This document shows, one piece after another, positions 1-64,000 of a DNA stretch of 64,000 nt (within the stretch, counting starts at the first letter, position 1; each line of letters opens with the position of its first letter). The notes under the pieces were generated by a model, which saw only the letters and a list, made by a program, of their open reading frames with translations, did not search any database and was not told where the DNA came from. The stretch covers positions 32,001-96,000 of the forward strand of contig CP169075.1 of the NCBI GenBank assembly GCA_041891055.1, read 5' to 3'. A program made the position numbers and the translations under genes. The DNA comes from Halorutilales archaeon Cl-col2-1. Lineage in GTDB: Archaea; Halobacteriota; Halobacteria; Halobacteriales; Afararchaeaceae.

Positions 1-831
1 TCAAGACTATCGACAAAACATCATACGTGCAGAGCGTGCCCCCCCACGGGATCGGAAAAAACTATCCAAGCGGCGGGGAGACGCCGGCATAATCGGGAAA
101 TACAATATCTTCTTAGACGTGAATGGTTTCGATGAATTTGATAAGGACACCGTTCCGGCAGAACCCGTTGGTCGCGTTTTAGATATTCGGAACGAACTTG
201 TCCATTTCAGACCACGGTGGATAAAGGGAGGGGGAAAGGGATACACTGAAAACGAGTACGGATTTGAGGCATCACTCAAGGATCGATTTGAATTGAACCC
301 CCTGGTGCCCAGCGGTAACGCGTTCTTCCCCGACCAGTGTCTGAGCTACGGATGCGCGGAATGGTCAGCACGGGTTTCGAAAGGATTTGTGAGTCAATTC
401 TCAAAGAGGATAGACCTCGAAATCCACCCGGATATTACTCTCCCCTGATGAAGTCGCGCTATCTATTCAGAAGCCGCTGTTCGAACTCTCTGATTGCTGT
501 CAGCAACACCGTGCGAGATGGAAAGGGGTGTATGCAGCAGGCGTTTTTCTTGGTGAATTTCGTGAGAGAGTGTAGAATGAGTGGTTGAGGTGATCCTGAC
601 CACATAAGCTTATAAACGGTAGTGTTCAGATAAGATGATTCCAAGCGAAGGCGAACGATTTGAGCCAGTCGTCGTCCTCGAGGAAGCGGTCGGCTTTGCT
701 GAGGGGTTGTGACGTACTGTAATGTATCCACCCCCCGAGATGTGTCACGACGTCCGGCAAACGTCGTAGTTTCGACGGTAAAGCGACGTTCACCCGGCAA
801 ACACCACCCACCACTACACACCCATTAATGT

Positions 832-1182
832 ATGAAAGAAGGCACACCGTACTCTAACACGAAAAGCGACGTTCACGCCACCACCTGGCTGAAACCGGGA
901 CAGGTCGAACAAATGCGGGACGTCTGCCTCACCGAGGCGTTCCCGACGTACCTTCAGGATAGAAACGAGGCGATAGTCGCACTCCTATACGACTTAGGGC
1001 TTCGGGCGAGCGAACTATGCGGTCTTGACGTCGACTACGTCGACTTAGAGGCCGGGACGGTCTTTCTCCCGAGCCGTATCCAGAAGGGCGAGCCGATACC
1101 GGCGACACTCGAGCTCGGTAAGTGGGGCGCCGACGCCGACGAGACATACACCTCTGAAAAGGTGATAGAACTCGGGAGGTGA
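832..1182 (+). pseudogene. Tyrosine recombinase/integrase (haloarchaeal XerC/D-like), internally deleted
   Basis: RNEAIVALLYDLGLRASEL (catalytic Arg box) and LPSRIQKG (Lys) are present. The ORF is only 116 aa and lacks the HxxR box and the catalytic Tyr region. Confidence 0.85.
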
Positions 1183-1202
1183 CGACCAAACGAACTGCCA
1201 TG

Positions 1203-1247
1203 GACTAACCAACAGATCTAGAGAAATATTAGAAATGTTGGTTAGCT
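1203..1247 (-). repeat. Site B copy just downstream of the integrase
   Basis: CTAACCAACA-gatctagagaaatattagaaa-TGTTGGTTAG; its spacer resembles the reverse complement of the spacers at 7133, 12430, 25852 and 26743. Confidence 0.9.
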
Positions 1248-1733
1248 CTCGAGTTGAAGCGACACGCCGTTCTCGTGAACCACGCCCCAGGGCGTCTCAC
1301 CTCGGGGTTTAGAGCCGCTGAGACAGCGAAGATTCGCGACTGACGGGTATGAGTCTAATATTAGATCGTCGTAGTACTGTGGTTAGGTACGCGGACTTAA
1401 CTCAGTAAGTACTGGCACACTACAAATCTAACATTAGAACGAACCAAACATCACCAAATCCCGCTAATCCATATAGTAAAATAGAATTTATACGCTACAG
1501 AGTCATCCTGCATTAAGCTGGTATCTCTCTGCCGACAATCCCTACGATAAAAACGAAGAAAGTGAATAGAACTCTCGACTTACCAGTACCTATCTGAGAG
1601 AGGATCTGATAGAAAGATGTCTGAGAAAGTATTAGCCGGCAGAAATGCTTAATAGAGTTATACCGTTTAGATAATTGACTCCGTCCCCTGAAGTTACGCC
1701 CAAACCGTCCTACTCCCTTTCTATTGATGTATC

Positions 1734-2081
1734 TCAGTCCCCCACAGGTGCGACATACTTCGACTTGATCTTCTCGCCTTCTCTCCATTGATAGTAATAG
1801 TAATCGCTACCCTCGATTGTCTTAACAGTCAGTGTAGCCTTAGCCGGAGCGTCGAGGTCGTCTACGAGATCTTTCCACTCGTCTTCATCCCAGTCGTCGG
1901 GCACGTCTTGCTCGACGACGTCACCAGCTATCTCGTCTTCGGAGAGCTCAAGGTTCTCCTTCCACTCGGCTAACTCCTCAGCCCACTCTGATATGTCTCG
2001 GAGAGTATCTGCGTCTTGGCTATTCACTCCTTTTCTCACGTACTTCGGGACACTCGAAGGCGCGGGCGGTCTTTCAGTCAT
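1734..2081 (-). CDS. Small acidic putative DNA-binding protein (DUF6788-like, mobile-element associated)
   Basis: ATG at 2081 (MTERPPAPSSVPKYV...) with C-terminal KTIEGSDYYYYQWREGEKIKSKYVAP. The longer ORF-track start overlaps the opposite-strand gene. Confidence 0.7.
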   Translation of the reverse strand: MTERPPAPSSVPKYVRKGVNSQDADTLRDISEWAEELAEWKENLELSEDEIAGDVVEQDVPDDWDEDEWKDLVDDLDAPAKATLTVKTIEGSDYYYYQWREGEKIKSKYVAPVGD

Positions 2082-2128
2082 AGCTAACCAACATTTTGGA
2101 CAGATAGTATAAAATCTGTTGGTTAGCT
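2082..2128. promoter_or_regulatory. Site B inverted repeat enclosing a TATA box, directly before the ATG of 1734..2081
   Basis: AGCTAACCAACA-N23-TGTTGGTTAGCT; on the minus strand TTTTATAC lies 25 nt before the ATG, matching leaderless haloarchaeal promoter spacing. Confidence 0.75.
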
Positions 2129-2175
2129 GAGACGGGAAAGCTACTTGGAACTGACTTGCGTATCTCGAAAGAAGC

Positions 2176-3207
2176 GTGAAGAAGACAAAGAGATACCTGA
2201 TACTCTCAGTCGTTGTACTCATAGCAGTCTCGGGCTGTATATCCTCAGATACGGACACAGATACTCCATCCCCGACATCACCCGAGCCGACACCTACATC
2301 TCAGCCTGACTCGACATCTGATTCTCAAGAAGAGACAGATACGGAATCAACTGAACCATCTGAGTTAACAGGCATAGAGGTCACCCGAGTAGTCGACGGC
2401 GATACTATCGAAGTAGAGTACTCTAACGGCACGAAAGACACTATACGCCTGATCGGCGTCGACACACCCGAAGTGCATACCGAAAACTCACCGGACGAGT
2501 TCGAGGGCATACCCGACACGATCCAGGGCTCTGACTGTCTACGTGGATGGGGAGACAACGCCAGCGACTACGCTGAGACAGTTCTATCTGGAGAGACAGT
2601 ACGCCTCGAAACTGATCCTAACCTCGACAAGAGAGGCTACTACGGACGTCTCTTAGCCTATGTGTACGTAGAAGACAGTGGCGAGTCGTTCAACTACCAA
2701 CTCATCAAGAACAGCTACGCGCGGGTCTATGATAGTGATTTTTCGCGACAGGACAAGTATTACGAGGCTGAGTCAGAGGCTCAGAACTCCAAGACTGGTC
2801 TATGGGCTTGTACAGTAAGCACTCAAGAAAGTCAGCAGCAGGATCGTATTGTTACCGACGGCGGCACAGACACGTCGACAAGCCTTAAGATAGTCGAGAT
2901 TCACGCCGACGCCGAGGGTAATGACCACGAGAACCTCAACGACGAATACATAGTCCTCAGAAACAATGGTGACAACTCCGTGGATCTGTCGGGGTGGACT
3001 ATCCAGGACGAAGCAGATCACAGCTACACGATCCCGACGGGGTTTGTTCTCGACAGTGGAGACGAGGTCACTATCCGTACGGGTAGTGGCTCAGACACTT
3101 CGTCGACGTTGTACTGGGACTCAGGATCGGCAGTCTGGAACAACGGCGGCGATACGATCACAGTCACCGATTCTGGAGGTAATGTAGTCGTAGAGGAGTC
3201 ATACTGA
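2176..3207 (+). CDS. Lipoprotein: thermonuclease (SNase) plus lamin-tail domain
   Basis: Lipobox VSGC; VVDGDTI, IRLIGVDTPE and YGRLLAYV (SNase); NLNDEYIVLRN...DLSGWTI...VWNNGGD (LTD). Confidence 0.9.
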   Translation: MKKTKRYLILSVVVLIAVSGCISSDTDTDTPSPTSPEPTPTSQPDSTSDSQEETDTESTEPSELTGIEVTRVVDGDTIEVEYSNGTKDTIRLIGVDTPEVHTENSPDEFEGIPDTIQGSDCLRGWGDNASDYAETVLSGETVRLETDPNLDKRGYYGRLLAYVYVEDSGESFNYQLIKNSYARVYDSDFSRQDKYYEAESEAQNSKTGLWACTVSTQESQQQDRIVTDGGTDTSTSLKIVEIHADAEGNDHENLNDEYIVLRNNGDNSVDLSGWTIQDEADHSYTIPTGFVLDSGDEVTIRTGSGSDTSSTLYWDSGSAVWNNGGDTITVTDSGGNVVVEESY

Positions 3208-3276
3208 AGATAATGTGCAAGGTATGTGCAAACTCCCGTTAATCTAATAAGTCTGTGTGCAAAACTTGCATATGAG

Positions 3277-3636
3277 ATGAGTACGAGTGACGATCCTCGA
3301 CGAGTTCACTTTCAGTCTCCCGAGTACCTCGTTGAGAGATTAGACGCTGTAGCTGACATCTTCGACAAAGATCGCACAGATCTTCTCGTCGAAGCAATTC
3401 GTGAGTACCTCGAAGAAACTGCCGAGAGCGAGAGCTTTCAAGAACTGGTCTCAAACAAGTATTACGACGATCAGATTGATTTCGAGACTGTCAAACAGTT
3501 AGTCGGTGCTGAAACCGCTCAGCGTCTCCGTCTTCTCAAGTCTGACTTAGAGGACGAACCCCTCGATATCTCTCCTCCCGAAGATGTCGATATCTACGGT
3601 GGGGAAGCAACTACAGTTGACGAAGACGAACTATGA
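3277..3636 (+). CDS. Ribbon-helix-helix-type antitoxin/regulator
   Basis: RRVHFQSPEYLVERLDAVAD...RTDLLVEAIREYL; overlaps the PIN gene by 4 nt (ATGA). Confidence 0.7.
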   Translation: MSTSDDPRRVHFQSPEYLVERLDAVADIFDKDRTDLLVEAIREYLEETAESESFQELVSNKYYDDQIDFETVKQLVGAETAQRLRLLKSDLEDEPLDISPPEDVDIYGGEATTVDEDEL

Positions 3637-4205
3637 GTAGCCGGCATTTGAGTTCGGTAGTCGCAGATACGAGTTCACTAGTCAGTCTTGGTGTACCTCG
3701 TGCGGACTCCGAGTACGATACACAAGAGAATCCAGATCCTCTCCAGTATCTCCTCACCTCGTGTGAGGTCTTTGTACCACCCGAGGTAGTCACCGAGCTT
3801 CGTGAGATAACGCAGTATCAGGACATCCACGGTGCCGCAGCTAACAATGTACTCGCAGCTTCTGATTTCTATACTGTCAAAGACCCCTACGCCTACGAGG
3901 AGTCAGATGTCAGCTCGAGACCGACGTTTGGACTCGATGACGGAGAGACAGACGGCATAGTCCTCGCTAACACACTCGATGTAGACGGGTTTCTGACTGA
4001 CGAATTCGGTGGGACGAATTTTGCACTTATCCATGCTACTTTACGTGAGTCACGGATTATACCTACTCCACGGCTGATACTTGATTATGCTCGAAACGGA
4101 TACATGACTCACGACGAAGCCCAGAGCTTGATAGCGACTATCTCTCCACATCGAAGCTGGGGCAACAGTCCTTACGTCTCTCAAATTCTCGACCTACTGG
4201 AGTGA
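3633..4205 (+). CDS. PIN-domain (VapC-like) toxin
   Basis: VVADTSSL, PPEVVTEL, LDDGETDGI and FLTDE form the PIN acidic pattern. Confidence 0.75.
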   Translation: MSSRHLSSVVADTSSLVSLGVPRADSEYDTQENPDPLQYLLTSCEVFVPPEVVTELREITQYQDIHGAAANNVLAASDFYTVKDPYAYEESDVSSRPTFGLDDGETDGIVLANTLDVDGFLTDEFGGTNFALIHATLRESRIIPTPRLILDYARNGYMTHDEAQSLIATISPHRSWGNSPYVSQILDLLE

Positions 4206-4392
4206 CTCGTACTGGGAAATCTTCAACTGCGCTGGGAACTCGATGTAATATATGGAGCGTATTGCCATCGTTAGTGACACACATATACCCGACAGAGAGG
4301 CGTGGATGCCCGAAGAGTTTGAGAGGCGGATAACACAAGCCGACCACCTCATCCATGCTGGAGATTTCATCTCTGAAGAAGTACTCAGGGAA

Positions 4393-5821
4393 TTGACATC
4401 CTCCTCCGCCTGAAGGCGGAGGAATCCCACATTGGGATATTAGGGTTTGCAGTCTACCCGTTCTTGTGGCATGATTCCAGCCGTAGTATCGAACAGATAG
4501 ACTCCGGGCTGTGCCAAACAGCCGTTACTCATATCCTCCGAAGGAGGACTCTGAGTTATCTTACGTCGAATGTTAATCGCACCGTTCACGTCTGCGTTCA
4601 TCACCGTATCGCACGAACTACAGACGTATAGACCACGCTCTACACGGTTGCTGTCGTCTATCTTACCACAACAACAACAGGTCTTTGACGTGTTCTCCTC
4701 GTCCACACGCTCCACGAGAATGCCGTACTCCTCGGCTTTGTACTCAAGCAGACGGGTGAAACGGTCAAACTCCCAACCGTGCAACTTTTTGTTACCCGAC
4801 TTACCCCAACTACGACTCTCTCCGTCTTCGTCCTCTCGTATATCGCTCAAGTCACCTACCGCGATAGTCCCAACATCCTTCTCCACACACCGTTCAACGA
4901 TGTGGCGAGACAAAGTATGCAGGAAATGGTCTTTCCGCCGGGAGAGCTTACGACGTGCGCGTAATGCTTTCTCAGAAGGTCCGTCTTCGCCTTCCGTCTG
5001 GTATTCTTCCTGTGTGAAGTAGTGTTTGTCCTGCTTGAGTCGGTTTCCGGGATAGAGTTCAGGATCACCATCTTCATACGCTATAGCGACGTAGTTTTTC
5101 ATACCGAGGTCGATACCCGCTACGTCGTCACCGGGTGCATCCTCAACAGGTATCTCCTTCCTGCAGACGATGTGTACTTCCCATCTGTCTCCATTCCACA
5201 CCGCTCGTACTTGCTGTACATTCTCCACTTCTACGTCTGGACGAGTCTCGTACTCTACGAGGATGTAGTCATCACGATTCTCTTTTAGGTTCCAGCCTTT
5301 CGACAGCCGTAGCCTGTTGTACTCATCGTCGTGCTTGATACCGCGTTTCTTCCATGTAACGGTAGAGCGTGGGTGGTCGTCTCCACGTTTTCTGTAACCC
5401 GGCGGATTATTACTGTCGTCGGAGTTGTACCAGCCGTTGAACGCCTCAGAAAGCTCTTCAAGAACTCTCTGACTGGACTGACTGTGTAAGTCCTTGTAGC
5501 GTTCGTGGTCTTTCAACTCCGACTTGAGTTCGCTTTCGTCGGGTATCTCACCGTCTTCGTCCCACCGTTGTTGAACGTAGCTACGACCAACGTTCCAGAG
5601 TCGAGAAGCTGAGTGCCCGCACTTGTCAAGGTCGTCTTCGACCTGATTATGGTTGGTTATCTTACCAACGTAGGTGCGGGTCGTCTCCAACACATAATTA
5701 GTTATGTACCGTTCTATATTAAAGGCAACGAATATCCAAACCAGTCTATGTTCATGGTTAGCTGAGTAGTTCGACGGATTCATCCTGACCCTAAAGGGTC
5801 AGGTATTCTCCTCCGTTACGT
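4393..5821 (-). mobile_element. IS200/IS605 family element, tnpB only (IS1341-type)
   Basis: Subterminal hairpins CCTCCGCCtgaaGGCGGAGG and CCTGACCCtaaaGGGTCAGG; inserted 3' of TTAT on the minus strand, ends TCAA, no target duplication. Confidence 0.9.
4440..5693 (-). CDS. tnpB: RNA-guided endonuclease TnpB
   Basis: GIDLG (RuvC I), TSKTCCCCG...CSSC zinc finger, NADVNGAINI (RuvC III); probable GTG start at 5693. Confidence 0.93.
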   Translation of the reverse strand: MLETTRTYVGKITNHNQVEDDLDKCGHSASRLWNVGRSYVQQRWDEDGEIPDESELKSELKDHERYKDLHSQSSQRVLEELSEAFNGWYNSDDSNNPPGYRKRGDDHPRSTVTWKKRGIKHDDEYNRLRLSKGWNLKENRDDYILVEYETRPDVEVENVQQVRAVWNGDRWEVHIVCRKEIPVEDAPGDDVAGIDLGMKNYVAIAYEDGDPELYPGNRLKQDKHYFTQEEYQTEGEDGPSEKALRARRKLSRRKDHFLHTLSRHIVERCVEKDVGTIAVGDLSDIREDEDGESRSWGKSGNKKLHGWEFDRFTRLLEYKAEEYGILVERVDEENTSKTCCCCGKIDDSNRVERGLYVCSSCDTVMNADVNGAINIRRKITQSPPSEDMSNGCLAQPGVYLFDTTAGIMPQERVDCKP

Positions 5822-6203
5822 ATAAGAGAACTCGCTGATGGGGACTTGACAGCAGTCAAAGGAAATATCGATTCTGGGGGTCTTGGTCTCCCAGAGGTCT
5901 CGACACTCGAGGTAGAGGATGTTAAGTTCGTAGTCACTCACGGGACGGGAGACCTGACGAACTACCAAGAGCGTGTTGCGGAAACTGTCAAGTCGAATAG
6001 AGCAGATTCAGACTCCGTGAAGACAGTTGGTGTCTCTGGGCACACTCACGAGACGCTCGATACCCGTGTTGATGGCATACGTATACTCAACCCTGGAACA
6101 GTAACAGGAGCAGATCCGGCTTCAGAAGCGAGTATGATGACAGCCGAAGTCGACAGTGAAAACATCGACGTTAGCTTACACATCGAAGACTGACGACTAA
6201 GAC

Positions 6204-6959
6204 CTAGAACTCGTCTAAGGATTTCGTCGTCTCGCCTACGCCGGTCTCGGGCTCTAACTCGACGTGTTCTAGATCGTATTTTTCGAGTTGATTCATCGCA
6301 CTACCAGTCACGGAGGGAGCGACCAGAATTCCGCGGACGCCTTCATAGCCTCTTTCTCTGTAGTTTTCTACGTAGCGTTGTAGCTGGTCGACAGCCTTAG
6401 GACCGACTCTTCGGCGTTTAAGCTCGAGTATCACCGGATTACTCTCACTATCTCGTCCGAAGACGTCGATACGTCCGTAGTCGCTCTCACGCTCTTTTTC
6501 AATAGCTCGAAATCCCTCTTCGATTATATCTGGATTCATCATGATGCGGTTCTGCATCTGCTCCTCAGCACCCTCTAACGAGATCTCTCGGCTGTCCTCG
6601 AGCTTCATGGACGTGACTTGGTATACGTCTTCGAAGACTATCGAGATTGTTTCTCTGGGACTCGTGCGGCGACTCTTAATCTTGAGCTTGTCTCCGTAAA
6701 GTGACGCTTGGGCAGTCGATCCCGGCGGCTGCCAGTTGACGGGCTTTCTTTTTTCGTCCTGGTGTACGAGTAGAGTGCCGTCAGGTTTGATTAGTATTAC
6801 TCGGTCGCCTACTCCGAGATAGCTTGAGGCTCTGCCGTCGTAGTCTACTTCGCAACGTCCTATAATGTTGATGGTACGTCGTTTTTCGAGGGCTTCTGTG
6901 ACGAGTTCGAGGGCTTCTCGGTGGGAAGGATCGGGTATAGATTCGAGGTTATTGCTCAC
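6204..6959 (-). CDS. nucS: Endonuclease NucS/EndoMS
   Basis: CEVDYDGRASS, KPDGTLLVH, KPVNWQPPG, GRIDV, ELKRR, QLQRY; C-terminal PIP-like TTKSLDEF. Confidence 0.95.
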   Translation of the reverse strand: MSNNLESIPDPSHREALELVTEALEKRRTINIIGRCEVDYDGRASSYLGVGDRVILIKPDGTLLVHQDEKRKPVNWQPPGSTAQASLYGDKLKIKSRRTSPRETISIVFEDVYQVTSMKLEDSREISLEGAEEQMQNRIMMNPDIIEEGFRAIEKERESDYGRIDVFGRDSESNPVILELKRRRVGPKAVDQLQRYVENYRERGYEGVRGILVAPSVTGSAMNQLEKYDLEHVELEPETGVGETTKSLDEF

Positions 6960-7132
6960 TGATAGTCTGTAACGAAAGGCAGGTATATGGGAGTTCTTCT
7001 TCATACGGTTGAGCGAGAAAGGTGGATCGGGCTAGGAGACAAGGGGACGGCGGGCAGCACCGTTTTCGACGGTGCAGATGGTCGTTGTACTGCGTTTTAC
7101 TAAGCATTTCTGTTCTGGTGGCTTGGGATAAG

Positions 7133-7252
7133 AGCTAACCAACATTTTCTAAATATTGTCTAGAGATGTTGGTTAGCTAGGGAGAGAAATACAATCCAAA
7201 GCGGGTGTGGTAGTCGTTGGTGTTAAGCTGGGTCAGGTGACTCAGGTTAACA
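7133..7252 (+). repeat. Composite B-linker-A repeat, copy 1
   Basis: Site B at 7133-7178; site A TGTTAAGCTGGGTCAGGTGACTCAGGTTAACA at 7221-7252. Confidence 0.95.
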
Positions 7253-7398
7253 ATACTAGTTAGAAGTTCTAACTTTACCTCACTATCCCTCGATTATAGA
7301 ATAGTTTCTAACGACCATCTGTCACTAGTTGGGTCGATTCTATCTGGCTCCGCACCTCTTTCGGTTAGGATGCCTGCGTGGTAAAGCATCGCTTTGAG

Positions 7399-8880
7399 GT
7401 CAACTACCCCACCCTACTTCGCTCACCCTGACGGGTTCGCTCGTTGAGGGTGTCGTCAGAAGCGGAGCTTCTGACTGCTCGCAAATTTACGATTTGTGAT
7501 GGGGCTTGTCGGTGGACTCCGCCTCTGACTCCATAACAGAGTACGAGACAAATCCTCGGTTCGACTTCACAGTCCCCGACTTCAGGGCAAGTTGACTGTT
7601 GCCCGTCCGCCGTGAGTCATGTAGCCCACGACGGACAAACCGCCATCCAACATTCTTCGCCGCGTTATAATCTGCATTCGCCGTCGCACCACACTTCTCA
7701 CACTCGAAGAAATCGCGCTCCGTTCGGTTGCCATCGCTCGTATGACCGCACTCACAACACCGCTTCGACGTATTCTCAGGGTCAACGTACACGACCTCGA
7801 TACCCAGTTCCTCAGCCTTGTACTCGACGTACTTGACGAGTTGGGCGTGCGCCCACTGGTGGAATTTACGCTTGCTCGGCATCGAGTCGCGGATGTGCGT
7901 CAAGTCCTCGAACGCGATGTGCGTACAGTCGTAGGCGACTGCCTCCGCGAGCAACCGATTCGACACCCTGTGCAGGTAGTCACGGTTGTACCGTTCTTCG
8001 CGGTTATCCCGCTGGACGAGTGTGCGATGCGCGGACTCGGTGCCCGTTTCTTGGAGACCACCACGAACGCGCTCGAACTCGCGGTGTTCGTGCAAGAGTT
8101 CTTTCCCGGATTCGAAGTGGGCGGTGCTGGTGACAGCGATGTTTTCGATGCCGAGGTCAACCCCGAGAACTGTCCTGTCCTCGGCGGGCGACTCGTCGGC
8201 ATCGGGTTTCGGCTTACGGAAGCCGAGATGTAAATAGTAGTTGCCGTCACGCGCTGTCAGCGTCGATTCCGTCACTTCCCACTCGTCGCTGTCGAGGTAT
8301 TGGTACTGGTAGCCGTCTTCGTCGTCGGGCAGTACCAATTCGCACCGCACTCGACTGTCGGTGGTGGCGAGGGAGACGGTGTTGTCATCGAACAGGGTCA
8401 TCGTGTTGGCGTCGTACTTCACCGTTGGAGCAGTGAACTCGGGTTTCGAGTAGTTGCGACCCTGCTGTTTGCGTTCATGAACGCCTTTCAATGCTTGTGC
8501 GGCTTGGAAGCACGCGAGGATGGCGTGTTGACTCCCGAGATGAGTTTGGTCACGAACATCGTCGTAGGCGAGCGACTGGAGTTTCCGCTTACGGGTTTCG
8601 TAGTGTTCCCAGCCGATGCCCGTGGCAATGTTTGCACCCGTGCGCCATTCGTCAATCGTGTCTTCGAGCAGGTCGGCCTGCTCAGGAGACACGGAGAGGC
8701 GCGTTATCGCGGTGCGTCTCAGGTAGTCGTCGTCCGACACACGTTCAAAGAATACCTGTGGTTACTTAATAGTTGGTGTCTGACTGGTGTGTGGGTGACG
8801 CGTTCCTCCCCGCCCTACTGCGCCACTCGCTTCGTTGCGTTGATCGTTGAGGACGGGGACTCCGCACTACCGCACAGTTG
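7399..8880 (-). mobile_element. IS200/IS605 family element, tnpB only
   Basis: Right end ...GAAGTAGGGTGGGGTAGTTGAC; left end TTTCAACTGTGCGG...GAGTCCCCGTCCTCAAC hairpin region. The left boundary is approximate. Confidence 0.85.
7487..8740 (-). CDS. tnpB: RNA-guided endonuclease TnpB
   Basis: GVDLG, AFEDL, TSKRCCECG...CEKC, NADYNAAKN. Confidence 0.95.
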   Translation of the reverse strand: MSDDDYLRRTAITRLSVSPEQADLLEDTIDEWRTGANIATGIGWEHYETRKRKLQSLAYDDVRDQTHLGSQHAILACFQAAQALKGVHERKQQGRNYSKPEFTAPTVKYDANTMTLFDDNTVSLATTDSRVRCELVLPDDEDGYQYQYLDSDEWEVTESTLTARDGNYYLHLGFRKPKPDADESPAEDRTVLGVDLGIENIAVTSTAHFESGKELLHEHREFERVRGGLQETGTESAHRTLVQRDNREERYNRDYLHRVSNRLLAEAVAYDCTHIAFEDLTHIRDSMPSKRKFHQWAHAQLVKYVEYKAEELGIEVVYVDPENTSKRCCECGHTSDGNRTERDFFECEKCGATANADYNAAKNVGWRFVRRGLHDSRRTGNSQLALKSGTVKSNRGFVSYSVMESEAESTDKPHHKS

Positions 8881-8991
8881 AAACAGACTATCGTCCCAGA
8901 GTCAAATATCACGCCTACCAGAAACCGCTCGGTAAATATTACTATATGGCGAATATGTGAGATATTCTATAGCACTCACATTCTTTATAAA

Positions 8992-9037
8992 ACTCCAAAG
9001 CAGGTGAGTGTGGTTAGTCTGGTGTTAAGTTGGTTCA
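8992..9037 (+). repeat. Partial repeat: linker plus left half of site A
   Basis: ACTCCAAAGCAGGTG...GGTGTTAAGTTGGTTCA, then unrelated sequence. Confidence 0.75.
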
Positions 9038-9099
9038 TCTACACATTATAGATTAATATTAATGTATTCAGAGAACATCAAACATATACGCTTAATCAA

Positions 9100-10776
9100 A
9101 TGAAAATTTCTTATCAGAATGCGAATCCACGCAAAGGTCACGAAAGCTACTACATCAAATTCGACGATGTCTCCAGCGCCAACACTAACTGTGTGTTAGT
9201 CGACTCCGGAAAACAAGTCGACGTTGAAAACGACTTGGACGACGACGAGTATCTCTCTGCAATACTTCTAACACACGCCCACGCCGACCACTACCAAACA
9301 CTCGTCGAGAATATCCAAGATGGGGCAGAAGTAATTATGACACCAGCTACTGCTTCTATCTTAGAGACTGTACTCTCCGAAGCCTCGAAACACTCCAAGA
9401 TAGATAACCTCGACTGGGAGAGTATAGAGGACTCGATAAAGACTGTAACCGACTGGTACGAGTTATCCTCGAATGTCAAACTACGTCCTGTACCTGCCGG
9501 TCATGTCCCTGGAGCATGTAGCTACCTGATACAGTTTGACGACGATAAACACATACTATCTACGGGAGATTTCACCTTCGACAGGGCGGCGGGATATCCA
9601 CCGATACCAGAAAACGAACTAAGTGAGATCGGTATAGACATACTCTTTCTAAACTCCTCGACCTCACAACCCGGAGAACTCACAGAATCAATAGATGCTA
9701 TCTTAGAACAGGCGATCTCCGGTAGTGATGTCCTCGTGACTGCAAGCGGCATGACCTGTGTCAAATATGTCTATCTTCTCGGACACCTAATAGAAGAAAG
9801 GGACATCAACCTCTCGGTCTCTATAGCTGGGCAAGCAGCTAAGATATACGATGACCTCGACTACGACGTACCAAACGTAACTTCGTATCCTGTCTATGAA
9901 TCTACTGACGAGGTTTTGGAGTCAGATATCTCAGTAGCAGGTCCTGAAAAGCCAGAAGAAGGGTCAAGTAAGATCTTGTTCGATGAGATAAAACACGATC
10001 CTTCAGCAACTCTCGTTCGGATACTCGCAGCTTTCAGCCGCTCGATGGAGTCGGCTAGCTGTACTGTGATGGAGTTCAAACGGGTAAATCATCCCACAGA
10101 AGATGAGATGTATAAGTTCATAGAAGATCTAAACCCAGTACATACCGTAATACAGCACGGTGGCAAGACAAAATGGGGCGACGTATTCGATTTCACTCTA
10201 ACATGGGCAGACGACGAGACCGTATCACGTGTACTGTATTCTAACGGAGACTGGGAAAAACCCGGGTGGCTCAAAGATGAGACATACGAGATGATACTTC
10301 GGAATAACAGGTCACATGGCGAGCCAGATCTCTCCGGTGTAGTTGGAGAAAATCTCGACGAGATAATGACTCCCGAACTACCTAGTCTAGAGATATCAGA
10401 AGAACCTGACTTGGAAAAAGAAGGAGTGGAGTTAGACGAGATTGCTAAAAGAGACCTTCATAGTTCGAGTGAAAACGAGGGCTTCGAAGCTGAGTCTAAG
10501 CCTGAAAAAGAAGTGAGACGTACTTCTGTTCAGAATCGGGAAGATACTGATTTCGAAGGCGAAGACGTTTCTCTACGGGATCTAAAGCAGATACTCGAGA
10601 GAATAGAAAAACAGTTCGATTCTAATTCTAATTCTGAGACCTACGAGGCTTTCGTCGTCGACACAGGCGAAGGAGGAGACTTATTAGTCCGTATTGATGG
10701 ACACACATCAGATGATTTGGATCTAGAGCACGGTCAGATCATCAATGTCTCTCTAGATAATCAAAAGAATAGATAA
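9100..10776 (+). CDS. MBL-fold (beta-CASP-like) metallo-hydrolase/nuclease
   Basis: LVDSG, THAHADH, AGHVPGA, STGDF; acidic C-terminal extension. Confidence 0.85.
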   Translation: MKISYQNANPRKGHESYYIKFDDVSSANTNCVLVDSGKQVDVENDLDDDEYLSAILLTHAHADHYQTLVENIQDGAEVIMTPATASILETVLSEASKHSKIDNLDWESIEDSIKTVTDWYELSSNVKLRPVPAGHVPGACSYLIQFDDDKHILSTGDFTFDRAAGYPPIPENELSEIGIDILFLNSSTSQPGELTESIDAILEQAISGSDVLVTASGMTCVKYVYLLGHLIEERDINLSVSIAGQAAKIYDDLDYDVPNVTSYPVYESTDEVLESDISVAGPEKPEEGSSKILFDEIKHDPSATLVRILAAFSRSMESASCTVMEFKRVNHPTEDEMYKFIEDLNPVHTVIQHGGKTKWGDVFDFTLTWADDETVSRVLYSNGDWEKPGWLKDETYEMILRNNRSHGEPDLSGVVGENLDEIMTPELPSLEISEEPDLEKEGVELDEIAKRDLHSSSENEGFEAESKPEKEVRRTSVQNREDTDFEGEDVSLRDLKQILERIEKQFDSNSNSETYEAFVVDTGEGGDLLVRIDGHTSDDLDLEHGQIINVSLDNQKNR

Positions 10777-11047
10777 CAGCAATCTAATCTTAAAAAGAAG
10801 TCTTAATTAAATAGTTATAAGCTAAAAATAACTCTAATTAAATGATAATATAGACCTATAGAGATATGAAGCTGACTGTCTAAAAGATATTATTCTATAT
10901 CTAAGTGGCTATTTATTAACTAATTACCAGTCACAAACTAAGTATCTACATCTTTATTTAAATTTTTATTTATACTATATTTATAAGTAATGTAAACCTA
11001 ATAAACTTAAAAGACAACAAAGCTGGTTTAATATGTAAAGTAAAACC

Positions 11048-11465
11048 CGATGACAGCCAGATTTGGGCAAACCTAAAAATTAAGCAATTACTTATAAAAA
11101 GAAAACCTGAAAACGCAAGACCTGACAGAGTAAGTAACTAATTATTTAGAACAAACTCTCTCACCAAGATGAAAACGCATGACAGCAAAGAGGTCAAAAC
11201 TATAATCGCAAGACATGACAGAGTAGAATACAAATACGAAAATAACACCTAAATCAAGAAAACCATAATCGCAAGACATGACAGAGTAGACGAATTATCC
11301 AGAAACCATAATCGCAAGACATGACAGAGTAAGAAAATAACAAAAATACATCTCACACCAAAACCACCATACAGCAACGTCATGGATAAATAATTAAACC
11401 GATGACAGAGTAGAATCTTACAAAAACTGAAATCACCCCCTAAACCGCAAGACATGACAGAGTAA
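11048..11465 (+). repeat. Cluster of direct repeats CGCAAGACATGACAGAGTA beside an AT-rich tract
   Basis: Full copies at about 11114 (1 mismatch), 11207, 11270, 11313 and 11446; partial ATGACAG at 11050, 11179 and 11402; AT-rich tract at about 10780-11040. Confidence 0.85.
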
Positions 11466-11660
11466 ACCGAAAAATCGAGCAAAACAACGACCTAGAAAGG
11501 GTGGGGTAATAGGCTGTTTTTGGTGGGTATGCGAATTTGGTGGTTTACGAAATACCAAAATTCGGTTTTGGCGTCTTTTTTGACCCCACGGTTTTGTTTG
11601 AGACAGTATGTGTGAGTGAGTTGTTGATGAGGCAGTTTCTCTAACTTAGTATTGATTGAG

Positions 11661-11852
11661 ATGACTGAAATCAAGACATCGGAAAAAGAGAACACAGAAA
11701 CGAAAACGATAGATCACCGAGTTCCTTTATCTGGTGTGACAGTATACGAAGACGATTATCTAGAGGTAGAGTTTTCACGAAGTGTTTTCGGAAGCGAAGA
11801 AAGGAAGGAAAGAATGGCAGACGAGTTCAGAGATGGCGTAGTATCAGTCTAA
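11661..11852 (+). CDS. Small hypothetical protein
   Basis: 63-aa acidic ORF with no recognisable motif. Confidence 0.4.
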   Translation: MTEIKTSEKENTETKTIDHRVPLSGVTVYEDDYLEVEFSRSVFGSEERKERMADEFRDGVVSV

Positions 11853-12429
11853 TAAAAAGAATACAGGGTAGTATAAAGAAGAAGGCAAAAGATAGTAGTA
11901 TAGACGATAATAGAGTAGATGGACATCATCCAGATGTAGATGTGATAGAGTAGGATGTTTCTCTAAGGGTGTTTCTATGGTGTTACGAGGGAGATATGTA
12001 TGTTAGGTAGTTTTTCGTCTCTATGGCGTTGTGAGAGGCTTTGTGAGAGTGTGAGTACGTGTGTGTCTGTAGTGGTAGTGTCTTCTACATTAGCCTTAGT
12101 GGTGTAGTCATAGTTGGTGTTGTTGACGGTGTCTCTTTTTACCGAAGCCCTCGGTCTTTCGGTCGGTCTGACTCGCTGCGCTCTGGTTTGCCCATAGGTT
12201 GTCCCAGTGCTTGCGTCGTCAGACACGAGCCGAAGAGCCCTCGCCCTTCGTGAGTCCACCGAGGGGTTGGTTTTTCGGCTACTTTACGTCAACACCGGAG
12301 ACACGAGGTTGGGTTTCTGGTTCTAGACGGTACTTTCGCGCTTCCACACAGGGTGTATAGTTGAGAGAGGTATATTGGAATTCTTCTTTGGAGGTGGTTG
12401 GGAGAAGGGCTAGACAACATTAGAGTGAG

Positions 12430-12546
12430 AGCTAACCAACATTTTCGGAGAATTGTCTAGAGATGTTGGTTAGCTAGGGGAGGATACACTCCAAAGCGGG
12501 TGTGGTGGTGTCGGTGTTAAGCTGGGTCAGGTGACTCAGGTTAACA
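12430..12546 (+). repeat. Composite B-linker-A repeat, copy 2
   Basis: Site B at 12430-12475; site A at 12515-12546. Confidence 0.95.
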
Positions 12547-12869
12547 CTTCGTCTAACTACAGTCTCGCTGTGAAGTTCCACACGCCGAAGAACATCGCCA
12601 CCTCGATCACCGTCGAAGCCGCGGAGCTTCTCGAGTTATTCCAGTGGCACGGAAACTTCTCACCGTCTCAGATCAAGGAGAACTCTGAGTTAATGGATGA
12701 GATCGAAGACGAGCTTGCTGATATTCTTCTCTACTGCATGAGCATGGCGATACACTTGGACATTGACCTTGAGGAAGCAGTCGAAAGGAAACTCGAGAAA
12801 AACAAGGAGAGGTATAATGAGGAGAGAGACGACGAGATACGTGAGGAACTAGAAGAATGGCAGGAGTGA
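12531..12869 (+). pseudogene. MazG-like nucleotide pyrophosphohydrolase, native N-terminus missing
   Basis: FHTPKNIATSITVEAAELLELFQW...EDELADILLY...KLEKNKERY; the first ~14 codons derive from site A and filler sequence. Confidence 0.8.
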
Positions 12870-12870
12870 G

Positions 12871-13896
12871 TTATTCCATCTCCACGTTCCTCATCTCCCG
12901 CCTTTTCTCTAAGAACTTAGTATGAGGATAGAGATCCTCATCGTCAGGCAAGTTAATTTTCTTCCCCTCTAACTTCTTGAACTCGTTATAGCCATTTCTC
13001 TCGGGCTCGTCTCTTACGACAATTTCGTAGTCATCTGTTATAACGAACCATCCGACATCGAACGCCCAATGGTGTAGTCTGCATAACGCGATCCCGTTCT
13101 GAATAACATCGCTCCCATTCTTTCTCTTAGGATAGATATGTGCTGCCTCTACCTCGGGGTTTCCATCGGGAGACTCTCGATTACTACCACAGACTGCACA
13201 TGTCTCGTTGTAGGCTTCCTTAACTAACTCTGAGAAAGCCGAATCTCGGGCTCGTCGTTGGGTTTGAGTGTATTCATCTCTTTCCTCGGTTAGCTGTGGG
13301 TCGTTTTTCGATGCTTCTCTTAGCTTTGACTTCTTGTCTTCAATTGACTGGTTAGAAGGTTCTACGTTTAACTCTAGCTTATCAAGAATTTCTCTACCCG
13401 AGTCTGTTATCTGACTTACGTCATCTGAACGCTTTACGAAGCCGAGAACCTGTAGCCATTCTCTGTGACGGGTAGCTACACCCGTTGAATCCATATCACA
13501 CTCTTTGAATTCGGATCTCAACAGATACTTAATCTCTTCATCAGTCATCGGCTGCTGAGTCAGCTCTAGAAGAATCTCATCGAAGCCTTTGACGCCCGAT
13601 CGGAGACCTTCGTATAGTATAGACGAGTCTTGGTTCTCAAGATAAGATTCACCTATTTCGCCTAAGAAATATTTTGAGTCGGACTCCTTTAGCACTCGAA
13701 TCGATTCTAGGAAGCTTAGGTGCCTTGGAACAGTTTCTCGACTTCTTGCTTTTGTATTCGAGAGCACCCATTCTATCAACTCTCCTTCAGAAGGAGAGTT
13801 AGATTCAACGTAATCGAGCATCTGCACCAATAGATTGAGACGGTTATTAACACCTCCATAGAACCGGTCTGCGGTCATCCGACGGTCATCAGACAT
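12871..13896 (-). CDS. HNH endonuclease with N-terminal winged-helix-like domains
   Basis: RDSAFSELVKEAYNETCAVCG, EAAHIYP, NGIALCRLHHWAFD. Confidence 0.9.
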   Translation of the reverse strand: MSDDRRMTADRFYGGVNNRLNLLVQMLDYVESNSPSEGELIEWVLSNTKARSRETVPRHLSFLESIRVLKESDSKYFLGEIGESYLENQDSSILYEGLRSGVKGFDEILLELTQQPMTDEEIKYLLRSEFKECDMDSTGVATRHREWLQVLGFVKRSDDVSQITDSGREILDKLELNVEPSNQSIEDKKSKLREASKNDPQLTEERDEYTQTQRRARDSAFSELVKEAYNETCAVCGSNRESPDGNPEVEAAHIYPKRKNGSDVIQNGIALCRLHHWAFDVGWFVITDDYEIVVRDEPERNGYNEFKKLEGKKINLPDDEDLYPHTKFLEKRREMRNVEME

Positions 13897-14016
13897 TTTT
13901 GATGGCTATAGTTTTGGAAGACTATCAGATAAAGATGTCTCGGAGTTTCTATTTCCCGAGTGAAATCCTCTTTATGCAAGAAAGAGTGAAGTAGAATACT
14001 CTCATACATACTGAAC

Positions 14017-17007
14017 ATGTCAGGATTATCGGATTCTGAAATAGAAGAACGAATCCAAGAATATAGACACAAGACGGATTGGGATCAACTAAAGAGAAAC
14101 GCGAATATTACATCTGAGGCGGTTCGAGACTTAGCGGAATCTCTAGTAAAAGAAAGGCAGATGGGAGAGTATGAACTGACTACACTCTATCGATTATGCC
14201 AGAATACCGATGCATCTTCTATCCAAAACAAGGAGGAGAGAATAGATAATCTTGACATCCCAGAGGAAGATAAGAAACAGATAAAAGATCTTCTAGACAG
14301 TAAAATGGGATCGGTCGGAAAGGGAGTAAGAAGTCTCGATCCGAAAGGTCATGACGAAGAAGTTCTTGATTTAATAGAGACTCTCGTTAACTCCGATGAC
14401 AGGAGTGAGATTGACTCCGCAATTGACGAATTCGCTTCTTTAGAGATTAGTGGCATCCAGTCGGGGAAAATATCACCTATCTTCTATTATCTACACCCAG
14501 AAAAATATCCAATAAATAATACCTCTTCCCGGGAGGGCATGGAGGAAATATTCGGGAAAGAAATTTCTAGACAACTTAGCGATTATGTTGATGAGGTGGA
14601 GAAATACAAAGAAGTGAAAGAAAAATCCGACTTCGCTAAGAATTATCGAGAACTCGATTTCTTCCTATTCAAAGGAAGAGAACAACAGACGGAGATTGAC
14701 GAAGACCAGGATCAGGATCTATATCTCATAAAAATAGGAGACCATTGGCGAGATGAATTTGAGAAAACAGTCGAAAGCCCTGTTTACGCTGAGGATCGTA
14801 GAGGTAGTCCACCACCCGAATTCGGGGATATTGAGGGAGAGCGTATATGGGGAACAGAAGGCGGAGAAAATACATTTGATGACATGGATCCGGATGACTA
14901 TCTTCTTTTCTACTATGACGATATGTTCTTCGCCACTGGGAAAGTAGGCAGAAAGAAAAAGAGCCGTGATCTTGGTGACTTTATCTGGGATAATGAAGCA
15001 AGTAAATATGTCTATACTGTCAAGGATTTCAGGCACATTGAAATTCCCGAGGATTATCTCTGGGATCTTCTAAATTATAAGGAATCATACTATCTACGAG
15101 CTGCTATGAACAGTATTTCTGACGATAGAATGGAATCATTATTTGAAGAATATTCGTCAATAGAGGCTCTGATAGATGAATACTCTAAGAGTGGGACTGG
15201 TACCAGCTATTATTGGGTTAACCAGACAAGAGGTGTAGAAGTGGAAGAAGAGTTCCTTAGAGCTAAGGCAGATAACGAACCCAGTCACGATCTTACTGTT
15301 TTAGACAAGGGAGATATTATCTTCCACTATAAAGACCAGAACATAATAGGTCACTCTGAGGTTGTAAGTGATGCAAGAGTTGAGGAAGAAGGTAATGGTG
15401 ATTATTATTTCGTAGACGTTGATTTTCACAGATACGACGAGAAACCATCTCTTGACCAGGTTAAAGACTATCTTATGCGGGAAGAGGTTAGACTCGATGA
15501 ATATTATCCGCTGAATAGATTTGGAGGAGTGAATAGGGGATACCTCTTCAGCCTTTCTGATCAAGCTGGAAAGTGGCTTATGGGGGGAGAATGGGGACAG
15601 ACTCAGTACTTCTGGATTAACGCTGAGGGAGACTGGGTAGAGAACCAAGAGCTATCCTTCTACACTAGCATCACTGATAAAGAGAATCCACGAAAAGACG
15701 AGGAAGCATTCAATCGAGCGAAAAAGGGAGATAAAGTCGTTATATTCCGAGTATCTACGGAGAGGAAAATCGTAGGATTAGGAACCGTAGTAGAGGGTTT
15801 GCATAAGGAAAAGCCAGAGGATAAAGAGGATGAAGTACCAGGCATCACCATCAAGTCAGATGAAACAGTAGACGGACCAAGCTGGGAAAGAATCTCTAAT
15901 GATTCCGAGCTACAAGACTCAAGAGTAGTAGAGTCAAATAACTATGGAGCTGTTCTCATGGGGCTCGATCAGGAGGAGTATGATAGGCTTGTTGAACTAA
16001 CCAAACTTCAGATAGATAGAATCCCCGATAACATCGAGGTAGAAACAACTGAGCTTCACTTCCCTGGTAACAAGGAAGACGAAATTCTCGATCAAGTAAC
16101 TACAGCACTCGAGAACGGCAACCATGTTCTTCTCGTTGGACCTCCGGGAACAGGTAAGAGCAAACTAGCAAAGACCGTCTGTGAATCTATCGAGAATATC
16201 GATTATAACTTCGTCACAGCCAACTCTGACTGGTCTACCTTCGATACTGTCGGTGGATACCATCCAGAGAAAGACGAAAACCTGAGATTCAAGCCTGGAG
16301 TCTTCCTTGACAGCTTTAAGGATGAAAATGGACACCCACAGAACGAGTGGCTTGTTATAGACGAGATAAACCGTGCGGATATCGACAAAGCATTCGGATC
16401 CCTGTTTTCAGTTCTTGCTGGAGACGATGTAACGCTTTCGTTCACTGATGAGAGCGACGAGAACATACAGATCGTGTCCAACGGAGATATAATTCAGGGA
16501 AAGGAGGACAATATCTACTACGTCCCCGACGACTGGAGAATGATTTCGACGATGAATACACTTGATAAGACATCGCTGTACGAGATGAGCTATGCCTTCA
16601 TGCGAAGATGGGCTTTCGTCTCCGTTCCTGTTCCCGATATTCCCGGGGATAACGAGGAAGCAGGTGAATTAGTTGGAGAGTACGTCGATGTCTGGAGAGA
16701 TGGAGACACAGGTGGTACAGATATAGATAGAAACCGAGAAATTGCCGACATCTGGAGGATCGTGAATAAGCACCGGGAGATTGGACCTGCCATAGTTGAG
16801 GACATATACGAACACGTCAAGAACAGCCCTAATCCGGATTACGCTTCCGCCATTAGTATGTACGTGATACCACAGCTAGAGGGTCTAAGAGAAGCTGACC
16901 TTAGGGAGTTTGTGTCTGGATTAGAAGATTCGGAGGCTGACATAAACGTTGATCGTGTCCGTGACTTCATGGAAGACTACTTCCAGATAGATATTAGCAG
17001 AAACTAA
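14017..17007 (+). CDS. McrB-like AAA+ GTPase with a multi-domain N-terminus
   Basis: GPPGTGKS, LVIDEINRADIDKAFG, TMNTLD, MSYAFMRRWAF. Confidence 0.9.
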   Translation: MSGLSDSEIEERIQEYRHKTDWDQLKRNANITSEAVRDLAESLVKERQMGEYELTTLYRLCQNTDASSIQNKEERIDNLDIPEEDKKQIKDLLDSKMGSVGKGVRSLDPKGHDEEVLDLIETLVNSDDRSEIDSAIDEFASLEISGIQSGKISPIFYYLHPEKYPINNTSSREGMEEIFGKEISRQLSDYVDEVEKYKEVKEKSDFAKNYRELDFFLFKGREQQTEIDEDQDQDLYLIKIGDHWRDEFEKTVESPVYAEDRRGSPPPEFGDIEGERIWGTEGGENTFDDMDPDDYLLFYYDDMFFATGKVGRKKKSRDLGDFIWDNEASKYVYTVKDFRHIEIPEDYLWDLLNYKESYYLRAAMNSISDDRMESLFEEYSSIEALIDEYSKSGTGTSYYWVNQTRGVEVEEEFLRAKADNEPSHDLTVLDKGDIIFHYKDQNIIGHSEVVSDARVEEEGNGDYYFVDVDFHRYDEKPSLDQVKDYLMREEVRLDEYYPLNRFGGVNRGYLFSLSDQAGKWLMGGEWGQTQYFWINAEGDWVENQELSFYTSITDKENPRKDEEAFNRAKKGDKVVIFRVSTERKIVGLGTVVEGLHKEKPEDKEDEVPGITIKSDETVDGPSWERISNDSELQDSRVVESNNYGAVLMGLDQEEYDRLVELTKLQIDRIPDNIEVETTELHFPGNKEDEILDQVTTALENGNHVLLVGPPGTGKSKLAKTVCESIENIDYNFVTANSDWSTFDTVGGYHPEKDENLRFKPGVFLDSFKDENGHPQNEWLVIDEINRADIDKAFGSLFSVLAGDDVTLSFTDESDENIQIVSNGDIIQGKEDNIYYVPDDWRMISTMNTLDKTSLYEMSYAFMRRWAFVSVPVPDIPGDNEEAGELVGEYVDVWRDGDTGGTDIDRNREIADIWRIVNKHREIGPAIVEDIYEHVKNSPNPDYASAISMYVIPQLEGLREADLREFVSGLEDSEADINVDRVRDFMEDYFQIDISRN

Positions 17008-17021
17008 GCAACTCAATCTCT

Positions 17022-18392
17022 ATGAAAACCGAACCAGAAGCCCTCGTCAACGAGATAGCTGATGACTTCAACAGCTATCTGAGTAAGGGAGTCCGGGTAG
17101 AGGAAATTGCATCTGGAGTGGATCCAAACCTCGATATCGACGATATAGAGAAAGTACTGCGTATCCATTTCGTTCTGACTGGAAGTCTTGACGACGAGAC
17201 CCAAACAGAGGAGACAGACGAAGAGGTAGGGGTCATAGATTTCGTGGATAATCTCCACGACGAAGTCCGAAGAATAAAAACTACTGTGACGAAGGATACA
17301 GTCTTTCTGGAGAACGAGGTTCGAGGGCGGATAGACTGGCAAGATACGATAAAGAAGAGATATCGATCAGCATCGCCCAATATAGGATACTCGTGTACAC
17401 AGACTCGAGAGAACTACAACATAGATGAAAATCTGGTTCTGAAACGTCTTCTATCCGTTATATACGAGATAATATTCGAGGATCTGAAGCCAGCCTTGGA
17501 GAATCCCGAGGACTACGCATGGTTCGAGCCTTGGATTGCCCCTGGAGAAGAAGATAAAGACGGTCTTAGACGTGTTGTGAGGGATGTTTTTCTCGATAAT
17601 GTCTATCTTCAACGTATAGAGATTGAGGATGGCCAGATCACCGACAGGATGATAGAGTCGGTGAAAAAATCTCGAATCCCACTATACAGGAACGCAGCTG
17701 AGCTTCTGGATCGGTATCGTCGCCTTAAAAGACAGGACATCGATATTGATGAAGCCAAAGAACTACTGGAGAATACCTTCATCCGCCCAAGCGAGAACGA
17801 GAGACTGTTTGAGCTCTACTGGGTTTTCAGAATCCTTTCTGAGTACGAGGAAGCTCATTTCAAGGTGATAGACGAAGACTATGAGGGGTTAGTTGCACAC
17901 TGGGAGGACGAAGAGTACGAGTACAAGATGTTCCATGATTCGGTAGGGGGAATGGAGTTCTCGGAGGAGATAGAGAAGGATAACGTACCGGAAGAAGACG
18001 GATATTTACGAAGGCTTTTTGAGGTCAACGAGGAGTTCAACAGGCTTCAGTATAAGTTGCTCAATAGAGAGAGTAATAAAGGACTCTGGGGAGGACGTCC
18101 AGATATACTGATAGAGAAAAAGAGGAAGAAAGGGGGCGATGTTAAGGAGATATTTGTGGGCGAGGTCAAATATACCCGTGATAAGGGATACGCAGCTAAG
18201 GGACTACGGGAGCTTCTCGAGTATATGGCGTTTGTTAAAGGCTCAGGTGAAGAATACATCGAAAATGAGGGAGATCTTTTTGACTGCGAGAATGTTAGAG
18301 GAATGCTGTTTGTTGATTCTATTGACAAAGTGGAGGAAGTAAACGAGGATATTCGAGTGGTTGGGTTTGGAGAAGAAGTTGAAGTGGACTAA
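17022..18392 (+). CDS. McrC-like PD-(D/E)XK nuclease
   Basis: VRGRIDWQDT, ENLVLK, LFELY, RPDI...GEVKY; lies directly downstream of the McrB-like gene. Confidence 0.85.
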   Translation: MKTEPEALVNEIADDFNSYLSKGVRVEEIASGVDPNLDIDDIEKVLRIHFVLTGSLDDETQTEETDEEVGVIDFVDNLHDEVRRIKTTVTKDTVFLENEVRGRIDWQDTIKKRYRSASPNIGYSCTQTRENYNIDENLVLKRLLSVIYEIIFEDLKPALENPEDYAWFEPWIAPGEEDKDGLRRVVRDVFLDNVYLQRIEIEDGQITDRMIESVKKSRIPLYRNAAELLDRYRRLKRQDIDIDEAKELLENTFIRPSENERLFELYWVFRILSEYEEAHFKVIDEDYEGLVAHWEDEEYEYKMFHDSVGGMEFSEEIEKDNVPEEDGYLRRLFEVNEEFNRLQYKLLNRESNKGLWGGRPDILIEKKRKKGGDVKEIFVGEVKYTRDKGYAAKGLRELLEYMAFVKGSGEEYIENEGDLFDCENVRGMLFVDSIDKVEEVNEDIRVVGFGEEVEVD

Positions 18393-18583
18393 CTAAGCTG
18401 TAACAGGCATGTCGACGCTAATACTGTTACCATACTGTCTGCTTCTTTCTCCCACCTTCTTCAAGCTCTATTGACTCGATTCTTGAATGTCTGATTTACA
18501 AGAAACTCGTACACTTAGACCTCTATATCACGCATATAGACGCTCTCGACGCAGATACAAGTCCGTGAGTGTCCGGTTTTATT

Positions 18584-18768
18584 GGCTTTGGTGAATCGCC
18601 GTACTGAGGTGAATTATAAACGAGAAAGTATACAGCTTCCTCTAAGCCGTCTATTTGAGTTTTGACTTAGATTATCAGCCAAGATACGATGATTTTGGAC
18701 TAGTTTAGCTCAGGAATTCGTACCTGACCCCACCCAATACCGACGCTTCCTAGTGATTCACCAGAGCC
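18584..18768. mobile_element. MITE with IS5-family terminal inverted repeats
   Basis: GGCTTTGGTGAATC...GATTCACCAGAGCC, the same TIRs as 39430-40508; internal sequence similar to 57281-57425. Confidence 0.85.
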
Positions 18769-19183
18769 GAGTGTGCCGAAGAAACATGCCTCGAAGTCAT
18801 CTAGATAAGGTCTTACTTCGGGGAAACTCCGAGGAAGCACGTATATATCTACTTCTTCGGGATGGTCGTGAACTAACAGAATATCGTCGTTGTAGGTAGT
18901 ACGACGGGGAAGATTCTGTAACCAAGTAATCGGGTGGGAGAGTCAACTGTCGTCTACAGGAGTGTACAGCTCACCATCGACTACGAATCCATTGTCGACC
19001 TGTTCGACGTCTCCTCCTTCTCTCCATCCGTAATACACTATCTGGTGTAGAGTCTTAGTTTCTCCATCGGTATTCTCAAACTCTTTTTCACGGGCTGTTT
19101 TTTCTTTCTCAGTCATATTTACTATATTACTCGTTACCTCACTCGTTGCTCTTGCAGATATCTCACGTAAAATACGGGCATGC

Positions 19184-19723
19184 GTGAAGTACCCCGCGCA
19201 CGATGGCGCGGGGCTTCGCCGTTTGGCCTCTTCCCAAGACTGGAAGCGTAACGGCGGCAGGCGAATTTAATTTCCTCCGCACTTCCCAGATGGGTCGTGT
19301 GGGAGCAGTAACACCCGAACACGCCGTGTCTCCTACCGCACTAGAGATCGTCTAGTGCTGCCGTAGGTGGCGTGTCCGTGGAGGTCGGCGGCTTCACCAC
19401 CGCCCGACACACTTGAAGCCCGGCGCAACCTTGCGGTGTTTTGCGAGGCGGATAACGTGGCTCCCGTACTGTAAATATGGTTCGACAGCAACTTGAACAT
19501 ATGGATTGTGCAGCGGAGCGAACGCGCTTCACCCCCGCCCACGGTGTTGACGCAAATCAAAGATTTGCGAAAGTCCCGAGATCTCCGATCTCGTGTGCTC
19601 GCTAATCGGAGATTAGCGAAAGTTGTTAGATCTCCGATCTAACAGCCCGTGAATCTATGATTCACGAAGCCGAAAACCTGCGGTTTTCGGAAGGGCGGGG
19701 AACTCGCGCTGCCTTTCGTTTAG
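19184..19723 (-). mobile_element. Non-coding IS200/IS605 derivative with a structured RNA-like 3' part
   Basis: Homologous (inverted) to 37930-38381; ends ...GGGGTACTTCAC; left-end hairpin CCCCGCCC...GGGCGGGG. Confidence 0.75.
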
Positions 19724-19813
19724 ATATTTTGGTCAGCTATCCAAACCGTCTTGGATTCACAAACTGGTTTGTATGTAGTCTGTGTATGACTTGAAAGAAA
19801 TCAGAATCAACCA

Positions 19814-22708
19814 TCACTCGCTGTTGTACTCTCGTACTATCTCCTGTAACTCCTCGATAGAAAGAGGCTCTACCTCAACTCTCTCTCCATCCTTCGTATA
19901 GAACAAACTCGTCGTGACGTCTTTTTCTGCAAACCACTCTGAGAGAACGTGGTAGTAAATACTTAGCTGCTTTTGGTACTCGGGTTGGGCTTTTCGGGTA
20001 CTATCTGTCTTGTAATCGATTATCTCGACCTCATCGTCTGTTTCGTGGACAAGGTCGACAATGCCCGATATTACTACTTGTTCTTCATCTACTTGTAGTG
20101 GTAGAGTGACCGGCTCCTCAACGTGTAATTCGTCCGATAGTCCATCGATTAAGTCTTTGACCCGTCGTTCGTCGGGATTAGATGGATCCACGTCTTCGCC
20201 GAGTGCATATGCCTCTGCGAAGTCATGTACTTGAGAGCCAAAGTCCATCCCTCGGTCATTTGACTCGGCATCGATGCCTATCTCAGTCTCCATCTCTATC
20301 TCTTCATCAGATTCTTTGAACACTTCATTGTTCATCAGCGAGTGGGGTGAGTGACCGGTCGGTTCATCCGGTGTCTCGACTGTGAATGGCAACTCTTTCT
20401 GAACTATCTGTTCTTGACTGACTGGTTCAACATCAGGTTCTATATCCTCGAGGTCGAGGGGTAACTCCTCAAGGAATGTGTTTGGATCCTCCCCACCTGC
20501 AAACAAGACGTGGCTCTCTGCACGTGTGATAGCGACATAGAGGAGGCGTCTTTCTTCGTCGTACTCAGGAGGGAGACAACGACGGATCACGTCATATCGC
20601 CAGTTGTCATATATATGTGGATGTTCTCGGATTTCAGAGTATATCTTGCGCTGTCGGAGACCAACCGGATCCTGGTACTGAATTACGCTTGAATCACGTG
20701 CTGAGGGCGGGAAACGTCCGCTGTTCATATTCGCCATGATTACTATCGGATACTCGAGACCTTTCGCAGCGTGAACTGTCTGGACAGTAACCGAATTATC
20801 TCCAGCACTCGTATGCACATCGAGTATGCTACCGTTTTCTATCCCACGTTCGATGAAACGGATCAGATCGCCTCGGGTGAGAGTAGTCGAGTCATGGACT
20901 GACTGAACTGTATCGAGTATGACATCGGCGTAGTCTCCTGTGAATCCGTACCGTTCGAAGACACGGCGTGTAACTGCTCCGACAGACTCTAGAGATCGGA
21001 GGGCATCTCGAAACTCGACCATCTCAACAGGATAAGACTCAGTCTCTAAGATGTGTTTTATTTCGTCGAACGTGTAGCCTGTCTTCTCTAACACGACTGC
21101 CCATCCACGGTCGGCATCCCGTTCAAGAATCCGGAGCCATGCAAGGAGAAGCTTTGCAGGGTCGGTTCGGAAGAGTTCGACCCCTCCATCATATGCCATC
21201 GGGAAACTGTATTCATCGGCAACTTCGAGGAGTTCACGACCGTAGTCCCGAGTTCGTGTGAAGACGGCAATGTCTTCGAAGTCAGGAGGTCGTGGCTCTC
21301 CATTCTCGTCTTCAACAGAATACTCCTCGTTACCCACAATCTCCTGTATTAGAGATAGGACGGCTTCGTGTTCGTCCTCGTTTTGGAAACCACTCAGAAC
21401 CGTGTTGTCGAACTCAGCGTTCGAGGATAATCCGACGACGTCCTCGATTTCTGTCTCGTCGACTTCTTCATTACTTGATGCTGGTGTTACGAGTGCTTCT
21501 TCAGAGAAGTCCAGAATAGTCTGGGTGGATCTGTAGTTCTCTTTGAGCGGTATCCGCGTGATTGAGTCAGTGTCAAAGTCGACCCTGTCTGTGTCGCTGT
21601 TGAGGTCGGTGCTGAACTCTTCGAGACGGTTCTTGAACTCCATTATATTCTGTACATCAGCATACTGGAAAGAGTAGATACTCTGTTTCCAGTCTCCGAC
21701 AACACAGAGATTATCAGTACGAGTCAGGAGTAATGCGAGCTTGAACTGAATCTCACTCGTGTCTTGAAACTCATCGACCATTACATACTCGAATCCGGCG
21801 TCTTCACGGAGCCTCGGCTCTTCACAGAGGAGGACGAAGGCGAAAAGCTGGAGGAAACCAAAGTTGAGATAGTTTCGGCTGAGTGCGAACTCTAAGTACT
21901 CGAAGTAGACGTCGTGGACAAACTCTTTGAGGTCATCTCTCTCCTCATTAAATACCTCGTCTGCGACGGTGTCGTCTAACTTCTTCGTTCCTCGACCTCC
22001 TCGTAACTCTTTCTTTGTTGGGGCATCAGGGAGATGGATCTTGTTCTGTTCGAAACGTCTTAGACTATCTCGAAGCTGGGACTGTTTTCGACCGTCGTTA
22101 CGTGGCTCGTTGACCTCGTCGAATTTCTCTTTGAAGGCTTCGAAATCCCCATCGAGATACTTTTCACCGTCACGGTACCAGCCGTCTACTGTTGGAAAGA
22201 CTCCCTTAGAAGCAAGTTCTTTGATCAGATCAAGTAGCTCACTTGGACTCGGTAGTATCCGATAGAACTCCGTATACTCGGGGTGATCCCCGCGGAACTG
22301 CCCGAAGAACTCCCGGAAAAGCTCAGCTTCGATGAGTTCGTCCTCGATGATACGTGTTGATCCCGTGATCCGTCCATCGATACCAAGATGAGTCGGAGCG
22401 GAGTAGCCATGTTCTCTAAGGATATCGTGGCAGTGGGAGTGGAAGGTTCGGATCGGAGCGTCGGCTAACTCACGCATCCGGTAGTCACTGTGTTCGACGA
22501 TCCTCTCTTTCATCTCTGCTGCAGCACTTCGAGTGAATGTCACCAGTAGTATATCCTCAGGATCAACTTCGGACTGGTTTACGATATTCGCATACCGACG
22601 TGTAATCGTGAATGTCTTCCCTGTACCGGGTCCGGCATCGACGAGATAGATCCCCTCGGTCTCGTTAATGAGCTGTTGCTGTCGTTGGTTGGGTGTCGGT
22701 TCAGTCAT
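19814..22708 (-). CDS. UvrD/AddA-like helicase with a C-terminal PD-(D/E)XK nuclease
   Basis: AGPGTGKT, VDEFQD, VGDWKQSIY, ENYRS, TVHAAKGLEY, EERRLLYVAITRA, GIVDL...IDYKT. Confidence 0.93.
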   Translation of the reverse strand: MTEPTPNQRQQQLINETEGIYLVDAGPGTGKTFTITRRYANIVNQSEVDPEDILLVTFTRSAAAEMKERIVEHSDYRMRELADAPIRTFHSHCHDILREHGYSAPTHLGIDGRITGSTRIIEDELIEAELFREFFGQFRGDHPEYTEFYRILPSPSELLDLIKELASKGVFPTVDGWYRDGEKYLDGDFEAFKEKFDEVNEPRNDGRKQSQLRDSLRRFEQNKIHLPDAPTKKELRGGRGTKKLDDTVADEVFNEERDDLKEFVHDVYFEYLEFALSRNYLNFGFLQLFAFVLLCEEPRLREDAGFEYVMVDEFQDTSEIQFKLALLLTRTDNLCVVGDWKQSIYSFQYADVQNIMEFKNRLEEFSTDLNSDTDRVDFDTDSITRIPLKENYRSTQTILDFSEEALVTPASSNEEVDETEIEDVVGLSSNAEFDNTVLSGFQNEDEHEAVLSLIQEIVGNEEYSVEDENGEPRPPDFEDIAVFTRTRDYGRELLEVADEYSFPMAYDGGVELFRTDPAKLLLAWLRILERDADRGWAVVLEKTGYTFDEIKHILETESYPVEMVEFRDALRSLESVGAVTRRVFERYGFTGDYADVILDTVQSVHDSTTLTRGDLIRFIERGIENGSILDVHTSAGDNSVTVQTVHAAKGLEYPIVIMANMNSGRFPPSARDSSVIQYQDPVGLRQRKIYSEIREHPHIYDNWRYDVIRRCLPPEYDEERRLLYVAITRAESHVLFAGGEDPNTFLEELPLDLEDIEPDVEPVSQEQIVQKELPFTVETPDEPTGHSPHSLMNNEVFKESDEEIEMETEIGIDAESNDRGMDFGSQVHDFAEAYALGEDVDPSNPDERRVKDLIDGLSDELHVEEPVTLPLQVDEEQVVISGIVDLVHETDDEVEIIDYKTDSTRKAQPEYQKQLSIYYHVLSEWFAEKDVTTSLFYTKDGERVEVEPLSIEELQEIVREYNSE

Positions 22709-25313
22709 CTTTCTCCCCCTCCAGCAGTAGGTCACGGTTATCTATTCGACGGTAGTTCGGCTCTCCAGATAGACCTTCGACTGGAAAGCGTTCATCACCT
22801 GATCGGCGTCGATTGAGCTCTGTGAGACGCTCGTCGACGAAATCCTCGAACGCATCGAGATCTTCACGGAAGAAAGTCCGCTCCCGAATCTTGTTGAGTC
22901 TACGTATCGCCTGGTCACTTCCCTTCTCGGCGTCTACATCCTCAGATGTCCCTACGTCGACAGCCGTCGTGAACTCCTCGGCGAACTCAGACGAGCGGAG
23001 CTCGCTCTTCTCAGTTGTATCAGGGAAAGTTAGCTGGTTCATGATGTCACTGTATGATGGGTATCCAAGATCGTCGAAAGTCTCTTGACAGTCGTTGTAG
23101 CCATTGAGGAGCTCTTCATAGGCGTCACGAGATCCCACGTATTCGTCGAAGGTGAAAGGATAATAGGAGACTGTCGTAACTGCGTCCTCGATATTAGCCT
23201 TGCCTTCTATTACATCATCTATGGTGTCTAAGAAATGGAAGAAGGTGAAATCGAGAGGCTTGTTCGGCTGTATACTTCGGTAGTAGGTGAGATACACTGC
23301 TGCTTGGAAGTTCGGTGTATCTGCTGGGGAATCAACTGCCGCACGTTTGACAACTTGATATTCTGATTTCTTTCTCCCGCTTTTGTAATCGAGGAGGTGG
23401 TCTGGGGACTCAATTAGATCTATTTTGCCTTTGACACCGAGAGAACTATCCTCGAACCACCTCTCAGTAACTGTAGAGTCAATAGGTTGGTCGAAGTAGT
23501 TGGCGAAGAAATTCGATCCCCAACCCGATGTTGAACTGAGAAAACTGTCGGAGTCTGGGGAGTTACTGTCGAGATACTCAATTATATTCTCCAGACCGAT
23601 TTGGTATTTTCGTCGACGAAGAGTCTCATCTGCGGACGAAAAGAAGGGTTCTGCCTCGGTGATCATCACGTCTATGAGTTCATCCATATCGGTATTATCT
23701 ATGGTCTCGGGATGGTTCACGTAGAACTCAGCGAAGTCATGGAACAGGTTACCCTCGACGAACCTTTCTTGATCCGGTAAATCAATAAGCTGGTTGAAGA
23801 AGTAATCGCGCGGACTGTTGACATAGCTGTTTAGACTCGACTGACTTACTGTATCAACCGTTTCTGACTCCACATTGAGGCTATTGCGCTCGAATCCACC
23901 CATAGAGTCGTCTGAACGTTGAATGCGTTGATGCTTAACTGAGTTGAGGTCACTAAACCTCTCGAAGTCGTCTTCGAAGAGATCGCCGAAATAAAGACAC
24001 GGTGTAACCGGCTCACCTCCTGCGGAGTCCTGTACTAGGTAATACTGCTCGCTCCCGCTTTGGAGGAGACGTTGAAACCCACCGATATATCGTCCGAACT
24101 GAGACTGGGTATCAACCCAAGGACGTTGAGGTGCTGAGTGTGTCCAGTTCTGATCCATACCGATGTAGAACACTACAGGACGGTCGACGTAGTTGGACGA
24201 CTTCGCATCGGCTAGAAGGACTCCTTCATTTTCTCTGTCTACTGGAACCTCATATGTCTCTAAGTAGTAGGAAAGTTGATCGACATAATCGTCTGTGATC
24301 TCTTTCTCTGACAGACCGAGTTTATCGAGTTCTTCGCCGAAACGTTCAAGTTCAATACCGGTTTTCTCTGTATATTCATTGAGAGCGTCGTCAAATGTTC
24401 GTCTGTCTATGTTGTCACAGAAGCCGTGTAGCCAGTCGAGAACTGAAGACTCTACGGAAGCAAGACGCTTCTCATAGTCATCGAACGGGACATCGAGTCC
24501 CATCTGTGTAAGAACGGGAGCCACGTCCCCAACGGTCGTCTCAGAGCCTCGGAACGGTATCCTGAGTAACCGTACGAAAGCTCTGTGGTGAGGGTCATCG
24601 ATAAATCCGGGTCCACCATAGAACGGTATCTCAGCGGATTCAAATGCTGATTCGATAAGAGAGGAGTATTTGCTTGCACTATCGACTACGACGGCGACGT
24701 CGTCGGCATTCTGTGGATTAACTGTATCTAATAGTGCATTGACGATTTCAGCTGAAGATTCGAAGATATGGAAGGAAGGGTAGTTGAACTTTTCGTCAGT
24801 GAATAGTTCTATGCGGTCGACGTCCGGTGGCAGTATACTACGTTCGAGGTTCGTGAGCTGATCGTAGCCGACTACAGCTACAGACTGATTGTTTTCGACC
24901 TCGTAGTCGGTAAGCTGTCGGGATGTCGTCCTGAGTGAGGACATAATCTCTACAGCGTCTCGAGTCGCCTCGTTGATGTAGGCATCGTATTCGAAGATGG
25001 AGTCGAGACTGCCTTGGTGTTCCCAACACTGTAACACGTTACCGATAGCATACGAGATGGCTTCCCAGTCGTGTTTGGTCTCGTCGACTACTTCAAGAAA
25101 GGCTATACGGTCTTCTGCTTGTTCCCGTCTGCCAGCTGCGAGACGGCGTGGAGTAGTCGAGAAGGATCCAAACTGTGGACGGTCGAGACGTCGGTTGATC
25201 GCACTCGCAAAAGGGGCATCGGGAGTGATGACGAGGTCATAGTCTTTGACTTCTGAGTAGACTTCGTCGGCGTCTTTCGCTCGGTGAATTGGCACGGGTA
25301 TGTCCAAGCACAC
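22701..25313 (-). CDS. AddB-like inactive-helicase/PD-(D/E)XK nuclease partner
   Basis: SQSSLNSY..P, GNLFH, GKIDL...LDYKSG, QAAVY; overlaps the start of the helicase gene. Confidence 0.85.
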   Translation of the reverse strand: MCLDIPVPIHRAKDADEVYSEVKDYDLVITPDAPFASAINRRLDRPQFGSFSTTPRRLAAGRREQAEDRIAFLEVVDETKHDWEAISYAIGNVLQCWEHQGSLDSIFEYDAYINEATRDAVEIMSSLRTTSRQLTDYEVENNQSVAVVGYDQLTNLERSILPPDVDRIELFTDEKFNYPSFHIFESSAEIVNALLDTVNPQNADDVAVVVDSASKYSSLIESAFESAEIPFYGGPGFIDDPHHRAFVRLLRIPFRGSETTVGDVAPVLTQMGLDVPFDDYEKRLASVESSVLDWLHGFCDNIDRRTFDDALNEYTEKTGIELERFGEELDKLGLSEKEITDDYVDQLSYYLETYEVPVDRENEGVLLADAKSSNYVDRPVVFYIGMDQNWTHSAPQRPWVDTQSQFGRYIGGFQRLLQSGSEQYYLVQDSAGGEPVTPCLYFGDLFEDDFERFSDLNSVKHQRIQRSDDSMGGFERNSLNVESETVDTVSQSSLNSYVNSPRDYFFNQLIDLPDQERFVEGNLFHDFAEFYVNHPETIDNTDMDELIDVMITEAEPFFSSADETLRRRKYQIGLENIIEYLDSNSPDSDSFLSSTSGWGSNFFANYFDQPIDSTVTERWFEDSSLGVKGKIDLIESPDHLLDYKSGRKKSEYQVVKRAAVDSPADTPNFQAAVYLTYYRSIQPNKPLDFTFFHFLDTIDDVIEGKANIEDAVTTVSYYPFTFDEYVGSRDAYEELLNGYNDCQETFDDLGYPSYSDIMNQLTFPDTTEKSELRSSEFAEEFTTAVDVGTSEDVDAEKGSDQAIRRLNKIRERTFFREDLDAFEDFVDERLTELNRRRSGDERFPVEGLSGEPNYRRIDNRDLLLEGEKDD

Positions 25314-25436
25314 GACTCAAAAAAAGATACTGGTGCTTGTTGGACTCAGTATCAGCTACAGATCATTTGTCTTCACTTCCGTGTCGGCAGAACTAGAGTC
25401 TACTGACAAGCCCTTCTTTAGGGGTGGGTAGCTGAC

Positions 25437-25778
25437 TTAATCAGCAGCGTTGATAGCACTATTCAACTCGAAGAGCTCCTTGACGACCTCGCTTTCGGTC
25501 AATCGGTATCGTTTCGGAGAGGTGTTAGGAACCTCTTCGAGGATATTTACTTCGAGTAATAGATCTATGTAGTTCCCTACCGTCTGTCGCGTGACCCCGG
25601 CGTGCTCGGCTAACTCAGTCTTATTAAACTCCTTTCTAGGAGGGAGGTCTAAGAGAGCGTCTATAAGTATAGGTATACTCTCGTGTTGAGTCAGGTATAG
25701 CCATCCGCTAGGATGTTCTAAACGTTCCTCCTTTGTATCTACTTCCTGACTTTTGGATCCATCGGAGACTTGACTCAT
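25437..25778 (-). CDS. Winged-helix HTH protein
   Basis: FNKTELAEHAGVTRQTVGNYIDLLLEV. Confidence 0.85.
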   Translation of the reverse strand: MSQVSDGSKSQEVDTKEERLEHPSGWLYLTQHESIPILIDALLDLPPRKEFNKTELAEHAGVTRQTVGNYIDLLLEVNILEEVPNTSPKRYRLTESEVVKELFELNSAINAAD

Positions 25779-25851
25779 GTTTGTTACTATTAACTTTGAG
25801 TGGTATAACTCTTTGCACCGGTGTTAATCAGTATTAACAGTCTTTAATAAT

Positions 25852-25970
25852 AGCTAACCAACATTTTCGAAATATTGTCTAGAGATGTTGGTTAGCTAGG
25901 GAGAGAAATACACTCCAAAGCGGGTGTGGTGGTGTCGGTGTTAAGCTGGGTCAGGTGACTCAGGTTAACA
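25852..25970 (+). repeat. Composite B-linker-A repeat, copy 3
   Basis: Site B at 25852-25897; site A at 25939-25970. Confidence 0.95.
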
Positions 25971-25983
25971 GTTAGTAAGTCTC

Positions 25984-26251
25984 CGTCCTCAAGGAGTCGT
26001 TCGCAAATCTTTGATTTGCGACTGTAGCCAATCAGAGATTGGCATACCTACGAGAACGGAGTTCTCGGGACGGGAGCAAATCTGTGATTTGCGAGCCTGC
26101 GAGAGCAAAGCTCTCGGGACGTTGACGAATCGCAGAGCGATTCGTTCGCACACCAGAACGCCTTGCGTTCTGGGGACGTTCGTCAAACTTTGTTTGACGT
26201 GCCAACAAGATCGGAGATCTTGTGACGGGGCTTGACCCCGAGGCGGTTGAC
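25984..26251 (+). mobile_element. IS200/IS605 end remnant carrying nine short hairpins
   Basis: Ends GGGGCTTGACCCCGAGGCGGTTGAC and abuts the truncated cdc6 at its Walker A motif. Confidence 0.7.
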
Positions 26252-26438
26252 TTTTTCCTACTCCCGTTTTACCGTAAGCAAATATATTCTTGGGAGGGTC
26301 ACAGTTCATCACAGGCTGGAGAATATCAACATACTCAGAGATCTCCTCGTCTCTTTCTTCGATGTCTTCCGGCTCATAGTCTTCTCGAAGTGGGGTCTCA
26401 GTACGGAAAATCGATTCGTCCGGCTCAAAGAGTCCCAT
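26252..26438 (-). pseudogene. cdc6: Orc1/Cdc6 initiator, 5' fragment
   Basis: IFRTETPLREDYEPEDIEERDEEI...PKNIFAYGKTGVGK, then truncated. Confidence 0.88.
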
Positions 26439-26455
26439 GAAAGATTATCATACAT

Positions 26456-26725
26456 AAAACCACCCCCTTCAAGTGTTTCAAGTGTTTCAAATGTTTTACT
26501 TCTTTAAATACCCCCACACCCCACTGTTTCAAGTGTTCCTAGCTTAAAACAACACTCTCAATAGTTAGTTAGTTATTAAAAACAAAATATTTAATATAAT
26601 ACAATACATCTATTAGGTTTATGGGTAACTGAGACTTATTTTCAGTATTCTAGTATAGTGTCTAAATAGTATACGGATAGAATACCCCTAGTTATCCAGA
26701 ACAGTTGAAACGATGGGGTGGGGGA
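26456..26725. other. Putative replication origin: ORB elements flanking an AT-rich unwinding element
   Basis: Minus-strand CACTTGAAACACTTGAAGGGGG and GAACACTTGAAACAGTGGGG face plus-strand GAACAGTTGAAACGATGGGGTGGGGG across AT-rich 26545-26690, directly upstream of cdc6. Confidence 0.8.
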
Positions 26726-26740
26726 GTCTTTGATTTGCTG

Positions 26741-26860
26741 AACTAACCAACATTTTCGGAGAATTGTCTAGAGATGTTGGTTAGCTAGGGAGAAAAATAC
26801 ACTCCAAAGCAGGTGTGGTGGTCGTTGGTGTTAAGCTGGGTCAGGTGACTCAGGTTAACA
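26741..26860 (+). repeat. Composite B-linker-A repeat, copy 4
   Basis: Site B at 26743-26786; site A at 26829-26860. Confidence 0.95.
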
Positions 26861-26869
26861 GGGGCGGCT

Positions 26870-27328
26870 CTACTCGAACAGATCTTCGAGAGCCTCGTCT
26901 ATGAGATCGTCGACGTCTATACCTTTCTTTTTAGCTACGTAGAGAGCTGCGGCTTCGATGTTGACTGCCTGGAGTTCTCGTTTTGCTCGGTTGATTTCGG
27001 CTACTGTCTCCTGTTTTTCGAAACCGTTGGCGATGAGTCTGTTCAGTATCTGGTCGAATAGGTCTTGTTCTCCAGTTATTGTCTCTACGTCGGGAGGCGA
27101 ATAGCCTGTAGTATCTACCTCCTCGACAGAGAACTGTACTTGGACGTCGTCTTCTTCTCCTGTAGGTTCGAGTAAATCTCTTTCTTTTGCGGCTTCGAGG
27201 ATCTTTTCGGCTTCGTCTGGGTTGTACCAGTCTCTATCACGAGATAGAGAGAAGATGAACTCCACTTGGGTTAGAGTGTCTTTGTCTCTTATCTTGAAGG
27301 GAGTGGCTACTACTTTTTTGAGAGTCAT
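26870..27328 (-). CDS. DUF2240-like archaeal protein
   Basis: LKKVVATPF...EFIFSLSRDRDWYNPDEA...EAAALYVAKKKGID. Confidence 0.75.
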   Translation of the reverse strand: MTLKKVVATPFKIRDKDTLTQVEFIFSLSRDRDWYNPDEAEKILEAAKERDLLEPTGEEDDVQVQFSVEEVDTTGYSPPDVETITGEQDLFDQILNRLIANGFEKQETVAEINRAKRELQAVNIEAAALYVAKKKGIDVDDLIDEALEDLFE

Positions 27329-27415
27329 CTCTTGAGAGTTAGTTCACCCACGTAGTATGTATATCTTCATCATCCTCAAAAAGGTTAAATAAAAATAGAG
27401 TATTTTGTTATATGA

Positions 27416-29909
27416 ATGTCCGAAGACCTGTCTTCTATTTACGAAGATGTCCGTGACATAGGCTTTTATGCAGGTCAGATAGAATTAGAGAAGACTATTG
27501 AGGGGAATAGTCCCACTTTCGGTGACACTGAAGATGTAGTTAACGAGGTAGGCAAAGAAGTCCTTGACTCCATCGGGATAGACCGCCTGTACAAACATCA
27601 AACAGAAGCGATAGATGCTGTAAACTCAGGGGACAACATAGTAATAGACACACCAACTGCATCGGGTAAGACGATGACCTATGCTATCCCCATGATAGAA
27701 GAAGGTTATCAGGACAACACGAAGTCGATCTACATAGCCCCTCAGAACTCTCTAGTCAATGATCAGACAGAATCAATACGGGAGATGACTTCTTCTATAT
27801 CACCTTCTCCCTTTGATTCTGACTCACAGAATCTTGATAGATTCTCAGATAATAATCTGCCGCCAGGTTCTGTTTCGGTAGCAAGGTATACCGGACAGTT
27901 ATCCCAGACCGAGAAACGGAATGTGAGAAATGAAGAGCCCGAGATCCTGCTGAGTAATCCGGAGATGCTCCACATGTCAGTTCTGCCTTACGCTGAAACA
28001 CACTGGCGGTGGCTTTTTGAGAATCTCAGATACGTGGTTCTCGACGAAGTTCATAGATACCGAGGATACTTTGGGATACATCTATCACTGATACTTCGAC
28101 GTCTAAAGAGAAAAGCCGAGACATTCGGAAGGGATCTGCAGTTTCTATGTGCCTCCGCTACTATACAGAACCCTATAGAACATGCTAGCAGAGTAACTGG
28201 AGAGGATGATGATTCATTTACTCATATCTCCGAGGACTACAGTGCCTCTGGAGACAAACACTGGATGTTCTGGCAACCTCCGGAGAAAGATTCTAAGTAC
28301 ACTAATTTTGACTCTGAATCGGGAGACAGTATTAGTAACAGAAAGTCAAGCCACTCGGAAGCCACCGATATCTTCAGCTACTTTGTGATTGATAGATACC
28401 AGACTCTTGTGTTTACCCGAGCACGTCAAGGTGCAGAATATTATTCTATGGTATCGCAGAGAAGACTACAGGAGATGGGGCATAATGACCTCGCAGAAAA
28501 AGTAACTGCGTACGAAGGAGCGTTAACTGACGACAGACGGGAGGAGATAGAAGAAGGTCTAAAATCTGGTGACACATTAGGTGTCTGGAGTACGAATGCA
28601 CTGGAGCTTGGGGTTGATATAGGCGGTCTAGACGTTGTTATCTTAGACGGATATCCTAAGACCGTCATGTCTACGTTTCAACGAGCTGGTAGAGCTGGAC
28701 GAGGTAAAGACGACAGCGCAGTCGTTTTAGTTGCAGGTAATGACTCTCTCGATCAGTATATCCTCAGAAACCCCGACGATCTCTTCGAGGGCGATCCAGA
28801 GAGAGCTATGGTTAACCCCGCAAACGAGAAGATACTAAAAGACCATCTCGCCTGTGCAGCTTCTGAAAATCCTCTCGAGCTTACTGATAGAACATACTTC
28901 CCCAGTAACTTCATCGATATTGTAGAGGAGATGATCGAAGAAGGACGTCTTGAAGAGAAAGGTACGAAGTCAGAGTCAGAGTCAGGGTCAGGGTCAGGGT
29001 CAGGGTCAGATAGTAGCCACACTAAATTAGAAACCACAGAGGATGGCCCTCACTATTCGATGGCTATCCGAGACATAGACAGTCAGATGATACAGATAGT
29101 CGACAAAACAACGGGGTCGAATATAGCTGAGCTCCAGAGAAGAGACGCTTACCGTGATGCTCATAGAGGCGCCTATTATACCCACCAAGATCAGAATTAC
29201 AAAGTTGAGAACCTCGACTTGAAGGAGAGGCCGTGCCGAAGTAGTCCCTACTAACACTGACCAGATCACACAGACTGTGAGTGAGAAGCAAATAGACATA
29301 CTAAAGAGTAGAAATGGTAAGGTTCTAACTCTTGATACAGGAGATGAAGACGCATATGTCTGGTTCGCTGACGTAAGGGTCAAAGAGTCTTTTCAGAAGT
29401 ATCTCATCCGTGATAGAAGGACTCAGGAGGTATTAGAGGAGTATCCTCTCGATCTGCCGGATATAGAGGTAGAGACTGAAGCTTTCTATATCACTTTACC
29501 CGACAGTCTCAGACGAGATCTGATGGCTGGTATAGAAAGTGGTTCTGAAGATGACGATAAATACCTCGGAGGTCTACACGCTGCTGAACATGGTCTAATA
29601 GCTATGACTCCTAGAGAGGTTCTGTGTGATAGAAATGACCTCGGAGGACTATCTATATCACGTCACGACGGGACTAACGAAGCTACAATATTTGTACACG
29701 AAGGGATAGAAGGTGGTGTAGGTATATGTAAGGAAGCTTTTGAGTCTATCGAGGATCTGATACAGAAGTCTCTTGATATGATAACGACGTGTGGATGTGA
29801 GTCGGGCTGTCCCTCGTGTGTCTACAGTCCTAAGTGTGGTAATAACAACGAGACTATAGATAAAGAAATGTCAGTAGAGATTTTAGAGAAGCTTGCTGGG
29901 AGTCTGTGA
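27416..29909 (+). pseudogene. DEAH-box helicase with C-terminal DUF1998 (Hrq1/SftH-like), frameshifted near 29230
   Basis: PTASGKT, DEVH, SAT, QRAGRAGR in ORF 1; LHAAEH, GGVG and CGCESGCPSC in ORF 2; removing one C in AGGCCGT joins the two frames. Confidence 0.85.
28968..29009 (+). repeat. In-frame hexamer microsatellite (A/G)GTCAG x7
   Basis: Encodes the SESESGSGSGSGS linker. Confidence 0.85.
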
Positions 29910-29955
29910 GAGAGATTGTCTCTAGATCTCCAGAGCGGTAGTGTGGCCTCTATTA

Positions 29956-30478
29956 TTTCAACTTGTGCAGGCGGAGTCCCCGTTCAGAAATCTCAGATTT
30001 CTGAGCCCGCGAGATCGGAGATCTCGGGACGTCCTCAAGGAGTGTTGCGAATCAGAGATTCGCATACGTATGAAAATCTCCGATTTTCAACACACCGCAG
30101 TCCGCTTACGCGGACAAGAAGCGCAGTAGGGCGGGGAGGAAGCCGTATACTTATTGGACTTCGGATATTACCTATAAGTACGTCCATCCGAGCCAACAGT
30201 TGTTCGGATGGATGGGCACCAGTCAACGTCTCCAGATCTTTGATCTGGATGGCTCGGAAATCGGAGATTTCCGAACGTGCCCCGAAGTCCGGAACAATGA
30301 CCCTGAGTGCGGTTCGACCGCCCACGCAGTACGGAACGGTACTGCGGTCGAGGGAGAGAACACGGACAAGCCCCGTTCGTGAATCGAAGATTCACGAGCA
30401 TGCTGAGGGAACCTCAGCATACGCCCTCCACGAGCGAGTGGGCGCAAGCCCCGAGCGAAGTAGGGCGGGGTTGTTGAC
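29956..30478 (+). mobile_element. Non-autonomous IS200/IS605 derivative related to 7399-8880
   Basis: Shares left end TTTCAAC..GCGGAGTCCCCGT..CCTCAA, the tnpB 3'-end sequence (AGTCAAC..GCCC.GAAGTC..ACGGACAAGCCCC) and right end GAAGTAGGGYGGGGTWGTTGAC. Confidence 0.8.
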
Positions 30479-30608
30479 CCATGCTTGACTACTCGGTCTA
30501 AGTGATTCACTCAATGGTTCTCGTTATGCACTTAGAACTACATATGAGAATAAGATAAGTATTAATTGTATAAAAAAGCTTAATCAGTTTCATTTCTATT
30601 TAGCTAAT

Positions 30609-33600
30609 ATGTCTGATATACAAGGGCAAATTAAGGATGCCCGAGAGGATCTCCTTGATATGTCTTTACGAAATAGATTACTTAATTTTAAGGAGTATAA
30701 AAAGAGCACGGCAAAAATAGTTAATGAGCTTCCTTCTGAAGTTTACCAACACCTAGTTATTGATCGAAATAAGATGTTATTTTTACCTCAGGGAGAAACT
30801 CTAACTTACGAGGAAATATTACCTGATATAGAAGATATTATTCAAGTTATAGAACATGATAAAACTTGTCGTCTTTGTCAAAGTGAGCCCGAAGTAATTG
30901 ATGATAAAACTGGGTTTCTAGAAGATATTAACTCTGTACAGGGTGGGGATCATGGATACGGACTGCCTATAAAAGAAATAAATGAATTATCGGATTTAAC
31001 AGAAACTGATTCAGATAGAAGAGAAGAATATTCAAATAGATACCTCCAAACACCTCATAAAGAATCAAACCTCCAAAACCGTCTATACAGTATAACAAAA
31101 GACTCTGAAGCTCTTATCGAAGATGCTGGATATAATGCTTTATATCTCGCTGTCGGGTTTCTTAAATGGAGAGAAGCAGAAGCACAGGAAGGATCTCACA
31201 AAGCTCCTTTGATTCTAATACCTGTTAAGATGGAGAGAGGTGGAGTTCGTTCTGATTTTAGCCTACAGTGGAATGGTGAAGAAATTACTGGTAATCTATC
31301 ATTAGATCTTAAGCTTTCTGAACAAGGGTTTGATCTTCCCGAGTTTACTAAGCCTGAAGAGAAAATCGAAATAAAAGAGTATTTAGAACTAATCGACGAA
31401 AATATCTCTGATTTTGATGGATGGGAAGTACTACCTGAAATACAGTTGGGCTTCTTTGACTTTACAAAGTTCCTGATGTATCAGGATCTAGATCCAGATA
31501 ATTGGCCTTCTAATCAGAAACCATCTAACCATCCATTATTAAAAGGAATACTCGATAATGAGGAAACTCTATCTAATCCTGAGCGGTTTAATGAAGAAAA
31601 AATAGATGAAAAACTATCCCCAGTAGATGTCCACAACGTTAAGGACGCAGATCCAAGCCAGATATCTGTAATTGAAGACGTAAAAAGAGGTAGAGACCTA
31701 GTGGTTGAAGGCCCACCTGGAACTGGTAAATCTCAGACTATAGTGAATATGATTGCTGAGCTTCTATCTGAAGATAAGAAAATACTTTTTGTCTCTGAAA
31801 AGATGGCTGCACTAAATGTTGTTAAAAATAGGCTTGACTCTGTTGGGATAGGTGACTTTTGCCTTGAACTTCACAGCGAAGAAGCAAATAAGTCAAAGGT
31901 TCTAAACGAATTGGAACGAGTATCTAAACTTAGTATTGAAGATCCCCATATACCTAAAGAGACCTTTCATAAGCTAGAGAGAAAACGTAAGAAGTTAGAT
32001 GAATATTCTGATGCACTTGGGTCTCCATTTGGTGAATTGAATAAAACTCCATATCAGCTATTCGGCGAAAAAGAAGAAGCATATCAGCATTTTGAAGAAA
32101 TTGGGAAAGATTTTCCTAAAATAGATATATCTAATGCAGAATCTCTATCGCCACAGGAACATACTGAATCTTTGAATACTATTAAAGAATTAAATAGCCG
32201 CCTCAAAAAAGTGCATCCTATTGAGGATAATCCTTGGTATGGATGCCATCCCGGCCAAATATTGCCTGATGAAAGAAAAGAAATAGAGGAGCTTTTACGA
32301 AATAGCACAAATTCATTAGATGAAATTAAAAAGATTAATGAGGGACTTGAGGAAGACTTCGGAGTGAAACGAGCCTCAACATTAAATGAGCTTGATAAAA
32401 GTATTGAAACTATTGAAATACTTGCTGAAGATTGGGATGTTGAACAAGAGACCCTACAGAAACCTGTTTGGAGAGATAATCCAGAAAAGGCTATGGAATT
32501 AGTAAATGATGTAGAAGAATTTCAAGATCTTCGAAGTAATCTAAGTGGGAGGGTAACTATTTCTTCAACTGAAAGTCCAGAGGAACGAATATCTAAGTAC
32601 AATAATCTACACTCCTCTTTCAAAGAATGCCTCCGCCCAGCTTGGAATGATCTAGAAATATCAGATAGACCAGAAGATATAGACGCAAAGATTGAGAGTA
32701 TTAGCGAATCAATTGATGATATTCGTAAATGGGAAAAGAGTATAAGAGAAAGTATACATACTCATAAAGCAAATAATCTTGCAGATCTTCATAATCTAAT
32801 TAAAATTACAAAACCAATCTCTGAGAGTATAAATATCCATGAAGAATTAATACGAGATTCTACCTGGAACGAAATGCCTGCTGAGGTAGAATCACTAACA
32901 GAAAAAATTGAGAAGAAAAGAAAAATTCAGAATGATGTTGGTAAAAGAGTAGATACTGAACGAATTGATAGAGATCTACCTGATTTACTCACCCGCTATA
33001 GGGAATTAAGCAGCTCATACACTAGATTTGTTCAACTGGAATGGTACAATATTAAGAGTGAAATTTCGGATCTTTATATGGGGGATGTACCTAGTAAAAG
33101 TAAGAAGATAGAGAAAGATATTGAGGAGTTAATGAAATTAGATAATTTAAAAGAAGAGTTGCAAGACTATGATGGAGAAGGTCAATATTTGTTAGAACCA
33201 GTTTGGAATGGAGTAGATACAACCCCCGAGGAGATTAGAGAGTTTTCAGAGTGGATGCTTGAGATACGTAAGGGAATTAAACGGGATCTTATTACGGAAG
33301 ATACTATTAAAATAATATCTGAAAGTAATACAAAGTATAATTTAGATATAGCTGAAGGAGAGCAAAAAATAGAAAATTTGGAGGGAGGGTTTGAGTATCT
33401 TAGTAGACTAGGTTTAAACTCAAGGAAGATATTTGAAAAAGCATCTGACGATAATGGATTAAACCATGTTTCTTTTGAGTCAATTAATCCTGTGATAAAT
33501 ATATTACAAGATATTTCAGACATTTATGTAGAAAAGGTTCCAAATGTAGTAAATAAGGTTGATAGTGACATTCAGGATTTAATTAAACTCAATGAAAAAA

Positions 33601-36299
33601 GAAAAAATATAAATAAGTCTTCGGGCGGTGACTCCTTTGGGCATATTTGGGAGGGTGAAAATAGTGATATAGAACAATTAAAAGAATTCTATGACTGGAT
33701 GTCAAAATTTGCTCAAAAACTTGATCAAGGAGAATTAACGGAAAAATCTGTAGAAGTATTTTCAAATAATTCGATGGATAGCGAGATTGAAGAGAATAAA
33801 CAAGCAATAAATAAATATAAAGATGATTTTGATGGATCAATTAGGGAACTCGATAAAAAGCTTCAGATATCTTCTGAGGAAGTTTGGGGTAGTGATATAT
33901 ATGAAGTAGAACTCGACTCTATTTCATCTAAATTAAAGACGCTTGAAAAGTCCTCTGAAGATCTAGAAACCTGGTCGAATTTCGATTATACAAGGAAAAG
34001 CACCCGTGACACTATAGCTGAACCAGTAGTTGAACTAGTTAATGAAGGAAAGCTAGCTCCTGAAGATATTGTCCCTTGCTTCAAGGGTAATTTAGCAGAT
34101 AGTCTCCTAACTTCAGTGCTAAAAGAGAGAGAGATATTAGCTCAGTTTGATGAAGAACTCCATGAAGATCGAATTAGAGACTTTCAAGAGCTAGATAGAA
34201 AAAGCATTAAAATTAACCGTAAACGGGTTATCTCTAAGCTGATAGAAAATAAACCACAATTGATGCAAGGAGCATCTAAATCTAGCCCTGTAGGCACACT
34301 ATTACATGAATTTGGAAAAGAAAGACTGCATAAGCCGATACGGGTACTTCTGCAAGAAGCTGGAGATCTAATTCAGGATCTAAAACCTTGTTTCATGATG
34401 AGCCCACTTAGCGTGGCTAAATACTTCGATCCAGGAACAATTGACTTTGATGTTGTTATTTTTGATGAAGCAAGCCAAGTACGTCCAGAAGATGCAATTG
34501 GTACTATACTTCGAGGTGATCAGCTTGTACTTTTTGGAGATACAAAACAACTTCCACCAACTAGTTTCTTTGATAATGTAACAGAGCCTCAAGACTCCGA
34601 TGAGAAATGGGAATTCAAAATGAAAAATGTTGAAAGCATATTGGATCTCTGTCGATCCTCATTACCCTCTAGACGTTTAAAATGGCATTATAGAAGTCGT
34701 CATGAATCACTCATAGCAGTCTCAAACGAGGAATTCTACGACAATGAGCTTGTAGTATATCCATCCCCTATCCAAGACTCTGAAGACCTTGGATTAGAAT
34801 TCAGACATCTCCCCGATACCACGTATGATAGAGGAGGGAGTAGTACAAATAGAGAAGAAGCTAGAAAAGTTGCCGAGGCTGCTATTCAACACTATCAGGA
34901 CAATCCATCAAAGAGTCTAGGAATAGGAACGTTTAGCCAAAAGCAACAAAATGCAGTACTGGAAGAGGTTGAAAGACTAAGAAAGGAAAATCCAGAAATG
35001 GATAAGTACTTCTCTCATGACCAAGAGGAGAATTTCTTTGTTAAGAATCTTGAAAGAATCCAGGGAGATGAAAGAGACGTCATTTTCATAAGTGTTGGTT
35101 ATGGGCGTGACTCAGACGGTAAATTACATAATAACTTCGGGCCGCTAAACCAAGACGGTGGATGGAGACGCCTAAATGTATTGATCACACGAGCTAGAGA
35201 GCGTTGTGTTGTGTTTTCAAATTTTACTGCAGACGAATTAGATGTGAAGTCATCTAGCTCAAGAGGCGTTAAAAGCTTTAAAACATTCTTAGACTATGCT
35301 GAGAATGGAAATCTTAGGTCAATTACCGAAGCTGGTAAAGACCCTGAATCACCTTTTGAAAGAAGTGTAATAAAATTCCTTCAAGAGGAAGGATATGAAG
35401 TACATCCTCAAGTAGGAAGTGCGGGTTTTAGAATAGACCTAGCTATTGCAGATCCAGAAAATCCTGGAAGATATGTTTTAGGAATAGAATGTGATGGGGC
35501 ATCTTATCACTCATCACCTGTAGCACGTGAACGTGATAGACAAAGGCAAGAGATATTGGAAGACAGAGGATGGGATATATATCGAATTTGGTCAACAGAC
35601 TGGTATAGAAATCGTGATAGAGCGAAGGAAAGCCTTGTTGAAGAAGTTGAGAAAGCACTCAACAGAGGCGCATTAACAGTGTCTTCAGATATGAACTCAA
35701 AAATAGAAGAAGATTCTGAAATAACCGAATTAGAAGATACTGAGGGATCGGATACATTCTCTTTAGAGGAATTGTCGACAAAATACGAAAAAACTCAGAA
35801 TATAGGCAAAATAAACCTGAGTAATCATAATCCTGGAGAATTATATTCACCTATTGAAGAAATAATTAAAACAGAATCGCCAATTCATACAGATCTTCTT
35901 ATTCATAGACTCGTATCCAACTCAGATGTTAGTCGGGCAGGAACGAAGATCCAAGAAACAATAAAAAAAGCAGCGGATCGGCTATCAAGGAATGATAAGA
36001 TAGAGAAGAATGGAGAGTTTTTGTACTATAAGGACAAAGAAATTGAAGTCCGAGAGCGCAAGAGTAAAAGGCTAAAAGATATAGAATGGATATCGGAGGA
36101 AGAAATTGAAAAAGGGATAAGAAAGATACTTCAGAATGAGATTGAGACGTCTAAAGACGATTTAATCAAAGAAACTTCTAGGTTATTCGGGTTTGGAAGA
36201 ACTAGTCAAGCCGTCTCAGATAGAATATCAGAGATAGTTGACAGTCTTCATTCATCAAAAAAGATAGAAGAAGAAAATGGCAAGTTACGCTTAAAGTGA
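30609..36299 (+). CDS. DUF4011-SF1 helicase-Vsr-like nuclease-DUF3320 protein (Hhe-like antiviral defence)
   Basis: LLDMSLRNRLLN, GPPGTGKSQT, FDEASQ, GDTKQLPP, IQGDERD, RRLNVLITRAR, ESPFE...RIDLAI...IECDG..YH; low GC. Confidence 0.9.
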   Translation: MSDIQGQIKDAREDLLDMSLRNRLLNFKEYKKSTAKIVNELPSEVYQHLVIDRNKMLFLPQGETLTYEEILPDIEDIIQVIEHDKTCRLCQSEPEVIDDKTGFLEDINSVQGGDHGYGLPIKEINELSDLTETDSDRREEYSNRYLQTPHKESNLQNRLYSITKDSEALIEDAGYNALYLAVGFLKWREAEAQEGSHKAPLILIPVKMERGGVRSDFSLQWNGEEITGNLSLDLKLSEQGFDLPEFTKPEEKIEIKEYLELIDENISDFDGWEVLPEIQLGFFDFTKFLMYQDLDPDNWPSNQKPSNHPLLKGILDNEETLSNPERFNEEKIDEKLSPVDVHNVKDADPSQISVIEDVKRGRDLVVEGPPGTGKSQTIVNMIAELLSEDKKILFVSEKMAALNVVKNRLDSVGIGDFCLELHSEEANKSKVLNELERVSKLSIEDPHIPKETFHKLERKRKKLDEYSDALGSPFGELNKTPYQLFGEKEEAYQHFEEIGKDFPKIDISNAESLSPQEHTESLNTIKELNSRLKKVHPIEDNPWYGCHPGQILPDERKEIEELLRNSTNSLDEIKKINEGLEEDFGVKRASTLNELDKSIETIEILAEDWDVEQETLQKPVWRDNPEKAMELVNDVEEFQDLRSNLSGRVTISSTESPEERISKYNNLHSSFKECLRPAWNDLEISDRPEDIDAKIESISESIDDIRKWEKSIRESIHTHKANNLADLHNLIKITKPISESINIHEELIRDSTWNEMPAEVESLTEKIEKKRKIQNDVGKRVDTERIDRDLPDLLTRYRELSSSYTRFVQLEWYNIKSEISDLYMGDVPSKSKKIEKDIEELMKLDNLKEELQDYDGEGQYLLEPVWNGVDTTPEEIREFSEWMLEIRKGIKRDLITEDTIKIISESNTKYNLDIAEGEQKIENLEGGFEYLSRLGLNSRKIFEKASDDNGLNHVSFESINPVINILQDISDIYVEKVPNVVNKVDSDIQDLIKLNEKRKNINKSSGGDSFGHIWEGENSDIEQLKEFYDWMSKFAQKLDQGELTEKSVEVFSNNSMDSEIEENKQAINKYKDDFDGSIRELDKKLQISSEEVWGSDIYEVELDSISSKLKTLEKSSEDLETWSNFDYTRKSTRDTIAEPVVELVNEGKLAPEDIVPCFKGNLADSLLTSVLKEREILAQFDEELHEDRIRDFQELDRKSIKINRKRVISKLIENKPQLMQGASKSSPVGTLLHEFGKERLHKPIRVLLQEAGDLIQDLKPCFMMSPLSVAKYFDPGTIDFDVVIFDEASQVRPEDAIGTILRGDQLVLFGDTKQLPPTSFFDNVTEPQDSDEKWEFKMKNVESILDLCRSSLPSRRLKWHYRSRHESLIAVSNEEFYDNELVVYPSPIQDSEDLGLEFRHLPDTTYDRGGSSTNREEARKVAEAAIQHYQDNPSKSLGIGTFSQKQQNAVLEEVERLRKENPEMDKYFSHDQEENFFVKNLERIQGDERDVIFISVGYGRDSDGKLHNNFGPLNQDGGWRRLNVLITRARERCVVFSNFTADELDVKSSSSRGVKSFKTFLDYAENGNLRSITEAGKDPESPFERSVIKFLQEEGYEVHPQVGSAGFRIDLAIADPENPGRYVLGIECDGASYHSSPVARERDRQRQEILEDRGWDIYRIWSTDWYRNRDRAKESLVEEVEKALNRGALTVSSDMNSKIEEDSEITELEDTEGSDTFSLEELSTKYEKTQNIGKINLSNHNPGELYSPIEEIIKTESPIHTDLLIHRLVSNSDVSRAGTKIQETIKKAADRLSRNDKIEKNGEFLYYKDKEIEVRERKSKRLKDIEWISEEEIEKGIRKILQNEIETSKDDLIKETSRLFGFGRTSQAVSDRISEIVDSLHSSKKIEEENGKLRLK

Positions 36300-36485
36300 A
36301 ATAAGCGTATGTCATGGATAGGATAAGAAAGGTGGAGTAAAAACACGCTTCATGGGGTTAGTACCAATCTTCGCCCATCTGTGGTAGTGAATATTCAACG
36401 CTAATTCTAGCTATACTTGGCTATTCAGTCTGGTGAATCTACTGGGATGACTAAATAGTACTGTAGAGAACGTGTCATAGAATAG

Positions 36486-36768
36486 GGCTCTGGTGAATCA
36501 CTAGACTGCGTTGGATCAAGCCACTAATTCAAAGGAGATGAAGCGGGAAGTCTCCAATGTCATGTCCAAAATTTCCCGTTTTGGAACGCTTGCGTTCCAA
36601 CATATGTGAATCGAAGATTTTCAGCTGACGAAGCTATGCTTCGTGAAGCCGTGCGTGCGCGTGCCTGGTACAGAGAATTTCGTGAACTCGTCCTGATCTG
36701 CTCTGTCTATAATATCAAACATGTCGTAAAACAGTAAATCAAGCTACGTATGGCGATTCACCAAAGCC
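36486..36768 (+). mobile_element. Internally deleted IS5-family element (MITE-like)
   Basis: Both TIRs plus the first and last transposase codons, matching 39430-40508. Confidence 0.88.
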
Positions 36769-36890
36769 ATCAGAACCATTCTGAAGAGTTCTGGGTCATA
36801 GTAGATTAAGAGCCAGAAAGTGAGTAAAGTGCGGGTCGGTTCTATTAGAAATAACGAGAGCTATATAAGGAGTCATGATAACTACGCAAT

Positions 36891-37850
36891 ATGCCAATTC
36901 TAAAAGAATATGCTGACTCCAACGAAAAGAATGGGTACTACGTCCATGCACATATTTCTGACCGAAACCATCCATTACCTCTACAAACTCCAAAAGTTAC
37001 CAGAAAGATCTACAGTGAACTTGGATACGAACCAACCAAACAAGGGCCAAATGGGGGTGTACAAGTACCCCATGATCTGACTTGGACCCTCTATAATGTT
37101 GGACTACACTGGACCGAAAATTCTGCATCTCAAGGAGATCCTTCAGAACTTGATTCTGATAACCTTCGCAAAGCAGCACAACCAGATTTGACAGAAGAGG
37201 ATATCGAATCAATACTTGAATTCGGAGAAGACTACACGGGTCAATATCAGTCCCAAGTTAGAGATCTTTTGGATGAGTTCTCTAGAGAAGGGCCTACAGA
37301 AACCGACCGTTACTTTGTAACGGAGCTATATGAAGCATCAAAGTCGTTCGGATACCTGATTAGACAGGTATTAGACAGCGACAAGATGGATACAAATGCA
37401 AAGACAAGGGAGTGGGAGTCACGCGTGAGCGAGTTCACCAGTAAAACTGGTGAACTTCAACTCGAAACGCCGGTAGCAGTCTCGGATTACCGTGAAAAGC
37501 ACGGTAAGAACGAAGTAGCGAACGTTCTATCTAACTACGAAGCGATAGATGTGGAACATCTATCCGAAGAGGAACGTGAACTACTCACTAATCACGAAGT
37601 GATTAGTGAGGACTCGGAGTTCTACATCCCCGTTTCACCAGAAACGGGTGAACGACTTCCGGTGTCACCGAGGACTCAAGAAGACCTCGAAGACGCGACC
37701 AAACTCCTAAAGGAGTTTGATCTTGAGGTTCCTGAGTCCGAGTCTACTGACTCAGAGATTAACGGGGATATCGAAGACCTCGCAAAGCACATAGCACTTC
37801 ATACAAGTGCTAATCTCGAAGAAGCCGAAGAAATCCTCGAAAGCTTCTGA
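36891..37850 (+). CDS. Hypothetical acidic protein
   Basis: 319-aa ORF with haloarchaeal composition and no recognised motif. Confidence 0.65.
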   Translation: MPILKEYADSNEKNGYYVHAHISDRNHPLPLQTPKVTRKIYSELGYEPTKQGPNGGVQVPHDLTWTLYNVGLHWTENSASQGDPSELDSDNLRKAAQPDLTEEDIESILEFGEDYTGQYQSQVRDLLDEFSREGPTETDRYFVTELYEASKSFGYLIRQVLDSDKMDTNAKTREWESRVSEFTSKTGELQLETPVAVSDYREKHGKNEVANVLSNYEAIDVEHLSEEERELLTNHEVISEDSEFYIPVSPETGERLPVSPRTQEDLEDATKLLKEFDLEVPESESTDSEINGDIEDLAKHIALHTSANLEEAEEILESF

Positions 37851-37929
37851 AAACGTCTGAGTAGCCGCCCTCCTGCTTTTTAATCATGCCCTGTTAGGGT
37901 TATGCCTGATAATATCAGCGAGCTATTAT

Positions 37930-38381
37930 CTAAAGGATAGACAGCGCGAGTTCCCCGCCCTTCCGAAAACCGCAGGTTTTCGGCTTTCGCAAATCTTTGA
38001 TTTGCGTCAACACCGTGGGCGGGGGTGAAGCGCGTGCGCTTGGCCACGTCCCTGCTTTTAAGTATCGGGACGCCCTACTATGATTTGGAACCCCACGTTA
38101 TCGGCCTCGCAAAACCCGCGCACCTGACGGGTAAGACGCGGTGCGCCGGGCCTGTGTCGCGCCCACGTGAAGGGGCGGACGCCCACGGACACACCCGCCA
38201 CGGCAGCAACAGACGACCTCTGTTGCGGTGGCATTCCCGGTGTGTTCGGGTGTTACCGGTTCCACGCGAGTCCCCGCTGGGGACGAGCGCGGGCGGAATT
38301 AAATTCGCCACCGGTCGTTTCGCTGGGCTCGTGCCAGAGACCACAGCGAAGCCACGGGCCACCGCGCCCGTGGTACTTCAC
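37930..38381 (+). mobile_element. Non-coding IS200/IS605 derivative with a structured RNA-like 3' part
   Basis: Follows TTAT; left-end hairpin; internal TATA-like TTTTAAGTA; ends CCCGTGGTACTTCAC; homologous to 19184-19723. Confidence 0.75.
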
Positions 38382-38616
38382 GTGTGCGGAAGTTATTACG
38401 TGGTAGAAAATGACCGATATACTGTAGGGCGGAACTTTTGATACCCTTGATTAACTGTTACCACAATTGCAGACGTAGAAAACGAAAACGACCGGTTCAG
38501 ATATCTATACAATCTATCATCCAGAGTGTATCACTATCCCAGTCTCTGAGTATAAATTAATACCGCCCCCGACAACCACCTATACTTTATATGTTAAAAG
38601 AACAACTTACTCGTGA

Positions 38617-39351
38617 ATGTTCGAGGCTAGCATCAACGCTGGAGTGCTCCAGTCCGGATTAGATACGGTAGAGAACCTCGTCGACGAGTGTAAGGTTCGT
38701 CTCAAAGAGGATGAACTCTCGATACAAGCTGTGGATCCAGCGAACGTCGGTATGGTCGATCTCTCTATACCTGCTGAGTCTTTCGAGTCCTACAACGGAG
38801 ACAACGAAGTGATCGGTCTCAACATAGAACGTTTCATGGATATCATCGGGATGGCGAACAAAGACGACACGATAGATCTTGAACTCGATCCCGAAACTCA
38901 CAAACTCAAGATACACGTCGAGGGACTGCATTATACTCTTAGTCTTATAGATGCTGACGCTGTTCGACAGGAGCCCGATGTCCCGGATCTAGATCTATCA
39001 AGTGAAGTTGTTGTGGCTGGTAGACAGATAGACCGTGGTGTAAAAGCATCAGGTATGGTGAGTGACCATCTGGAGTTAGGTGTCAACGGTAACTTCTACA
39101 TGCACGCTGAAGGAGACACAGACGACGTGCGTATCGATCTAGATGAGGAGGAGGTTGTTGATCTAGAGGGTGATGACGCACGTTCTATGTTCTCTCTTGA
39201 CTACTTAGAGGACATGTCGAAGGCTATACCCAAAGACGCTCAAGTCAGGATGGAGTTAGGTATCGATCATCCGACTAAGATGCATTTTGATGTCGGGGAT
39301 GGTTCGGCTGATGTTACGTATCTACTAGCTCCTAGGATTGAGAATGAATAG
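38617..39351 (+). CDS. pcn: DNA polymerase sliding clamp PCNA
   Basis: LVDECK, AVDPANVGMVDL, SMFSLDYL, YLLAPRIE; 244 aa. Confidence 0.96.
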   Translation: MFEASINAGVLQSGLDTVENLVDECKVRLKEDELSIQAVDPANVGMVDLSIPAESFESYNGDNEVIGLNIERFMDIIGMANKDDTIDLELDPETHKLKIHVEGLHYTLSLIDADAVRQEPDVPDLDLSSEVVVAGRQIDRGVKASGMVSDHLELGVNGNFYMHAEGDTDDVRIDLDEEEVVDLEGDDARSMFSLDYLEDMSKAIPKDAQVRMELGIDHPTKMHFDVGDGSADVTYLLAPRIENE

Positions 39352-39352
39352 A

Positions 39353-39412
39353 ACTCTCCAGAGCGGGGGTGGATTGTTGGTGTTAAGCTGAGTCAGGTGA
39401 CTCAGGTTAACA
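39353..39412 (+). repeat. Partial repeat: linker plus site A, directly after the PCNA stop codon
   Basis: CTCCAGAGCGGGGGTGG...GG, then TGTTAAGCTGAGTCAGGTGACTCAGGTTAACA (39381-39412). Confidence 0.9.
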
Positions 39413-39429
39413 GTGATTTACAATCCAAG

Positions 39430-40508
39430 GGCTTTGGTGAATCGCCATACGTAACTTGATTTACTGTTTTACGGCATGTTTGATGTTGTAGACAGAGCAG
39501 ATCAGGACGAGTTCACGAAACTCTCTGTACCAGGCACGCGCACGCACGGCTTCACGAAGCATAGCTTCGTTAGCTGAAAATCTTCGATTTTAAGCAGTGC
39601 CGAGCGTGCGCTTGATGTTTGAGAAGACGGTTTCAGACATGGATCTTTGACCATAGAGAGACCCATCGACCCTGGTGTCGCAAATCTGAGATTTGCGTAC
39701 ATCCAAAAATCAGAGATTTTTGAATATGCTGTGTACCTGATCGATGGGTCGGAACTCACGGTGTTTGGTGAGTTGTCTTACGTCTTCTTCTCGTAATTTT
39801 TCACGTAGTTTCATCCAGTCATAGCCTTTGTCGGCAGCGAGGGTATGCAGGTCACCTGCGTTCCGCAGTGCGACCTGCAAGCCGAGCTGAGTATCATGGC
39901 GTTTCTCAGTCGTGCAGTGAAGGTCAAGGACTGCTTGAGTTTCTGTGTCGACGAGGGCTGTAGCTTTGAGTGTCTGGACACGGTAATCCGTCCTACGGCA
40001 GTAGTGTTTGCTAGCGTTTTCTCGGTCGAAGTAAGTAGAGTCCATAGCAGTGTGACCGGTGTTGTCATGTAGTTCCGAGGAGAGACGGAGAAGTACTCTC
40101 CATACACCCATCTCTATCCTATCGAATGCTTTGACTAGGGTTGAATGGTGAGGGAGATCGTCCTCTTCGAGGCCGATCTCCTCAAGGATTCTTGGCATCT
40201 CGCTCAACAGATCGAGTGCTTCTCGGTAGGATTTCTCCAAGTAAATCCGTAGACAGTGGAGAGAAACGATGGCGTAATCCGCGAAGCCGCCACCCTGCTC
40301 TGGGGCGGCGGCTTCGCTCCGACCACCAACAGCGTTTTTAGCTAATGTCACGACTCTATCAGTGAAGTGCTGTGAATCGAAGATTCACATGCGTTGGAAC
40401 GCTTGCGTTCCAAAACGGGAGATTTTGGACATGTCACCGAAAACTTCCCGCTTCATCTCCTTTGCATTAGTGGCTTAATCCAACGCAGTCTAGTGATTCA
40501 CTAGAGCC
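39430..40508 (-). mobile_element. IS5-family element with transposase pseudogene
   Basis: TIRs GGCTYTRGTGAATC; MSKISR/FTDRVVTLAKNAVGG, MDST, ADKGYD, ETVFS; disrupted by three hairpin-pair insertions. Confidence 0.9.
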
Positions 40509-40824
40509 TAACAGCGGGAATCGGGCTCTCATTGGTTCCTCCAACGGTACCGATTTTCGGATCAGCTTCTCAAATCTCCTCTGTACTCTACGTATCTGGT
40601 GGTGGTATACTCGTGACGGTGGGCTGTGTAGGAATATACTCGATATTCCGGGATTCACTCGGAGGCTCGCGTGGAAGAGGAGAATTCAACCGATAATTTG
40701 TCCGGTCGACAGTCTATTCCACTTCAACGAAATCTGCTGTTCCAGCCAACCCCAGAATTGCTACAACCTCTACTTTCACCCTGGTTAGCGTGCCTTTTTG
40801 AAACTACAACCAAGTGTTAGATAT

Positions 40825-41355
40825 ATGGACGACAAGAGTAAGAATCAGCTCGGTGGTGGGGCGATCGGCGGTGCCCTTGGGGCAGCAGCAGGCGGCCCGG
40901 CCGGTGCAGTCGTCGGTGCAACACTTGGCGGGTGGCTGTTGGGTCGAGAGAGCGATCACAACGACACTCTCCGCAAGACGTATTCGGCAGTCAAAGAAGC
41001 GACGAGTGACGAAGCGCATCTTTACGTCTCCCATATCGACCCAGACGGAGCCGCATCGACGAGTCCTCAGGGGGTAATCGACGGGGTCAACGGGGAACCC
41101 GATATCATTTCGATTGATTCCACGAGCGCGAACTTGATCGTCGAGGTAGAGACGATGGAGGCTATCGCCGAAAACGGGAGTCACGCACTGAACCAGCTTC
41201 AGGACTACCGGACGTCGGGATTCAAACGAGTTCTTGTTGTCCCTGAAGAGGGGATAGACACTGCAATCGAGTGGGTAGAAGCACACGAAGACCAAGGTGC
41301 CTTGGAGGGGTCACTCACCGTCGCGTCTCCCGAGCGGATCGCAAATGTCCTCTAA
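40825..41355 (+). CDS. Hypothetical protein: glycine zipper plus a possible restriction-endonuclease-like fold
   Basis: GGAIGGALGAAAGGPAGAVVG; EPDII...LIVEVET. Confidence 0.6.
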   Translation: MDDKSKNQLGGGAIGGALGAAAGGPAGAVVGATLGGWLLGRESDHNDTLRKTYSAVKEATSDEAHLYVSHIDPDGAASTSPQGVIDGVNGEPDIISIDSTSANLIVEVETMEAIAENGSHALNQLQDYRTSGFKRVLVVPEEGIDTAIEWVEAHEDQGALEGSLTVASPERIANVL

Positions 41356-41364
41356 TCACCCGAG

Positions 41365-44300
41365 CTACGACGACCTGGTGCGGTTCTCAATGAATTCCTG
41401 CGCCCATTGATTGAGGAACTCCACTGTCTCTGACCAGTCCTCAACTGAGCCACCGTCCGTAAGCTGGACGAGCGACGTGTCCGCAGCGTCTTCTTCGGTC
41501 CACCCGGTCACAACCCACGGCTTCTCAGCGGTTCCGACTATTTCTCCGTCAGAATTCGCAGTACAGGCGGATTGGGTGAGATTCAACCGATCCGACGTTT
41601 CGACGAGCGTCGCTGCTAACCAGTTGAACAACGGACTCCCTGGAGCGAGGAATCGGAGTGAGGGGTACTCGTCAGCCGTATCGGGGTCGAAGGTTACCCC
41701 TATTCCTTGGTGCTGATTTGCGACGCTCGCTGCGAGGGTATCCTCACTTTCCTCCGCTGTGATGGGAGCGTCCCCCGGATGCTGAAGGCAGTAGATGAAT
41801 TCTGCATCTTCCGGTTCAGTGAGGTCGAATTCGAAATCCAGGTGCGACAGTAGATCAAACTGAATCCCCGCCTCGGTGAGCGTTTCGTTCTCCAAAAAGA
41901 CTCCCATGGCGGCGTCTACGGTAAAGATGGGGTCTCGGTTTTCACTCGGGTTCCCGACCTTTCCGAGATCAGGATGGGAATAGGTTTCCCAAGCGTCCAG
42001 ACGCGCTTCTTGGATAACCTGTTCACGTAGTGGTCGGTCGCTGTCGACCTCTGCGAGTGAATCCTTGAGCTCTACTGGGTCGTCCTCACCTTGCTGTTCC
42101 TCGATATCTTGGTCGATATCTCGTTCGAGTTCTTCATACTCCTCGCTGTCCGCCTTCGCCCCTTCTACCATCGTCGCCTCTCGAATCTTCGACCCGACAC
42201 TGGATAGAATCGGCTGCATATCGCCAACGACGTACTCAAACAGACCGATCCGGTCGTCTAGTCGGTCATAGATATCTGATTCGACGGTGTCTTCGTAGCT
42301 GTAGTTGAGGATGTAGACGTCGTCGTATTCCTGACCGATGCGGTCGATACGTCCGATCCGCTGCTCCACTCGCATCGGATTCCACGGGAGGTCATAGTTG
42401 ATCATCGCACCGCATTCCTGCAGGTTCAGCCCCTCACTTGCAGAGTCCGTACATACGAGAATATCGACCTCTCCGTCGTTGTCGGAGAATTCTCGCTTGA
42501 CACGTTCCTTCCCCACGTTTCGCCAGGCGTCTGCTTCTTCGTCGTACATCTCGCCGCCGTCGCCCGAGTAACAGGCGATATTCTCGCCGTACTTCCACCG
42601 GAGTTGCTGGCGGACGAAGTGCATCGTGTCTTTGTACTGCGTGAAGACGATGATTCGACTCCGTCCCTTCCGATCGAGCATGTCGAGGTCCTCGTACAGC
42701 TGATCCATCTTCGGGTCGTCATCGACCTGCTTGACCTCCTGGATGAACGACTCCAGTTCCTCGATCTCCTCCTTGAGAAGATTGATCCCCTCGTCAGTAA
42801 GACTCGGTGCGAGTTCGGTGAGATCGACGTTCAGCACGTCCTCGCCGGCATCCTCCAACTCGGCGATCTCGTCTTCACTGTATTCGCTAAGTGCGTCTAG
42901 GGCCGCCTGTCGATCCTCATCCTGGTCGTCCCGAATTCGTTTTCGCCGTTCGAGTACCCTCCGCTGCGTTCGAAGTTTCTCCAACCGCGTAGAGAGACTC
43001 TGTGAAATCGCGTATACACTGCTAGTAAGCCGCTGGCGATACGTCGTCATCACGAACCCAATGGCGCGGGCTTCCGTCTCTGTTGACTGCTGTGCCTTCT
43101 TGTAGAAGGTTCGGGTGTATTCGTCGATTCGATCATACACCCGACGGGTTTGCTCGTTGAGTTCGATACGTCGCCGCTCGGGTTTTCTGGTCGGGACTGT
43201 TTCTTCGAGCAGCCCTGCTTTGCGATATTTCCTAAGGGTATCCCGGGTATTGCGGTGGATACAGGCATCGACTGGGGTTGCCCACGAAAGTACGTCTTGG
43301 AGTACCTTCCAGCCGTCCTCGCTGAGTTCGTCGAGGGCGTCGAGACGGTCGCTTCGTGAGGAAATAACCATCTCCTCATTCAGGACTGATTCCGGATACA
43401 GCAGCCGTTTGAGCTTGGTATCTTCATCCGCTCCGAACGGATCGATTTGCTCCTCAATCGCGGCGTCTACCTTCCGTCGGTAGTCGTCGTACTCTTGGCC
43501 ATACCCTCGTGCCAAATTACACGCTTGGAGAAGCCGCTGTTTCGCGACGCCTCGACCTTGGTCCTCCAGCCCGAGTTCGTCGACGATCCCCTCGAGGACA
43601 ACGTCTGCGTACTCTATCGAGGAGTTGAACCGATCCTGAAATGTCCCATTGAGAGTCGCCTGTGACGGATCACTCGATGTCCGGGATGAGAGATCGGCTC
43701 CGCCTTCGATAACGGTCGACAGCGCCTGGCGGGTCTCGAAGAATTCGACAAATAGGTCGCGATCATCCCACGCCTCGGGAATATCGAGGAGGGTCAGGAG
43801 ATCGTAGAGTTCGCGATGGTGGAGCTGCATCGGGGTCGCAGTGAGCAGGTAGTAGCAGTGAGTGTGATCGCGGAGCCGTTCGAGGAGATTGTAGAAGTTA
43901 CTCCCACGACGTGCGTTGTGTGACTCGTCGACGACGACTGCGTCCCAGACGCCTTCACGGCCGTCCGGGTTGCGTCCGCGACAGCTTGCCGGGATGTCGT
44001 CCCTCGTCCGGGCGGTTCCGTCGTCAGCGGGCGCGACCTGGTCCCACCGGCCCGTGAGTCGCGCTGTGTGCCAGGACATGATGATGACAGTCGGCGTCGG
44101 GTCATCCTTCCGAGTGTGTGCGAACCGCCACAGCGGGCTGTTCGTCCATGCCTCGTTCCGCCGATCCGCATCGATGTCCAGGTCACCCGTCCCCGGGACT
44201 GGATGCTCTTGGCCGAAGGAATCGATGAAGGCATAATCGTAGTCACTCCCTCGATCGTACCGATAGGCGTTGATGTTGAACTTCTCCCAGAGTTCTTCTT

Positions 44301-45294
44301 GCCACTGGACGGCGAGACTCGCTGGTGTGAGAACGAGTGAGTTCTCGAGTTCGCCAGTCAGTCCGAGGCGAGAGAGTGTGAGGCCGACCTCGATAGTTTT
44401 CCCGAGACCTACCTCGTCGCAAAGGAGATAGGAGTTCGGATACGTGTTGACTGCCGTATCGGAGACGACTCGCTGGTGTGGCCACGGATCGATCGTGCTC
44501 GCTTCCTCGGCGAGTTGGAGGCCACCGGGGGCTTGTGCCCCGTCAGCGAGGATCCACCCTTTGTCGCCGTCAGTCGGGGCCTTTGGTTCGCGGAGTTTCT
44601 CGACGATTTGGGAGACTTCGATGTCGTTGTCGGGGGCCTTCCAGTCGATGAGCTCCTCTTTCAGGGCCTCCGGAAGATCGTAGACGTCGACGTAGGCGTG
44701 CTCGTCTTGCCACAGCTGCTTAAACGACTCTCGGTCGCCTTCGACGTAGGGGGCTTGACCGTCGTCCCACGAGCGGTGGACTTTGAACCGCTCGTAGTTC
44801 CGCGTCCAGCCGCCGGCCGTCTCGTTGATGCTCCCTTCGAACGAGATCCAGTTCCCGTCCTCATCTCGGAAGATGCCTACTTTGGGGTGGAAGATACCCC
44901 ACTCCCCGCGGCTGGGAACCGCGATCTTGAGCTCGAGTCGATCCTCCCGAAGGAGCCAGGCGAGCAGCTGGAGCTGCTGATCGAGCGTTTCGTCATCCAA
45001 CCCCGTCAGGTTCTCGTCGAGGTCGTCGGCGAGTGCTTCCAGCACAGGCCGATCCTTCGGCTGAAGCTGTGCGCCGACGATGAGTCGCATTCGGCCGTCG
45101 TTTTCGACGAGTGCCTCGATTCCGTTCCCAGCAGCAGCGAGAGAACCGCTATCGAAGTAGCCTGCAATCCGGTCGTACTGGATGCTCCGTTCGAGCGCCG
45201 GGACGTAGAACTCCTTGATTAGATGAGCTGCGTCGTTGCTGGGCTGGCTTTCGTAGATAGACTGCCAGTCGTAGTCACGGAGGGACCTAGCCAT
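41365..45294 (-). CDS. PLD-nuclease plus SNF2-family helicase
   Basis: FHPKVG...GSINET (HKD-like), DEVGLGKT, DESH, LTATP, EGLNLQ, WNPMRVEQRIGRIDRIGQ. Confidence 0.93.
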   Translation of the reverse strand: MARSLRDYDWQSIYESQPSNDAAHLIKEFYVPALERSIQYDRIAGYFDSGSLAAAGNGIEALVENDGRMRLIVGAQLQPKDRPVLEALADDLDENLTGLDDETLDQQLQLLAWLLREDRLELKIAVPSRGEWGIFHPKVGIFRDEDGNWISFEGSINETAGGWTRNYERFKVHRSWDDGQAPYVEGDRESFKQLWQDEHAYVDVYDLPEALKEELIDWKAPDNDIEVSQIVEKLREPKAPTDGDKGWILADGAQAPGGLQLAEEASTIDPWPHQRVVSDTAVNTYPNSYLLCDEVGLGKTIEVGLTLSRLGLTGELENSLVLTPASLAVQWQEELWEKFNINAYRYDRGSDYDYAFIDSFGQEHPVPGTGDLDIDADRRNEAWTNSPLWRFAHTRKDDPTPTVIIMSWHTARLTGRWDQVAPADDGTARTRDDIPASCRGRNPDGREGVWDAVVVDESHNARRGSNFYNLLERLRDHTHCYYLLTATPMQLHHRELYDLLTLLDIPEAWDDRDLFVEFFETRQALSTVIEGGADLSSRTSSDPSQATLNGTFQDRFNSSIEYADVVLEGIVDELGLEDQGRGVAKQRLLQACNLARGYGQEYDDYRRKVDAAIEEQIDPFGADEDTKLKRLLYPESVLNEEMVISSRSDRLDALDELSEDGWKVLQDVLSWATPVDACIHRNTRDTLRKYRKAGLLEETVPTRKPERRRIELNEQTRRVYDRIDEYTRTFYKKAQQSTETEARAIGFVMTTYRQRLTSSVYAISQSLSTRLEKLRTQRRVLERRKRIRDDQDEDRQAALDALSEYSEDEIAELEDAGEDVLNVDLTELAPSLTDEGINLLKEEIEELESFIQEVKQVDDDPKMDQLYEDLDMLDRKGRSRIIVFTQYKDTMHFVRQQLRWKYGENIACYSGDGGEMYDEEADAWRNVGKERVKREFSDNDGEVDILVCTDSASEGLNLQECGAMINYDLPWNPMRVEQRIGRIDRIGQEYDDVYILNYSYEDTVESDIYDRLDDRIGLFEYVVGDMQPILSSVGSKIREATMVEGAKADSEEYEELERDIDQDIEEQQGEDDPVELKDSLAEVDSDRPLREQVIQEARLDAWETYSHPDLGKVGNPSENRDPIFTVDAAMGVFLENETLTEAGIQFDLLSHLDFEFDLTEPEDAEFIYCLQHPGDAPITAEESEDTLAASVANQHQGIGVTFDPDTADEYPSLRFLAPGSPLFNWLAATLVETSDRLNLTQSACTANSDGEIVGTAEKPWVVTGWTEEDAADTSLVQLTDGGSVEDWSETVEFLNQWAQEFIENRTRSS

Positions 45295-45391
45295 CTGATA
45301 TTGACGTATGCCTGCTCCACAACAATAAAGAGTGGGTACATTTTGATAAAGCAGCACAGAATTTTTGCGGTGCCGCTTGGAAGTGTGTTTC

Positions 45392-47320
45392 ATGCAAACT
45401 GGGAAGAAGCCCTTCAAAAACCTCGTTCCTGGTCGTGACTTGTTCTACGTGCCGAAATACCAGCGCAACTACTCGTGGGATGAGAAGCAACGCCGCGAGC
45501 TCTGGGAGGACCTCCTCGAATCTCTCGACAAGACGCACTACATCGGAACGTTCCTGATCGAGGATTCGGACGAATCAGATGACGGGCTCTACGATGAAGT
45601 CGGAATCATCGACGGACAGCAACGGCTCACAACACTCCTGATTTTACTCTTCGAGCTACAGGAACAGCTCCACGCTCACGGAAGAGAGGAGTACGCGGTC
45701 GACATCCTGGATAACTACCTCGTTGCTTCTGACCAGCAGCGACTTCGTCTCCAGGAGGACGACGATGCGAAATTCTTCAAGAAATACATCCTCGAGGATG
45801 TCATCGACACGGAAAAATCGACACAGAGCTCGAACCCCGAGGCAGAGTACACGCTCGACACACCCTCGAAACGCCGGCTAGCGAATACGAAGTCGTTCTT
45901 CCGTGAGAAACTAGAGGACGCCCCGCCGGAAAACACCGATTACGAGGATCCGGTGGAGTTCTACACCGACCTCTATTCGACGATTCAGAACCTTGACCTA
46001 CTCGCGTACGTCGTCAAATCGCGGGCCGAAGCCGCGCGGATCTTCCAGACCGTCAACGACCGGGGGAAGGGTCTTACTGACCTCGAAATCACAAAGAGCT
46101 ATTTGATGCACCGGCTGGCGCTGGTCACCGATGACGGACCTCGTGACGGGGTGGACGACGAGGAACAGCGGACTGAGGGCCTCATCAACATCGTCCAAGA
46201 GAACTTCGGCGAGATATACTCGAACATCGAGCAGATCACCGACACCGATGTCGGGAGCGGCCTCGACGAAGACCAAATCCAGCGGTATCACTTCATCCTC
46301 TGGGATGCGAACTGGACGACGAGTTACGATAAACGGTACTACCAGAATCACCTCGAGCACGTCAAGAAGGCGTTTGCCACGGACAACGGCGACCTCGCCG
46401 AGGAGATTATCGACTATACGAACGATCTGAAGCGATCCTTCCAGCGGCTTCGGGAACTAGTTACGTTGGACGGGATCGACAGTACCCGTATTGAGACTCG
46501 GCTGGAGAACCTCTACGCCGTAGGTCGTCTCGGGAATTTCTACCCCCTTCTCATCACCGCCTACGACCAGTACACCCGCGACCTCATTTCGGAATCAGAC
46601 TTCGTCCGTCTCCTCAAGAAGATCGAGACGTTCATCGTTCGAACGTATCTGATCGAGCAGAAAGCCGCAGATACGGGGCGAACAAGAGCCTATCCCTTGG
46701 CCCGGCAGATCTACTACAACGAACCGGGCAAGCAAGCAGATGACATCAGTCCGAGTTCCGTCGACGACGTCATCGACAAGCTCGCTGACCACGTCCACAA
46801 CTACTGCGACGATGAAACCCTGATGGACACGCTCCACAACGCCGACGTCTATTCCTACTACAGCGACTCCAACCGGAAGAACGAGCTTCGATACCTGCTC
46901 TATGCGTACGAACTCTCGCTAGAACGCGAACGGGAGAACATCCCCTTCGAGGTGCAGAAGGTCGTCGACAACGAGGACGACCGTTTCACGATTGAGCACG
47001 TCTGGCCTCAGACCGTTTCAGACGAGTTCCCTGAACACCTCCACGAGACCATCAACGAGAACAGCGACCGGCTGGGCAATTTGGCGCTGATGACTATCGA
47101 GGATAACGCCGGGAATCAGAACGACCCCTTCGAGAAGAAGAAAGCTGCCTTCGATGAGTCCAAGTTCCGGATGCTCAACGAGATCTTCGAAAATGGTGAT
47201 TGGTCTGTTGAACGTATAGAGCAACGAGAAAAACGAATGTTGGATGTAATCAGGACACGGTGGCCAGACACTATCGGTGAAATGACTGAATCAGCCACCC
47301 CCGCTGCTGAAGACGATTAA
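45392..47320 (+). CDS. GmrSD-like (DUF262 plus DUF1524) type IV restriction nuclease
   Basis: PKYQRNYSW, IIDGQQRLTT, FQTVNDRG, IEHVWPQ, RLGNLAL. Confidence 0.92.
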   Translation: MQTGKKPFKNLVPGRDLFYVPKYQRNYSWDEKQRRELWEDLLESLDKTHYIGTFLIEDSDESDDGLYDEVGIIDGQQRLTTLLILLFELQEQLHAHGREEYAVDILDNYLVASDQQRLRLQEDDDAKFFKKYILEDVIDTEKSTQSSNPEAEYTLDTPSKRRLANTKSFFREKLEDAPPENTDYEDPVEFYTDLYSTIQNLDLLAYVVKSRAEAARIFQTVNDRGKGLTDLEITKSYLMHRLALVTDDGPRDGVDDEEQRTEGLINIVQENFGEIYSNIEQITDTDVGSGLDEDQIQRYHFILWDANWTTSYDKRYYQNHLEHVKKAFATDNGDLAEEIIDYTNDLKRSFQRLRELVTLDGIDSTRIETRLENLYAVGRLGNFYPLLITAYDQYTRDLISESDFVRLLKKIETFIVRTYLIEQKAADTGRTRAYPLARQIYYNEPGKQADDISPSSVDDVIDKLADHVHNYCDDETLMDTLHNADVYSYYSDSNRKNELRYLLYAYELSLERERENIPFEVQKVVDNEDDRFTIEHVWPQTVSDEFPEHLHETINENSDRLGNLALMTIEDNAGNQNDPFEKKKAAFDESKFRMLNEIFENGDWSVERIEQREKRMLDVIRTRWPDTIGEMTESATPAAEDD

Positions 47321-47321
47321 T

Positions 47322-50249
47322 TCAGAAGTCCTTGAGGCTACCCTGTACCTTCTCCTCGTCTTCCTCGATGAAGATATCGGCATCGAGGTCGAGATCGAGC
47401 AGTTCTCCAGTTTCGCCAGCTGCGATGTCTCTAGCTATCTCCCAATCGTCGTGGTCATGCGGCAAGACACGCAGGAGTGCCTCTAATGTAGCTTTGAATG
47501 CTGGATCGGAGCCGCAGTTTCTCTCATTCATCCAATTCCACGTTTCGGTTGCCCCTTGAACATCATAGATATGCATGGCTGCGTGAACCTTGTCGAGCGC
47601 AGTCCCGAATGAGAGGGCATCGGGGTCTACGGGTTTACGACCCGATCGATTATCCCGATCCTTGTTCACATCTTGGACCCGGTCTCCATGGGGACGAAGA
47701 AGTACATCTCCACTCTTCTTTCGCCACATTCGGTGGGTTTTCTTCAGCGAATCCAGATCCTCTCCAACTCCAATCGCGAGACGTCGGGCTTCATCGTAAG
47801 GGAATCGTTGCGCCTCGAAAACCAACCAGGACAGTATGTACCACTCAGATTTCGGATCAATCTCCCTCACTCCTTCATTGAGATGTTTGTCGATGAAGTA
47901 GTCTCTAACTGCCCCTCGAGCTTCGTCAAGAGCAATCTGAGGGTGTACTTCGTTTCCTTCATCGTCAACGACGGGATAATTTTCAGTAAATACCTCCAGA
48001 GTCGGCCCGAATGCGGCCAACATAATGTCTACCTTCGAGAATTCGACTTCATCCTGATACATCTCTTCGGCTTGGGAACGTGCAACTTCACGAGTGCGAT
48101 TCTTTACTTCTCCCCAGAGGGTAAACTCGTCTTCACGCTCGTCACGCTTCTCAGCTGAGAGCAATATAGTGCTCTCAGCCGAATTTTTCCCCCGCTGATG
48201 TAGACTCTCTGGTCGTTCCGTACTGATCGGATGCGTTGATTTCACCACAAATCCAGAATTGATCAGAGCCTTTGTCAGGGTATCCCAGGCCTCTGTCTTC
48301 TTGTGCGTGAACATGAGGGTAAAGACACCTTCGTCATCGAGCACCCGGGAGAGCTCTCCGAAGATCTCAGACATTTTACTCTCATAATCATTCTTGGCCA
48401 GCTCAGATTTCGATTTATCCCCCGCAATATCATCGAACTTAGAGGCGTTAGCCACAGCTTCCTCATTCTTCTCGGTGAGCTCTTGCTGGAAGAAGTCTGG
48501 ATATACGTCACCAAGATATCTACGGAGCCATACATAGAAGTAATCTGAAAGCTCTGCGTACATTACATTGTCATAATAGGGCGGGTCAAGAACGATTACT
48601 TCGACCTCACCGTCATCTAGCGGCAGATCCGCAGCGTCCTCCTGAAAAACCTCGATAGGAGCAGAAGCATGACCTGCAAGTTCTTTCAGCTCCTCATAGA
48701 CTTCCACCATCGAATCGAGGACCCAGTCATATCCTAGACCTTCCGCTGGAAGCCGACTTTCAGCAAACCTCCATTTGAACCCGAAGTCATGCTGACCGAA
48801 AGCGTGGCCGATCTTTCCTTCACTGTGGACCCAGGTACACATCCGCGAATTGTAGTCAACGGCTTTGTCAGCACCAAGAGCTAGGAAAGTCAGTATTACT
48901 TCGGCTTCTTTATCGCCGTAATCTGGTGCCGGTTCTTCATTTTCCAAAACTGAGGCAGAAGAATCACCGTCACGAATCGCCTTTTTCACTTCCTCAAATG
49001 CCTGCCAATACGTGTAGTGAGTAAGCAGCTGGCGTGGAGCAAACATATCCCGCCACATCTCCATCCCGTATCTCCGTGGTTCGCTGGTTTTAGCCCCAGA
49101 TTCGATTTTCTCCGTTAGGAAGGTCGCTAAGTCTGGGTCATTGTTTACTTTCTTATTGGCGCGGTTTACTGCCCTGAGGTCCTCCTCTGTGGCTGCCCGA
49201 TATCGCTTTCCTTCTCCTTTGTGAAGTGACTCATAGTGAACGGCCGTTAGCCGAAGCTCCATATCACCGTTATTGGCCTGTTCTTTCACCTCATCCCCAT
49301 CTACGGTAACATTACAAGTCGGACACTCTGCCTTTCCTCTCGTTACCGTTCCTGATGCAGGGTTGAATTCGGACTTTTTGACATCTTTCCCCACCTCCAC
49401 TACAGGGAGTTTTACTTCAGCTGAGCCTTCGACGGGTTGCGGCTGAAGCGCAGTCCCACTCGTCGACGAATCACGCTCAAGCCACCAATTCAAAGTCAGG
49501 GGTATCTCTGACCCACAGTCAGGACAGGTAATCTGATGCATCCATACATATTCCAGATCACGTTGTCCCTCAACATCTGGATAGTACTCCTTCAGCTGCT
49601 CACGGGCACGCTTGTTGATACGGTCCCCCCATTTTTGGATATCATCAGACAGATCACCATCGACCTGGGGTTGTTCAAGTACTGCTTTCAGAATAACAGA
49701 CGGAACCGGGTTAAGTTCGTTCGCAATCGTTGGAAGCTGATAACGACGACTTTCGAAGGGGATTGATCCCCCACCGGCAGTGGCGTCTAGAACAGTTGGG
49801 AGGTCTCCTCCCCATGTCTCCCGTACCTGTTCATGGAAATTACCCATCTCTTCTTCATCGGGGAGATTTTTGTAGGATTTGCGATATCCATAGTGATCGT
49901 AGACGCGACCGCTTCTTTGATCCAGAGTGTCCGATTTGTATCGAATATGCTCTGCGATGCTCATTCCGTCTTCGAGATTATTCGGATTCATCCCCATCCA
50001 CCGCAGGAGCGTATCATCATCTACGGTATCTGGCAAAACAGATGAGAGTACCCCCAAACGCGTTGCTGGAGTAGGTCTACGAGCAAACCAAACGTGAATG
50101 TAGTTCTGAGGTGGCTTATCAGAGAAATTCTTTTGTTCACGTTTTGTTTCGAGTCCTACTGATCTAATCGGTAGGTTGCTATGTACCTTCAGCGGCTTTC
50201 TCTCGCTTTTCTTGTTGTCCATCTCTGTGGTAGGGGATTCTTCACTCAT
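47322..50249 (-). CDS. DUF1156 amino-methyltransferase
   Basis: IHVWFARRP, DATAGGGSIPFE, CPDC/CPTC, DPPYYDNVMYAELSD. Confidence 0.92.
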   Translation of the reverse strand: MSEESPTTEMDNKKSERKPLKVHSNLPIRSVGLETKREQKNFSDKPPQNYIHVWFARRPTPATRLGVLSSVLPDTVDDDTLLRWMGMNPNNLEDGMSIAEHIRYKSDTLDQRSGRVYDHYGYRKSYKNLPDEEEMGNFHEQVRETWGGDLPTVLDATAGGGSIPFESRRYQLPTIANELNPVPSVILKAVLEQPQVDGDLSDDIQKWGDRINKRAREQLKEYYPDVEGQRDLEYVWMHQITCPDCGSEIPLTLNWWLERDSSTSGTALQPQPVEGSAEVKLPVVEVGKDVKKSEFNPASGTVTRGKAECPTCNVTVDGDEVKEQANNGDMELRLTAVHYESLHKGEGKRYRAATEEDLRAVNRANKKVNNDPDLATFLTEKIESGAKTSEPRRYGMEMWRDMFAPRQLLTHYTYWQAFEEVKKAIRDGDSSASVLENEEPAPDYGDKEAEVILTFLALGADKAVDYNSRMCTWVHSEGKIGHAFGQHDFGFKWRFAESRLPAEGLGYDWVLDSMVEVYEELKELAGHASAPIEVFQEDAADLPLDDGEVEVIVLDPPYYDNVMYAELSDYFYVWLRRYLGDVYPDFFQQELTEKNEEAVANASKFDDIAGDKSKSELAKNDYESKMSEIFGELSRVLDDEGVFTLMFTHKKTEAWDTLTKALINSGFVVKSTHPISTERPESLHQRGKNSAESTILLSAEKRDEREDEFTLWGEVKNRTREVARSQAEEMYQDEVEFSKVDIMLAAFGPTLEVFTENYPVVDDEGNEVHPQIALDEARGAVRDYFIDKHLNEGVREIDPKSEWYILSWLVFEAQRFPYDEARRLAIGVGEDLDSLKKTHRMWRKKSGDVLLRPHGDRVQDVNKDRDNRSGRKPVDPDALSFGTALDKVHAAMHIYDVQGATETWNWMNERNCGSDPAFKATLEALLRVLPHDHDDWEIARDIAAGETGELLDLDLDADIFIEEDEEKVQGSLKDF

Positions 50250-50251
50250 GT

Positions 50252-50854
50252 TTACGAAATATGGTTGGTCAATAATACTCGGAGTGACTTCTCTCCACTT
50301 GGGCTATTCGGCGAACGACATTTAGCGTGCCAATAATAGCACTCTTCTAAACTCATCTGTGCAACGCCACGGGTGAGTGCTCGCATCCGATCGACTCGCT
50401 GTAACGGTTTGATCCCGATGAACCCGAGCGAGAGCCGAACTCCTGGCTCTTCGGGAATGAGGACGGTTGCTGAACCGGTCCCGGTAATCAGTGACGGATC
50501 AATATCCGTGTCTCTGAGAGCTTCATCGAAGAGCTGGAGGAGACACCGAAGGCGGGAACCGGAGAGTCGCCGTACCTTCATAGCGACCCAGTCGTCCCAC
50601 GTCCAGTCCTCTGCTCCCTCTACGTTTTCCCCAATCACTTCGTGAAACGGATGAGTTTTCGACGACTGTTGCCGGCGCCGTTCCAGCCGACGCTGGCGTG
50701 CGTCAGCCTGCTCAGTCGGAAGGAATTCGTAGAGCGTGATCGTCGCTTCGTTCCCTGTCTCGTCGCGAACGAGGGCGAACGTGGGACGTCCACCGTAGAC
50801 GCTGCTTCCAAGGGCGAAGGTCTCTGCCCGTTCCTCGTCTCGTTGGATGCTCAT
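50252..50854 (-). CDS. Accessory subunit of the DUF499 system (DUF3780-like position)
   Basis: MSLEECYYWHAKC motif; lies between and is translationally coupled to the DUF499 and DUF1156 genes. Confidence 0.7.
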   Translation of the reverse strand: MSIQRDEERAETFALGSSVYGGRPTFALVRDETGNEATITLYEFLPTEQADARQRRLERRRQQSSKTHPFHEVIGENVEGAEDWTWDDWVAMKVRRLSGSRLRCLLQLFDEALRDTDIDPSLITGTGSATVLIPEEPGVRLSLGFIGIKPLQRVDRMRALTRGVAQMSLEECYYWHAKCRSPNSPSGEKSLRVLLTNHIS

Positions 50855-53800
50855 GAGTCGTCACCTTCGATGTTCGTCGGTCCGCCGGCCTGCGCTCTGA
50901 CTGTGATGTTTGTCCCGTCGAGTTCGTCACCGAGCTGGGCGAGTACGTCGTCTTCGTCGCTGTCGATGGTCTCCGGTTCGTCCATTTGGAACTTAAAGCT
51001 CAGCTTGACCTTCTGATTACCACCTGCCCGGTCGCTAAAGCCTTCGGGACTCTGATTCAGCGTCGTGAAGGCATCGAGCGGCCCGGTGAAATTAGCGTTG
51101 AAGGTTGCCTCGCCGTTGCCCATCTCCGCCCGGCTCTTGTAGTCGAGATCCACAGTGATGGACTCACTCCGGGACTTCACGGGCGACCGTTGCGCGACGA
51201 AGGACCCGTGCTTGAACGGCTGATCGCCTTCGATCTGGACGATGAGTGAGTCGATTCCCGGCGTCGCATCACTACCGGCTTGGGAGACGGCGTGCCCCCG
51301 GATTTCGCTGAAAGCCCGCTTCGCGCTCATCGACCCGGTGGATTTGTTCCACGTCCCACCGGGACCCGTTTTGCAGTCCTCGCAGAGGACGGGCTCGTCG
51401 GCTTTCGTCTTGCCTTCGACCTCTTCTCCACAGTCGTCACACTCGGCGGGTTTGTTCCGACATTCCTCACAGAGCTTGTGGGTGCTCTGGGGTGGGAGGT
51501 CCTTACCGCAGTTCGCACATTCCGTCAGCTCTGGCGGACGAATCTCGTCGGCGTGCTGATCGAGGAGGTCCTCGATACTACCGAAGAGTTCGTACTCGTC
51601 GCCGATCTTGACCTGCGAATCCGTAATCGAGGTCGTGACGTCCGGCGACTCCGGGAGCGGCGCGTCGTGTTGCCAATTGTCTGGCTGGGACTGGGCGTTC
51701 CAGTAGGCCGTCGCCGTCTCGCTATCCCAGTAGGCGTACTCGTGGTCTGAGACCATTCGGGCGATGGTCTTTCGCAGCGGTTTCGTACTTAAGAGGAAGG
51801 GCAGCCCCGGCTTCCGGGCGAACTGTGCTTCCAGGTCCGCTGTCGTCATCCGGCGCTTCTGGCTCTGCCACAGCTTCTGCTCGAACCAGACCTTTCCTTT
51901 GGGTTGGTCGTCGTCCCGGATGATCCGGTTCATGTCCTCGAGCGTGGTTCGGACCGCGTCGACGAGCTTTGTCCCGCCACCGGCGTCGACGGACGTGATG
52001 GTCACGTGCGTTAGCCCGTCGTCCTCGACATAGAACAGGTGTCGATAGACGTTCCGAACGCTCTCACCGAGGAGCCCGCGTGCTTCGTCCTCCCTGTCCC
52101 GTAGTTCTTGAAGCTGTTCGTCGGAGAGGTCTGCAGTCTGCTGAGAGTCGTCTCGGAGGTCCTCGATAGCTTCGAGCCGCGTCGCCTGGTTGACCGCATT
52201 CTCGAGAAGTTCCGCATCCGGGGCGAGGAACAAGACGTAGTTCTTGTGCGAACGACTCTGGATGGTTCCTCCGTGTTTTGCGGCGGTTTTCTCGTACAAC
52301 TCCTGGATTTTGTCGGGGACCTCGGTTTCCTGACCACGCTCCGTTTGTACTGGCGCGGTGAGCATGTGCATAATCGAGAGCGTAGGTGTGGAGCCGTCAT
52401 CTGCCACGTCCGCTGGCTCCTCGGGGAACATCTCGACGTTGAATCCCCCACTCCCGACCTCGCGATCCAGTCGAGCTTCGAACCGGCTTCGAGCCTGCTC
52501 TTCGGAGGTGTTCTGGATCCGCTGGTCGATGATTCGAATCAGGTTTGGCTCGGCTTTGAACCGGATCTGATCCTCATCGTAGAGGTAGTAGCAGGCGACG
52601 TTCATGTCGTCGCCGCCGAGGTTCTTCAGCGCGTTATCGTAGTGGTCGAAGGAGACGCCAGGATGGGCGACAGCCTCGTTGAGCCCTCGTCGAGCGATTC
52701 CTGACGCCTGCTCACCGAACGCGAGACTATTCCAGAGCACCGTCGTCGTGATGTGGGATCCGAGCGCGGGGATGCCCTTCTCCGTCCACTTCTGGTCCTC
52801 GAGTTGGGCGTGTGCGGTCCCGTCACGAGTGTAGATGTCCGCAGTCACCGCCGCACTCAGATTGACGAACTCGAACAGGGATTCGTTGAGTGTTGCTCGA
52901 ATACTCCCGTCCGGAGCATCGTCTGCCGGCGTGAGATCGTAGAGACGGAGGAAGTGACGGTCATACTCCTCGGGCTGGTGATTCCACAGGTAGTGAATCG
53001 CTCGACCGAGCAGTTTCAGTGCTCCACGAGTCCGCTGGAAGTCCGGGATCGTGTCGATCTTCTCGGTTAGCGTTTCGAGAACAGTGGGGTGGAATGGGTA
53101 TTCCCGTTCGAGTTTCGAGCGGTAACTGTCCTCGCTAACCTCCTGCGGGAACTGACGGGGGGCTTCGTCGTAGAAGTGGAAGTACTGCTCGGCCACCGTA
53201 GCCGCCACATCTGTATCGATTTCGTCGAACAGTCGATGCTGGAGAACAGCCCCGACTTCCGTCTCGCCGGTCGGAGTGATAACCTTCTGTTGGCGTTGGA
53301 CGACAGCGTCCAGTTCATCGACCAGGCCACGAACCTCTTCGGCCTCCTCCTTGAACGCCGAGTCCGCGATACTGTAAATGACGGTGAGTGAGTCAGCTTG
53401 GGCGGCTGTCTCCAGTAGCGACTTCATGAAGGAGACGGTCTGGCTGGCTAGGGTAGCCCCACCGACCTCGAGCGTCGACGCGTCCTCGAGATACTCCGCG
53501 ATCTCGTCAATAAGGACCACGGAGGGCTGGTCACTCTGTTCCAGGAGATCCTTCAGCGTGTTCTGACCAGGGGCCTGCCTATCCCGGTCGTAGTCCTCGA
53601 TCTCCCGATAGCCGTCCAGCCCGAACAGCTGGTAGGCAATCTCGCCCCACATCGTGTTCGTATCTGGGGCGTCCGGGTCAGTCCGACTACTTCGGGCGCT
53701 GCGGGCGTCGACGTGCCCGCCGACGAAGACAGCTGAATTCGCTTCGAGCCCATCGGAAACAGCGTCCAGATACTCGGTCGCCAGCTCGTCCTTCTCGACG

Positions 53801-54174
53801 AACTTTGAGAGATTTCCAATCTCGGTCGGGTTGTTTGCGAGATGATACGAGGCTATGAGGTCGTGAGTTTTCCCGCCGCCAAAGGTCGTATCGAGACAGA
53901 GAATACTGCTCTTGTAGCCGTGCGTCTCCCGGTCTGCGGCAGCCAGGAACCGACCAGATAGGTTGCTCAACAGTGTGGTCAACCCCTCTGTCGGATATGT
54001 GGTATCGAAAAATTCCGCAGCGTCACGATACACAGGGGCGGCTTCATCGGGCTCGTGGGCGACGGTCGCGAGGTTAGCAGCGAATTGCTCCTCCTCCAAC
54101 GTCCCGTCGATAACGTCGGAGCGAGGCTGGCAGGCCTCGAAGAGCGAAGTCACCTCCTCCTTTTGTGTACTCAT
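50851..54174 (-). CDS. DUF499 AAA+ ATPase
   Basis: FFDTTYPT, TFGGGKTH, LIDEIAEY, YPFHP, FQRTRGAL; zinc-ribbon insert near the C-terminus. Confidence 0.92.
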   Translation of the reverse strand: MSTQKEEVTSLFEACQPRSDVIDGTLEEEQFAANLATVAHEPDEAAPVYRDAAEFFDTTYPTEGLTTLLSNLSGRFLAAADRETHGYKSSILCLDTTFGGGKTHDLIASYHLANNPTEIGNLSKFVEKDELATEYLDAVSDGLEANSAVFVGGHVDARSARSSRTDPDAPDTNTMWGEIAYQLFGLDGYREIEDYDRDRQAPGQNTLKDLLEQSDQPSVVLIDEIAEYLEDASTLEVGGATLASQTVSFMKSLLETAAQADSLTVIYSIADSAFKEEAEEVRGLVDELDAVVQRQQKVITPTGETEVGAVLQHRLFDEIDTDVAATVAEQYFHFYDEAPRQFPQEVSEDSYRSKLEREYPFHPTVLETLTEKIDTIPDFQRTRGALKLLGRAIHYLWNHQPEEYDRHFLRLYDLTPADDAPDGSIRATLNESLFEFVNLSAAVTADIYTRDGTAHAQLEDQKWTEKGIPALGSHITTTVLWNSLAFGEQASGIARRGLNEAVAHPGVSFDHYDNALKNLGGDDMNVACYYLYDEDQIRFKAEPNLIRIIDQRIQNTSEEQARSRFEARLDREVGSGGFNVEMFPEEPADVADDGSTPTLSIMHMLTAPVQTERGQETEVPDKIQELYEKTAAKHGGTIQSRSHKNYVLFLAPDAELLENAVNQATRLEAIEDLRDDSQQTADLSDEQLQELRDREDEARGLLGESVRNVYRHLFYVEDDGLTHVTITSVDAGGGTKLVDAVRTTLEDMNRIIRDDDQPKGKVWFEQKLWQSQKRRMTTADLEAQFARKPGLPFLLSTKPLRKTIARMVSDHEYAYWDSETATAYWNAQSQPDNWQHDAPLPESPDVTTSITDSQVKIGDEYELFGSIEDLLDQHADEIRPPELTECANCGKDLPPQSTHKLCEECRNKPAECDDCGEEVEGKTKADEPVLCEDCKTGPGGTWNKSTGSMSAKRAFSEIRGHAVSQAGSDATPGIDSLIVQIEGDQPFKHGSFVAQRSPVKSRSESITVDLDYKSRAEMGNGEATFNANFTGPLDAFTTLNQSPEGFSDRAGGNQKVKLSFKFQMDEPETIDSDEDDVLAQLGDELDGTNITVRAQAGGPTNIEGDDS

Positions 54175-54277
54175 CGTATGACAAAACGTGATTTTCACAC
54201 TACTTAAAAGTTCGAACTGTGTTCCTCGATTCCGGTAGCAATCAATTACTGCCTGATCCCTCGATGAGCAAACCTCC

Positions 54278-54628
54278 TTATTTAAATTCAGATATGATTC
54301 TGTTCTGGGATTCTCTCCGCTGCCGCCCGATTTGGAGTATCTCGAACTGAGACAGGTCGATATCTTCATCCTCAGTGATCGAAGCGCGAACTGACTCGGG
54401 GAGGGATTCGACCTCGATTGCTGTCAATGGATGTTGGGTGAGGAAATAGCTGCTTGCGAGGCTCGTCGGTGATACAGCAACAACCTCCTCGCTCTTCACC
54501 TCCTGCAGTTTGAGTTCAGCATTTCTATACTGGTGTAATTCCGCGGATAGCGCCTTAACGGGAATGCGGTCGGAGATATCCCCGTGGTCAACATATCCGC
54601 CAGCGTCGTAGAAATGCCCAACACTCAT
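54278..54628 (-). CDS. Hypothetical protein
   Basis: 116-aa ORF upstream of the DUF499 operon on the same strand. Confidence 0.6.
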   Translation of the reverse strand: MSVGHFYDAGGYVDHGDISDRIPVKALSAELHQYRNAELKLQEVKSEEVVAVSPTSLASSYFLTQHPLTAIEVESLPESVRASITEDEDIDLSQFEILQIGRQRRESQNRIISEFK

Positions 54629-54709
54629 CTATCTACACGAAATAATGCTTGATACTTATTTCTTGCGGGGGTACTATAACCTGGGCTCGATTCACACCAA
54701 TCTGTTACG

Positions 54710-55513
54710 ATGGCCAGAGACCTCTATCAGTGTACGGCAGGTGATCTTGCTACACAAGCAGTCGATACCGTTCCTGCTGATTGGTCGGTAGCAGAGGTCC
54801 ATGAGTGGCTTTCAGAGAACGGCTACGATGTCTCCCCAGTCCTTGACGGGGAACAGCCCGTCGGATTCGTCGAGATCGACGAACTGTCCAGGGCTCCCGA
54901 CGGTGCTCCAGTCTCTGAACACCGACAAGATATCACACTCGAGGAAATCATTTCTACTGATGCGGATTTCGGGAGCGTTCTTTCTGCTCTCTACGACTCA
55001 GGCTTCTACCTTCTCGGTGGCCGCAATCAGGTCACGGGTATCCTTACTCGAGCAGATTTGAACACGTCACCAGCATACATTCACCTCTACGATCGACTTT
55101 CACTTCTCGAAGAGGGTCTTCGTGACTTGATTCAAGACAAGGCTCCTAATTGGAAGACGAATGACGCGGTTGACCTCTACCCCGACGAAAAACAGGATAT
55201 TGAGCGACGATATCAGAAGGCCGAGTCAGCGAATATCGCCTTGGAAGAGATCCATTATGCTCAATTTTCCACCCTCAAGAAGATCGTCGCAGCAATTGAC
55301 CCGTGTTGGGAGGCGTGTGGGTTCTCGAGTGGTGATGCTGCAGAACGCGACCTCTCAGACGTCACCGACGTTCGGAATGCAGTTGCCCACTCGAACCTCC
55401 TAATCGAAAATACTGGTCAAGGGCTGATGGAAGGCAGAACCCTCACTACCGTTTTGGATGCGTATGAAACGATAGAGGCGTGTATTGAGGAGTTGGACCT
55501 CGAGTCAGACTGA
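54710..55513 (+). CDS. CBS-domain pair fused to a HEPN/Swt1-like domain
   Basis: PVLDGEQPVGFV and VTGILTRADL (CBS); VRNAVAH (RxxxxH). Confidence 0.75.
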   Translation: MARDLYQCTAGDLATQAVDTVPADWSVAEVHEWLSENGYDVSPVLDGEQPVGFVEIDELSRAPDGAPVSEHRQDITLEEIISTDADFGSVLSALYDSGFYLLGGRNQVTGILTRADLNTSPAYIHLYDRLSLLEEGLRDLIQDKAPNWKTNDAVDLYPDEKQDIERRYQKAESANIALEEIHYAQFSTLKKIVAAIDPCWEACGFSSGDAAERDLSDVTDVRNAVAHSNLLIENTGQGLMEGRTLTTVLDAYETIEACIEELDLESD

Positions 55514-55568
55514 AGGCCTGTCTCCGGCTGGGACAGAATTATGTCACGGGAATTAGTTTGCTTGTTGC

Positions 55569-55773
55569 ATGGCTAATGGCTGTGATTTTCTCACCAGTCC
55601 CTCCTTCGACGCGCTTCAATCTGAGGTGTTTGAACGGGTTGCTGAACAGGCCAGCGACGACCCCGGCAGCACCTCTATATCGAAAACAACGACCATCGCA
55701 CGGATGAGGTTGCCGACGCATGGGCCGAGAATCACGAACCGCTCCGGCTTCGAGTAACCGATTTCAATACTGT
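55569..55773 (+). pseudogene. 5' gene fragment truncated by the ISH3-type element
   Basis: An acidic reading frame from ATG 55569, with an apparent frameshift, runs into the IS terminus. Confidence 0.35.
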
Positions 55774-57280
55774 CGCTAGTTGTCCACTCTGGCTTAGTGG
55801 CCCAGCCGCTGACACGTAGTACTGAGTGAAGCGGGTGAATCAGGAATCTGATTCATCCGCTGTCCGGATATATCCGTTGTGAACCTACCAAAGCTCAAAC
55901 GGGTTCTTACAGATCCGGACGACTTCATTACGAACGGCCAGTTGAAATCTCTTGCTCTGGAGGTACTGGAGTTAGTGCCGATGGAAGGAATCGAGGGCTC
56001 CGGCCTCGATTCCGAGGAAATCATGGAAGTGGTGCTCCGGGCTGCCGTTGACACGACATCAGCCAACGGCGTGACGACAAATACGAGCAACACACCGAAC
56101 AGGAAAACGGTCATGGACTGGCTTCACAAACTGGAGAAAGACGCCATGCTGGACGCTGTCAACGACATCCTCGCGTTGCTGGCAATGACGGTTCTCGACC
56201 GCGACCGGTCGAGAACCATCTGTCTCGACTTCATGGACAATCCGTTCCACGGGCATCCCGAGGACGAAACCGAGTTCAGAAGGATGCAAGCACGCGACGG
56301 GACGACGAAGTGTCACCGCTACTGCACAGCGTTCGTCATCTCTCAAGGAAAGCCACTAACGTGGCGGTTGAACCGGTTGATGGCGAGGACAGCAAGGCCG
56401 ACGCGGTCGAGCGCGTGCTCGCCCGCGTCAAGACGTATCCATTCGAGATCGAGCAGATTCTCATGGATAGAGCTGCCTTCATAGGGGAGTTGATCGGTGT
56501 ACTTCGGGAAACAGCGCCGCCAGTCTTTCCGGTCAAGACCGGGAAAGACTCGCTCCGGAAGAAACTCTCCAACACCGCGTCACACATGACCGAAGAGACG
56601 ATCTGCGAAGGGAAGAAACACGAACAGACGTATCCACTGGCAGTGAACGTCACCTACCAGAATGGTGACCGCGGGAAGTCTGGTGTGAAAGCAACAGGAT
56701 ACGCGGCGTACGGTCTAAAAGACCGCACGCCCGCGCAAGTCGCTGCGATCTACGACAAGTGTTCACGGATAGAGAAGAGCTACGAGAAGTTCCGAGAAGC
56801 GCGTGCCCTGACAACAGCACCATCAACGACAATCCGGTTGTTCTACGTGGGCGTGGGATTTCTGTTAGAGCAATTGTGGCTCGTGTTGCAGTGGGCCGTG
56901 CTCGCCCGACCACGGCGTGGCGGGCGAGCACTTCCGGTGGCGTTCACGTTCAGTGATGTGTTTCTCCATGGGATCGAACAGGTGTTAGACGACGAACTCG
57001 GCTGGAAGGAGAAGCATCGGACGAACGGAGAAGGACTACCTCCAGGATACGACCACGGACTCGGTTGAGCCGCCTCGATTCAGGCGAAGCGAGGCTGGCG
57101 AACAGCGACATCTGTCTTTGGAGACCGATCTGAGCGACGACTACAGCCGAAACCAACTAGATTTGTGACCTTTCTTGACTCTCCGTGGCGTCAGAAGTGT
57201 ACTTCGTCTCGTATCGGCGTTTTTACCGTGTCAGACCGGACTCTTGATGCCACCGCGATCAAGAGAGTGGACAACTAGCG
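55774..57280 (+). mobile_element. ISH3-family element with frameshifted transposase (55879-57068)
   Basis: 17-bp TIR CGCTAGTTGTCCACTCT; LDFMDNPFHG, MDRAAF, RIEKSY; frameshift near 56360. Confidence 0.9.
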
Positions 57281-57425
57281 AAAGTATACAGAGTCCTCTA
57301 AACCGTCTATTTGAACCTTGGCTTGGATTATCAGCTAAGATACGGTAGTTTCAGACTAGTTTAGCTCACGAGTCCGTATCTAATCACCCTCTCAATCCGA
57401 CGCATACTAGCGATTCACCAGAGCC
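57281..57425. mobile_element. Remnant of the 18584-type MITE
   Basis: Similar to about 18625-18768 and ends GATTCACCAGAGCC; the left part is absent. Confidence 0.8.
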
Positions 57426-57441
57426 AATAAGATTTGATGGC

Positions 57442-57669
57442 TCAGTCCTCACAAACGACATCCCTAAGCTCTTCAAGTAGCTTAGGATGATACTCCTCTA
57501 GAGCTTCTACGTCCTTAACAAGCTCATCTTGTATTCTATTTCTAACTTCTGAGATGGCTTGATAGCGTTTTCTCTCATCTACATCCTCTTTTTCTGCTAT
57601 TCTTTGCCTTTCCGTCTCAGTCATTAGTGCCCGTGTCCTTGCCATTCTGGTTTGGTTGTTCGTCTCCAT
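57442..57669 (-). CDS. Small putative transcriptional regulator
   Basis: RALMTETERQRIA...RYQAISEVRNRI...ELRDVVCE; divergent from the zinc-finger/ParB operon. Confidence 0.65.
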   Translation of the reverse strand: METNNQTRMARTRALMTETERQRIAEKEDVDERKRYQAISEVRNRIQDELVKDVEALEEYHPKLLEELRDVVCED

Positions 57670-57862
57670 ATACCTATATCATTGGTTACTCAGTTAAAAC
57701 ATATGCAAATATACGTAGTATGCAAATATGCGTATGTTTAAGTGGCTAGAGATACAAGTCATTGTGTAAGAAGCACGATGCTCCGGACTACGGGATTTAG
57801 TTCTCGTAGAAGGAGGCGGGTGTAGGAGCACCCGCCGAGTGCTTCTCCAAGGTGAAGAAGCA

Positions 57863-58270
57863 ATGCAATCTACGAATACGACCCAGAAAGATGTATCGCT
57901 ATTAGAGCAACTGCTAGATGGACTACGCGTCGGCATAGGAGAGTCACATGACGAGTTTGTGGTCTGCGACAGATGCGGTACCTACCTACGTGAAGGCTCG
58001 GACGTAACCGCTTACGCTTACTCGCAAGACAAAGACGCCAGTTGGGACGTAAGAGGCGTCTACTGCAGTCACTGCTCTAAAACAGAGATATCCACAGAGA
58101 CGAAAGGCACAGAGGAAGCCGTCGTCCAGGCACATCTCGCCCTCCTCGAAGACGCAAAATACCAGACAGCGTCACTAGTACTCGCAGATCCCGAGGCACT
58201 CGATTACAGTCCAACTGAAGAAGGCACAGAACCCCAGACAGTCGCCGTCACAAAGAAGGAGGGTCACTAA
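57863..58270 (+). CDS. Zinc-finger (CxxC x2) protein
   Basis: CDRC...CSHC. Confidence 0.7.
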   Translation: MQSTNTTQKDVSLLEQLLDGLRVGIGESHDEFVVCDRCGTYLREGSDVTAYAYSQDKDASWDVRGVYCSHCSKTEISTETKGTEEAVVQAHLALLEDAKYQTASLVLADPEALDYSPTEEGTEPQTVAVTKKEGH

Positions 58271-58271
58271 G

Positions 58272-58448
58272 ATGCAAGAGAGCACAGACCTCCAGAGGAT
58301 CCACTGTAAACACTGCGGCGAGTCACCTCGTCTCCATAGAGACGCCGATGACAGAGACTGTCTTGTAGCAAGATGTGACTGTGACTCTCCGAGGAGACTA
58401 CAGATCTACGATGCCGGAGTGCCACCTAAGTCATGGAGGGTCGAGTAA
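58272..58448 (+). CDS. Small zinc-finger protein (58 aa, below the ORF-track cutoff)
   Basis: MQESTDLQRIHCKHCGE...RCDC...WRVE; stop overlaps the next ATG (TAATG). Confidence 0.65.
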   Translation: MQESTDLQRIHCKHCGESPRLHRDADDRDCLVARCDCDSPRRLQIYDAGVPPKSWRVE

Positions 58449-60010
58449 TGATCGATGTCGACGAGCTCGCCCTCGATAAGTACCAGGTCATGCCCGACCT
58501 CTCCAACGAAGAGTACGCCGCTCTAAAACGTGATATCAGAGAAAACGGAGTCAGAACCGACATCGATGTCGACGAAAACAATAACGTAATCGATGGGCAC
58601 CACAGAGTCCGAGCTTGCAGAGAGCTGAGCATAGAGAAGATCGAAGCCCGTGTCCATGTCGGACTATCCTCCAAAGAGAAACAAGATCTAGCGTGGCGTC
58701 TCAACATGCAGAGACGTCATCTCGAACAGGGACAGAAACGCGAGCTAGCGAAGGAGTATCTAATCGATAGCTGGGACGGCGAGACTACCGAGCGTGAGAT
58801 AGCTGATCTCCTCGGGATCGGAAAGAAGACGGTAAATAGAGCCAAAAAAGATCTCAGAGAAGCTGGTAAGCTGAGTCACCTGACTCAACTTACCACCAGC
58901 GAGAAAAAAGAGATCGTCAGAGAGTACATAGAAGATCATCCCGACGCATCAAACAGAGAAATAGCAGATAGCATCGACTGTGACGTCTCCCATGTAACTG
59001 TAGGTAGATGGCGTAAAGACAAAGATGACAGTGACTCAGACTGTGAAGACGTATCTGACTCTGACTCAAACTCGGACGAAGATGATAGTAACAGAGATGA
59101 TGAAGACAACCAGAACCAGAACACCGAGGACAGCGACGACGAAGACGAGAAATCCTCGCTAACTCTCCGTAATGCCACCGACAAAGAGCTAGAGAAGCTC
59201 CAGGAGATAAGGGAGAAAGCCGATGAAGGCAACGAGGTAGCGCAAAAACAACTAGAGAAACTACAGAGCAACAGCACCTCCATCCACACGGCTCATAAAC
59301 ACCTAGAGAAGCACGAAGCCGAAAAAGAAGTTGAGAAACAACGTCAGACCGACGGCGGAGCCCAGGAGTATCAACCCAAGATCACCCAGTCCCCCGCTCT
59401 GGAGTTCATACAGAAATACGAAGACAAGAGCGTCGACCTACTCCTAACGGATCCTCCCTATAGCACAGACGTCGAGGACATCGAGGAGTTCGCCGAAGAC
59501 TGGCTACCTGAAGCACTATCCAAAGTCAAAGATGACGGCTACGCCTATGTCTTCGTCGGTAGCTACACAGAAGAGATCCATGCCTACCTGTCTGTACTCA
59601 CGGACATAGACAGGTTCGAGAGTCAGATCTTGATCTGGACATACAAGAACACCCTCGGCAAAGTACCGAAGAATCGCTACTCACGCAACTACCAAGCAGT
59701 CCTCTACCTACGTGGATCCGAAACCCAAGAACTCAACGCCCCCAAGACCTCCGAGCAATGGGCAGTACAAGATATCAACGCACCTGACGGCAGGCACCAG
59801 CAAAAACACCACCGCTGGCAGAAGCCCGAAAAACTCATCGAACGCTTCGTGAGACACACAACCGAAGAAGGCGACCTAGTCGTCGATCCCTTCGCTGGCT
59901 CGGGCACTACTCTACTGACAGCCGCCGAACTTGCACGTGAAACGGAGGGGTGTGACAAAGACTCACAAGCCATAGAGACCGCCAGAGAGAGGGGGTGTGT
60001 CGTAGAATGA
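58448..60010 (+). CDS. ParB-like N-domain, two HTHs and an N6/N4 DNA methyltransferase (beta-type motif order)
   Basis: IDGHHRVRA; TEREIADLLGIGKKTVNR; SNREIAD..VSHVTVGRWR; TDPPY before QKP and DPFAGSGTT. Confidence 0.9.
   Translation: MIDVDELALDKYQVMPDLSNEEYAALKRDIRENGVRTDIDVDENNNVIDGHHRVRACRELSIEKIEARVHVGLSSKEKQDLAWRLNMQRRHLEQGQKRELAKEYLIDSWDGETTEREIADLLGIGKKTVNRAKKDLREAGKLSHLTQLTTSEKKEIVREYIEDHPDASNREIADSIDCDVSHVTVGRWRKDKDDSDSDCEDVSDSDSNSDEDDSNRDDEDNQNQNTEDSDDEDEKSSLTLRNATDKELEKLQEIREKADEGNEVAQKQLEKLQSNSTSIHTAHKHLEKHEAEKEVEKQRQTDGGAQEYQPKITQSPALEFIQKYEDKSVDLLLTDPPYSTDVEDIEEFAEDWLPEALSKVKDDGYAYVFVGSYTEEIHAYLSVLTDIDRFESQILIWTYKNTLGKVPKNRYSRNYQAVLYLRGSETQELNAPKTSEQWAVQDINAPDGRHQQKHHRWQKPEKLIERFVRHTTEEGDLVVDPFAGSGTTLLTAAELARETEGCDKDSQAIETARERGCVVE
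58864..58895 (-). repeat. Site A variant inside the ParB-MTase coding sequence
   Basis: TGGTAAGCTGAGTCA-CC-TGACTCAACTTACCA, 15-bp arms with 1 mismatch; encodes GKLSHLTQLT. Confidence 0.9.
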
Positions 60011-60570
60011 GCTTTAGCGATGACCTAAAAAGTAGTGCCAACGCATTTGAGAAGGTAGTCTATCCCGAAATCGAGGGAGAGATAGACGGCAACGAAATCA
60101 TCCCCGTAGAAAACGTCCACACAGAATCCGATGTCCAGAAGCTCCTTGATACGAGAGCAGGGATAGATGCTCTCGTTCGGGACGAAAAAGGCAGACTGTA
60201 TGGAGTCGCAAGCCGCGTGCAGTATGGTGCTGACTGGGGGTCGTTTACAGTCCGAGGTTTTCGCTCTTCGGGATCCAAGACGGAGTACCGTAAACGGATA
60301 GAGGAGATAGAAGGCGACAAACACGCCATATATCCCTACTACACCTGCCAAGCATACGTAAAAGAGGGGCGTCTACTCAACGCGGCTGTCTGTAAAACCC
60401 AAGATCTCATAGAGTACATCGATCAAGGAGATTATCAGCAGGACTACGACGTCAAAATCTGTAATAAAGACGGAGACAGCCTACAGACTCTCTTTGTCGT
60501 GTTTTGGGGAGACTTCGTCGAAGAGCACGATCTGTATGTACACGATGCGAGTAACCTGAATTCGCTGTAA
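60007..60570 (+). CDS. Hypothetical protein, possible PD-(D/E)XK-like fold
   Basis: LDTRAGIDALVR...GVASRVQ; ATGA overlap with the MTase gene. Confidence 0.65.
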   Translation: MSFSDDLKSSANAFEKVVYPEIEGEIDGNEIIPVENVHTESDVQKLLDTRAGIDALVRDEKGRLYGVASRVQYGADWGSFTVRGFRSSGSKTEYRKRIEEIEGDKHAIYPYYTCQAYVKEGRLLNAAVCKTQDLIEYIDQGDYQQDYDVKICNKDGDSLQTLFVVFWGDFVEEHDLYVHDASNLNSL

Positions 60571-60602
60571 AAAGTCAGGTTCAGCTGTTTTTTGATAATC
60601 CA

Positions 60603-61631
60603 ATGTCTAACAGACCAAAGATAAGCCTAAGTCTCTCCGAGCTAACACGCAGAGAGTTTCACACCGAGTTCTGGAGTCAGAACTTCGAGTTGCTCGGTCA
60701 AGCAGTCCAAAGAATAGTCAAAGAGAAAGAACTCACGACCTGGAGTCAACTGCCGTCGTACCTGTGGCGTAACGGCGTAACCGAGATGAATAGAGAGTAC
60801 GCCCTCGACATGGTAGCCTTCGAGTTCGAGAAAGAGACCTCGGTAGAGAGACTCAAAAACCTCACTCTTCTACTCGGTTCGGGTAAGAGGATCAGCCCCG
60901 TCGACGAAGAGCTATATGGCACATACAACACCACCAAAGACGACGTCTTCGCACCCTTCAAGATCCTCGATATAGCCGGCATACAGCCCGAAATCGAGAT
61001 AGATATACCCTCCAGAGCGGTGGGTGGGATCGATAGAAAGTTCTTCGACGAATTGGGCGAATACGTCGACTTAGAGATAGAGGTCAGCCTTGGAGATATA
61101 GACGAACCTAGACAACTACCGGAGTATGTTTGCCTGAAAGTCAAGACAGATCCATCGAAGAAGGACAAGTACGGATACTGGCATAAAAGACAAGACCTCC
61201 ACAAAGCCGTAGAGACTCCGGACAGAGCGCTGAGAGTACTCGAGGACATAGCCGATGATCTACAGACCAAGAGCAACGACTACGAGTACAACTATGAGCA
61301 ACTACAGAAACTAACCCACCTCGACAGGAGTACTCTGATAACCTATACGAGGCTCTTAGAGGCGAATAATCTGATAGATAGGTCTCGGGACGAAAGACGT
61401 GTAAAGATCTCTCTGACCGACGTAGGTGTAGCTTTCACGAGTCTAGTGATGAACATCGACGTAAAGAACAGAGAGTATCTCAGAATAGCTCTCAGAGCAT
61501 TCTCTGTAGATGTTTTTCTTACCTCGTCTTCGAAACTGGATACTCTAGAAAGAGAAGATTTTGACACGGATACCAGCAGAAGAAGACAGAGTAAGCCTCC
61601 TCCAAAGACAAAGAAAAGTAAGGTAATCTAG
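60603..61631 (+). CDS. Hypothetical protein with a C-terminal winged-helix domain
   Basis: YEQLQKLTHLDRSTLITYTRLLEANNLI...ISLTDVG. Confidence 0.65.
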   Translation: MSNRPKISLSLSELTRREFHTEFWSQNFELLGQAVQRIVKEKELTTWSQLPSYLWRNGVTEMNREYALDMVAFEFEKETSVERLKNLTLLLGSGKRISPVDEELYGTYNTTKDDVFAPFKILDIAGIQPEIEIDIPSRAVGGIDRKFFDELGEYVDLEIEVSLGDIDEPRQLPEYVCLKVKTDPSKKDKYGYWHKRQDLHKAVETPDRALRVLEDIADDLQTKSNDYEYNYEQLQKLTHLDRSTLITYTRLLEANNLIDRSRDERRVKISLTDVGVAFTSLVMNIDVKNREYLRIALRAFSVDVFLTSSSKLDTLEREDFDTDTSRRRQSKPPPKTKKSKVI

Positions 61632-62233
61632 CTTTACACCGACGCCTTACGGCAGTTTGTTAGCTTTCGTCTCATTAGAGCCATCTCCGAGAAACTCTCC
61701 GCTCACTCACCCACGGAGTCTTCGTGTTCTTGCGATTCTAGTGAAAATAACCTAGACCGACCTTTTCTGAGAACAACGTCGAGAACCATACCAAAAATCC
61801 ATCCTCAGCTCATTCTACGGATCCTCTGAGAAAGTCTTCTATAGAGTCTCTACCTAACTCCATTTGTCTGTTCTCAAGAAAAATCAAAGACAGCGTATAC
61901 ATAGTGCTATATGTAGTTCTATTCTCCTCTCCACGAGACCTACAGATAGAATTCTATCTCTTCTCTAGAGGTCGTTACCCCCGTAGGCAGTCTATACCGT
62001 CCAAGGTTTGTTCTGTCCAATTAGCTAACGCTATTCAGGTAACAAGTCGTCTGAAAGGTGCTGAGAACAGTCAACCGGGATTGCTTCCCACGCTGCTTGA
62101 ACTGCTTTTGCGTATTTCGATCCCACAAGACCGAAGGTCTTGTGAACGCCGTAAACGGCGGGATTCTCTCCTCGCAGAAAGATAGCTCATGTGAACCACT
62201 AGTCTATATACCACGCTGGTTTGATTTAGGATT

Positions 62234-63220
62234 ATGTCCAACTCAGAAGTGTTGGAGAGGTTGCAGGAAATGACTCCTCGAGAGTTCGAGCACTTCGTAG
62301 CCGATCTCTGGGAGCGTCGAGGTTGGGATACAGCTGAAGTTAGCGATAAAGGTGCTGACGCAGGTGTTGATGTCGTCGCTAGAAAAGACGGTGTCTTCGA
62401 AGAGAAGCAGGTTATACAAGCTAAGCGATATTCTCGGAAGAAGAATAACAAAGTGGAGGGGCCCGAGGTTCAGCAGTATGCTTCTCTCCCAGACCAGACA
62501 GGTGCAGATAGTGTCGTGATAGTTACTACAGGGAGATTTACAGATCCTGCTAAAGAACGTGCCAATGATCTTAATGTCAAGACAGTAGATGGAGACGATA
62601 TCCTCGAGATGATAGAGAAACACAACTCCGGGGATCTCGTCGAAGAATATGCTCCTACGATGGAAGAGATCAAGGCGTCCGAAAGTCCAACATCGGGATC
62701 GAGGTCGAGTCCAGCTACAGCGGGAGGTGATAGTAGCGACTCAGATTCCAATGTTGGAGGAGTAGTAGTACTACTGGTTATCTTGCTGGGTGCTGCCTTC
62801 GTCTTCGGAGGTGGGGGTGGGGGAGGAACTACAGGATCTCCATCTACGGACGGTGGCTCTCCGGTAGCGAGTGGATCTATGGACAGTTTAGATGTCACTG
62901 TTGAAAACGCTAAGTCCGTAGAAGGCTACGCTCTTGTGAAACTGAGTATCGAGAACACAGGTAGTAGTCCCCAGTCCTTTCCGAGTGGTACGAGCATGAA
63001 TTTGGTACACAACGGCTCGACTGAGTTCTCTACTACGTATGACAATATGAGTATAGGCGGGCGCGAGTACGTGAATTACCAGTCGTTGAGTGGATCTTTA
63101 GAGTCGGGGCAGTCTACCTCAGGATGGATGATCTATGACATCGGTGAAGAGGTCTCATGGGAGAATGCTAAGATAGAATACGATGGTGAGATGGGTAGCT
63201 TTGAGTTGAAAATGGGTTAG
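62234..63220 (+). CDS. Mrr-type restriction endonuclease domain, TM helix and DUF4352-like domain
   Basis: PREFEHFVADLW, DAGVDV, IQAKRY, TTGRFT; TM segment VVVLLVILLGAAFVF; LESGQSTSGWMIYD. Confidence 0.85.
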   Translation: MSNSEVLERLQEMTPREFEHFVADLWERRGWDTAEVSDKGADAGVDVVARKDGVFEEKQVIQAKRYSRKKNNKVEGPEVQQYASLPDQTGADSVVIVTTGRFTDPAKERANDLNVKTVDGDDILEMIEKHNSGDLVEEYAPTMEEIKASESPTSGSRSSPATAGGDSSDSDSNVGGVVVLLVILLGAAFVFGGGGGGGTTGSPSTDGGSPVASGSMDSLDVTVENAKSVEGYALVKLSIENTGSSPQSFPSGTSMNLVHNGSTEFSTTYDNMSIGGREYVNYQSLSGSLESGQSTSGWMIYDIGEEVSWENAKIEYDGEMGSFELKMG

Positions 63221-63226
63221 AGAAGA

Positions 63227-63276
63227 AGCTAACGAACGTTTGTTTCTAGAGAATTCACCGAAGATGTTGGTTAGCT
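63227..63276 (-). repeat. Degenerate site B
   Basis: AGCTAACGAAC...TCTAGAGAA...ATGTTGGTTAGCT, same orientation as 1203-1247. Confidence 0.75.
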
Positions 63277-63282
63277 CAAGAG

Positions 63283-64000
63283 TCAATCTAGTTCTAATTC
63301 AGCCCAATTCCAGAATTCCTCAGGTGTACTGTAAATCACCTCACCGTGACCTCCTGTGTCGTGTACTTCAGAATGGCAACTAGGACAAAGGGGAACAACA
63401 TTCTCCTCTTCAGCAGCCCCTTTGTCATCAACTGGCTGCACATGATGGATTTTACATTGTGAAAGACGGTTTCTGAATTCACCACATCCAACACATGCCC
63501 CATAATCATCTAATATTTCCTTCCGACGAACCATATCCACCTGTTCAACTCTCCGTTTCGCAGCATTATTTTGTAGTTTCACTTGACCTTCTTTTTCATC
63601 CCAAACAAATCTTCGAACATATACTTTATGTGCATCTGTTGCCTTCGCAATTCGGTAAACACCAGGGTCTCTTCCAAATACATGGATTAGAACGGCTATC
63701 TTTTCTTGCTTCTTGCCACTTGGACAGACATCATTTATTACTCTATCTAACAATGATAGAATCTCTTCATCAGATTCTTTTTTAATAAGTTCCTTTTGTA
63801 GAGATCCAATATCAAGGTCATCAGGGATCGAGTATTCAACTTTCTCTGGGTCTTTGGTTTCTCCATTTGCGATTCTTATTGCGAGTTTCTCACCCACTCC
63901 GTCAATCTGCGTTATTTCTTCGACATCTGCCCTCTCGAGTCTTTCAACCGATCTGAAAACATGCAAAAGATCTTCAGCTTTAGAGTGTCCACAACCCTCG
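63283..64000 (-). CDS. Helix-hairpin-helix plus HNH endonuclease (5' end outside the window)
   Basis: IDGVGEKLA (HhH); CVGC...IHHVQP...NVVPLCPSCH. Confidence 0.85.
   Translation of the reverse strand, partial: EGCGHSKAEDLLHVFRSVERLERADVEEITQIDGVGEKLAIRIANGETKDPEKVEYSIPDDLDIGSLQKELIKKESDEEILSLLDRVINDVCPSGKKQEKIAVLIHVFGRDPGVYRIAKATDAHKVYVRRFVWDEKEGQVKLQNNAAKRRVEQVDMVRRKEILDDYGACVGCGEFRNRLSQCKIHHVQPVDDKGAAEEENVVPLCPSCHSEVHDTGGHGEVIYSTPEEFWNWAELELD

Follow-up and report, generated by a model that had tools for sequence, protein, structure and literature searches.

A mosaic two-palindrome repeat at the junctions of gene blocks in a plasmid-like replicon of a Halorutilales archaeon

In a 64,000-nucleotide stretch of DNA from Halorutilales archaeon Cl-col2-1 (hereinafter the window), copies of a short palindromic repeat lie at the exact abutment of unrelated gene blocks, raising the question of whether the repeat makes these joints, moves on its own or travels passively with its neighbors. 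A first-pass annotation had answered with an integron-like model for positions 7133-39412, in which each unit comprises a wide inverted repeat (B), a linker (L) and a 32-bp palindrome (A) of loxP/dif-like size. The four full copies of ~118 bp and two partial ones on which it relied are real (Table 1): the full copies, all on the + strand, align at 91-95% identity to the copy at 7133 (blastn), and 100 shuffles gave an expectation of 0 matches as against 5 observed. The proposed limits of the island did not survive genome-wide mapping, which places further copies elsewhere in the window and on other contigs of the genome. The single orientation reported earlier applies to the full and partial copies of the window but not to contig C2, where eight of nine composite or sub-composite copies run B to A on the + strand and one (C2:20894-20965) is inverted. 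Likewise, the flanks are in general unrelated, as claimed, but alignment with flanks uncovers 20-100 bp of extra homology to the left of B in some copies.

The division into B, linker and A is confirmed by alignment. B is a 46-bp palindrome with 13-bp arms (AGCTAACCAACAT and ATGTTGGTTAGCT) around a spacer of 19-21 bp; the linker measures ~41 nt; and A has 15-bp arms and a 2-bp center, its central 8 bp being palindromic apart from GG. A is identical in all four full copies and differs by 1 base at 39381-39412. While the composite unit does exist, it is one form of a three-part mosaic, the parts of which also occur as B alone, L+A alone, B+L without A, B followed by 60 nt, L and a variant of A, and B+A without L (C2:96143-96223, a form also present in metagenome run X3).

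Table 1. Positions of the repeat and its parts in the window
Feature	Position	Strand	Composition, evidence and context
Full copy 1	7133-7252	+	B 7133-7178, linker 7179-7220, A 7221-7252; repeat search and alignment
Full copy 2	12430-12546	+	B 12430-12475, linker, A 12515-12546; repeat search and alignment
Full copy 3	25852-25970	+	B 25852-25897, linker, A 25939-25970; repeat search and alignment
Full copy 4	26741-26860	+	starts 12 bp to the right of an ORB-like box belonging to the predicted origin
Partial copy	8990-9036	+	linker motif and left half of A; ~60 bp upstream of the MBL-fold gene
Partial copy	39350-39412	+	linker-like stretch and A; directly 3′ of the PCNA gene stop
B alone	1203-1247		directly 3′ of an integrase gene fragment (886-1086)
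B alone	2082-2128		abuts the ATG of a 115-aa minus-strand gene
B alone	63227-63276		between the convergent 3′ ends of Mrr-like and HNH genes
Truncated B	62021-62027	+	left arm reduced to AGCTAAC
A-like palindrome	58864-58895		inside the ParB_N-HTH-methyltransferase gene 58433-60010

The cargo named by the first-pass annotation is upheld by Pfam, which recognizes the MBL-fold protein, HNH, an AAA_5/EVE McrB-like gene, a UvrD and PD-(D/E)XK AddAB-like pair, helicases and PCNA, and an origin spans 26456-26729, with ORB-like boxes at 26456-26537 and 26700-26729. Several copies sit tightly against neighboring features: the open frame of a MazG-like gene (12531-12869) begins within A of copy 2, 9 bp separate the end of A in copy 4 from a DUF2240 stop codon, and an insertion sequence begins 18 bp beyond the partial copy after PCNA. 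The same L+A as in that partial copy recurs 3′ of an integrase gene at C1:1302928-1302990, with ~20 bp of right flank in common, and the flank preceding the truncated B continues into a complete B in three C1 paralogues.

The two palindromes differ sharply in distribution. This genome has 28-30 B sites and ~10 A sites, which concentrate on C2, on C3 and in three islands of C1; the 28 paired copies of B (18 on C2, 9 on C1 and 1 on C3) mostly stand alone. Among 401 Halobacteriales genomes, the B arms are found in 33, including 15 of the 18 of one genus, as against a single genome matched by a reversed control pattern, whereas A is found in two and is confined to this genus. A search of viral contigs matched neither palindrome. 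Elsewhere the arms of B are conserved over 12-13 bp while the spacers are unrelated sequences of 20-22 nt, which in the other genera are not AT-rich. Fixed arms around a spacer that is free in sequence but constant in length suggest a protein-binding site, the protein presumably reading both arms on one face of the helix. B would be an old and widely shared haloarchaeal plasmid palindrome and A a younger one, the symmetry of which appears to be kept by compensating changes: five of its 14 stem pairs are altered on both sides and 92% of cells remain paired, a level equaled in 7 of 500 shuffles. The A-like palindrome of the window, which by eye agrees with A at 26 of 32 bases, also stays symmetric among three paralogues of its host gene despite amino-acid changes.

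A possible role for the repeat emerges from where homology ends between paralogous segments, the congener G001 and related metagenome strains. Synteny does break at A: at copy 2, homology with G001:C74 crosses the element and stops 1-2 bp from the right edge of A, and in the metagenome strains X1 and X2 (both from one study) the end of the same A (joint at 12547) is connected to different DNA, these strains being without 13053-18388, i.e., the HNH and McrBC block starting just right of A. Of ~11 non-insertion-sequence homology segments between C2 and C1 or C3, a small and partly redundant set, at least six terminate no more than 7 bp from a B edge. Of 456 homology endpoints in other genera, which are not independent of one another, 15 fall within 10 bp of a B edge as compared to an expectation of 0.74%. 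Close relatives differ in having or lacking entire blocks that terminate in the repeat or in a lone B. The element is involved in four of six indels between G001:C7 and C1:531-546 kb: a ~950-bp VapB/PIN cassette ending A′-L′-B′ in G001, which has its empty site in this genome; a toxin-antitoxin cassette and a B-like site placed right beside a resident B; and two G000-only segments, 2,081 and 1,985 bp long, each of which carries a B. The breakpoints coincide with the outer edges of B and A, none being in the central spacer, and in two indels they lie 50-60 bp beyond B. The congener assembly is itself fragmented at these repeats and has little of the window's cargo in common. Taken with the whole-unit gain and loss of cassettes, these breaks support the earlier proposal that the repeat partitions modules, and the repeat probably either marks or creates the joints where gene blocks are swapped. 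Accordingly, our best explanation, which we offer tentatively and at somewhat less than an even chance, is that the 118-bp repeat is a genus-specific two-palindrome mosaic that functions as a junction element in a plasmid-like replicon, presumably through breakage and joining at or beside its palindromes.

The mechanism originally proposed, with A as a loxP/dif-like crossover, B as an accessory site and direct copies driving integron-like capture, A-to-A excision and shuffling, fares much worse. The cores of loxP, dif and FRT consist of inverted arms of 11-13 bp around an asymmetric spacer of 6-8 bp that sets direction, and attC sites are imperfect palindromes with R and L boxes, extrahelical bases and an unpaired spacer at their center. 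The direct orientation of the window's copies and the tyrosine-recombinase genes beside B or L+A would suit such a model, and integrons have been reported from archaea (10.1101/2022.02.06.479319). Integron cassettes resemble those described here in their terminal palindrome and in being small, often toxin-antitoxin units gained or lost whole, and one insertion beside a resident site and the nearby tyrosine-recombinase genes add to the likeness. However, A offers a 2-bp center in place of an asymmetric spacer, and this center is GG in copy 4 but CC in its orthologue G001:C77:3743-3863, from which it follows that A alone has no fixed direction; with its spacer of 19-21 bp, B is no such core either. 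Nor does either palindrome have the identity of an attC site, B folding into a perfect 13-bp stem and A into a stem with a single internal mismatch and no extrahelical bases. A PF00589 scan of the genome returned 11 matches, those near the elements being ~200 aa, with no IntI-type integrase seen; nor was an attI or a uniform cassette orientation seen, the cassettes pointing toward the element from either side. The breakpoints lie at or beyond the outer edges of the element, and three metagenome runs showed no A-to-A deletion, circle or joint, albeit as contigs, which cannot show rare circles and so constitute weak evidence; the sole backward joint in them (12547 to 10891) is not repeat-to-repeat. 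Consequently, we regard the loxP/dif-like, integron-like model as improbable.

The main rival to a junction element is a mobile repeat of the PATE/SMR type, without a transposase of its own and mobilized by an enzyme acting in trans, perhaps via single-stranded hairpins, with the partitioning of cargo being incidental. We rate it as rather unlikely, though deserving serious weight. Across seven copies from two species, four from this genome and three from G001, identity over the whole repeat, including the non-palindromic linker, is 91-99%, and the ends are sharp against unrelated flanks; for instance, copy 3 and G001:C74:3960-4078 are 99% identical despite theirs. In eight copies aligned with their flanks (five from this genome and three from G001) there is neither a terminal inverted repeat nor a target duplication, in agreement with the first-pass view that this is not a classical MITE, and no flanking duplication is seen when B by itself is treated as an element of 46 bp bounded by 13-bp inverted ends. 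Both ends fold into stable hairpins: as single-stranded DNA, B of copy 3 is predicted at -11 kcal/mol (z -6.7) and A at -9 kcal/mol (z -5.6), A being more stable on the + strand, which has a G-T pair where the - strand has a C-A mismatch. Mobility through such single-stranded hairpins would explain the orientation shared by eight of the nine C2 copies. The genome also houses more than 30 TnpB-type loci and one Y1 transposase, and another hairpin-rich element of 536 bp (19184-19719), different from the repeat, is a clear insertion missing in X1 and X2.

These features agree with PATEs (palindrome-associated transposable elements) as defined for Haloquadratum walsbyi in PMC3119063, where they are non-autonomous and related to IS200/IS605-IS1341 elements: haloarchaeal, short, non-coding, without terminal inverted repeats or target duplications, with palindromes close to or at each end, of insufficient length for a transposase and found among many TnpB elements. 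They part from that outline in that the palindromes here are terminal rather than subterminal, no autonomous element has matching ends, B has a 20-nt loop and crosses genera with free spacers, and the parts occur in many combinations (PMC3119063). The small mobile repeat SMR-A of Haloquadratum, as described in the same account, is similar in being ~110 bp, lacking target duplication and a known transposase, and lying within other mobile DNA, but it has prominent terminal inverted repeats, whereas the termini here match weakly (6/8, by eye), and it targets the palindromes of PATE/IS605 elements, a preference with no parallel here (PMC3119063). Further points speak against self-mobility. The TnpB insertion sequence adjoining copy 1 has its ends at 7399 and 8882, beyond the repeat; coordinate comparison finds no TnpB locus abutting B or A; and the sole Y1 transposase adjoins a different hairpin family, away from both. 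The one clean empty site found belongs to a cassette, and none was found for the bare unit. A conserved target of 4-5 nt, of the kind next to which PATEs insert, is not apparent at either border, the left borders reading AAG, GAG, AAT, CTG and CAG and the right borders varying, although several copies share extended flanks and hence are not independent. Finally, the free recombination of parts (B alone, L+A, B+A) and the cross-genus occurrence of B with free spacers are unlike copies made from one master.

Alternatively, the palindromes might be cis-acting protein sites for plasmid maintenance or control (operators with promoters, or parS-like or ORB-like sites) that were brought along with modules and have no role in recombination. 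As such sites lie in intergenic DNA, this would account for the repeat at module ends, and the invariant arms of B across genera around a free spacer are typical of a protein site. One subfamily of B (4-5 copies) has a TATA-like run in its spacer ~29 bp from the abutting ATG of the 115-aa gene, as at 2082-2128 (spacing read from sequence). Further, both Orc1/Cdc6 genes of C2 form ori-orc modules that are each bracketed by two B sites, Orc1/Cdc6 homologues occur in the B neighborhoods fetched from 10 of 15 other genomes, and several genera have B at the 3′ ends of their orc genes. parS sites are palindromes recognized by ParB-type HTH proteins and often lie also within the parB gene, as chromosomal ones can; the A-like palindrome in the ParB_N-HTH gene, with symmetry kept among three paralogues, is reminiscent of this. 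Inverted repeats linked to Orc1/Cdc6 are likewise a feature of haloarchaeal ORB/orc origins as outlined in PMC3528665. While B shares that link to orc genes, it is without the G-string of these published ORBs and its 20-bp spacer is not rich in AT in the other genera (PMC3528665), and the ORB-like boxes are separate from B, both at the canonical ORB-type origin adjoining copy 4 and 5′ of the orc gene at C2:97539; B was thus rejected as a haloarchaeal ORB.

Two further kinds of intergenic repeat invite comparison. Bacterial REP and BIME sequences bind proteins and lie between genes, convergent ones included. According to the outline in PMC2817692, extragenic palindromes of at least two types are connected in them by conserved linkers into mosaics, and the B/L/A forms do combine palindromic units with a linker motif in this fashion. 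REPs and BIMEs, however, run to hundreds of copies, as compared to ~30 here on a plasmid-like contig and islands of an archaeal host; we rejected full membership since the copy number is too low and no REP-associated Y1 transposase lies nearby. The intergenic repeats of haloviruses HF1 and HF2, as sketched in PMC7230728, carry promoter elements and lie between gene blocks of a haloarchaeal mobile genome, but are long, AT-rich and viral, and by that description are set apart from the present repeat. Against a pure binding-site role, all kinds of context are represented among the sites of B and the composite, convergent 3′ ends among them (63227-63276; G001:C7), which leaves no room for a single transcriptional role. 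Moreover, binding alone leaves unexplained the homology that ends a few bp from palindrome edges, the truncated B and the identity of the 41-nt linker at loci that are otherwise unrelated. Hence, we consider this alternative unlikely.

Yet another reading takes the composite as a small RNA gene, with B as promoter and the linker with the A hairpin as a ~70-nt transcript. The B spacer does contain a CGAAA/TATT-like run ~25 bp upstream of the linker (read from sequence), the A hairpin is the more stable one on the + strand, and linker+A without B follows two genes. On the other hand, Rfam returned no family match (best E-values 0.0086-0.9, all under gathering scores), no T-run follows A, and the center of A flips while its arms co-vary in the manner of a DNA palindrome, even inside a coding region. 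An RNA gene would also leave unexplained both B standing alone in 33 of 401 genomes and the behavior at junctions, making this the most doubtful reading, with very little to recommend it.

Returning to the junction element, B might be held by its binding protein, and A might act as a hairpin or cruciform or as the site of a symmetric dimer. Breakage and joining at or beside the palindromes could then be carried out by a site-specific or hairpin-dependent recombinase, for which we can name candidate enzymes, or could alternatively follow from replication stalling at a bound or extruded palindrome. The outcome would be the exchange, insertion and deletion of cassettes carrying toxin-antitoxin, defense, integrase and ori-orc genes. 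Some observations weigh against this proposal: no product between two copies was seen in the metagenome contigs, which cannot show rare circles; breakpoints at outer edges or 50-60 bp away are not where tyrosine recombinases cut; and the near-identity of copies at unrelated loci fits self-mobility at least equally well.

As to possible partners, and as a further point against the proposal, the distribution of B across the 401 genomes singles out neither the small integrase nor the 115-aa gene as specifically co-distributed with it. The small recombinase family is present in 267 of these genomes as against 33 for B and is therefore not specific to B, which also undercuts the integron-like mechanism, and the closest homologues of the small integrase come from the B-less genomes G358, G336, G112, G262 and G400. 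The 115-aa gene is found in 223 of the 401 genomes, but not in G001. Judging from gene context, the plasmid-type Orc1/Cdc6 proteins encoded by the B-bracketed genes are candidate partners, and the ParB_N-HTH-methyltransferase, with an A-like palindrome in its own gene, is a candidate partner of A. The ~200-aa tyrosine recombinases encoded beside B or L+A are also candidates: four of the five small tyrosine-recombinase genes or fragments in this genome have B or L+A within ~120 bp, and the order int-B-P on C3 is a circular permutation of the order B-P-int on C2.

The repeat comprises, in each of its four full copies (see table), a wide palindrome B of ~45 bp (AGCTAACCAACAT, 20 nt, ATGTTGGTTAGCT), followed by L, a ~41-nt linker containing ACTCCAAAGCGGGTG, and, 3′ of L, the 32-nt palindrome A (TGTTAAGCTGGGTCA GG TGACTCAGGTTAACA). 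Repeat searches and alignments confirmed the four full copies reported in the first-pass annotation, and the alignments likewise upheld its two partial copies. A is identical across all four full copies and, allowing up to three mismatches, has five matches in the window as against none in 100 shuffles. Folded as single strands, B reaches -11 kcal/mol (z -6.7) and A -9 kcal/mol (z -5.6). Rfam has no family matching the repeat, and a small-RNA gene is the lowest-ranked of our readings and highly improbable. In eight copies aligned with their flanks, no terminal inverted repeat and no target duplication is visible, on which ground we rejected a MITE. We also discarded a TnpB guide RNA or insertion-sequence end, considered for copy 1, which is separated by 235 bp from the 3′ end of a TnpB gene: the C1 copy of that element (92–98% identical; C1, C2 and C3 denote contigs of the source genome, C2 holding the window) places its ends at 7399 and 8882, and hence the repeat lies outside it. 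A MazG-like pyrophosphohydrolase frame (12531-12869) has its GTG start within the A palindrome; the repeat has either displaced the original N-terminus or provided the start.

The three parts also occur separately. B standing alone is far commoner in the genome than B within the composite. Paired-arm copies number 28 (18 on C2, nine in three C1 islands and one on C3), or 30 with a looser pattern. A-like palindromes occur at ~10 loci, and the linker motif is found at variable distances after B or paired with A alone. Further arrangements include B and A without L (C2:96143-96223, with the same short form also in the metagenome run X3), B or half-B with L and no A, and B followed by 60 nt, L and a diverged A (C1:1046089-1046240). 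Eight of nine composites or sub-composites on C2 run from B to A on the + strand, the inverted exception being C2:20894-20965. A second wide palindrome, P, lies beside B and shares its geometry of short arms and a ~20-nt spacer. At C1:1330164-1334263, three tyrosine-recombinase genes stand in series beside a tRNA-Glu gene (C1:1335055-1335129), and copies of B, L and A at C1:1326636-1328423 are found 2–8 kb away, the locus being an island with a recombinase trio.

Features of the window and of related loci (window coordinates unless prefixed with a contig)
Feature	Position	Strand	Details
Full repeat copy 1	7133-7252	+	
Full repeat copy	12430-12546	+	
Full repeat copy	25852-25970	+	
Full repeat copy	26741-26860	+	
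Locus with palindrome P beside B	C3:7423-8260; C2:27418-28229		CCCCGAGG, 21 nt, CCTCGGGG
Hairpin-rich segment	19184-19719		536 bp; missing in the X1/X2 strain, robust joint with 255 letters each side
Short-hairpin arrays	26010-26225; 19544-19640; 30039-30086; 39672-39719		6-9-bp stems, ~one per 30 nt
Rfam sot0042 match	4402-4561	-	88.4 bits against gathering 88; 3′ end of second TnpB gene (4440-5783)
Predicted replication origin	26456-26729		inverted boxes 26456-26486 and 26507-26537, opposed box 26700-26729; G-string ends
AT-rich stretch with direct repeats	10780-11490		five ~22-nt repeats (AATCGCAAGACATGACAGAGTA) at 11111-11486; 10-12 kb bin 38.5% G+C
Defence-type cluster (Pfam names)	41365-54369		SNF2/PLD-like helicase (1350 aa), GmrSD, DUF1156 methylase, DUF7680, DUF499 protein
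B pair around Orc1/Cdc6 gene	C2:97037 and C2:98899		gene C2:97539-98882
B pair around Orc1/Cdc6 gene	C2:20918 and C2:22893		gene C2:20958-22277
A-like 32-bp palindrome	58864-58895		HTH-proximal part of ParB_N-HTH-N6/N4-methyltransferase gene (58433-60010)

The whole B-L-A unit is found in 2 of 41 relatives searched, namely the source genome and its congener G001, the latter with three full copies, and A is likewise genus-restricted (2 of 401 Halobacteriales genomes). The B arms, searched with a 20–26-nt gap and at most two mismatches, are present in 33 of the 401, including 15 of 18 of one genus, as compared to one genome matched by the reversed control pattern. A single genome has as many as 12 copies, and many copies are on small contigs. 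To judge from this distribution, B is old and widespread. Across genera its arms are near-invariant, and the spacer keeps its length although no sequence relationship is seen, from which we infer a putative protein site whose two half-sites are some three helical turns from each other. Such sites might be passive, one being brought along by each module, a third-ranked reading that we consider unlikely. A promoter or operator role would suit one B subfamily at best; other copies are located where two convergent genes end. A differs from B in its behaviour: among nine variants of the A stem, both members have changed in 5 of 14 pairs and 92% of the cells remain paired, which 7 of 500 shuffles equal, and the GG at the centre of copy 26741 reads CC in the orthologous copy of G001. 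Neither the B nor the A pattern has an exact match among viral contigs, and a search of 8.4 million papers and preprints with the B arm sequence returned nothing relevant, so that by this route we found no mention of B in print.

The case rests chiefly on how the repeat behaves at junctions. Comparison of C2 with C1 and C3 shows at least six of ~11 non-IS homology segments terminating no more than 7 bp from a B edge, positions that by our estimate for 18 sites make up ~0.5% of C2. A flank that in three C1 paralogues leads into a complete B is continued at 62021-62027 by AGCTAAC only, and then by unrelated DNA. Copy 12430 has its left flank and the element itself in common with a G001 contig (C74), the two diverging within 1–2 bp of the A end. 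In X1 and X2, metagenome runs with related strains (one study, ~120–170x depth), contigs proceed from position 12547 through six other letters to 10891 onward, and 13053-18388, comprising the HNH and McrBC genes that start right of A, is uncovered. Depth in these runs is also raised over 10891-12385, which together with the backward joint 12547->10891 would be consistent with this 1.66-kb module being tandemly duplicated or present as a circle. A further joint, 7112->12427, is attributed to sequence divergence in the flank left of copy 1 and not to a deletion, and insertion-sequence ends are involved in the joints 26251->12333 and 26251->7399.

The congener offers a second view of such junctions, its contig C7 being syntenic with C1:531-546 kb apart from six indels. 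One is a ~950-bp VapB/PIN cassette of G001 ending in its counterparts of the three parts (A′-L′-B′), with an empty site in the source genome; another is a 580-bp toxin–antitoxin cassette followed by a degenerate B, inserted immediately beside a resident B. Two segments found only in the source genome (2,081 bp and 1,985 bp) have one B inside each, that of the first being 57 bp from the segment edge; the remaining two are a replacement from which B is absent and a 532-bp hairpin element. The order on C3 is integrase-B-P. The 0.7-kb integrase segment recurs on C2 with B-P at its opposite side, a circular permutation opening at the outer edge of B. Copies of CTCGGGG are present on both sides of the integrase-B-P segment on C3. 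In loci drawn from 15 further genomes, 15 of the 456 homology endpoints fall within 10 bp of a B edge as against 0.74% expected, an excess that is a hint, the endpoints being highly redundant. No empty sites for the window's own copies were found in G001, because almost none of the cargo is present there and its contigs are broken at the repeats.

The comparative evidence thus supports one part of the first-pass proposal, the partition of the region into exchangeable modules, which between the copies would span 7253-12429, 12547-25851, 25971-26740 and 26861-39349. Its other part, A as a tyrosine-recombinase crossover working in an integron-like manner, is very unlikely, as the geometry and symmetry of A are those of neither a loxP/dif-type core site nor attC. 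Our first-ranked reading, which we hold tentatively, is a palindromic junction element at which cassettes would be joined. More specifically, though this is doubtful, B (GCTAACCAACA - ~21 nt - TGTTGGTTAGC) might be the boundary and recombination site of an undescribed haloarchaeal plasmid cassette system, integron-like in its working and unrelated to integrons. Under such a system, modules such as ori–orc replicons, toxin–antitoxin pairs, integrases and defence genes would have B on either side and be swapped at the edges of B, and within this genus the 118-bp B-L-A unit would elaborate on B by adding A as a second protein site, possibly read by a candidate ParB-fused methyltransferase.

Ranked second, and somewhat improbable, is a self-mobile repeat akin to PATEs and SMRs, the transposase-free small mobile repeats known from Haloquadratum. 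The repeat does agree with the descriptive definition of a PATE in PMC3119063; however, the genome has no autonomous partner with shared ends, and its sole Y1 transposase goes with another hairpin family. Part of the hairpin-rich segment 19184-19719 is also found beside this single Y1 (IS200-type) transposase, and a 98% identical copy of the segment (C1:533097-533642) is missing at the G001 counterpart. The segment, a member of that hairpin family, is a clean insertion with respect to X1/X2, and probably a PATE-like one. A ~510-bp module recurring beside B in another genus contains two small function-unassigned ORFs and no transposase. Among the short-hairpin arrays, a ~70-nt piece at ~26110-26190 is present in 16 haloarchaeal plasmids of many genera at 80–86% identity, mostly in unannotated DNA; it was the only part of the query 25800-27400 to match PLSDB plasmids, the repeat itself being unmatched.

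Haloarchaeal plasmids and islands are notoriously mosaic, and to our knowledge little is known of where and how their modules are joined beyond insertion sequences and tRNA-linked integrases. The most interesting by-product of this analysis is B itself, a conserved haloarchaeal plasmid palindrome that brackets ori–orc modules. It provides a concrete, searchable DNA signature, present in 33 of 401 sampled genomes, and lies at module edges as well as alongside toxin–antitoxin and defence cassettes in which close relatives differ. Should recombination take place at B, or should B mark a boundary, this would explain the assembly of defence islands such as the present one (McrBC, AddAB-like, GmrSD and methylase clusters) and help to predict where cassettes end; as a protein-binding maintenance site or a mobile repeat, B would still represent a previously unlisted repeat family. 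Contigs of G001 end at the repeat, and the family accordingly breaks assemblies.

Several proteins were considered as candidate partners of B or A. On C2, each of the two Orc1/Cdc6 genes lies between a pair of B sites, homologues of the first and second occur in B neighbourhoods in 10 and 8 of 15 other genomes, respectively, and several homologues have B at the gene 3′ end. The idea that B serves the linked Orc proteins as their ORB was rejected, since it lacks a G-string and canonical ORB-like boxes are present separately; B may yet have a looser Orc-binding role. Genes or fragments of ~200 aa tyrosine recombinases in the source genome have B or L+A within ~120 bp in four of five cases; two of these small recombinases are encoded at C3:7423-8037 and C1:1302285-1302908. 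This small integrase was nevertheless dismissed as a B-specific partner, its family being present in 267 of 401 genomes with the nearest relatives in B-less ones; only one genome among its close homologues (G326) has a B-like palindrome, 11 bp past the gene. A 115-aa protein whose ATG abuts B was dropped as a specific binder, being present in 223 of 401 genomes and not found in G001. The A-like palindrome in the ParB_N-HTH-methyltransferase gene is kept in three paralogues, where compensating changes alter the encoded residues, and may be a self-site for the protein. GANTC-type motifs lie within it, and A has GANTC-like motifs too. A gapless alignment to a bacterial ParB_N protein led us to reject an in-frame insertion of the A-like stretch.

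The source organism is a member of the Halobacteriales, and the window spans C2:32001-96000. C2 is a 116-kb contig of 49.6% G+C alongside the 1.935-Mb C1 (55.4% G+C) and two small contigs. Its terminal 1.47 kb is 99.8% identical to the C1 end (C2:114533-116000 versus C1:1933563-1935030), and a second shared end is 90% identical (C2:1-423 versus C1:231-650). Thus, the contig breaks fall within repeats, and instead of a proven separate replicon C2 may be a piece of the assembly. Plasmid matches, relatives and Pfam families of the window are haloarchaeal throughout, with the within-genus comparison being to one congener genome, G001. Pfam supports the cargo recognized earlier (MBL nuclease; HNH, McrBC and AddAB-like genes; helicases and PCNA), and the predicted origin also stands, with boxes at 26456-26537 and 26700-26729 flanking an AT-rich stretch. 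By eye these are ORB-like and resemble, G-string included, the haloarchaeal ORB of PMC3528665. No orc gene adjoins this origin, the nearest genes being a small ORF and a DUF2240 gene. The segment 10780-11490 looks like an iteron-type origin. An RNA at the 3′ end is expected for IS1341-type elements, and the sot0042 match fits that place. The defence-type cluster lies right of the repeat-bounded region.

Follow-up and report, generated by a model that had tools for sequence, protein, structure and literature searches.

Shape-defined hairpin-pair insertions of about 49 nucleotides in the genome of Halorutilales archaeon Cl-col2-1

The 64,000-nt stretch of DNA analysed here (the window) carries short hairpins, typically in pairs, whose sequences vary while their architecture is kept. 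The question raised is whether these pairs are mobile elements in their own right and, if so, what moves them. A preliminary description had pointed to 11 places in the window; perfect hairpins with 7-9 bp stems and 3-nt loops were found at all of them, and the observation holds genome-wide on the contigs C1 and C2 of this genome.

Hairpin pairs and their architecture

A count of perfect hairpins (3-nt loop, stem of at least 7) gave 39 in the window. Positions include 7455-7475, 19551-19690 (six hairpins) and 26001-26223 (nine hairpins), the pairs 29984/30010, 30046/30071, 30231/30254 and 30377/30400, and further 37963/37988, 39554, 39679/39704 and 40371, with a partner hairpin of 4-nt loop at 40394-40413. 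Three order-2 Markov simulations gave 6-12 hairpins for C2 and 202-228 for C1 as against 59 and 454 observed, and the genome count is about twice that of chance. For ATC-NNN-GAT hairpin tops the corresponding figures on C1 are 175 observed and 6 simulated. Stem lengths on C1 (214 hairpins of 7 bp, 125 of 8, 114 of 9 and 1 of 10) show a sharp stop at 9 bp. When at least 8 of 9 stem pairs were required, C1 and C2 yielded 92 arrays of two or more hairpins (66 of two, 8 of three, 13 of four, 1 of five, 3 of six and 1 of seven) whereas the simulation at this threshold gave 220 singles and zero arrays. Most of the 43 ATC-topped 'singles' have a partner whose loop is 4 nt long or whose stem has decayed. 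On both contigs the distance between neighbouring hairpins peaks at 24-25 nt, and the next-but-one hairpin lies 49 nt away in 21 of 54 cases and 48 nt away in 10, which agrees with the unit length near 49 nt described earlier. The pair is the typical unit but not always a plain one; the array of nine hairpins at 26 kb consists of a three-hairpin block of 73 nt and units of 49, 57 and 49 nt. The emphasis previously laid on cGNAg triloops holds only in part: GAA/TTC, GGA/TCC and GTA/TAC loops are common, but AAA/TTT and AGA/TCT are likewise common.

The usual unit reads T-[9-3-9 hairpin]-GC/GCC/GGC-[9-3-9 hairpin]-A. In its common form it has 45-49 nt, a hairpin top that is usually AATC-NNN-GATT, a G/C linker of 2-3 nt and a second, different hairpin. 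Among 50 non-identical T...A units the length including one flank dinucleotide was 48 (13 units), 49 (30), 50 (1), 51 (5) or 52 (1). Of 124 hairpins, 120 have C at position 9 and G at position 13. At stem positions 3-6 all four Watson-Crick pairs are used and 139-141 of 143 distinct hairpins (92 distinct arms) are paired, a covariation that is partly by construction since the set was selected for at least 8 of 9 pairs. All seven units that were folded gave, from either strand, two hairpins closed off by a short stem (z between -3.9 and -8.0). The family is set by architecture and not by sequence.

It may be considered whether such pairs are kept by selection for a function (binding of a protein, an RNA structure or a terminator) instead of being selfish DNA. 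The strong conservation of the AATC-NNN-GATT top and of the closing C-G would fit this, as would the wide distribution in the class, where the pattern is matched once or more in 274 of 401 genomes and the reversed-pattern control gives 0-2 per genome. Yet copy number differs about hundredfold between genera, units break a transposase gene with stops and sit inside unrelated enzymes, and a search of Rfam at the gathering threshold returned no family match to the units, all of which makes the functional explanation very improbable.

Units of the window and their filled and empty alleles

The units and related features are as follows (window coordinates).
7455..7499, two paired hairpins just past the stop of tnpB: a perfect 9-3-9 hairpin at 7455-7475 and a decayed hairpin at 7479-7499
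8740-7487, minus strand, tnpB adjoining this pair
19551..19569, first hairpin of an older 'base' pair, placed within an IS605-type end palindrome (CCCCGCCC...GGGCGGGG), in its loop
19574..19622, inserted unit of 49 nt (T...A + AG), flanks AG..AG, missing in the 38-kb copy
19623..19669, second inserted unit, 47 nt (T...A + AG), tandem to 19574..19622 and likewise missing in the 38-kb copy
19670..19690, second hairpin, closing the base pair begun at 19551..19569
26000..26072, three-hairpin block of 73 nt including CG; a matching block is inserted at C1:683925 relative to the empty C2:114333
26073..26121, 49-nt unit with GGACG at its end
26122..26178, 57-nt unit whose linker is TCGCACA (7 nt); family also at C1:518053, 1804892 and 1827075
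26179..26227, 49-nt unit; C1:35566 and C1:1208179 carry it with 100% identity in unrelated flanks
29983..30031, unit of 49 nt, flanks CG..CG
30045..30092, unit of 48 nt, flanks TG..CA
30229..30277, unit of 49 nt, flanks CG..CG; empty paralogue C1:526745
30376..30423, unit of 48 nt, flanks CG..CG
36581..36644, IS5-type remnant that lost its core by a deletion from the conserved top of one hairpin to that of another, different one
37963..38006, base pair in inverted orientation, lacking both extra units and so representing the empty allele of 19574-19669
39551..39595, unit of 45 nt, flanks GC..GC, in an IS5-type transposase gene (15 codons with stop); empty paralogues C1:305369 and C1:1293940
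39678..39728, unit of 51 nt in an IS5-type transposase gene (17 codons with stop); empty paralogue C1:305289
40370..40417, unit of 48 nt, second hairpin with 4-nt loop, in an IS5-type transposase gene (16 codons with stop); empty paralogue C1:304582-304731

On re-measurement the spacings of 49, 49, 49 and 47 nt and the duplicated flanks given in the preliminary description were correct, as were its two extra units in the 19.6-kb element relative to the 38-kb homologue (96 nt = 49+47) and the disruption of the IS5-type transposase, which is broken by three in-frame insertions (16, 17 and 15 codons) with a stop in each. Filled and empty alleles, whose comparison it had proposed, were found within the genome, against the sister species and in metagenome contigs. 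At paralogous sites and in the sister species they are clean and differ by 43-51 nt and multiples. Position ~7437/7438, for example, is an empty target where paralogues hold one unit (49 nt) or two (97 nt), and the inserts within the genome measure 45, 51, 43, 49, 73, 49 and 97, 49, and 96 (=49+47) nt. The sister-species alignment (809 kb, 7.65% difference) contains 38 indels of at least 35 nt, 21 of them with such hairpins, and the sizes of these include 45, 48, 48, 49, 51, 52, 97, 105, 155 and 194 nt. Metagenome contigs skip 49, 48 and 106 nt precisely at unit borders: one skips exactly 49 nt at 30229..30277 (5 shared letters), others 48 nt at 30376..30423 (2 shared letters), and some skip 26122..26178 and 26179..26227 together (106 nt, 4 shared letters).

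Copies in unrelated flanks exist at 80% identity or more for 48 of 54 units and at 90% or more for 26, several being 100% identical, while an exact 12-mer common to the unit and its surrounding 300 nt was seen in only 13 of 54, mostly owing to neighbour units with the same stem. These two counts largely refute the explanation that the hairpins are made on the spot, one arm being copied from the other by replication slippage, fold-back synthesis or repair. Stems that are perfect though variable, and loops sometimes flipped between paralogues (gta vs tac), would suit such an origin, but linkers and ends are conserved and loops are usually kept within a family, and we regard it as the least probable of the explanations considered. 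The copies in unrelated flanks, together with the clean alleles, reveal that these are real miniature mobile elements which spread by copying to unrelated places and stack beside or within one another.

Not every size difference is an insertion. The shared hairpin tops also trigger deletions, and some apparent insertions are in fact deletions between repeated stems or hairpin tops (49 nt at C1:246299, 99 nt at C1:1837301). The remnant at 36581..36644 has a hybrid hairpin with arms TGTGAATC / GATTTTCA and its joint at 36578-36648.

Targets, flanks and the moving enzyme

Units insert preferentially into the loops of end palindromes of IS605 type and at the edges of units already present. The former are represented by the palindrome beside tnpA and the latter by insertion at the CG of a unit edge in the 155-nt cross-species case; loops of other palindromes were hit in 3 cases, including the units 39551..39595 and 39678..39728. 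In many cases arrays lie on either side of a tnpB gene, some 1.4 kb from each other. This last feature could mean that the units are immobile alone, being built-in hairpins of IS605-type or PATE ends whose presence or absence arises via gene conversion and deletions between similar hairpins, which do occur. In genus g73 (7 copies) and genome G292 (3 copies) one hairpin pair has a constant context of at least 150 nt in every copy examined, and in these two other genera the pair may only travel with a larger constant repeat. In the present genome, however, single units missing from orthologues stand in unique genes without other repeat DNA nearby, identical units have unrelated flanks and indel borders coincide exactly with unit borders; built-in hairpins are therefore an improbable explanation here.

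The flank consensus is CGT. Both flanks are CG in 32 of 50 units, and the flanking dinucleotides are identical in 35 of 50 as compared with a shuffle mean of 24 and maximum of 31. Insertion at a dinucleotide, mostly CG, which then stands on both sides, would give the 47-51 nt period and the ACGT junctions of tandem arrays. Non-CG flanks (AG, GC, CA) match the single copy at the corresponding empty site, and one element family has CG..CG at C1:1208228 and AG..AG in the window. Of the roughly 11 clean cases between species, 3 have CT, TT or TG in place of CG at the empty site, and two further cases (a 97-nt four-hairpin element and a 48-nt unit ending in ...ATAC) have no repeated flank. The family with both CG..CG and AG..AG, and the GC..GC and CA..CA flanks that match empty sites, are better read as a true 2-bp duplication. 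The preliminary description had proposed a putative dumbbell ssDNA circle that would integrate at a short core. Of its points, the discrete units of ~49 nt, the repeated flank and the architecture-defined family are supported, but the flank acts more like a 2-bp target duplication than a recombination core.

IS630/Tc1 elements duplicate a TA target site. By analogy, the same mobile elements could have moved as double-stranded DNA by a CG-preferring transposase with a 2-bp stagger, for which the identical dinucleotides and the flanks just described speak. We take this to be unlikely, though less so than the other alternatives: terminal inverted repeats are confined to CGT...ACG, perfect pairing in both 9-bp stems despite varying sequence would be unexplained if a protein read the DNA as a double strand, the preference for palindrome loops points to single-stranded targets, and no candidate gene was found.

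We favour, with a probability of about 0.6, a superfamily of miniature gene-less mobile elements that is defined by shape and read as folded DNA by an enzyme acting in trans, with Y1 (HUH) as leading candidate. Since perfect pairing in both stems is preserved despite their variable sequence, and the two strands fold in the same way, we infer that a single-strand, hairpin-reading enzyme moves the units, recognising them as folded single-stranded or cruciform DNA. If this enzyme is an IS200/IS605 Y1 transposase, it would cut after the flanking CG and after the terminal CG of the unit itself and would paste the unit behind a CG that lies open in a single strand. The single Y1 gene of this genome adjoins tnpB, has a six-hairpin array 50 nt downstream and encodes an ordinary IS200/IS605 transposase (159.5 bits vs cut-off 55); assignment as RAYT was rejected (26.1 bits vs cut-off 80). 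Y1 genes are also present in all 5 other genomes tested, one of which has no pattern match, so that the presence of Y1 explains nothing. Tyrosine recombinases are present and uninformative, and no serine recombinase was found in this genome. In IS608-type geometry a guide tetranucleotide lies 5′ of the hairpin foot with the cleavage site 10-19 nt away; neither was found at the units. Peel-and-paste creates no target duplication, so that the repeated flanks (CG..CG vs AG..AG in one family, GC..GC, CA..CA) count against it.

Known relatives and host genes

REP/REPIN are short bacterial palindromes with a short conserved head, GTAG, often in inverted pairs and many copies, which a Y1 HUH enzyme (RAYT) presumably processes in the form of folded single strands. 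The units resemble them in having short palindromes with a conserved head, and in the array beside the only Y1 gene, but the head is CGT, the paired hairpins differ, units lie inside as well as between genes, and the Y1 is an IS200/IS605 transposase beside tnpB. The closest known relatives, compared by description and not by sequence, are the small mobile repeats (SMR) of Haloquadratum. In the account of Dyall-Smith et al. (2011, PMC3119063) of Haloquadratum walsbyi, SMR-A (HqIRS42, 43, 55) has ~110 bp and SMR-B (HqIRS40, 41) at least 80 bp; they are described as bearing conspicuous inverted repeats at their termini, as lacking a target duplication and as usually sharing >95% identity per type, and their mobilisation is called 'enigmatic'. 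As described there, SMR are, like our units, gene-less small haloarchaeal repeats that target mobile elements and nest in near-terminal palindromes of IS605-type transposons and PATEs (PMC3119063). The 113-nt elements with a hairpin-pair core found here have the size of SMR-A. The units differ from that description in having 45-51 nt, no real inverted terminal repeat, the same dinucleotide on both sides and very diverse stems, and in lying also in-frame in genes. PATEs (palindrome-associated transposable elements), presented in the same account as gene-less and IS200/IS605-derived, share hairpins, the lack of inverted terminal repeats and presumably single-strand movement by a Y1 transposase; their palindromes resemble the parent IS605-type element and they insert without flank repeat, and HqIRS46 is a small mobile element whose 390 bp shrink to fused ends of 52 bp (PMC3119063). 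The hairpins here, by contrast, form a class of their own with a uniform 9-3-9 shape, and they have entered the IS end palindrome, with the flank dinucleotide repeated. MITEs are described as likewise non-autonomous, short, multicopy and mobilised in trans with a repeated flank, and as having terminal inverted repeats that match, and a duplication length that follows, the parent IS (PMC10969869); no such parent IS or matching repeats were found for the units in this analysis. Rickettsia palindromic elements are described as bacterial palindromic selfish repeats of ~150 bp, in-frame in unrelated housekeeping genes to which they add a conserved peptide (PMC10969869). The units share this palindromic, selfish and in-frame habit with an added peptide, but the Rickettsia elements are without double 9-3-9 hairpins and without sequence relation to the units.

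The earlier statement that all copies lie in IS-derived DNA applies to the window but not to the genome, where an M24 peptidase, ThiN, a Hel308-like helicase and an integrase carry in-frame units. The M24 peptidase has 16 extra residues, missing from a 92%-identical orthologue, and ThiN carries nearly the same peptide (16-17 residues) from the same element family. The integrase has 99 nt in frame and the helicase 105 nt, the sister species having 48 nt more in the latter. Inside genes the units persist only if the added length is a multiple of three, and they are found in frame even within intact essential genes.

Hairpin census and unit architecture

At all 11 places named in the preliminary description we found perfect hairpins with a 3-nt loop, a stem of 7-9 bp and, in most cases, an ATC-NNN-GAT top, and by our count the window holds 39 perfect hairpins of this loop size with stems of at least 7 bp. 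The same class occurs 59 times on the contig C2 (116 kb, 49.6% G+C), from which the window is taken, against 6-12 expected from three order-2 Markov simulations, and 454 times on the contig C1 (1.94 Mb, 55.4% G+C) against 202-228 expected in order-2 Markov simulations; the ATC-topped hairpins of C1 number 175 against 6 in one simulation. On dividing the C1 hairpins by stem length, 214, 125, 114 and 1 cases were found for 7, 8, 9 and 10 bp, an abrupt end at nine that fits a fixed module of 21 nt (9-3-9). When one mismatch per nine stem pairs is tolerated, C1 and C2 together contain 92 arrays of at least two neighbouring hairpins (66 of two, 8 of three, 13 of four, 1 of five, 3 of six and 1 of seven), and the same array test on simulated sequence gave 220 singles and 0 arrays. 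Adjacent hairpins are 21-28 nt apart (mode 24-25), and the next-but-one hairpin follows at 49 nt in 21 of 54 cases and at 48 nt in 10. The array test and this spacing uphold the earlier proposal that the hairpins come in pairs with a length of 49 nt. For the 43 ATC-topped hairpins that appeared to have no partner, the partner is mostly present, but its stem has decayed or its loop is of 4 nt. The family is real and abundant, and the idea of a mobile unit holds.

Pooling the flanks of 62 non-identical isolated pairs gave C-G-T ahead of the first module and, as symmetry implies, A-C-G behind the second, with a linker of mostly GC, GGC or GCC between them. The length of the resulting T...A unit, one flank dinucleotide included, is 48 nt in 13, 49 in 30, 50 in 1, 51 in 5 and 52 in 1 of 50 non-identical cases. 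The flank dinucleotide is CG on both sides in 32 of the 50, and the same on both sides in 35, as opposed to a mean of 24 and a maximum of 31 in 2000 shuffles. With CG on either side of the unit, the joints within arrays read A-CG-T. Sub-kinds also exist, namely 57-nt units with a 7-nt linker, units with a ...ATAC end, and blocks of three or four hairpins measuring 73, 97 and 105 nt. The stems are diverse (143 distinct 21-mers, 92 distinct arms), and all four Watson-Crick pairs are used at each of stem positions 3-6, which are paired in 139-141 of the 143 hairpins; it may be noted that only hairpins with 8 or more of 9 pairs entered this set, so that the pairing is partly by construction, and the excess over chance rests on the simulation counts and the array test, not on this covariation set. 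Folded as single-stranded DNA, 7 of 7 units form two hairpins on either strand (z -3.9 to -8.0), and the CGT/ACG flanks make a short closing stem in 3 of the 4 CG-flanked units folded (in one on both strands). The two end hairpins within a unit differ, and the part they share is only the AATC-NNN-GATT top. As for the loops, among 124 hairpins of this genome the first base is C in 2 and the last base is G in 0; most loops are all-purine or all-pyrimidine, with occasional flips between paralogues (gta in one, tac in the other).

Filled and empty sites

Using array flanks to search for paralogous sites without an array within the genome, we obtained inserts of 45, 51, 43, 49, 73, 49 and 97, 49, and 96 (49 + 47) nt. 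The window cases are listed below.

Units and empty sites in the window identified by comparison with paralogues
19574-19622: unit missing from the inverted copy at 37963-38006
19623-19669: unit missing from the inverted copy at 37963-38006
~7437: empty target, filled once or twice in paralogues
39551-39595: unit in an IS5-type transposase gene, adding 15 codons including a stop
39678-39728: unit in an IS5-type transposase gene, adding 17 codons including a stop
40370-40417: unit in an IS5-type transposase gene, adding 16 codons including a stop

The first two rows agree with the earlier remark that the 19.6-kb element has two extra units relative to its 38-kb homologue. Likewise, the disruption of the IS5 transposase by three copies is confirmed, as all three in-frame units bear a stop and an uninterrupted paralogue of 283 aa is present at C1:~304.6-305.5 kb. 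The gaps left by metagenome contigs aligned to the window measure exactly 49 nt at 30224/30274 (with 5 letters shared), 48 nt at 30373/30422 (2 letters) and 106 nt at 26117/26224 (4 letters); the depth over these stretches is 3-5 times that of the neighbouring sequence, so the contigs represent other copies of a repeat and are no proof of variation at the window locus. Cover by these contigs is nearly nil over 30.7-36.1 kb, which makes that stretch uninformative. We also compared the genome with its sister species, for which 910 kb was taken and 809 kb aligned at 7.65% difference. Of the 38 indels of at least 35 nt, 21 carry 9-3-9 hairpins, their sizes including 45, 48, 48, 49, 51, 52, 97, 105, 155 and 194 nt. 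Each species also has its own 113-nt insertion (C1:100969 in the genome under study and C1:34573, locus L015, in the sister species), in which a hairpin pair with linker TGTACC forms the core and extra outer hairpins surround it; only two such composites were seen.

The preliminary description allowed that the hairpins could instead be templated from adjacent sequence by local replication slippage. An exact 12-mer in common with the surrounding 300 nt was found for only 13 of 54 T...A units, and 48 of the 54 have a copy of at least 80% identity in unrelated flanks (26 at least 90%, several identical), which speaks for mobility. To follow the units across Halobacteria we used the pattern ATC-N3-GAT, 13-19 nt, ATC-N3-GAT, with the reversed pattern as control. 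The matches number 81 in the genome under study, 59 in the sister species, 49 and 18 in genus g73, 15 in one genome of genus g24 and 0-11 elsewhere; at least one match was found in 274 of 401 genomes, as against 0-2 per genome for the control. In g73 and in G292, a genome of another lineage, one homogeneous pair lies within a constant larger repeat, and some of the expansions may be hitch-hiking. The g73 loci have 0.60-0.69 G+C, and on this ground an assignment of g73 to Haloquadratum was rejected. G292 additionally has G+C-rich units that share the architecture but lack the ATC/GAT top, and hence the pattern undercounts the family.

Insertion targets, host genes and deletions

Arrays keep away from coding sequence: the longest open frame over an array has a median of 122 codons, against 372 at random places. 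Many of the arrays flank tnpB genes. The units prefer CG and nest in other palindromes: targets include the end palindrome loop of the IS605-type element directly after the only tnpA gene of the genome, the loop of CAAGCC...GGCTTG (paralogue case idx26), an 11-bp palindrome loop within an IS5 gene (idx13) and the tip of a small hairpin (idx12). No target motif shared at IS ends was seen by eye in the flanks of four copies. Another target is the CG at the edge of an existing unit, as in the 155-nt cross-species case, and by insertion there arrays grow in tandem.

The earlier statement that all copies lie in IS-derived DNA does not extend to the whole genome, where at least five arrays are within open genes, with units in an M24 peptidase, ThiN, a Hel308-like helicase and an integrase. 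The M24 peptidase has gained 16 residues from one 48-nt unit that is missing in a 92%-identical orthologue. Almost the same peptide as in the M24 peptidase, derived from one element family, is inserted in ThiN of both species; the two more distant genera with an aligned orthologue lack it. A 105-nt four-hairpin block is found in the Hel308-like helicase, and in the sister species another unit, of 48 nt, is added at this position. The integrase gene has 99 nt extra relative to the sister species, which may reflect a deletion between repeated stems in the latter. A hairpin pair was also seen in the intein part of the PolB open frame of the genome under study. The measured lengths added in genes are all multiples of three (48, 48, 99 and 105 nt, and 16-17 residues in ThiN), as expected if other lengths are purged. 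The ORFs at 25989-26438 (149 aa) and 29916-30488 (190 aa) run across hairpin arrays, lack any Pfam match and probably do not represent genes; the stretches around them are multi-copy in metagenome contigs.

Shared hairpin tops also cause deletions. In the window region 36540-36700, the core of an IS5-type remnant (36581-36644) was deleted when the AATC-GAA-GATT tops of two different units recombined, leaving a hybrid hairpin with one arm from each. Another hybrid hairpin stands in the sister species at a place where 49 nt are missing.

Several features of the surroundings may be recorded. Seven longer perfect hairpins of another kind (stems 8-12 bp, loops 3-5 nt, without the ATC/GAT top) are irregularly spaced over 37300-37815 in a single open frame (36891-37850, 319 aa) that has no Pfam or NCBIfam match. 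The 18-kb segment 19690-37963, between inverted copies of one IS605-type end sequence, encodes a UvrD/PD-(D/E)XK helicase-nuclease pair, a DEAD helicase with an MZB (DUF1998-type) partner, PCNA and a 1896-aa protein that scores below cut-off against the anti-phage ProA/Hhe models (1427.8 vs 1500; 1151 vs 2000). It looks like a defence island and is possibly mobile as a block.

Known elements and the moving enzyme

Small mobile repeats have been known in haloarchaea since 2011. The closest described elements are SMR-A, SMR-B and the PATEs of Haloquadratum, and the published account calls the mobilisation of the small mobile repeats enigmatic (PMC3119063). As described there, SMRs are 80-110 bp long and homogeneous, and SMR-A, of about 110 bp, has inverted terminal repeats, causes 'no duplication' and strongly prefers the near-terminal palindromes of IS605-type transposons and PATEs. 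Our units also nest in IS605-type end palindromes, beside tnpA and in regions downstream of tnpB, but occur elsewhere too. Their size of 45-51 nt sets them apart from that published description (all 50 T...A units being 48-52 nt). Only CGT...ACG is inverted at their ends, prominent repeats being reported for SMR-A, and the same dinucleotide, which may or may not be a duplication, lies on both sides in 35 of 50. It is the 113-nt insertions of the two species that have the size reported for SMR-A (PMC3119063). Like PATEs and IS200/IS605 elements, the units have a Y1 (HUH) transposase available in trans. The one IS end palindrome compared, CCCCGCCC...GGGCGGGG, is unlike the 9-3-9 hairpins. Those elements insert strand-specifically, 3' of a fixed short target with no duplication; here CG is preferred (32 of 50), and AG, GC or CA flanks in places covary on both sides. 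REP/REPIN sequences differ in their GTAG head and extragenic location, the flank consensus here being CGT and arrays lying in open genes. Classical MITEs would have the inverted ends of a transposase-encoding IS and its target duplication, which the units do not, and no long element with unit ends was found among the partnerless hairpins. The Rickettsia palindromic elements, which are in-frame palindromic repeats in unrelated genes as far as their published account goes (PMC10969869), resemble the units in the related peptides of the M24 peptidase and ThiN, a likeness of behaviour only and not of descent. At the gathering threshold, Rfam has no match on the hairpins in the whole window; its only match there is sot0042 (4402-4561, minus strand, 88.4 bits vs gathering 88), at the 3' end of a tnpB gene (4440-5783). 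The plasmid collection gave only 2 weak records for 29900-30500. We found no description of 45-51-nt double-hairpin units in the literature searched, which takes in PMC3119063 apart from its supplementary tables, and one may exist in print.

We infer that the units are recognised as folded DNA, because nothing else explains perfect yet variable stems on both strands. The preliminary description named an HUH enzyme or a tyrosine recombinase as possible mover. Tyrosine recombinases are present in the genome and uninformative on this point. The one intact Y1 gene (C1:979038-979397) scores 159.5 bits against the IS200/IS605 model (cut-off 55) and 26.1 bits against the model of the REP-associated tyrosine transposase, RAYT (cut-off 80), so that its predicted product is an IS200/IS605 equivalog and not the RAYT type that serves REP/REPINs. 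This transposase is a candidate for moving the units in trans, and targets prone to be single-stranded argue for it, as does the fresh CG offered by the end of each inserted unit, which would explain tandem arrays. Against it, a single element family has AG..AG in the window and CG..CG at C1:1208228, with GC and CA pairs elsewhere, and such covariation on both sides would be expected of a true 2-bp duplication. The flank repeat as such is compatible with a 2-bp duplication or with a CG-specific insertion site. The empty site reads CT, TT or TG in 3 of ~11 clean cross-species cases, and two cross-species cases have no repeated flank. CpG hypermutability was rejected as the cause of non-CG empty sites, with CG over-represented (1.29) and its rate of change (12.2%) no more than average. 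In many cases the flanking CG is TG or CA in one copy (e.g. window 30043-30044, 39676-39677 and 40368-40369), which may reflect deamination of exposed single-stranded junctions. A strand bias cannot be read from a unit whose two strands look alike. Y1 genes turned up in each of the 5 other genomes tested, one of them free of pattern matches, which likewise counts against the Y1 transposase, and their presence was dropped as a discriminator. An IS607-type driver was also dropped, as the 99.5%-complete genome has no match to the Resolvase family of serine recombinases (the sister species has one).

The reading to which we give roughly one chance in four is that these 47-nt two-hairpin 'dumbbells' without sequence-specific ends are the smallest known self-contained mobile DNA. 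Hairpin geometry and the AATC/GATT top alone would suffice for their recognition, and they would travel as a folded single strand, perhaps circularised via the ACGT joint, a passage that would preserve perfect stems while the sequence drifts. Either the IS200/IS605 Y1 transposase, with the unit as a hyperparasite substrate, or an undescribed structure-specific integrase that duplicates 2 bp would do the moving, and landing in frame would remodel essential archaeal proteins.

For annotation, the units explain many of the short indels that separate close species (21 of the 38 indels) and yield false ORFs such as that at 29916-30488. The problem of how small haloarchaeal repeats move is reduced to about 47 defined nucleotides, for which filled and empty sites occurring in nature, together with the many sequence variants, provide a ready minimal substrate for enzyme tests. 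In an archaeon, selfish palindromes can sit in frame in a helicase, a peptidase, a thiamine enzyme and an integrase, are able to inactivate other transposons and, through their common hairpin tops, are able to seed deletions.

What the first reader, a model, noticed from the sequence alone, without database searches (positions are those of the whole stretch)
58860..58900. The dispersed 32-bp palindrome A is written in frame inside the ParB-HTH-methyltransferase gene
Seen: the minus strand of the gene reads GCTGGTGGTAAGTTGAGTCAGGTGACTCAGCTTACCA versus GTTGGTGTTAAGCTGAGTCAGGTGACTCAGGTTAACA at about 39376 (32/37 identical). Two of the differences are a compensatory pair (TGGTAA/TTACCA versus TGTTAA/TTAACA). 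It encodes GKLSHLTQLT, exactly between the two HTH motifs. Inference, with alternatives: (a) a recombination site that lets the integrase swap this peptide or the N/C-terminal halves, diversifying DNA-binding or methylation targeting; (b) a parS-like or operator site bound by the protein and encoded in its own gene; (c) the repeat captured this segment from the gene. This links integrase, accessory factor, dispersed sites and an effector gene into one candidate system.
Basis: partly seen in the sequence, partly recalled or inferred. Interest (0 to 1): 0.9.

Follow-up and report, generated by a model that had tools for sequence, protein, structure and literature searches.

The report
Binding-site palindrome inside ParB-methyltransferase gene
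A 32-base palindrome scattered over this salt-loving archaeon's DNA is also written, in frame, inside a gene for a DNA-binding methyltransferase, and distant relatives of that gene carry their own different palindromes at the same spot, so it is most likely the protein's own docking site.

Summary
Window 58865-58896 is a 32-bp near-perfect palindrome. It lies in frame in a 525-aa ParB-N/HTH/beta-class methyltransferase gene and matches five dispersed intergenic copies.

The palindrome is kept by selection:
- The paralogue on contig C1 has it at the same codons, with two compensatory pair changes and a flipped centre.
- 13 distinct family members show double changes at 5 of 15 pairs.

The in-gene palindrome is a family-wide trait that I found in no paper.
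- 30 of 72 long homologue genes from viral and metagenome contigs carry a strong palindrome of unrelated sequence.
- All 32 palindromes lie upstream of the methyltransferase domain; codon-shuffled controls give 1-5.
- It also occurs in a cultured Methanoculleus virus and an Agrobacterium plasmid.
- It goes with HTH domains and co-varies with the neighbouring HTH, not with the methyltransferase domain.
- It is single-copy in all four non-halophile records searched.

Best reading (0.55): it is the protein's own parS/bisS-like site, embedded in linker codons. In this genus it was secondarily multiplied on a ~125-nt two-palindrome repeat.

The integrase-swap reading is not supported: the window holds no intact integrase, and reads give no usable evidence. 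Binding is untested.

The parts
58433..60010 (+). Gene for a fusion protein: ParB-N (CTPase-fold) domain, two HTH units, an acidic disordered linker (about 201-244), a coiled region and a beta-class N6A/N4C DNA methyltransferase.
   Evidence: ORF and translation. Pfam N6_N4_Mtase E 2.5e-28, HTH_24 1.3e-5, ParB_N 1.6e-3, which is below the cut-off. PHROGs ParB-like partition protein 8.7e-11 and DNA methyltransferase 1.7e-37. AF2 model pLDDT 78. Foldseek CcrM 1.5e-14 and ParB-CDP 6sdk 5.5e-8.
58865..58896 (.). In-gene 32-bp palindrome (15 arm pairs, centre CC on the coding strand). It encodes the coil A144-T154 between the two HTH units.
7221..7252 (+). Dispersed palindrome A copy (centre GG on +). 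It is the right end of the full repeat unit 7131-7252.
12515..12546 (+). Dispersed palindrome A copy. It is the right end of the full repeat unit 12428-12546.
25939..25970 (+). Dispersed palindrome A copy. It is the right end of the full repeat unit 25847-25970.
26829..26860 (+). Dispersed palindrome A copy. It is the right end of the full repeat unit 26740-26860 and ends 10 nt before the stop of the DUF2240 gene on the minus strand.
39381..39412 (+). Dispersed palindrome A copy in a partial unit (39353-39413, right ~60 nt only) that starts 2 nt after the PCNA stop codon.
57839..61631 (+). Conserved four-gene module: 143-aa ORF, the ParB-methyltransferase gene, a 191-aa ORF and a 342-aa ORF with a weak MarR-like HTH. 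It is repeated in the same order at C1:560.1-563.9 kb.
   Evidence: tblastn of the neighbours against the genome; Pfam.

Best explanation
The palindrome at 58865-58896 is the cognate dyad-symmetric DNA site of the protein the gene encodes. It is a parS/bisS-like docking site, or an operator, for the ParB-type N-terminal domain and its HTH units. It is written into the codons of a tolerant linker next to the HTH.

Carrying such a site inside the gene is a general property of ParB-HTH-methyltransferase fusion genes in bacteria, archaea, phages and plasmids. The site sequence changes quickly, but the dyad symmetry and its position are kept.

In this haloarchaeal genus the site has also been copied to about ten other places. 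Most copies form the right end of a ~125-nt two-palindrome repeat. They give the protein several sites on the low-GC contig C2 and on islands of contig C1.

Shown: the palindrome, its maintenance by compensatory change, its family-wide recurrence, its link to HTH presence, and its co-variation with the N-terminal module.

Inferred: that the protein binds it. Also inferred is what binding achieves. One option is loading of a clamp that carries the methyltransferase along DNA in cis. The other is autoregulation by a roadblock inside the gene.
For: 1. The dyad symmetry is selected.
- The C1 paralogue (67% aa identity) has a palindrome at the same codons.
- 7 of the 32 bases differ from the C2 gene. 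4 form two compensatory pairs, each joining one synonymous and one non-synonymous change; 2 flip the centre from CC to GG; 1 breaks a pair.
- Among 13 distinct family members in G000 and G001, 5 of 15 arm pairs show double changes.

2. The trait is family-wide.
- 30 of 72 distinct long-form (380 aa or more) homologue genes from viral and metagenome contigs carry at least one palindrome (12-nt arms, at least 11 paired, spacer 0-4).
- That makes 32 palindromes, all upstream of the DPPY motif and none in 38.7 kb of methyltransferase-domain DNA.
- 26 of the 32 lie 96-136 aa upstream of DPPY.
- 20 synonymous-codon shuffles gave 1-5 per set.
- Density is 0.31 per kb in these genes against 0.06 per kb in their flanks.
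- The sequences are unrelated between lineages, and the encoded peptides differ.

3. Named replicons show it too.
- Methanoculleus virus L4768 gp52 has one just before its HTH.
- The ParB-domain gene of plasmid pAtCFBP5507b of Agrobacterium salinitolerans has a 12-of-12 palindrome right after HTH1. The peptide there resembles ours, but the dyad axis sits 8.5 nt elsewhere relative to it.

4. It goes with an HTH.
- Pfam HTH-type families hit many of the 29 palindrome-bearing proteins (HTH_23 4, HTH_38 3, five families with 2 each, and singles).
- Only 3 single HTH-type hits occur among 40 palindrome-less long forms, although ParB_N is as frequent there (16 of 40 against 7 of 29).
- HRTV-28 gp71 has ParB-N and a methyltransferase domain but no HTH, and it has no palindrome.

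5. It co-varies with the DNA-binding module. For 28 genes, half-site distance correlates with the 40 aa downstream (r 0.53, p 5e-4) and with the 35 aa upstream (r 0.48). It does not correlate with the methyltransferase domain (r 0.13, p 0.11). The partial correlation with the downstream stretch, given the upstream one, is 0.32 (p 5e-4).

6. The symmetry looks like duplex DNA, not a hairpin.
- In 21 even-axis cases the central pair is complementary in 6, which is chance level. The second pair is complementary in 14 (binomial p 7e-5 against 25%) and the third in 20.
- Internal mismatches are 3 G.T, 6 A.C and 12 other, so there is no G.U excess on the sense strand.

7. The protein is of the right kind.
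- Foldseek matches its N-terminal ~200 residues to ParB-CDP, ParB-CTPgammaS and Noc. phmmer finds H. pylori Spo0J, PDB 4umk, at E 1.3e-3.
- G55 and R58 are nearly invariant, and N91 and R95 are invariant, in 26 homologues.

8. Site and gene occur together. Palindrome A was found in 2 of 401 genomes sampled from the class, G000 and G001. These are the only two with a close homologue of the N-terminal 200 aa.

9. There is a precedent. BisD, a ParB-like CTP clamp, loads at 23-bp palindromic bisS sites that lie inside the genes inrR and ssb, and slides over about 50 kb (passages of PMC12409273).
Against: - No binding, methylation or expression data exist. No tool here models protein with DNA.
- The co-variation could reflect physical linkage alone, because the palindrome lies inside the N-terminal module.
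- 42 of the 72 long forms have no palindrome at this threshold.
- The palindrome's position relative to the HTH varies. It lies after HTH1 in ours, L037, L122, L140 and the Agrobacterium gene. It lies before the HTH in most bacterial and phage forms, and after HTH2 in L112.
- The arms (12-15 bp) are longer than the half-sites of parS.
- The second-pair test has some ascertainment bias, because short-armed palindromes are detected only if the inner pairs match.
- In G000 the dispersed copies form part of a larger, nearly identical repeat. That points to recent mobility of the repeat rather than site-by-site selection.
- Among the haloarchaeal copies, G.T mismatches on the GG strand (10 cells, 5 of them one lineage) outnumber A.C (2), as an RNA or single-strand hairpin would predict.
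- Pfam ParB_N is below its cut-off for this protein.
- G000 and G001 belong to one genus, so the co-occurrence counts as one event.
Confidence: 0.55

Rival explanations
1. The palindrome is bound by some other factor, not by the encoded protein. Candidates are a terminase or packaging protein (a pac-like site) in phages, or a replicon regulator. It sits in this gene because the linker tolerates it.
For: In the complete 43.5-kb viral genome behind L033 the gene lies directly upstream of the putative terminase, SPP1-type portal and MuF genes. The site is single-copy in all four non-halophile records searched, as a pac or cos-type site would be. From recall only: pac sites of several phages lie inside the small-terminase gene.
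Against: The trait also occurs in a plasmid gene and in archaeal chromosomal or plasmid copies with no packaging genes nearby. It goes with the presence of an HTH in the same protein and co-varies with that HTH. About ten copies in one cellular genome do not fit a packaging site.
Confidence: 0.14
2. It acts as a hairpin in RNA or in single-stranded DNA. It could be an mRNA element that pauses or attenuates expression between the two halves of the protein. It could instead be a fold formed while the element is single-stranded.
For: Compensatory changes are what a stem would show. In the haloarchaeal family G.T mismatches on the GG strand outnumber A.C. Several dispersed copies sit within about 30 nt of stop codons, where a 3' hairpin could act. 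Plasmid methyltransferases specific for single strands are known (passages of PMC7736820).
Against: Across the family the pair next to the 2-nt centre is complementary in 14 of 21 cases, and some palindromes are perfect through the centre. A hairpin loop would not require this. Internal mismatches show no sense-strand G.U excess, 3 against 6. In the C2 gene the strand with the wobble pair is antisense to the mRNA. No T-run follows the palindromes.
Confidence: 0.12
3. It is a core site for a site-specific recombinase that swaps or inverts gene halves or peptide segments.
For: - The form, inverted arms around an asymmetric centre, fits a recombinase core site.
- The centre is flipped between the paralogues.
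- The methyltransferase domains are evolutionarily uncoupled from the N-terminal modules.
- A ~204-aa tyrosine recombinase gene ends about 50 nt before a palindrome A copy on C1.
- Metagenome contigs of two runs diverge right after the palindrome, at 58896.
Against: - The window holds only a truncated integrase piece (832..1182), and no serine recombinase was found in the genome.
- The palindrome is single-copy in four other records, so no partner site exists.
- It lies inside the DNA-binding region, about 50 residues before the disordered linker where domains would be exchanged.
- Contig breaks at a repeated palindrome are expected from assembly alone.
- A near-identical integrase paralogue on C1 has no palindrome beside it.
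Confidence: 0.09
4. It is a by-product: a mobile miniature repeat, or gene conversion, placed the palindrome in the gene, and it has no role of its own.
For: The four full units are 90-95% identical and have unrelated flanks, as a mobile repeat would. One C1 unit carries the gene's variant almost exactly.
Against: - The segment is not an insertion relative to the closest homologues; the GKL...TSEK peptide aligns in P0003, P0004, P0006 and P0058.
- Only the palindrome is shared with the gene, not the rest of the unit.
- Unrelated palindromes at the same place in distant genes cannot come from this repeat.
- The unit is not part of the neighbouring TnpB element, whose end lies at about 7438-7440.
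Confidence: 0.05

Closest known systems
ParB with parS (chromosome and plasmid partition)
   Same: An N-terminal ParB-CTPase-fold domain is followed by an HTH DNA-binding region. The candidate site is a palindrome on the same replicon, several copies in this archaeon. Sites can lie inside genes: PMC2346475 reports a putative parS inside parA of M. bovis BCG (passage). From recall, not from any call, one B. subtilis parS lies inside spo0J.
   Different: The C-terminal dimerisation domain is replaced by a DNA methyltransferase. I did not look for a ParA partner. The site has 12-15-bp arms against 8 for the 16-bp parS. It is in frame in the protein's own gene, next to the HTH codons, across a whole fusion family. 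It is single-copy in the phage and plasmid records searched.
BisD with bisS on ICEclc (ParB-like CTP clamp on a mobile element)
   Same: A ParB-like protein on a mobile element carries an extra effector domain. Its sites are 23-bp palindromes with 11-bp arms that lie inside genes, and the protein slides over about 50 kb (passages of PMC12409273). The form and size of the site and its intragenic position match.
   Different: The bisS sites lie in other genes (inrR and ssb), not in bisD. The effector is a transcription-activation domain, not a methyltransferase.
ParB-CTPase fold fused to N6_N4 methyltransferase (survey, PMC12704722)
   Same: The domain architecture is the same. The survey reports such fusions as frequent in phages and prophages (passages).
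   Different: The passages I retrieved give no DNA site for these fusions, and the word stem 'palindrom' does not occur in the main text. I could not see the supplements.
Methyltransferases with an N-terminal HTH that repress their own promoter (recalled examples: M.SsoII, M.EcoRII)
   Same: A DNA methyltransferase carries an HTH that binds a palindromic operator of its own gene. This is recalled, not from a call.
   Different: Those operators lie in the promoter, not in the coding sequence. They have no ParB domain.
Miniature repeats derived from IS200/IS605 elements (MITE or PATE type)
   Same: The dispersed ~125-nt unit has a palindrome at each end and no target duplication that I could see. 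The five window copies all point the same way.
   Different: The unit is not part of the adjacent TnpB element. The genome's single Y1 transposase gene, at C1:979 kb, has no unit nearby. The in-gene copy shares only the palindrome.

Membership tests
ParB/Srx (ParB-CTPase fold) DNA-binding proteins | N-terminal ParB-N fold with a GxxR phosphate motif and an ENxxR-like box III | tested here: met
   Foldseek: ParB-CDP 6sdk 5.5e-8, ParB-CTPgammaS 7bnr 2.3e-7, Noc 7nfu 5e-7. phmmer: 4umk 1.3e-3. PHROGs ParB-like partition protein 8.7e-11. G55 and R58 nearly invariant, N91 and R95 invariant. Pfam ParB_N alone is below its cut-off, 18.9 against 26.3 bits.
ParB/Srx (ParB-CTPase fold) DNA-binding proteins | HTH DNA-binding region directly after the N-domain | tested here: met
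   Pfam HTH_24 1.3e-5 and HTH_23 2.1e-5 at residues 115-145. AF2 helices at 120-127/131-143 and 174-180/187-200.
ParB/Srx (ParB-CTPase fold) DNA-binding proteins | Specific binding to a palindromic site; nucleotide-gated clamp closure and sliding | not testable with these tools
   Only the candidate site is shown. No tool here models protein with DNA or a nucleotide.
ParABS partition systems | A ParA ATPase partner and a C-terminal dimerisation domain | not tested
   I did not search for ParA. The C-terminus is a methyltransferase, not the ParB dimerisation domain.
Beta-class N6-adenine/N4-cytosine DNA methyltransferases (PF01555) | PF01555 domain with a DPPY catalytic motif, and a fold like CcrM, M.RsrI or M.PvuII | tested here: met
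   Pfam 2.5e-28 over residues 334-518. D340-P-P-Y343 invariant. Foldseek CcrM 6pbd 1.5e-14, M.BceJIV, MboIIA, RsrI and PvuII.
Site-specific recombination core sites | A cognate recombinase nearby, a partner site, and recombination products | tested here: not met
   Only a truncated integrase piece lies in the window, and no serine recombinase is in the genome. The site is single-copy in four other records. The contig data are not informative on products.
IS200/IS605-derived miniature repeats | Ends shared with a resident IS200/IS605 element | tested here: not met
   The neighbouring TnpB element ends at about 7438-7440, some 180 nt from the unit. The one Y1 transposase gene lies at C1:979 kb, away from any unit.

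The most novel reading that the evidence does not exclude
ParB-HTH-methyltransferases are site-loaded, nucleotide-gated sliding methyltransferases that mark only the DNA molecule that encodes them. The loading site is written into the gene itself, beside the codons of the helix that reads it. One gene is then a complete, transferable self-marking module, and site and reader cannot be separated by recombination. In this archaeon a mobile repeat multiplied the site so that the enzyme can cover a ~60-kb island of foreign DNA rich in defence genes.
Probability: 0.25. Interest if true: 0.9.

Novelty: new variant of a known kind. Interest (0 to 1): 0.72.

Why it matters
ParB-fold proteins fused to DNA methyltransferases are common in phages, plasmids and archaeal elements. 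The papers I could read name no DNA target for them.

A conserved, fast-evolving palindrome inside each gene gives a specific, testable candidate target for every family member. It can be read from the sequence alone.

If the protein loads there and spreads, it would be a way to methylate self DNA selectively. It would also explain how one gene can carry both a reader and its site.

The synonymous-for-non-synonymous compensations are also a clear case of a DNA-level constraint shaping a protein linker.

Tried and rejected
- Reads for switching at 58880. No RNA holder was listed, and only Logan contigs of three salt-lake metagenome runs hold parts of the gene. When laid, the contigs break or diverge at the palindrome. 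One X3 contig is a dispersed repeat copy: its loose end is the reverse complement of the unit. This cannot show recombination or exclude it.
- DNA of the closest metagenomic homologues.
- Extra copies in the 173-kb metagenome contig behind L138. The record is not held.
- The repeat unit as part of the neighbouring TnpB element. Rejected: the element ends at about 7438-7440.
- Rfam. There was no family match at any palindrome or unit at gathering threshold. The only hit in the window is sot0042 at 4402-4561.
- Serine recombinase idea (14+2+14 looks like a hix or gix site). No PF00239 match in the genome.
- Literature. Searches found no paper that describes a palindrome inside ParB-methyltransferase genes. 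Search 87, for parS within spo0J, found nothing, so that precedent is recalled only. Supplements were closed and not seen, and those of PMC12704722 may bear on this.
- I did not use complex prediction, because it takes no DNA.
Full report
**What is there.** The window is G000:C2:32001-96000. Contig C2 is 116 kb at 49.6% GC, in a 2.06-Mb genome whose main contig has 55.4% GC. The proteins are acidic. NucS, PCNA and DUF2240 genes are present, and a close protein in the public collection is labelled as from a Halobacteria archaeon MAG.

The gene at 58433..60010 (+) encodes 525 aa.
- Pfam finds N6_N4_Mtase (2.5e-28, residues 334-518), HTH families at 115-145, and ParB_N below its cut-off.
- PHROGs finds ParB-like partition protein families for the N-terminus and DNA methyltransferase families for the C-terminus.
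- An AF2 model (pLDDT 78) shows a ParB-N-like alpha/beta domain, two helix-turn-helix units (120-143 and 174-200), a disordered acidic stretch (201-244), a helical region and the methyltransferase fold.
- Foldseek matches the C-terminus to CcrM, M.BceJIV, MboIIA, RsrI and PvuII. It matches the N-terminal ~200 residues to ParB-CDP, ParB-CTPgammaS and Noc.
- phmmer finds H. pylori Spo0J at E 1.3e-3.

**The observation.** The coding strand at 58865-58896 reads TGGTAAGCTGAGTCACCTGACTCAACTTACCA. It has 15 arm pairs around a CC centre, 14 of them paired.

The named compensatory pair is real.

The 16-base core with up to 2 mismatches hits six sites in the window (8 strand hits), against 0.06 expected.

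The palindrome encodes A144-T154, which is coil between helix 131-143 and helix 155-168.

**The dispersed copies.** Five lie in the window, all with GG on the + strand. Four are the right end of a ~120-125-nt unit, 90-95% identical between copies. The unit's left part is a second inverted repeat: 12-bp arms, about 20 nt apart. The fifth copy is the right ~60 nt only.

Genome-wide I found 11 palindrome A sites: 7 on C2 and 4 on C1, counting both gene copies. There is also a rearranged half-site at C2:25016.

The second inverted repeat alone is commoner, with 31 arm pairs found.

The unit is not part of the neighbouring TnpB element. Only the palindrome is shared with the gene.

**Selection on the dyad within the genus.** A paralogue on C1 (560727-562283, 67% aa identity) sits in the same four-gene module. 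At the same codons it reads TGGTAAGCTCGGTCAGGTGACCGAACTTAACA.

Of its 7 differences from the C2 gene:
- 4 form two compensatory pairs. In one, CTG>CTC is synonymous and CAA>GAA changes Q to E. In the other, AGT>GGT changes S to G and ACT>ACC is synonymous.
- 2 flip the centre.
- 1 breaks a pair.

The G001 orthologue (same genus) keeps the dyad with other changes.

Across 13 distinct sequences, pairs 6, 7, 10, 12 and 14 show double changes. The centre is always GG/CC.

One repeat copy at C1:1326709 differs from the C2 gene copy at 1 of 39 bases, so gene and repeats exchange sequence.

**The wider family.** This is the main result. I fetched 160 loci encoding homologues from IMG/VR and metagenome contigs. 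Among 8 with an N-terminal match, 5 had a strong palindrome in the coding sequence next to an HTH, each with a different sequence.

Systematic scan of 159 genes:
- 72 are distinct and at least 380 aa long. 30 of these carry at least one palindrome (12-nt arms, at least 11 paired, spacer 0-4), 32 palindromes in all.
- All 32 lie upstream of the DPPY motif, in 49.9 kb of DNA. None lies in the 38.7 kb from DPPY onward.
- 26 lie 96-136 aa upstream of DPPY.
- Shuffling synonymous codons within each gene, 20 times, leaves 1-5 palindromes per set. The palindromes therefore depend on codon choice.
- Density in the flanks is 0.06 per kb against 0.31 per kb in the genes.
- The encoded peptides differ widely.
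- Within related groups, a non-synonymous change on one arm is matched by a synonymous one on the other. An example is GAG...TCT against GCG...TCG in L138 and L123 (read by eye).
- L169 has two similar palindromes 48 nt apart.

The 72 genes are related to one another, so they are not independent. But most palindromes differ in sequence.

**Named examples.**
- Methanoculleus virus L4768 gp52 is annotated 'plasmid replication/partition related protein' (405 aa). It has a perfect 20-base palindrome just before its HTH, extended to 12 arm pairs with 11 paired.
- The 'ParB N-terminal domain-containing protein' of A. salinitolerans plasmid pAtCFBP5507b matches residues 1-160 of our protein at 36%. 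It has a 12-of-12 palindrome right after HTH1.
- The peptide there (TGEIPQLQ) resembles ours (AGKLSHLTQ) and that of L112 (AGAEISHL). But the dyad axis lies 6.5 nt into the motif in those two, against 15 nt in the haloarchaeal genes. The palindrome is therefore not a by-product of the peptide.
- HRTV-28 gp71 has ParB-N, an acidic linker and the methyltransferase but no HTH, and it has no palindrome.

**Link to the HTH.** Pfam scans of 29 palindrome-bearing proteins and 40 palindrome-less long forms differ mainly in HTH families. I had dropped L155 and L090 for an internal stop, and L108 as a 2953-aa giant. There are many HTH hits in the first set and three single hits in the second. ParB_N is found in 7 of 29 and in 16 of 40. 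These counts are per family, not per protein.

In a Mantel analysis of 28 genes, half-site distance follows the 40 aa downstream (r 0.53) and the 35 aa upstream (r 0.48). It does not follow the methyltransferase domain (r 0.13, p 0.11). The partial correlation with the downstream stretch, given the upstream one, is 0.32 (p 5e-4). Physical linkage could produce part of this.

**Duplex or hairpin.** In 21 even-axis palindromes the central pair is complementary in 6 (chance level), the next pair in 14 (p 7e-5) and the third in 20. In 11 odd-axis palindromes the pair flanking the central base is complementary in 6, and the next in all 11.

Internal mismatches are 3 G.T, 6 A.C and 12 other. Symmetry that runs into what would be a hairpin loop, with no sense-strand wobble excess, fits a site on duplex DNA read by a dimer. 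The detection rule biases the second-pair figure somewhat. The haloarchaeal copies alone show more G.T than A.C on the GG strand, which I cannot explain away.

**Copy number.** The in-gene palindrome is the only copy (up to 3 mismatches) in each of four records:
- a viral genome rated complete, 43.5 kb;
- a 16-kb viral fragment;
- the 37-kb Methanoculleus virus;
- the 46-kb Agrobacterium plasmid.

No second copy lies in any flank of up to 12 kb.

Multiplication is thus special to this haloarchaeal genus. Palindrome A occurs in 2 of 401 genomes sampled from the class, G000 and G001. These are the only two with a close homologue of the N-terminal 200 aa; 9 of 401 match at all, and the other 7 only weakly. 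That is one genus and so one event.

**Recombinases.**
- PF00589 matches in the window: only a truncated 116-aa frame at 832..1182.
- Outside the window, ~200-aa tyrosine recombinase genes lie beside copies of the second inverted repeat (C2:27516-28109 and C3:7423-8022).
- One such gene (C1:1302294-1302908) ends about 50 nt before a palindrome A copy. A close paralogue at C1:1685953 has none.
- No serine recombinase was found.

This leaves a link between the repeat unit and these recombinases open. It does not explain the family-wide in-gene palindromes.

**Literature.**
- A survey of the ParB-CTPase fold reports fusions to N6_N4 methyltransferases as frequent in phages. It names no site in the passages I read, and 'palindrom' has 0 hits in its text (PMC12704722).
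- Passages of PMC7736820, PMC13370423 and PMC13229309 mention no such palindrome.
- BisD of ICEclc is the nearest worked example. It is a ParB-like CTP clamp that loads at 23-bp palindromes lying inside the genes inrR and ssb, and it slides over about 50 kb (PMC12409273, passages).
- A putative parS inside parA is mentioned for M. bovis BCG (PMC2346475, passage).
- That a B. subtilis parS lies in spo0J is my recollection only.

**Verdict.** I hold this at 0.55, because nothing shows binding.

What binding does is inference. It may be cis-loading of a sliding methyltransferase, or autoregulation. The spacing of sites over C2:39-96 kb, an island with DISARM-like, McrBC-like, GmrSD and Mrr genes, would suit the first.

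The family-wide in-gene palindrome is, as far as my searches reach, unreported.

Noticed in passing
window 1204-1246, 2083-2127, 7134-7177, 12431-12474, 25853-25896, 26742-26785, 63228-63275; about 24 more on C1, C2 and C3: A second dispersed inverted repeat: 12-bp arms about 19-21 nt apart, 31 arm pairs genome-wide, 20 of them on the 116-kb contig C2. Copies flank both orc1/cdc6 genes of C2 (about 21.0-22.3 kb and 97.4-98.8 kb) and lie next to ~200-aa tyrosine recombinase genes on C2 and C3. They look like gene-boundary punctuation or operator sites of a mobile replicon. The function is unknown.
   Followed up: partly
G000:C1:560136-564362 and C1:1037759-1039696 (outside the window): The four-gene module around the methyltransferase gene is repeated on C1. 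A third copy at C1:1037.7-1039.7 kb has the first and last genes but lacks the ParB-methyltransferase gene and the 191-aa ORF.
   Followed up: partly
window 14017-18392, 41365-54369, 45365-47320, 62234-63966: The window is a defence island. It holds an AAA_5/EVE McrBC-like pair; a DISARM-like set (SNF2 helicase with a weak PLD match, DUF1156 methylase, DUF7680, DUF499); GmrSD; Mrr; and HNH nucleases. An AddAB-like helicase-nuclease pair lies at 19814-25313.
   Followed up: no
window 4402-4561 (-): The only Rfam hit is sot0042 (88.4 bits against a gathering score of 88). It overlaps the 3' end of the TnpB gene 4440..5783, where a TnpB guide RNA would be expected.
   Followed up: no
loci L032-L191 as a set: The methyltransferase domains are evolutionarily uncoupled from the N-terminal ParB-HTH modules that carry the palindrome (Mantel r 0.13 against 0.45-0.53). 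This suggests the two halves have been shuffled.
   Followed up: partly
L169:4098-4173: One metagenomic homologue carries two similar 28-bp palindromes 48 nt apart in the same linker-coding region.
   Followed up: no
window 58786-58896, contigs of runs X1 and X2: Two salt-lake metagenome runs hold 111-base contigs that match the HTH1-coding part and the palindrome. They then continue for about 30 bases with an unrelated, still open reading frame. This may be a strain variant, a hybrid gene or an assembly artefact at the repeat.
   Followed up: no
G000:C2:25016 (outside the window): A rearranged relative of palindrome A. The left arm and centre are kept, but the right side differs and forms a shifted 9-bp inverted repeat.
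   Followed up: no
L033:3486-8348: In a complete 43.5-kb viral genome the palindrome-bearing methyltransferase gene lies directly upstream of the putative terminase genes and the SPP1-type portal gene.
   Followed up: partly
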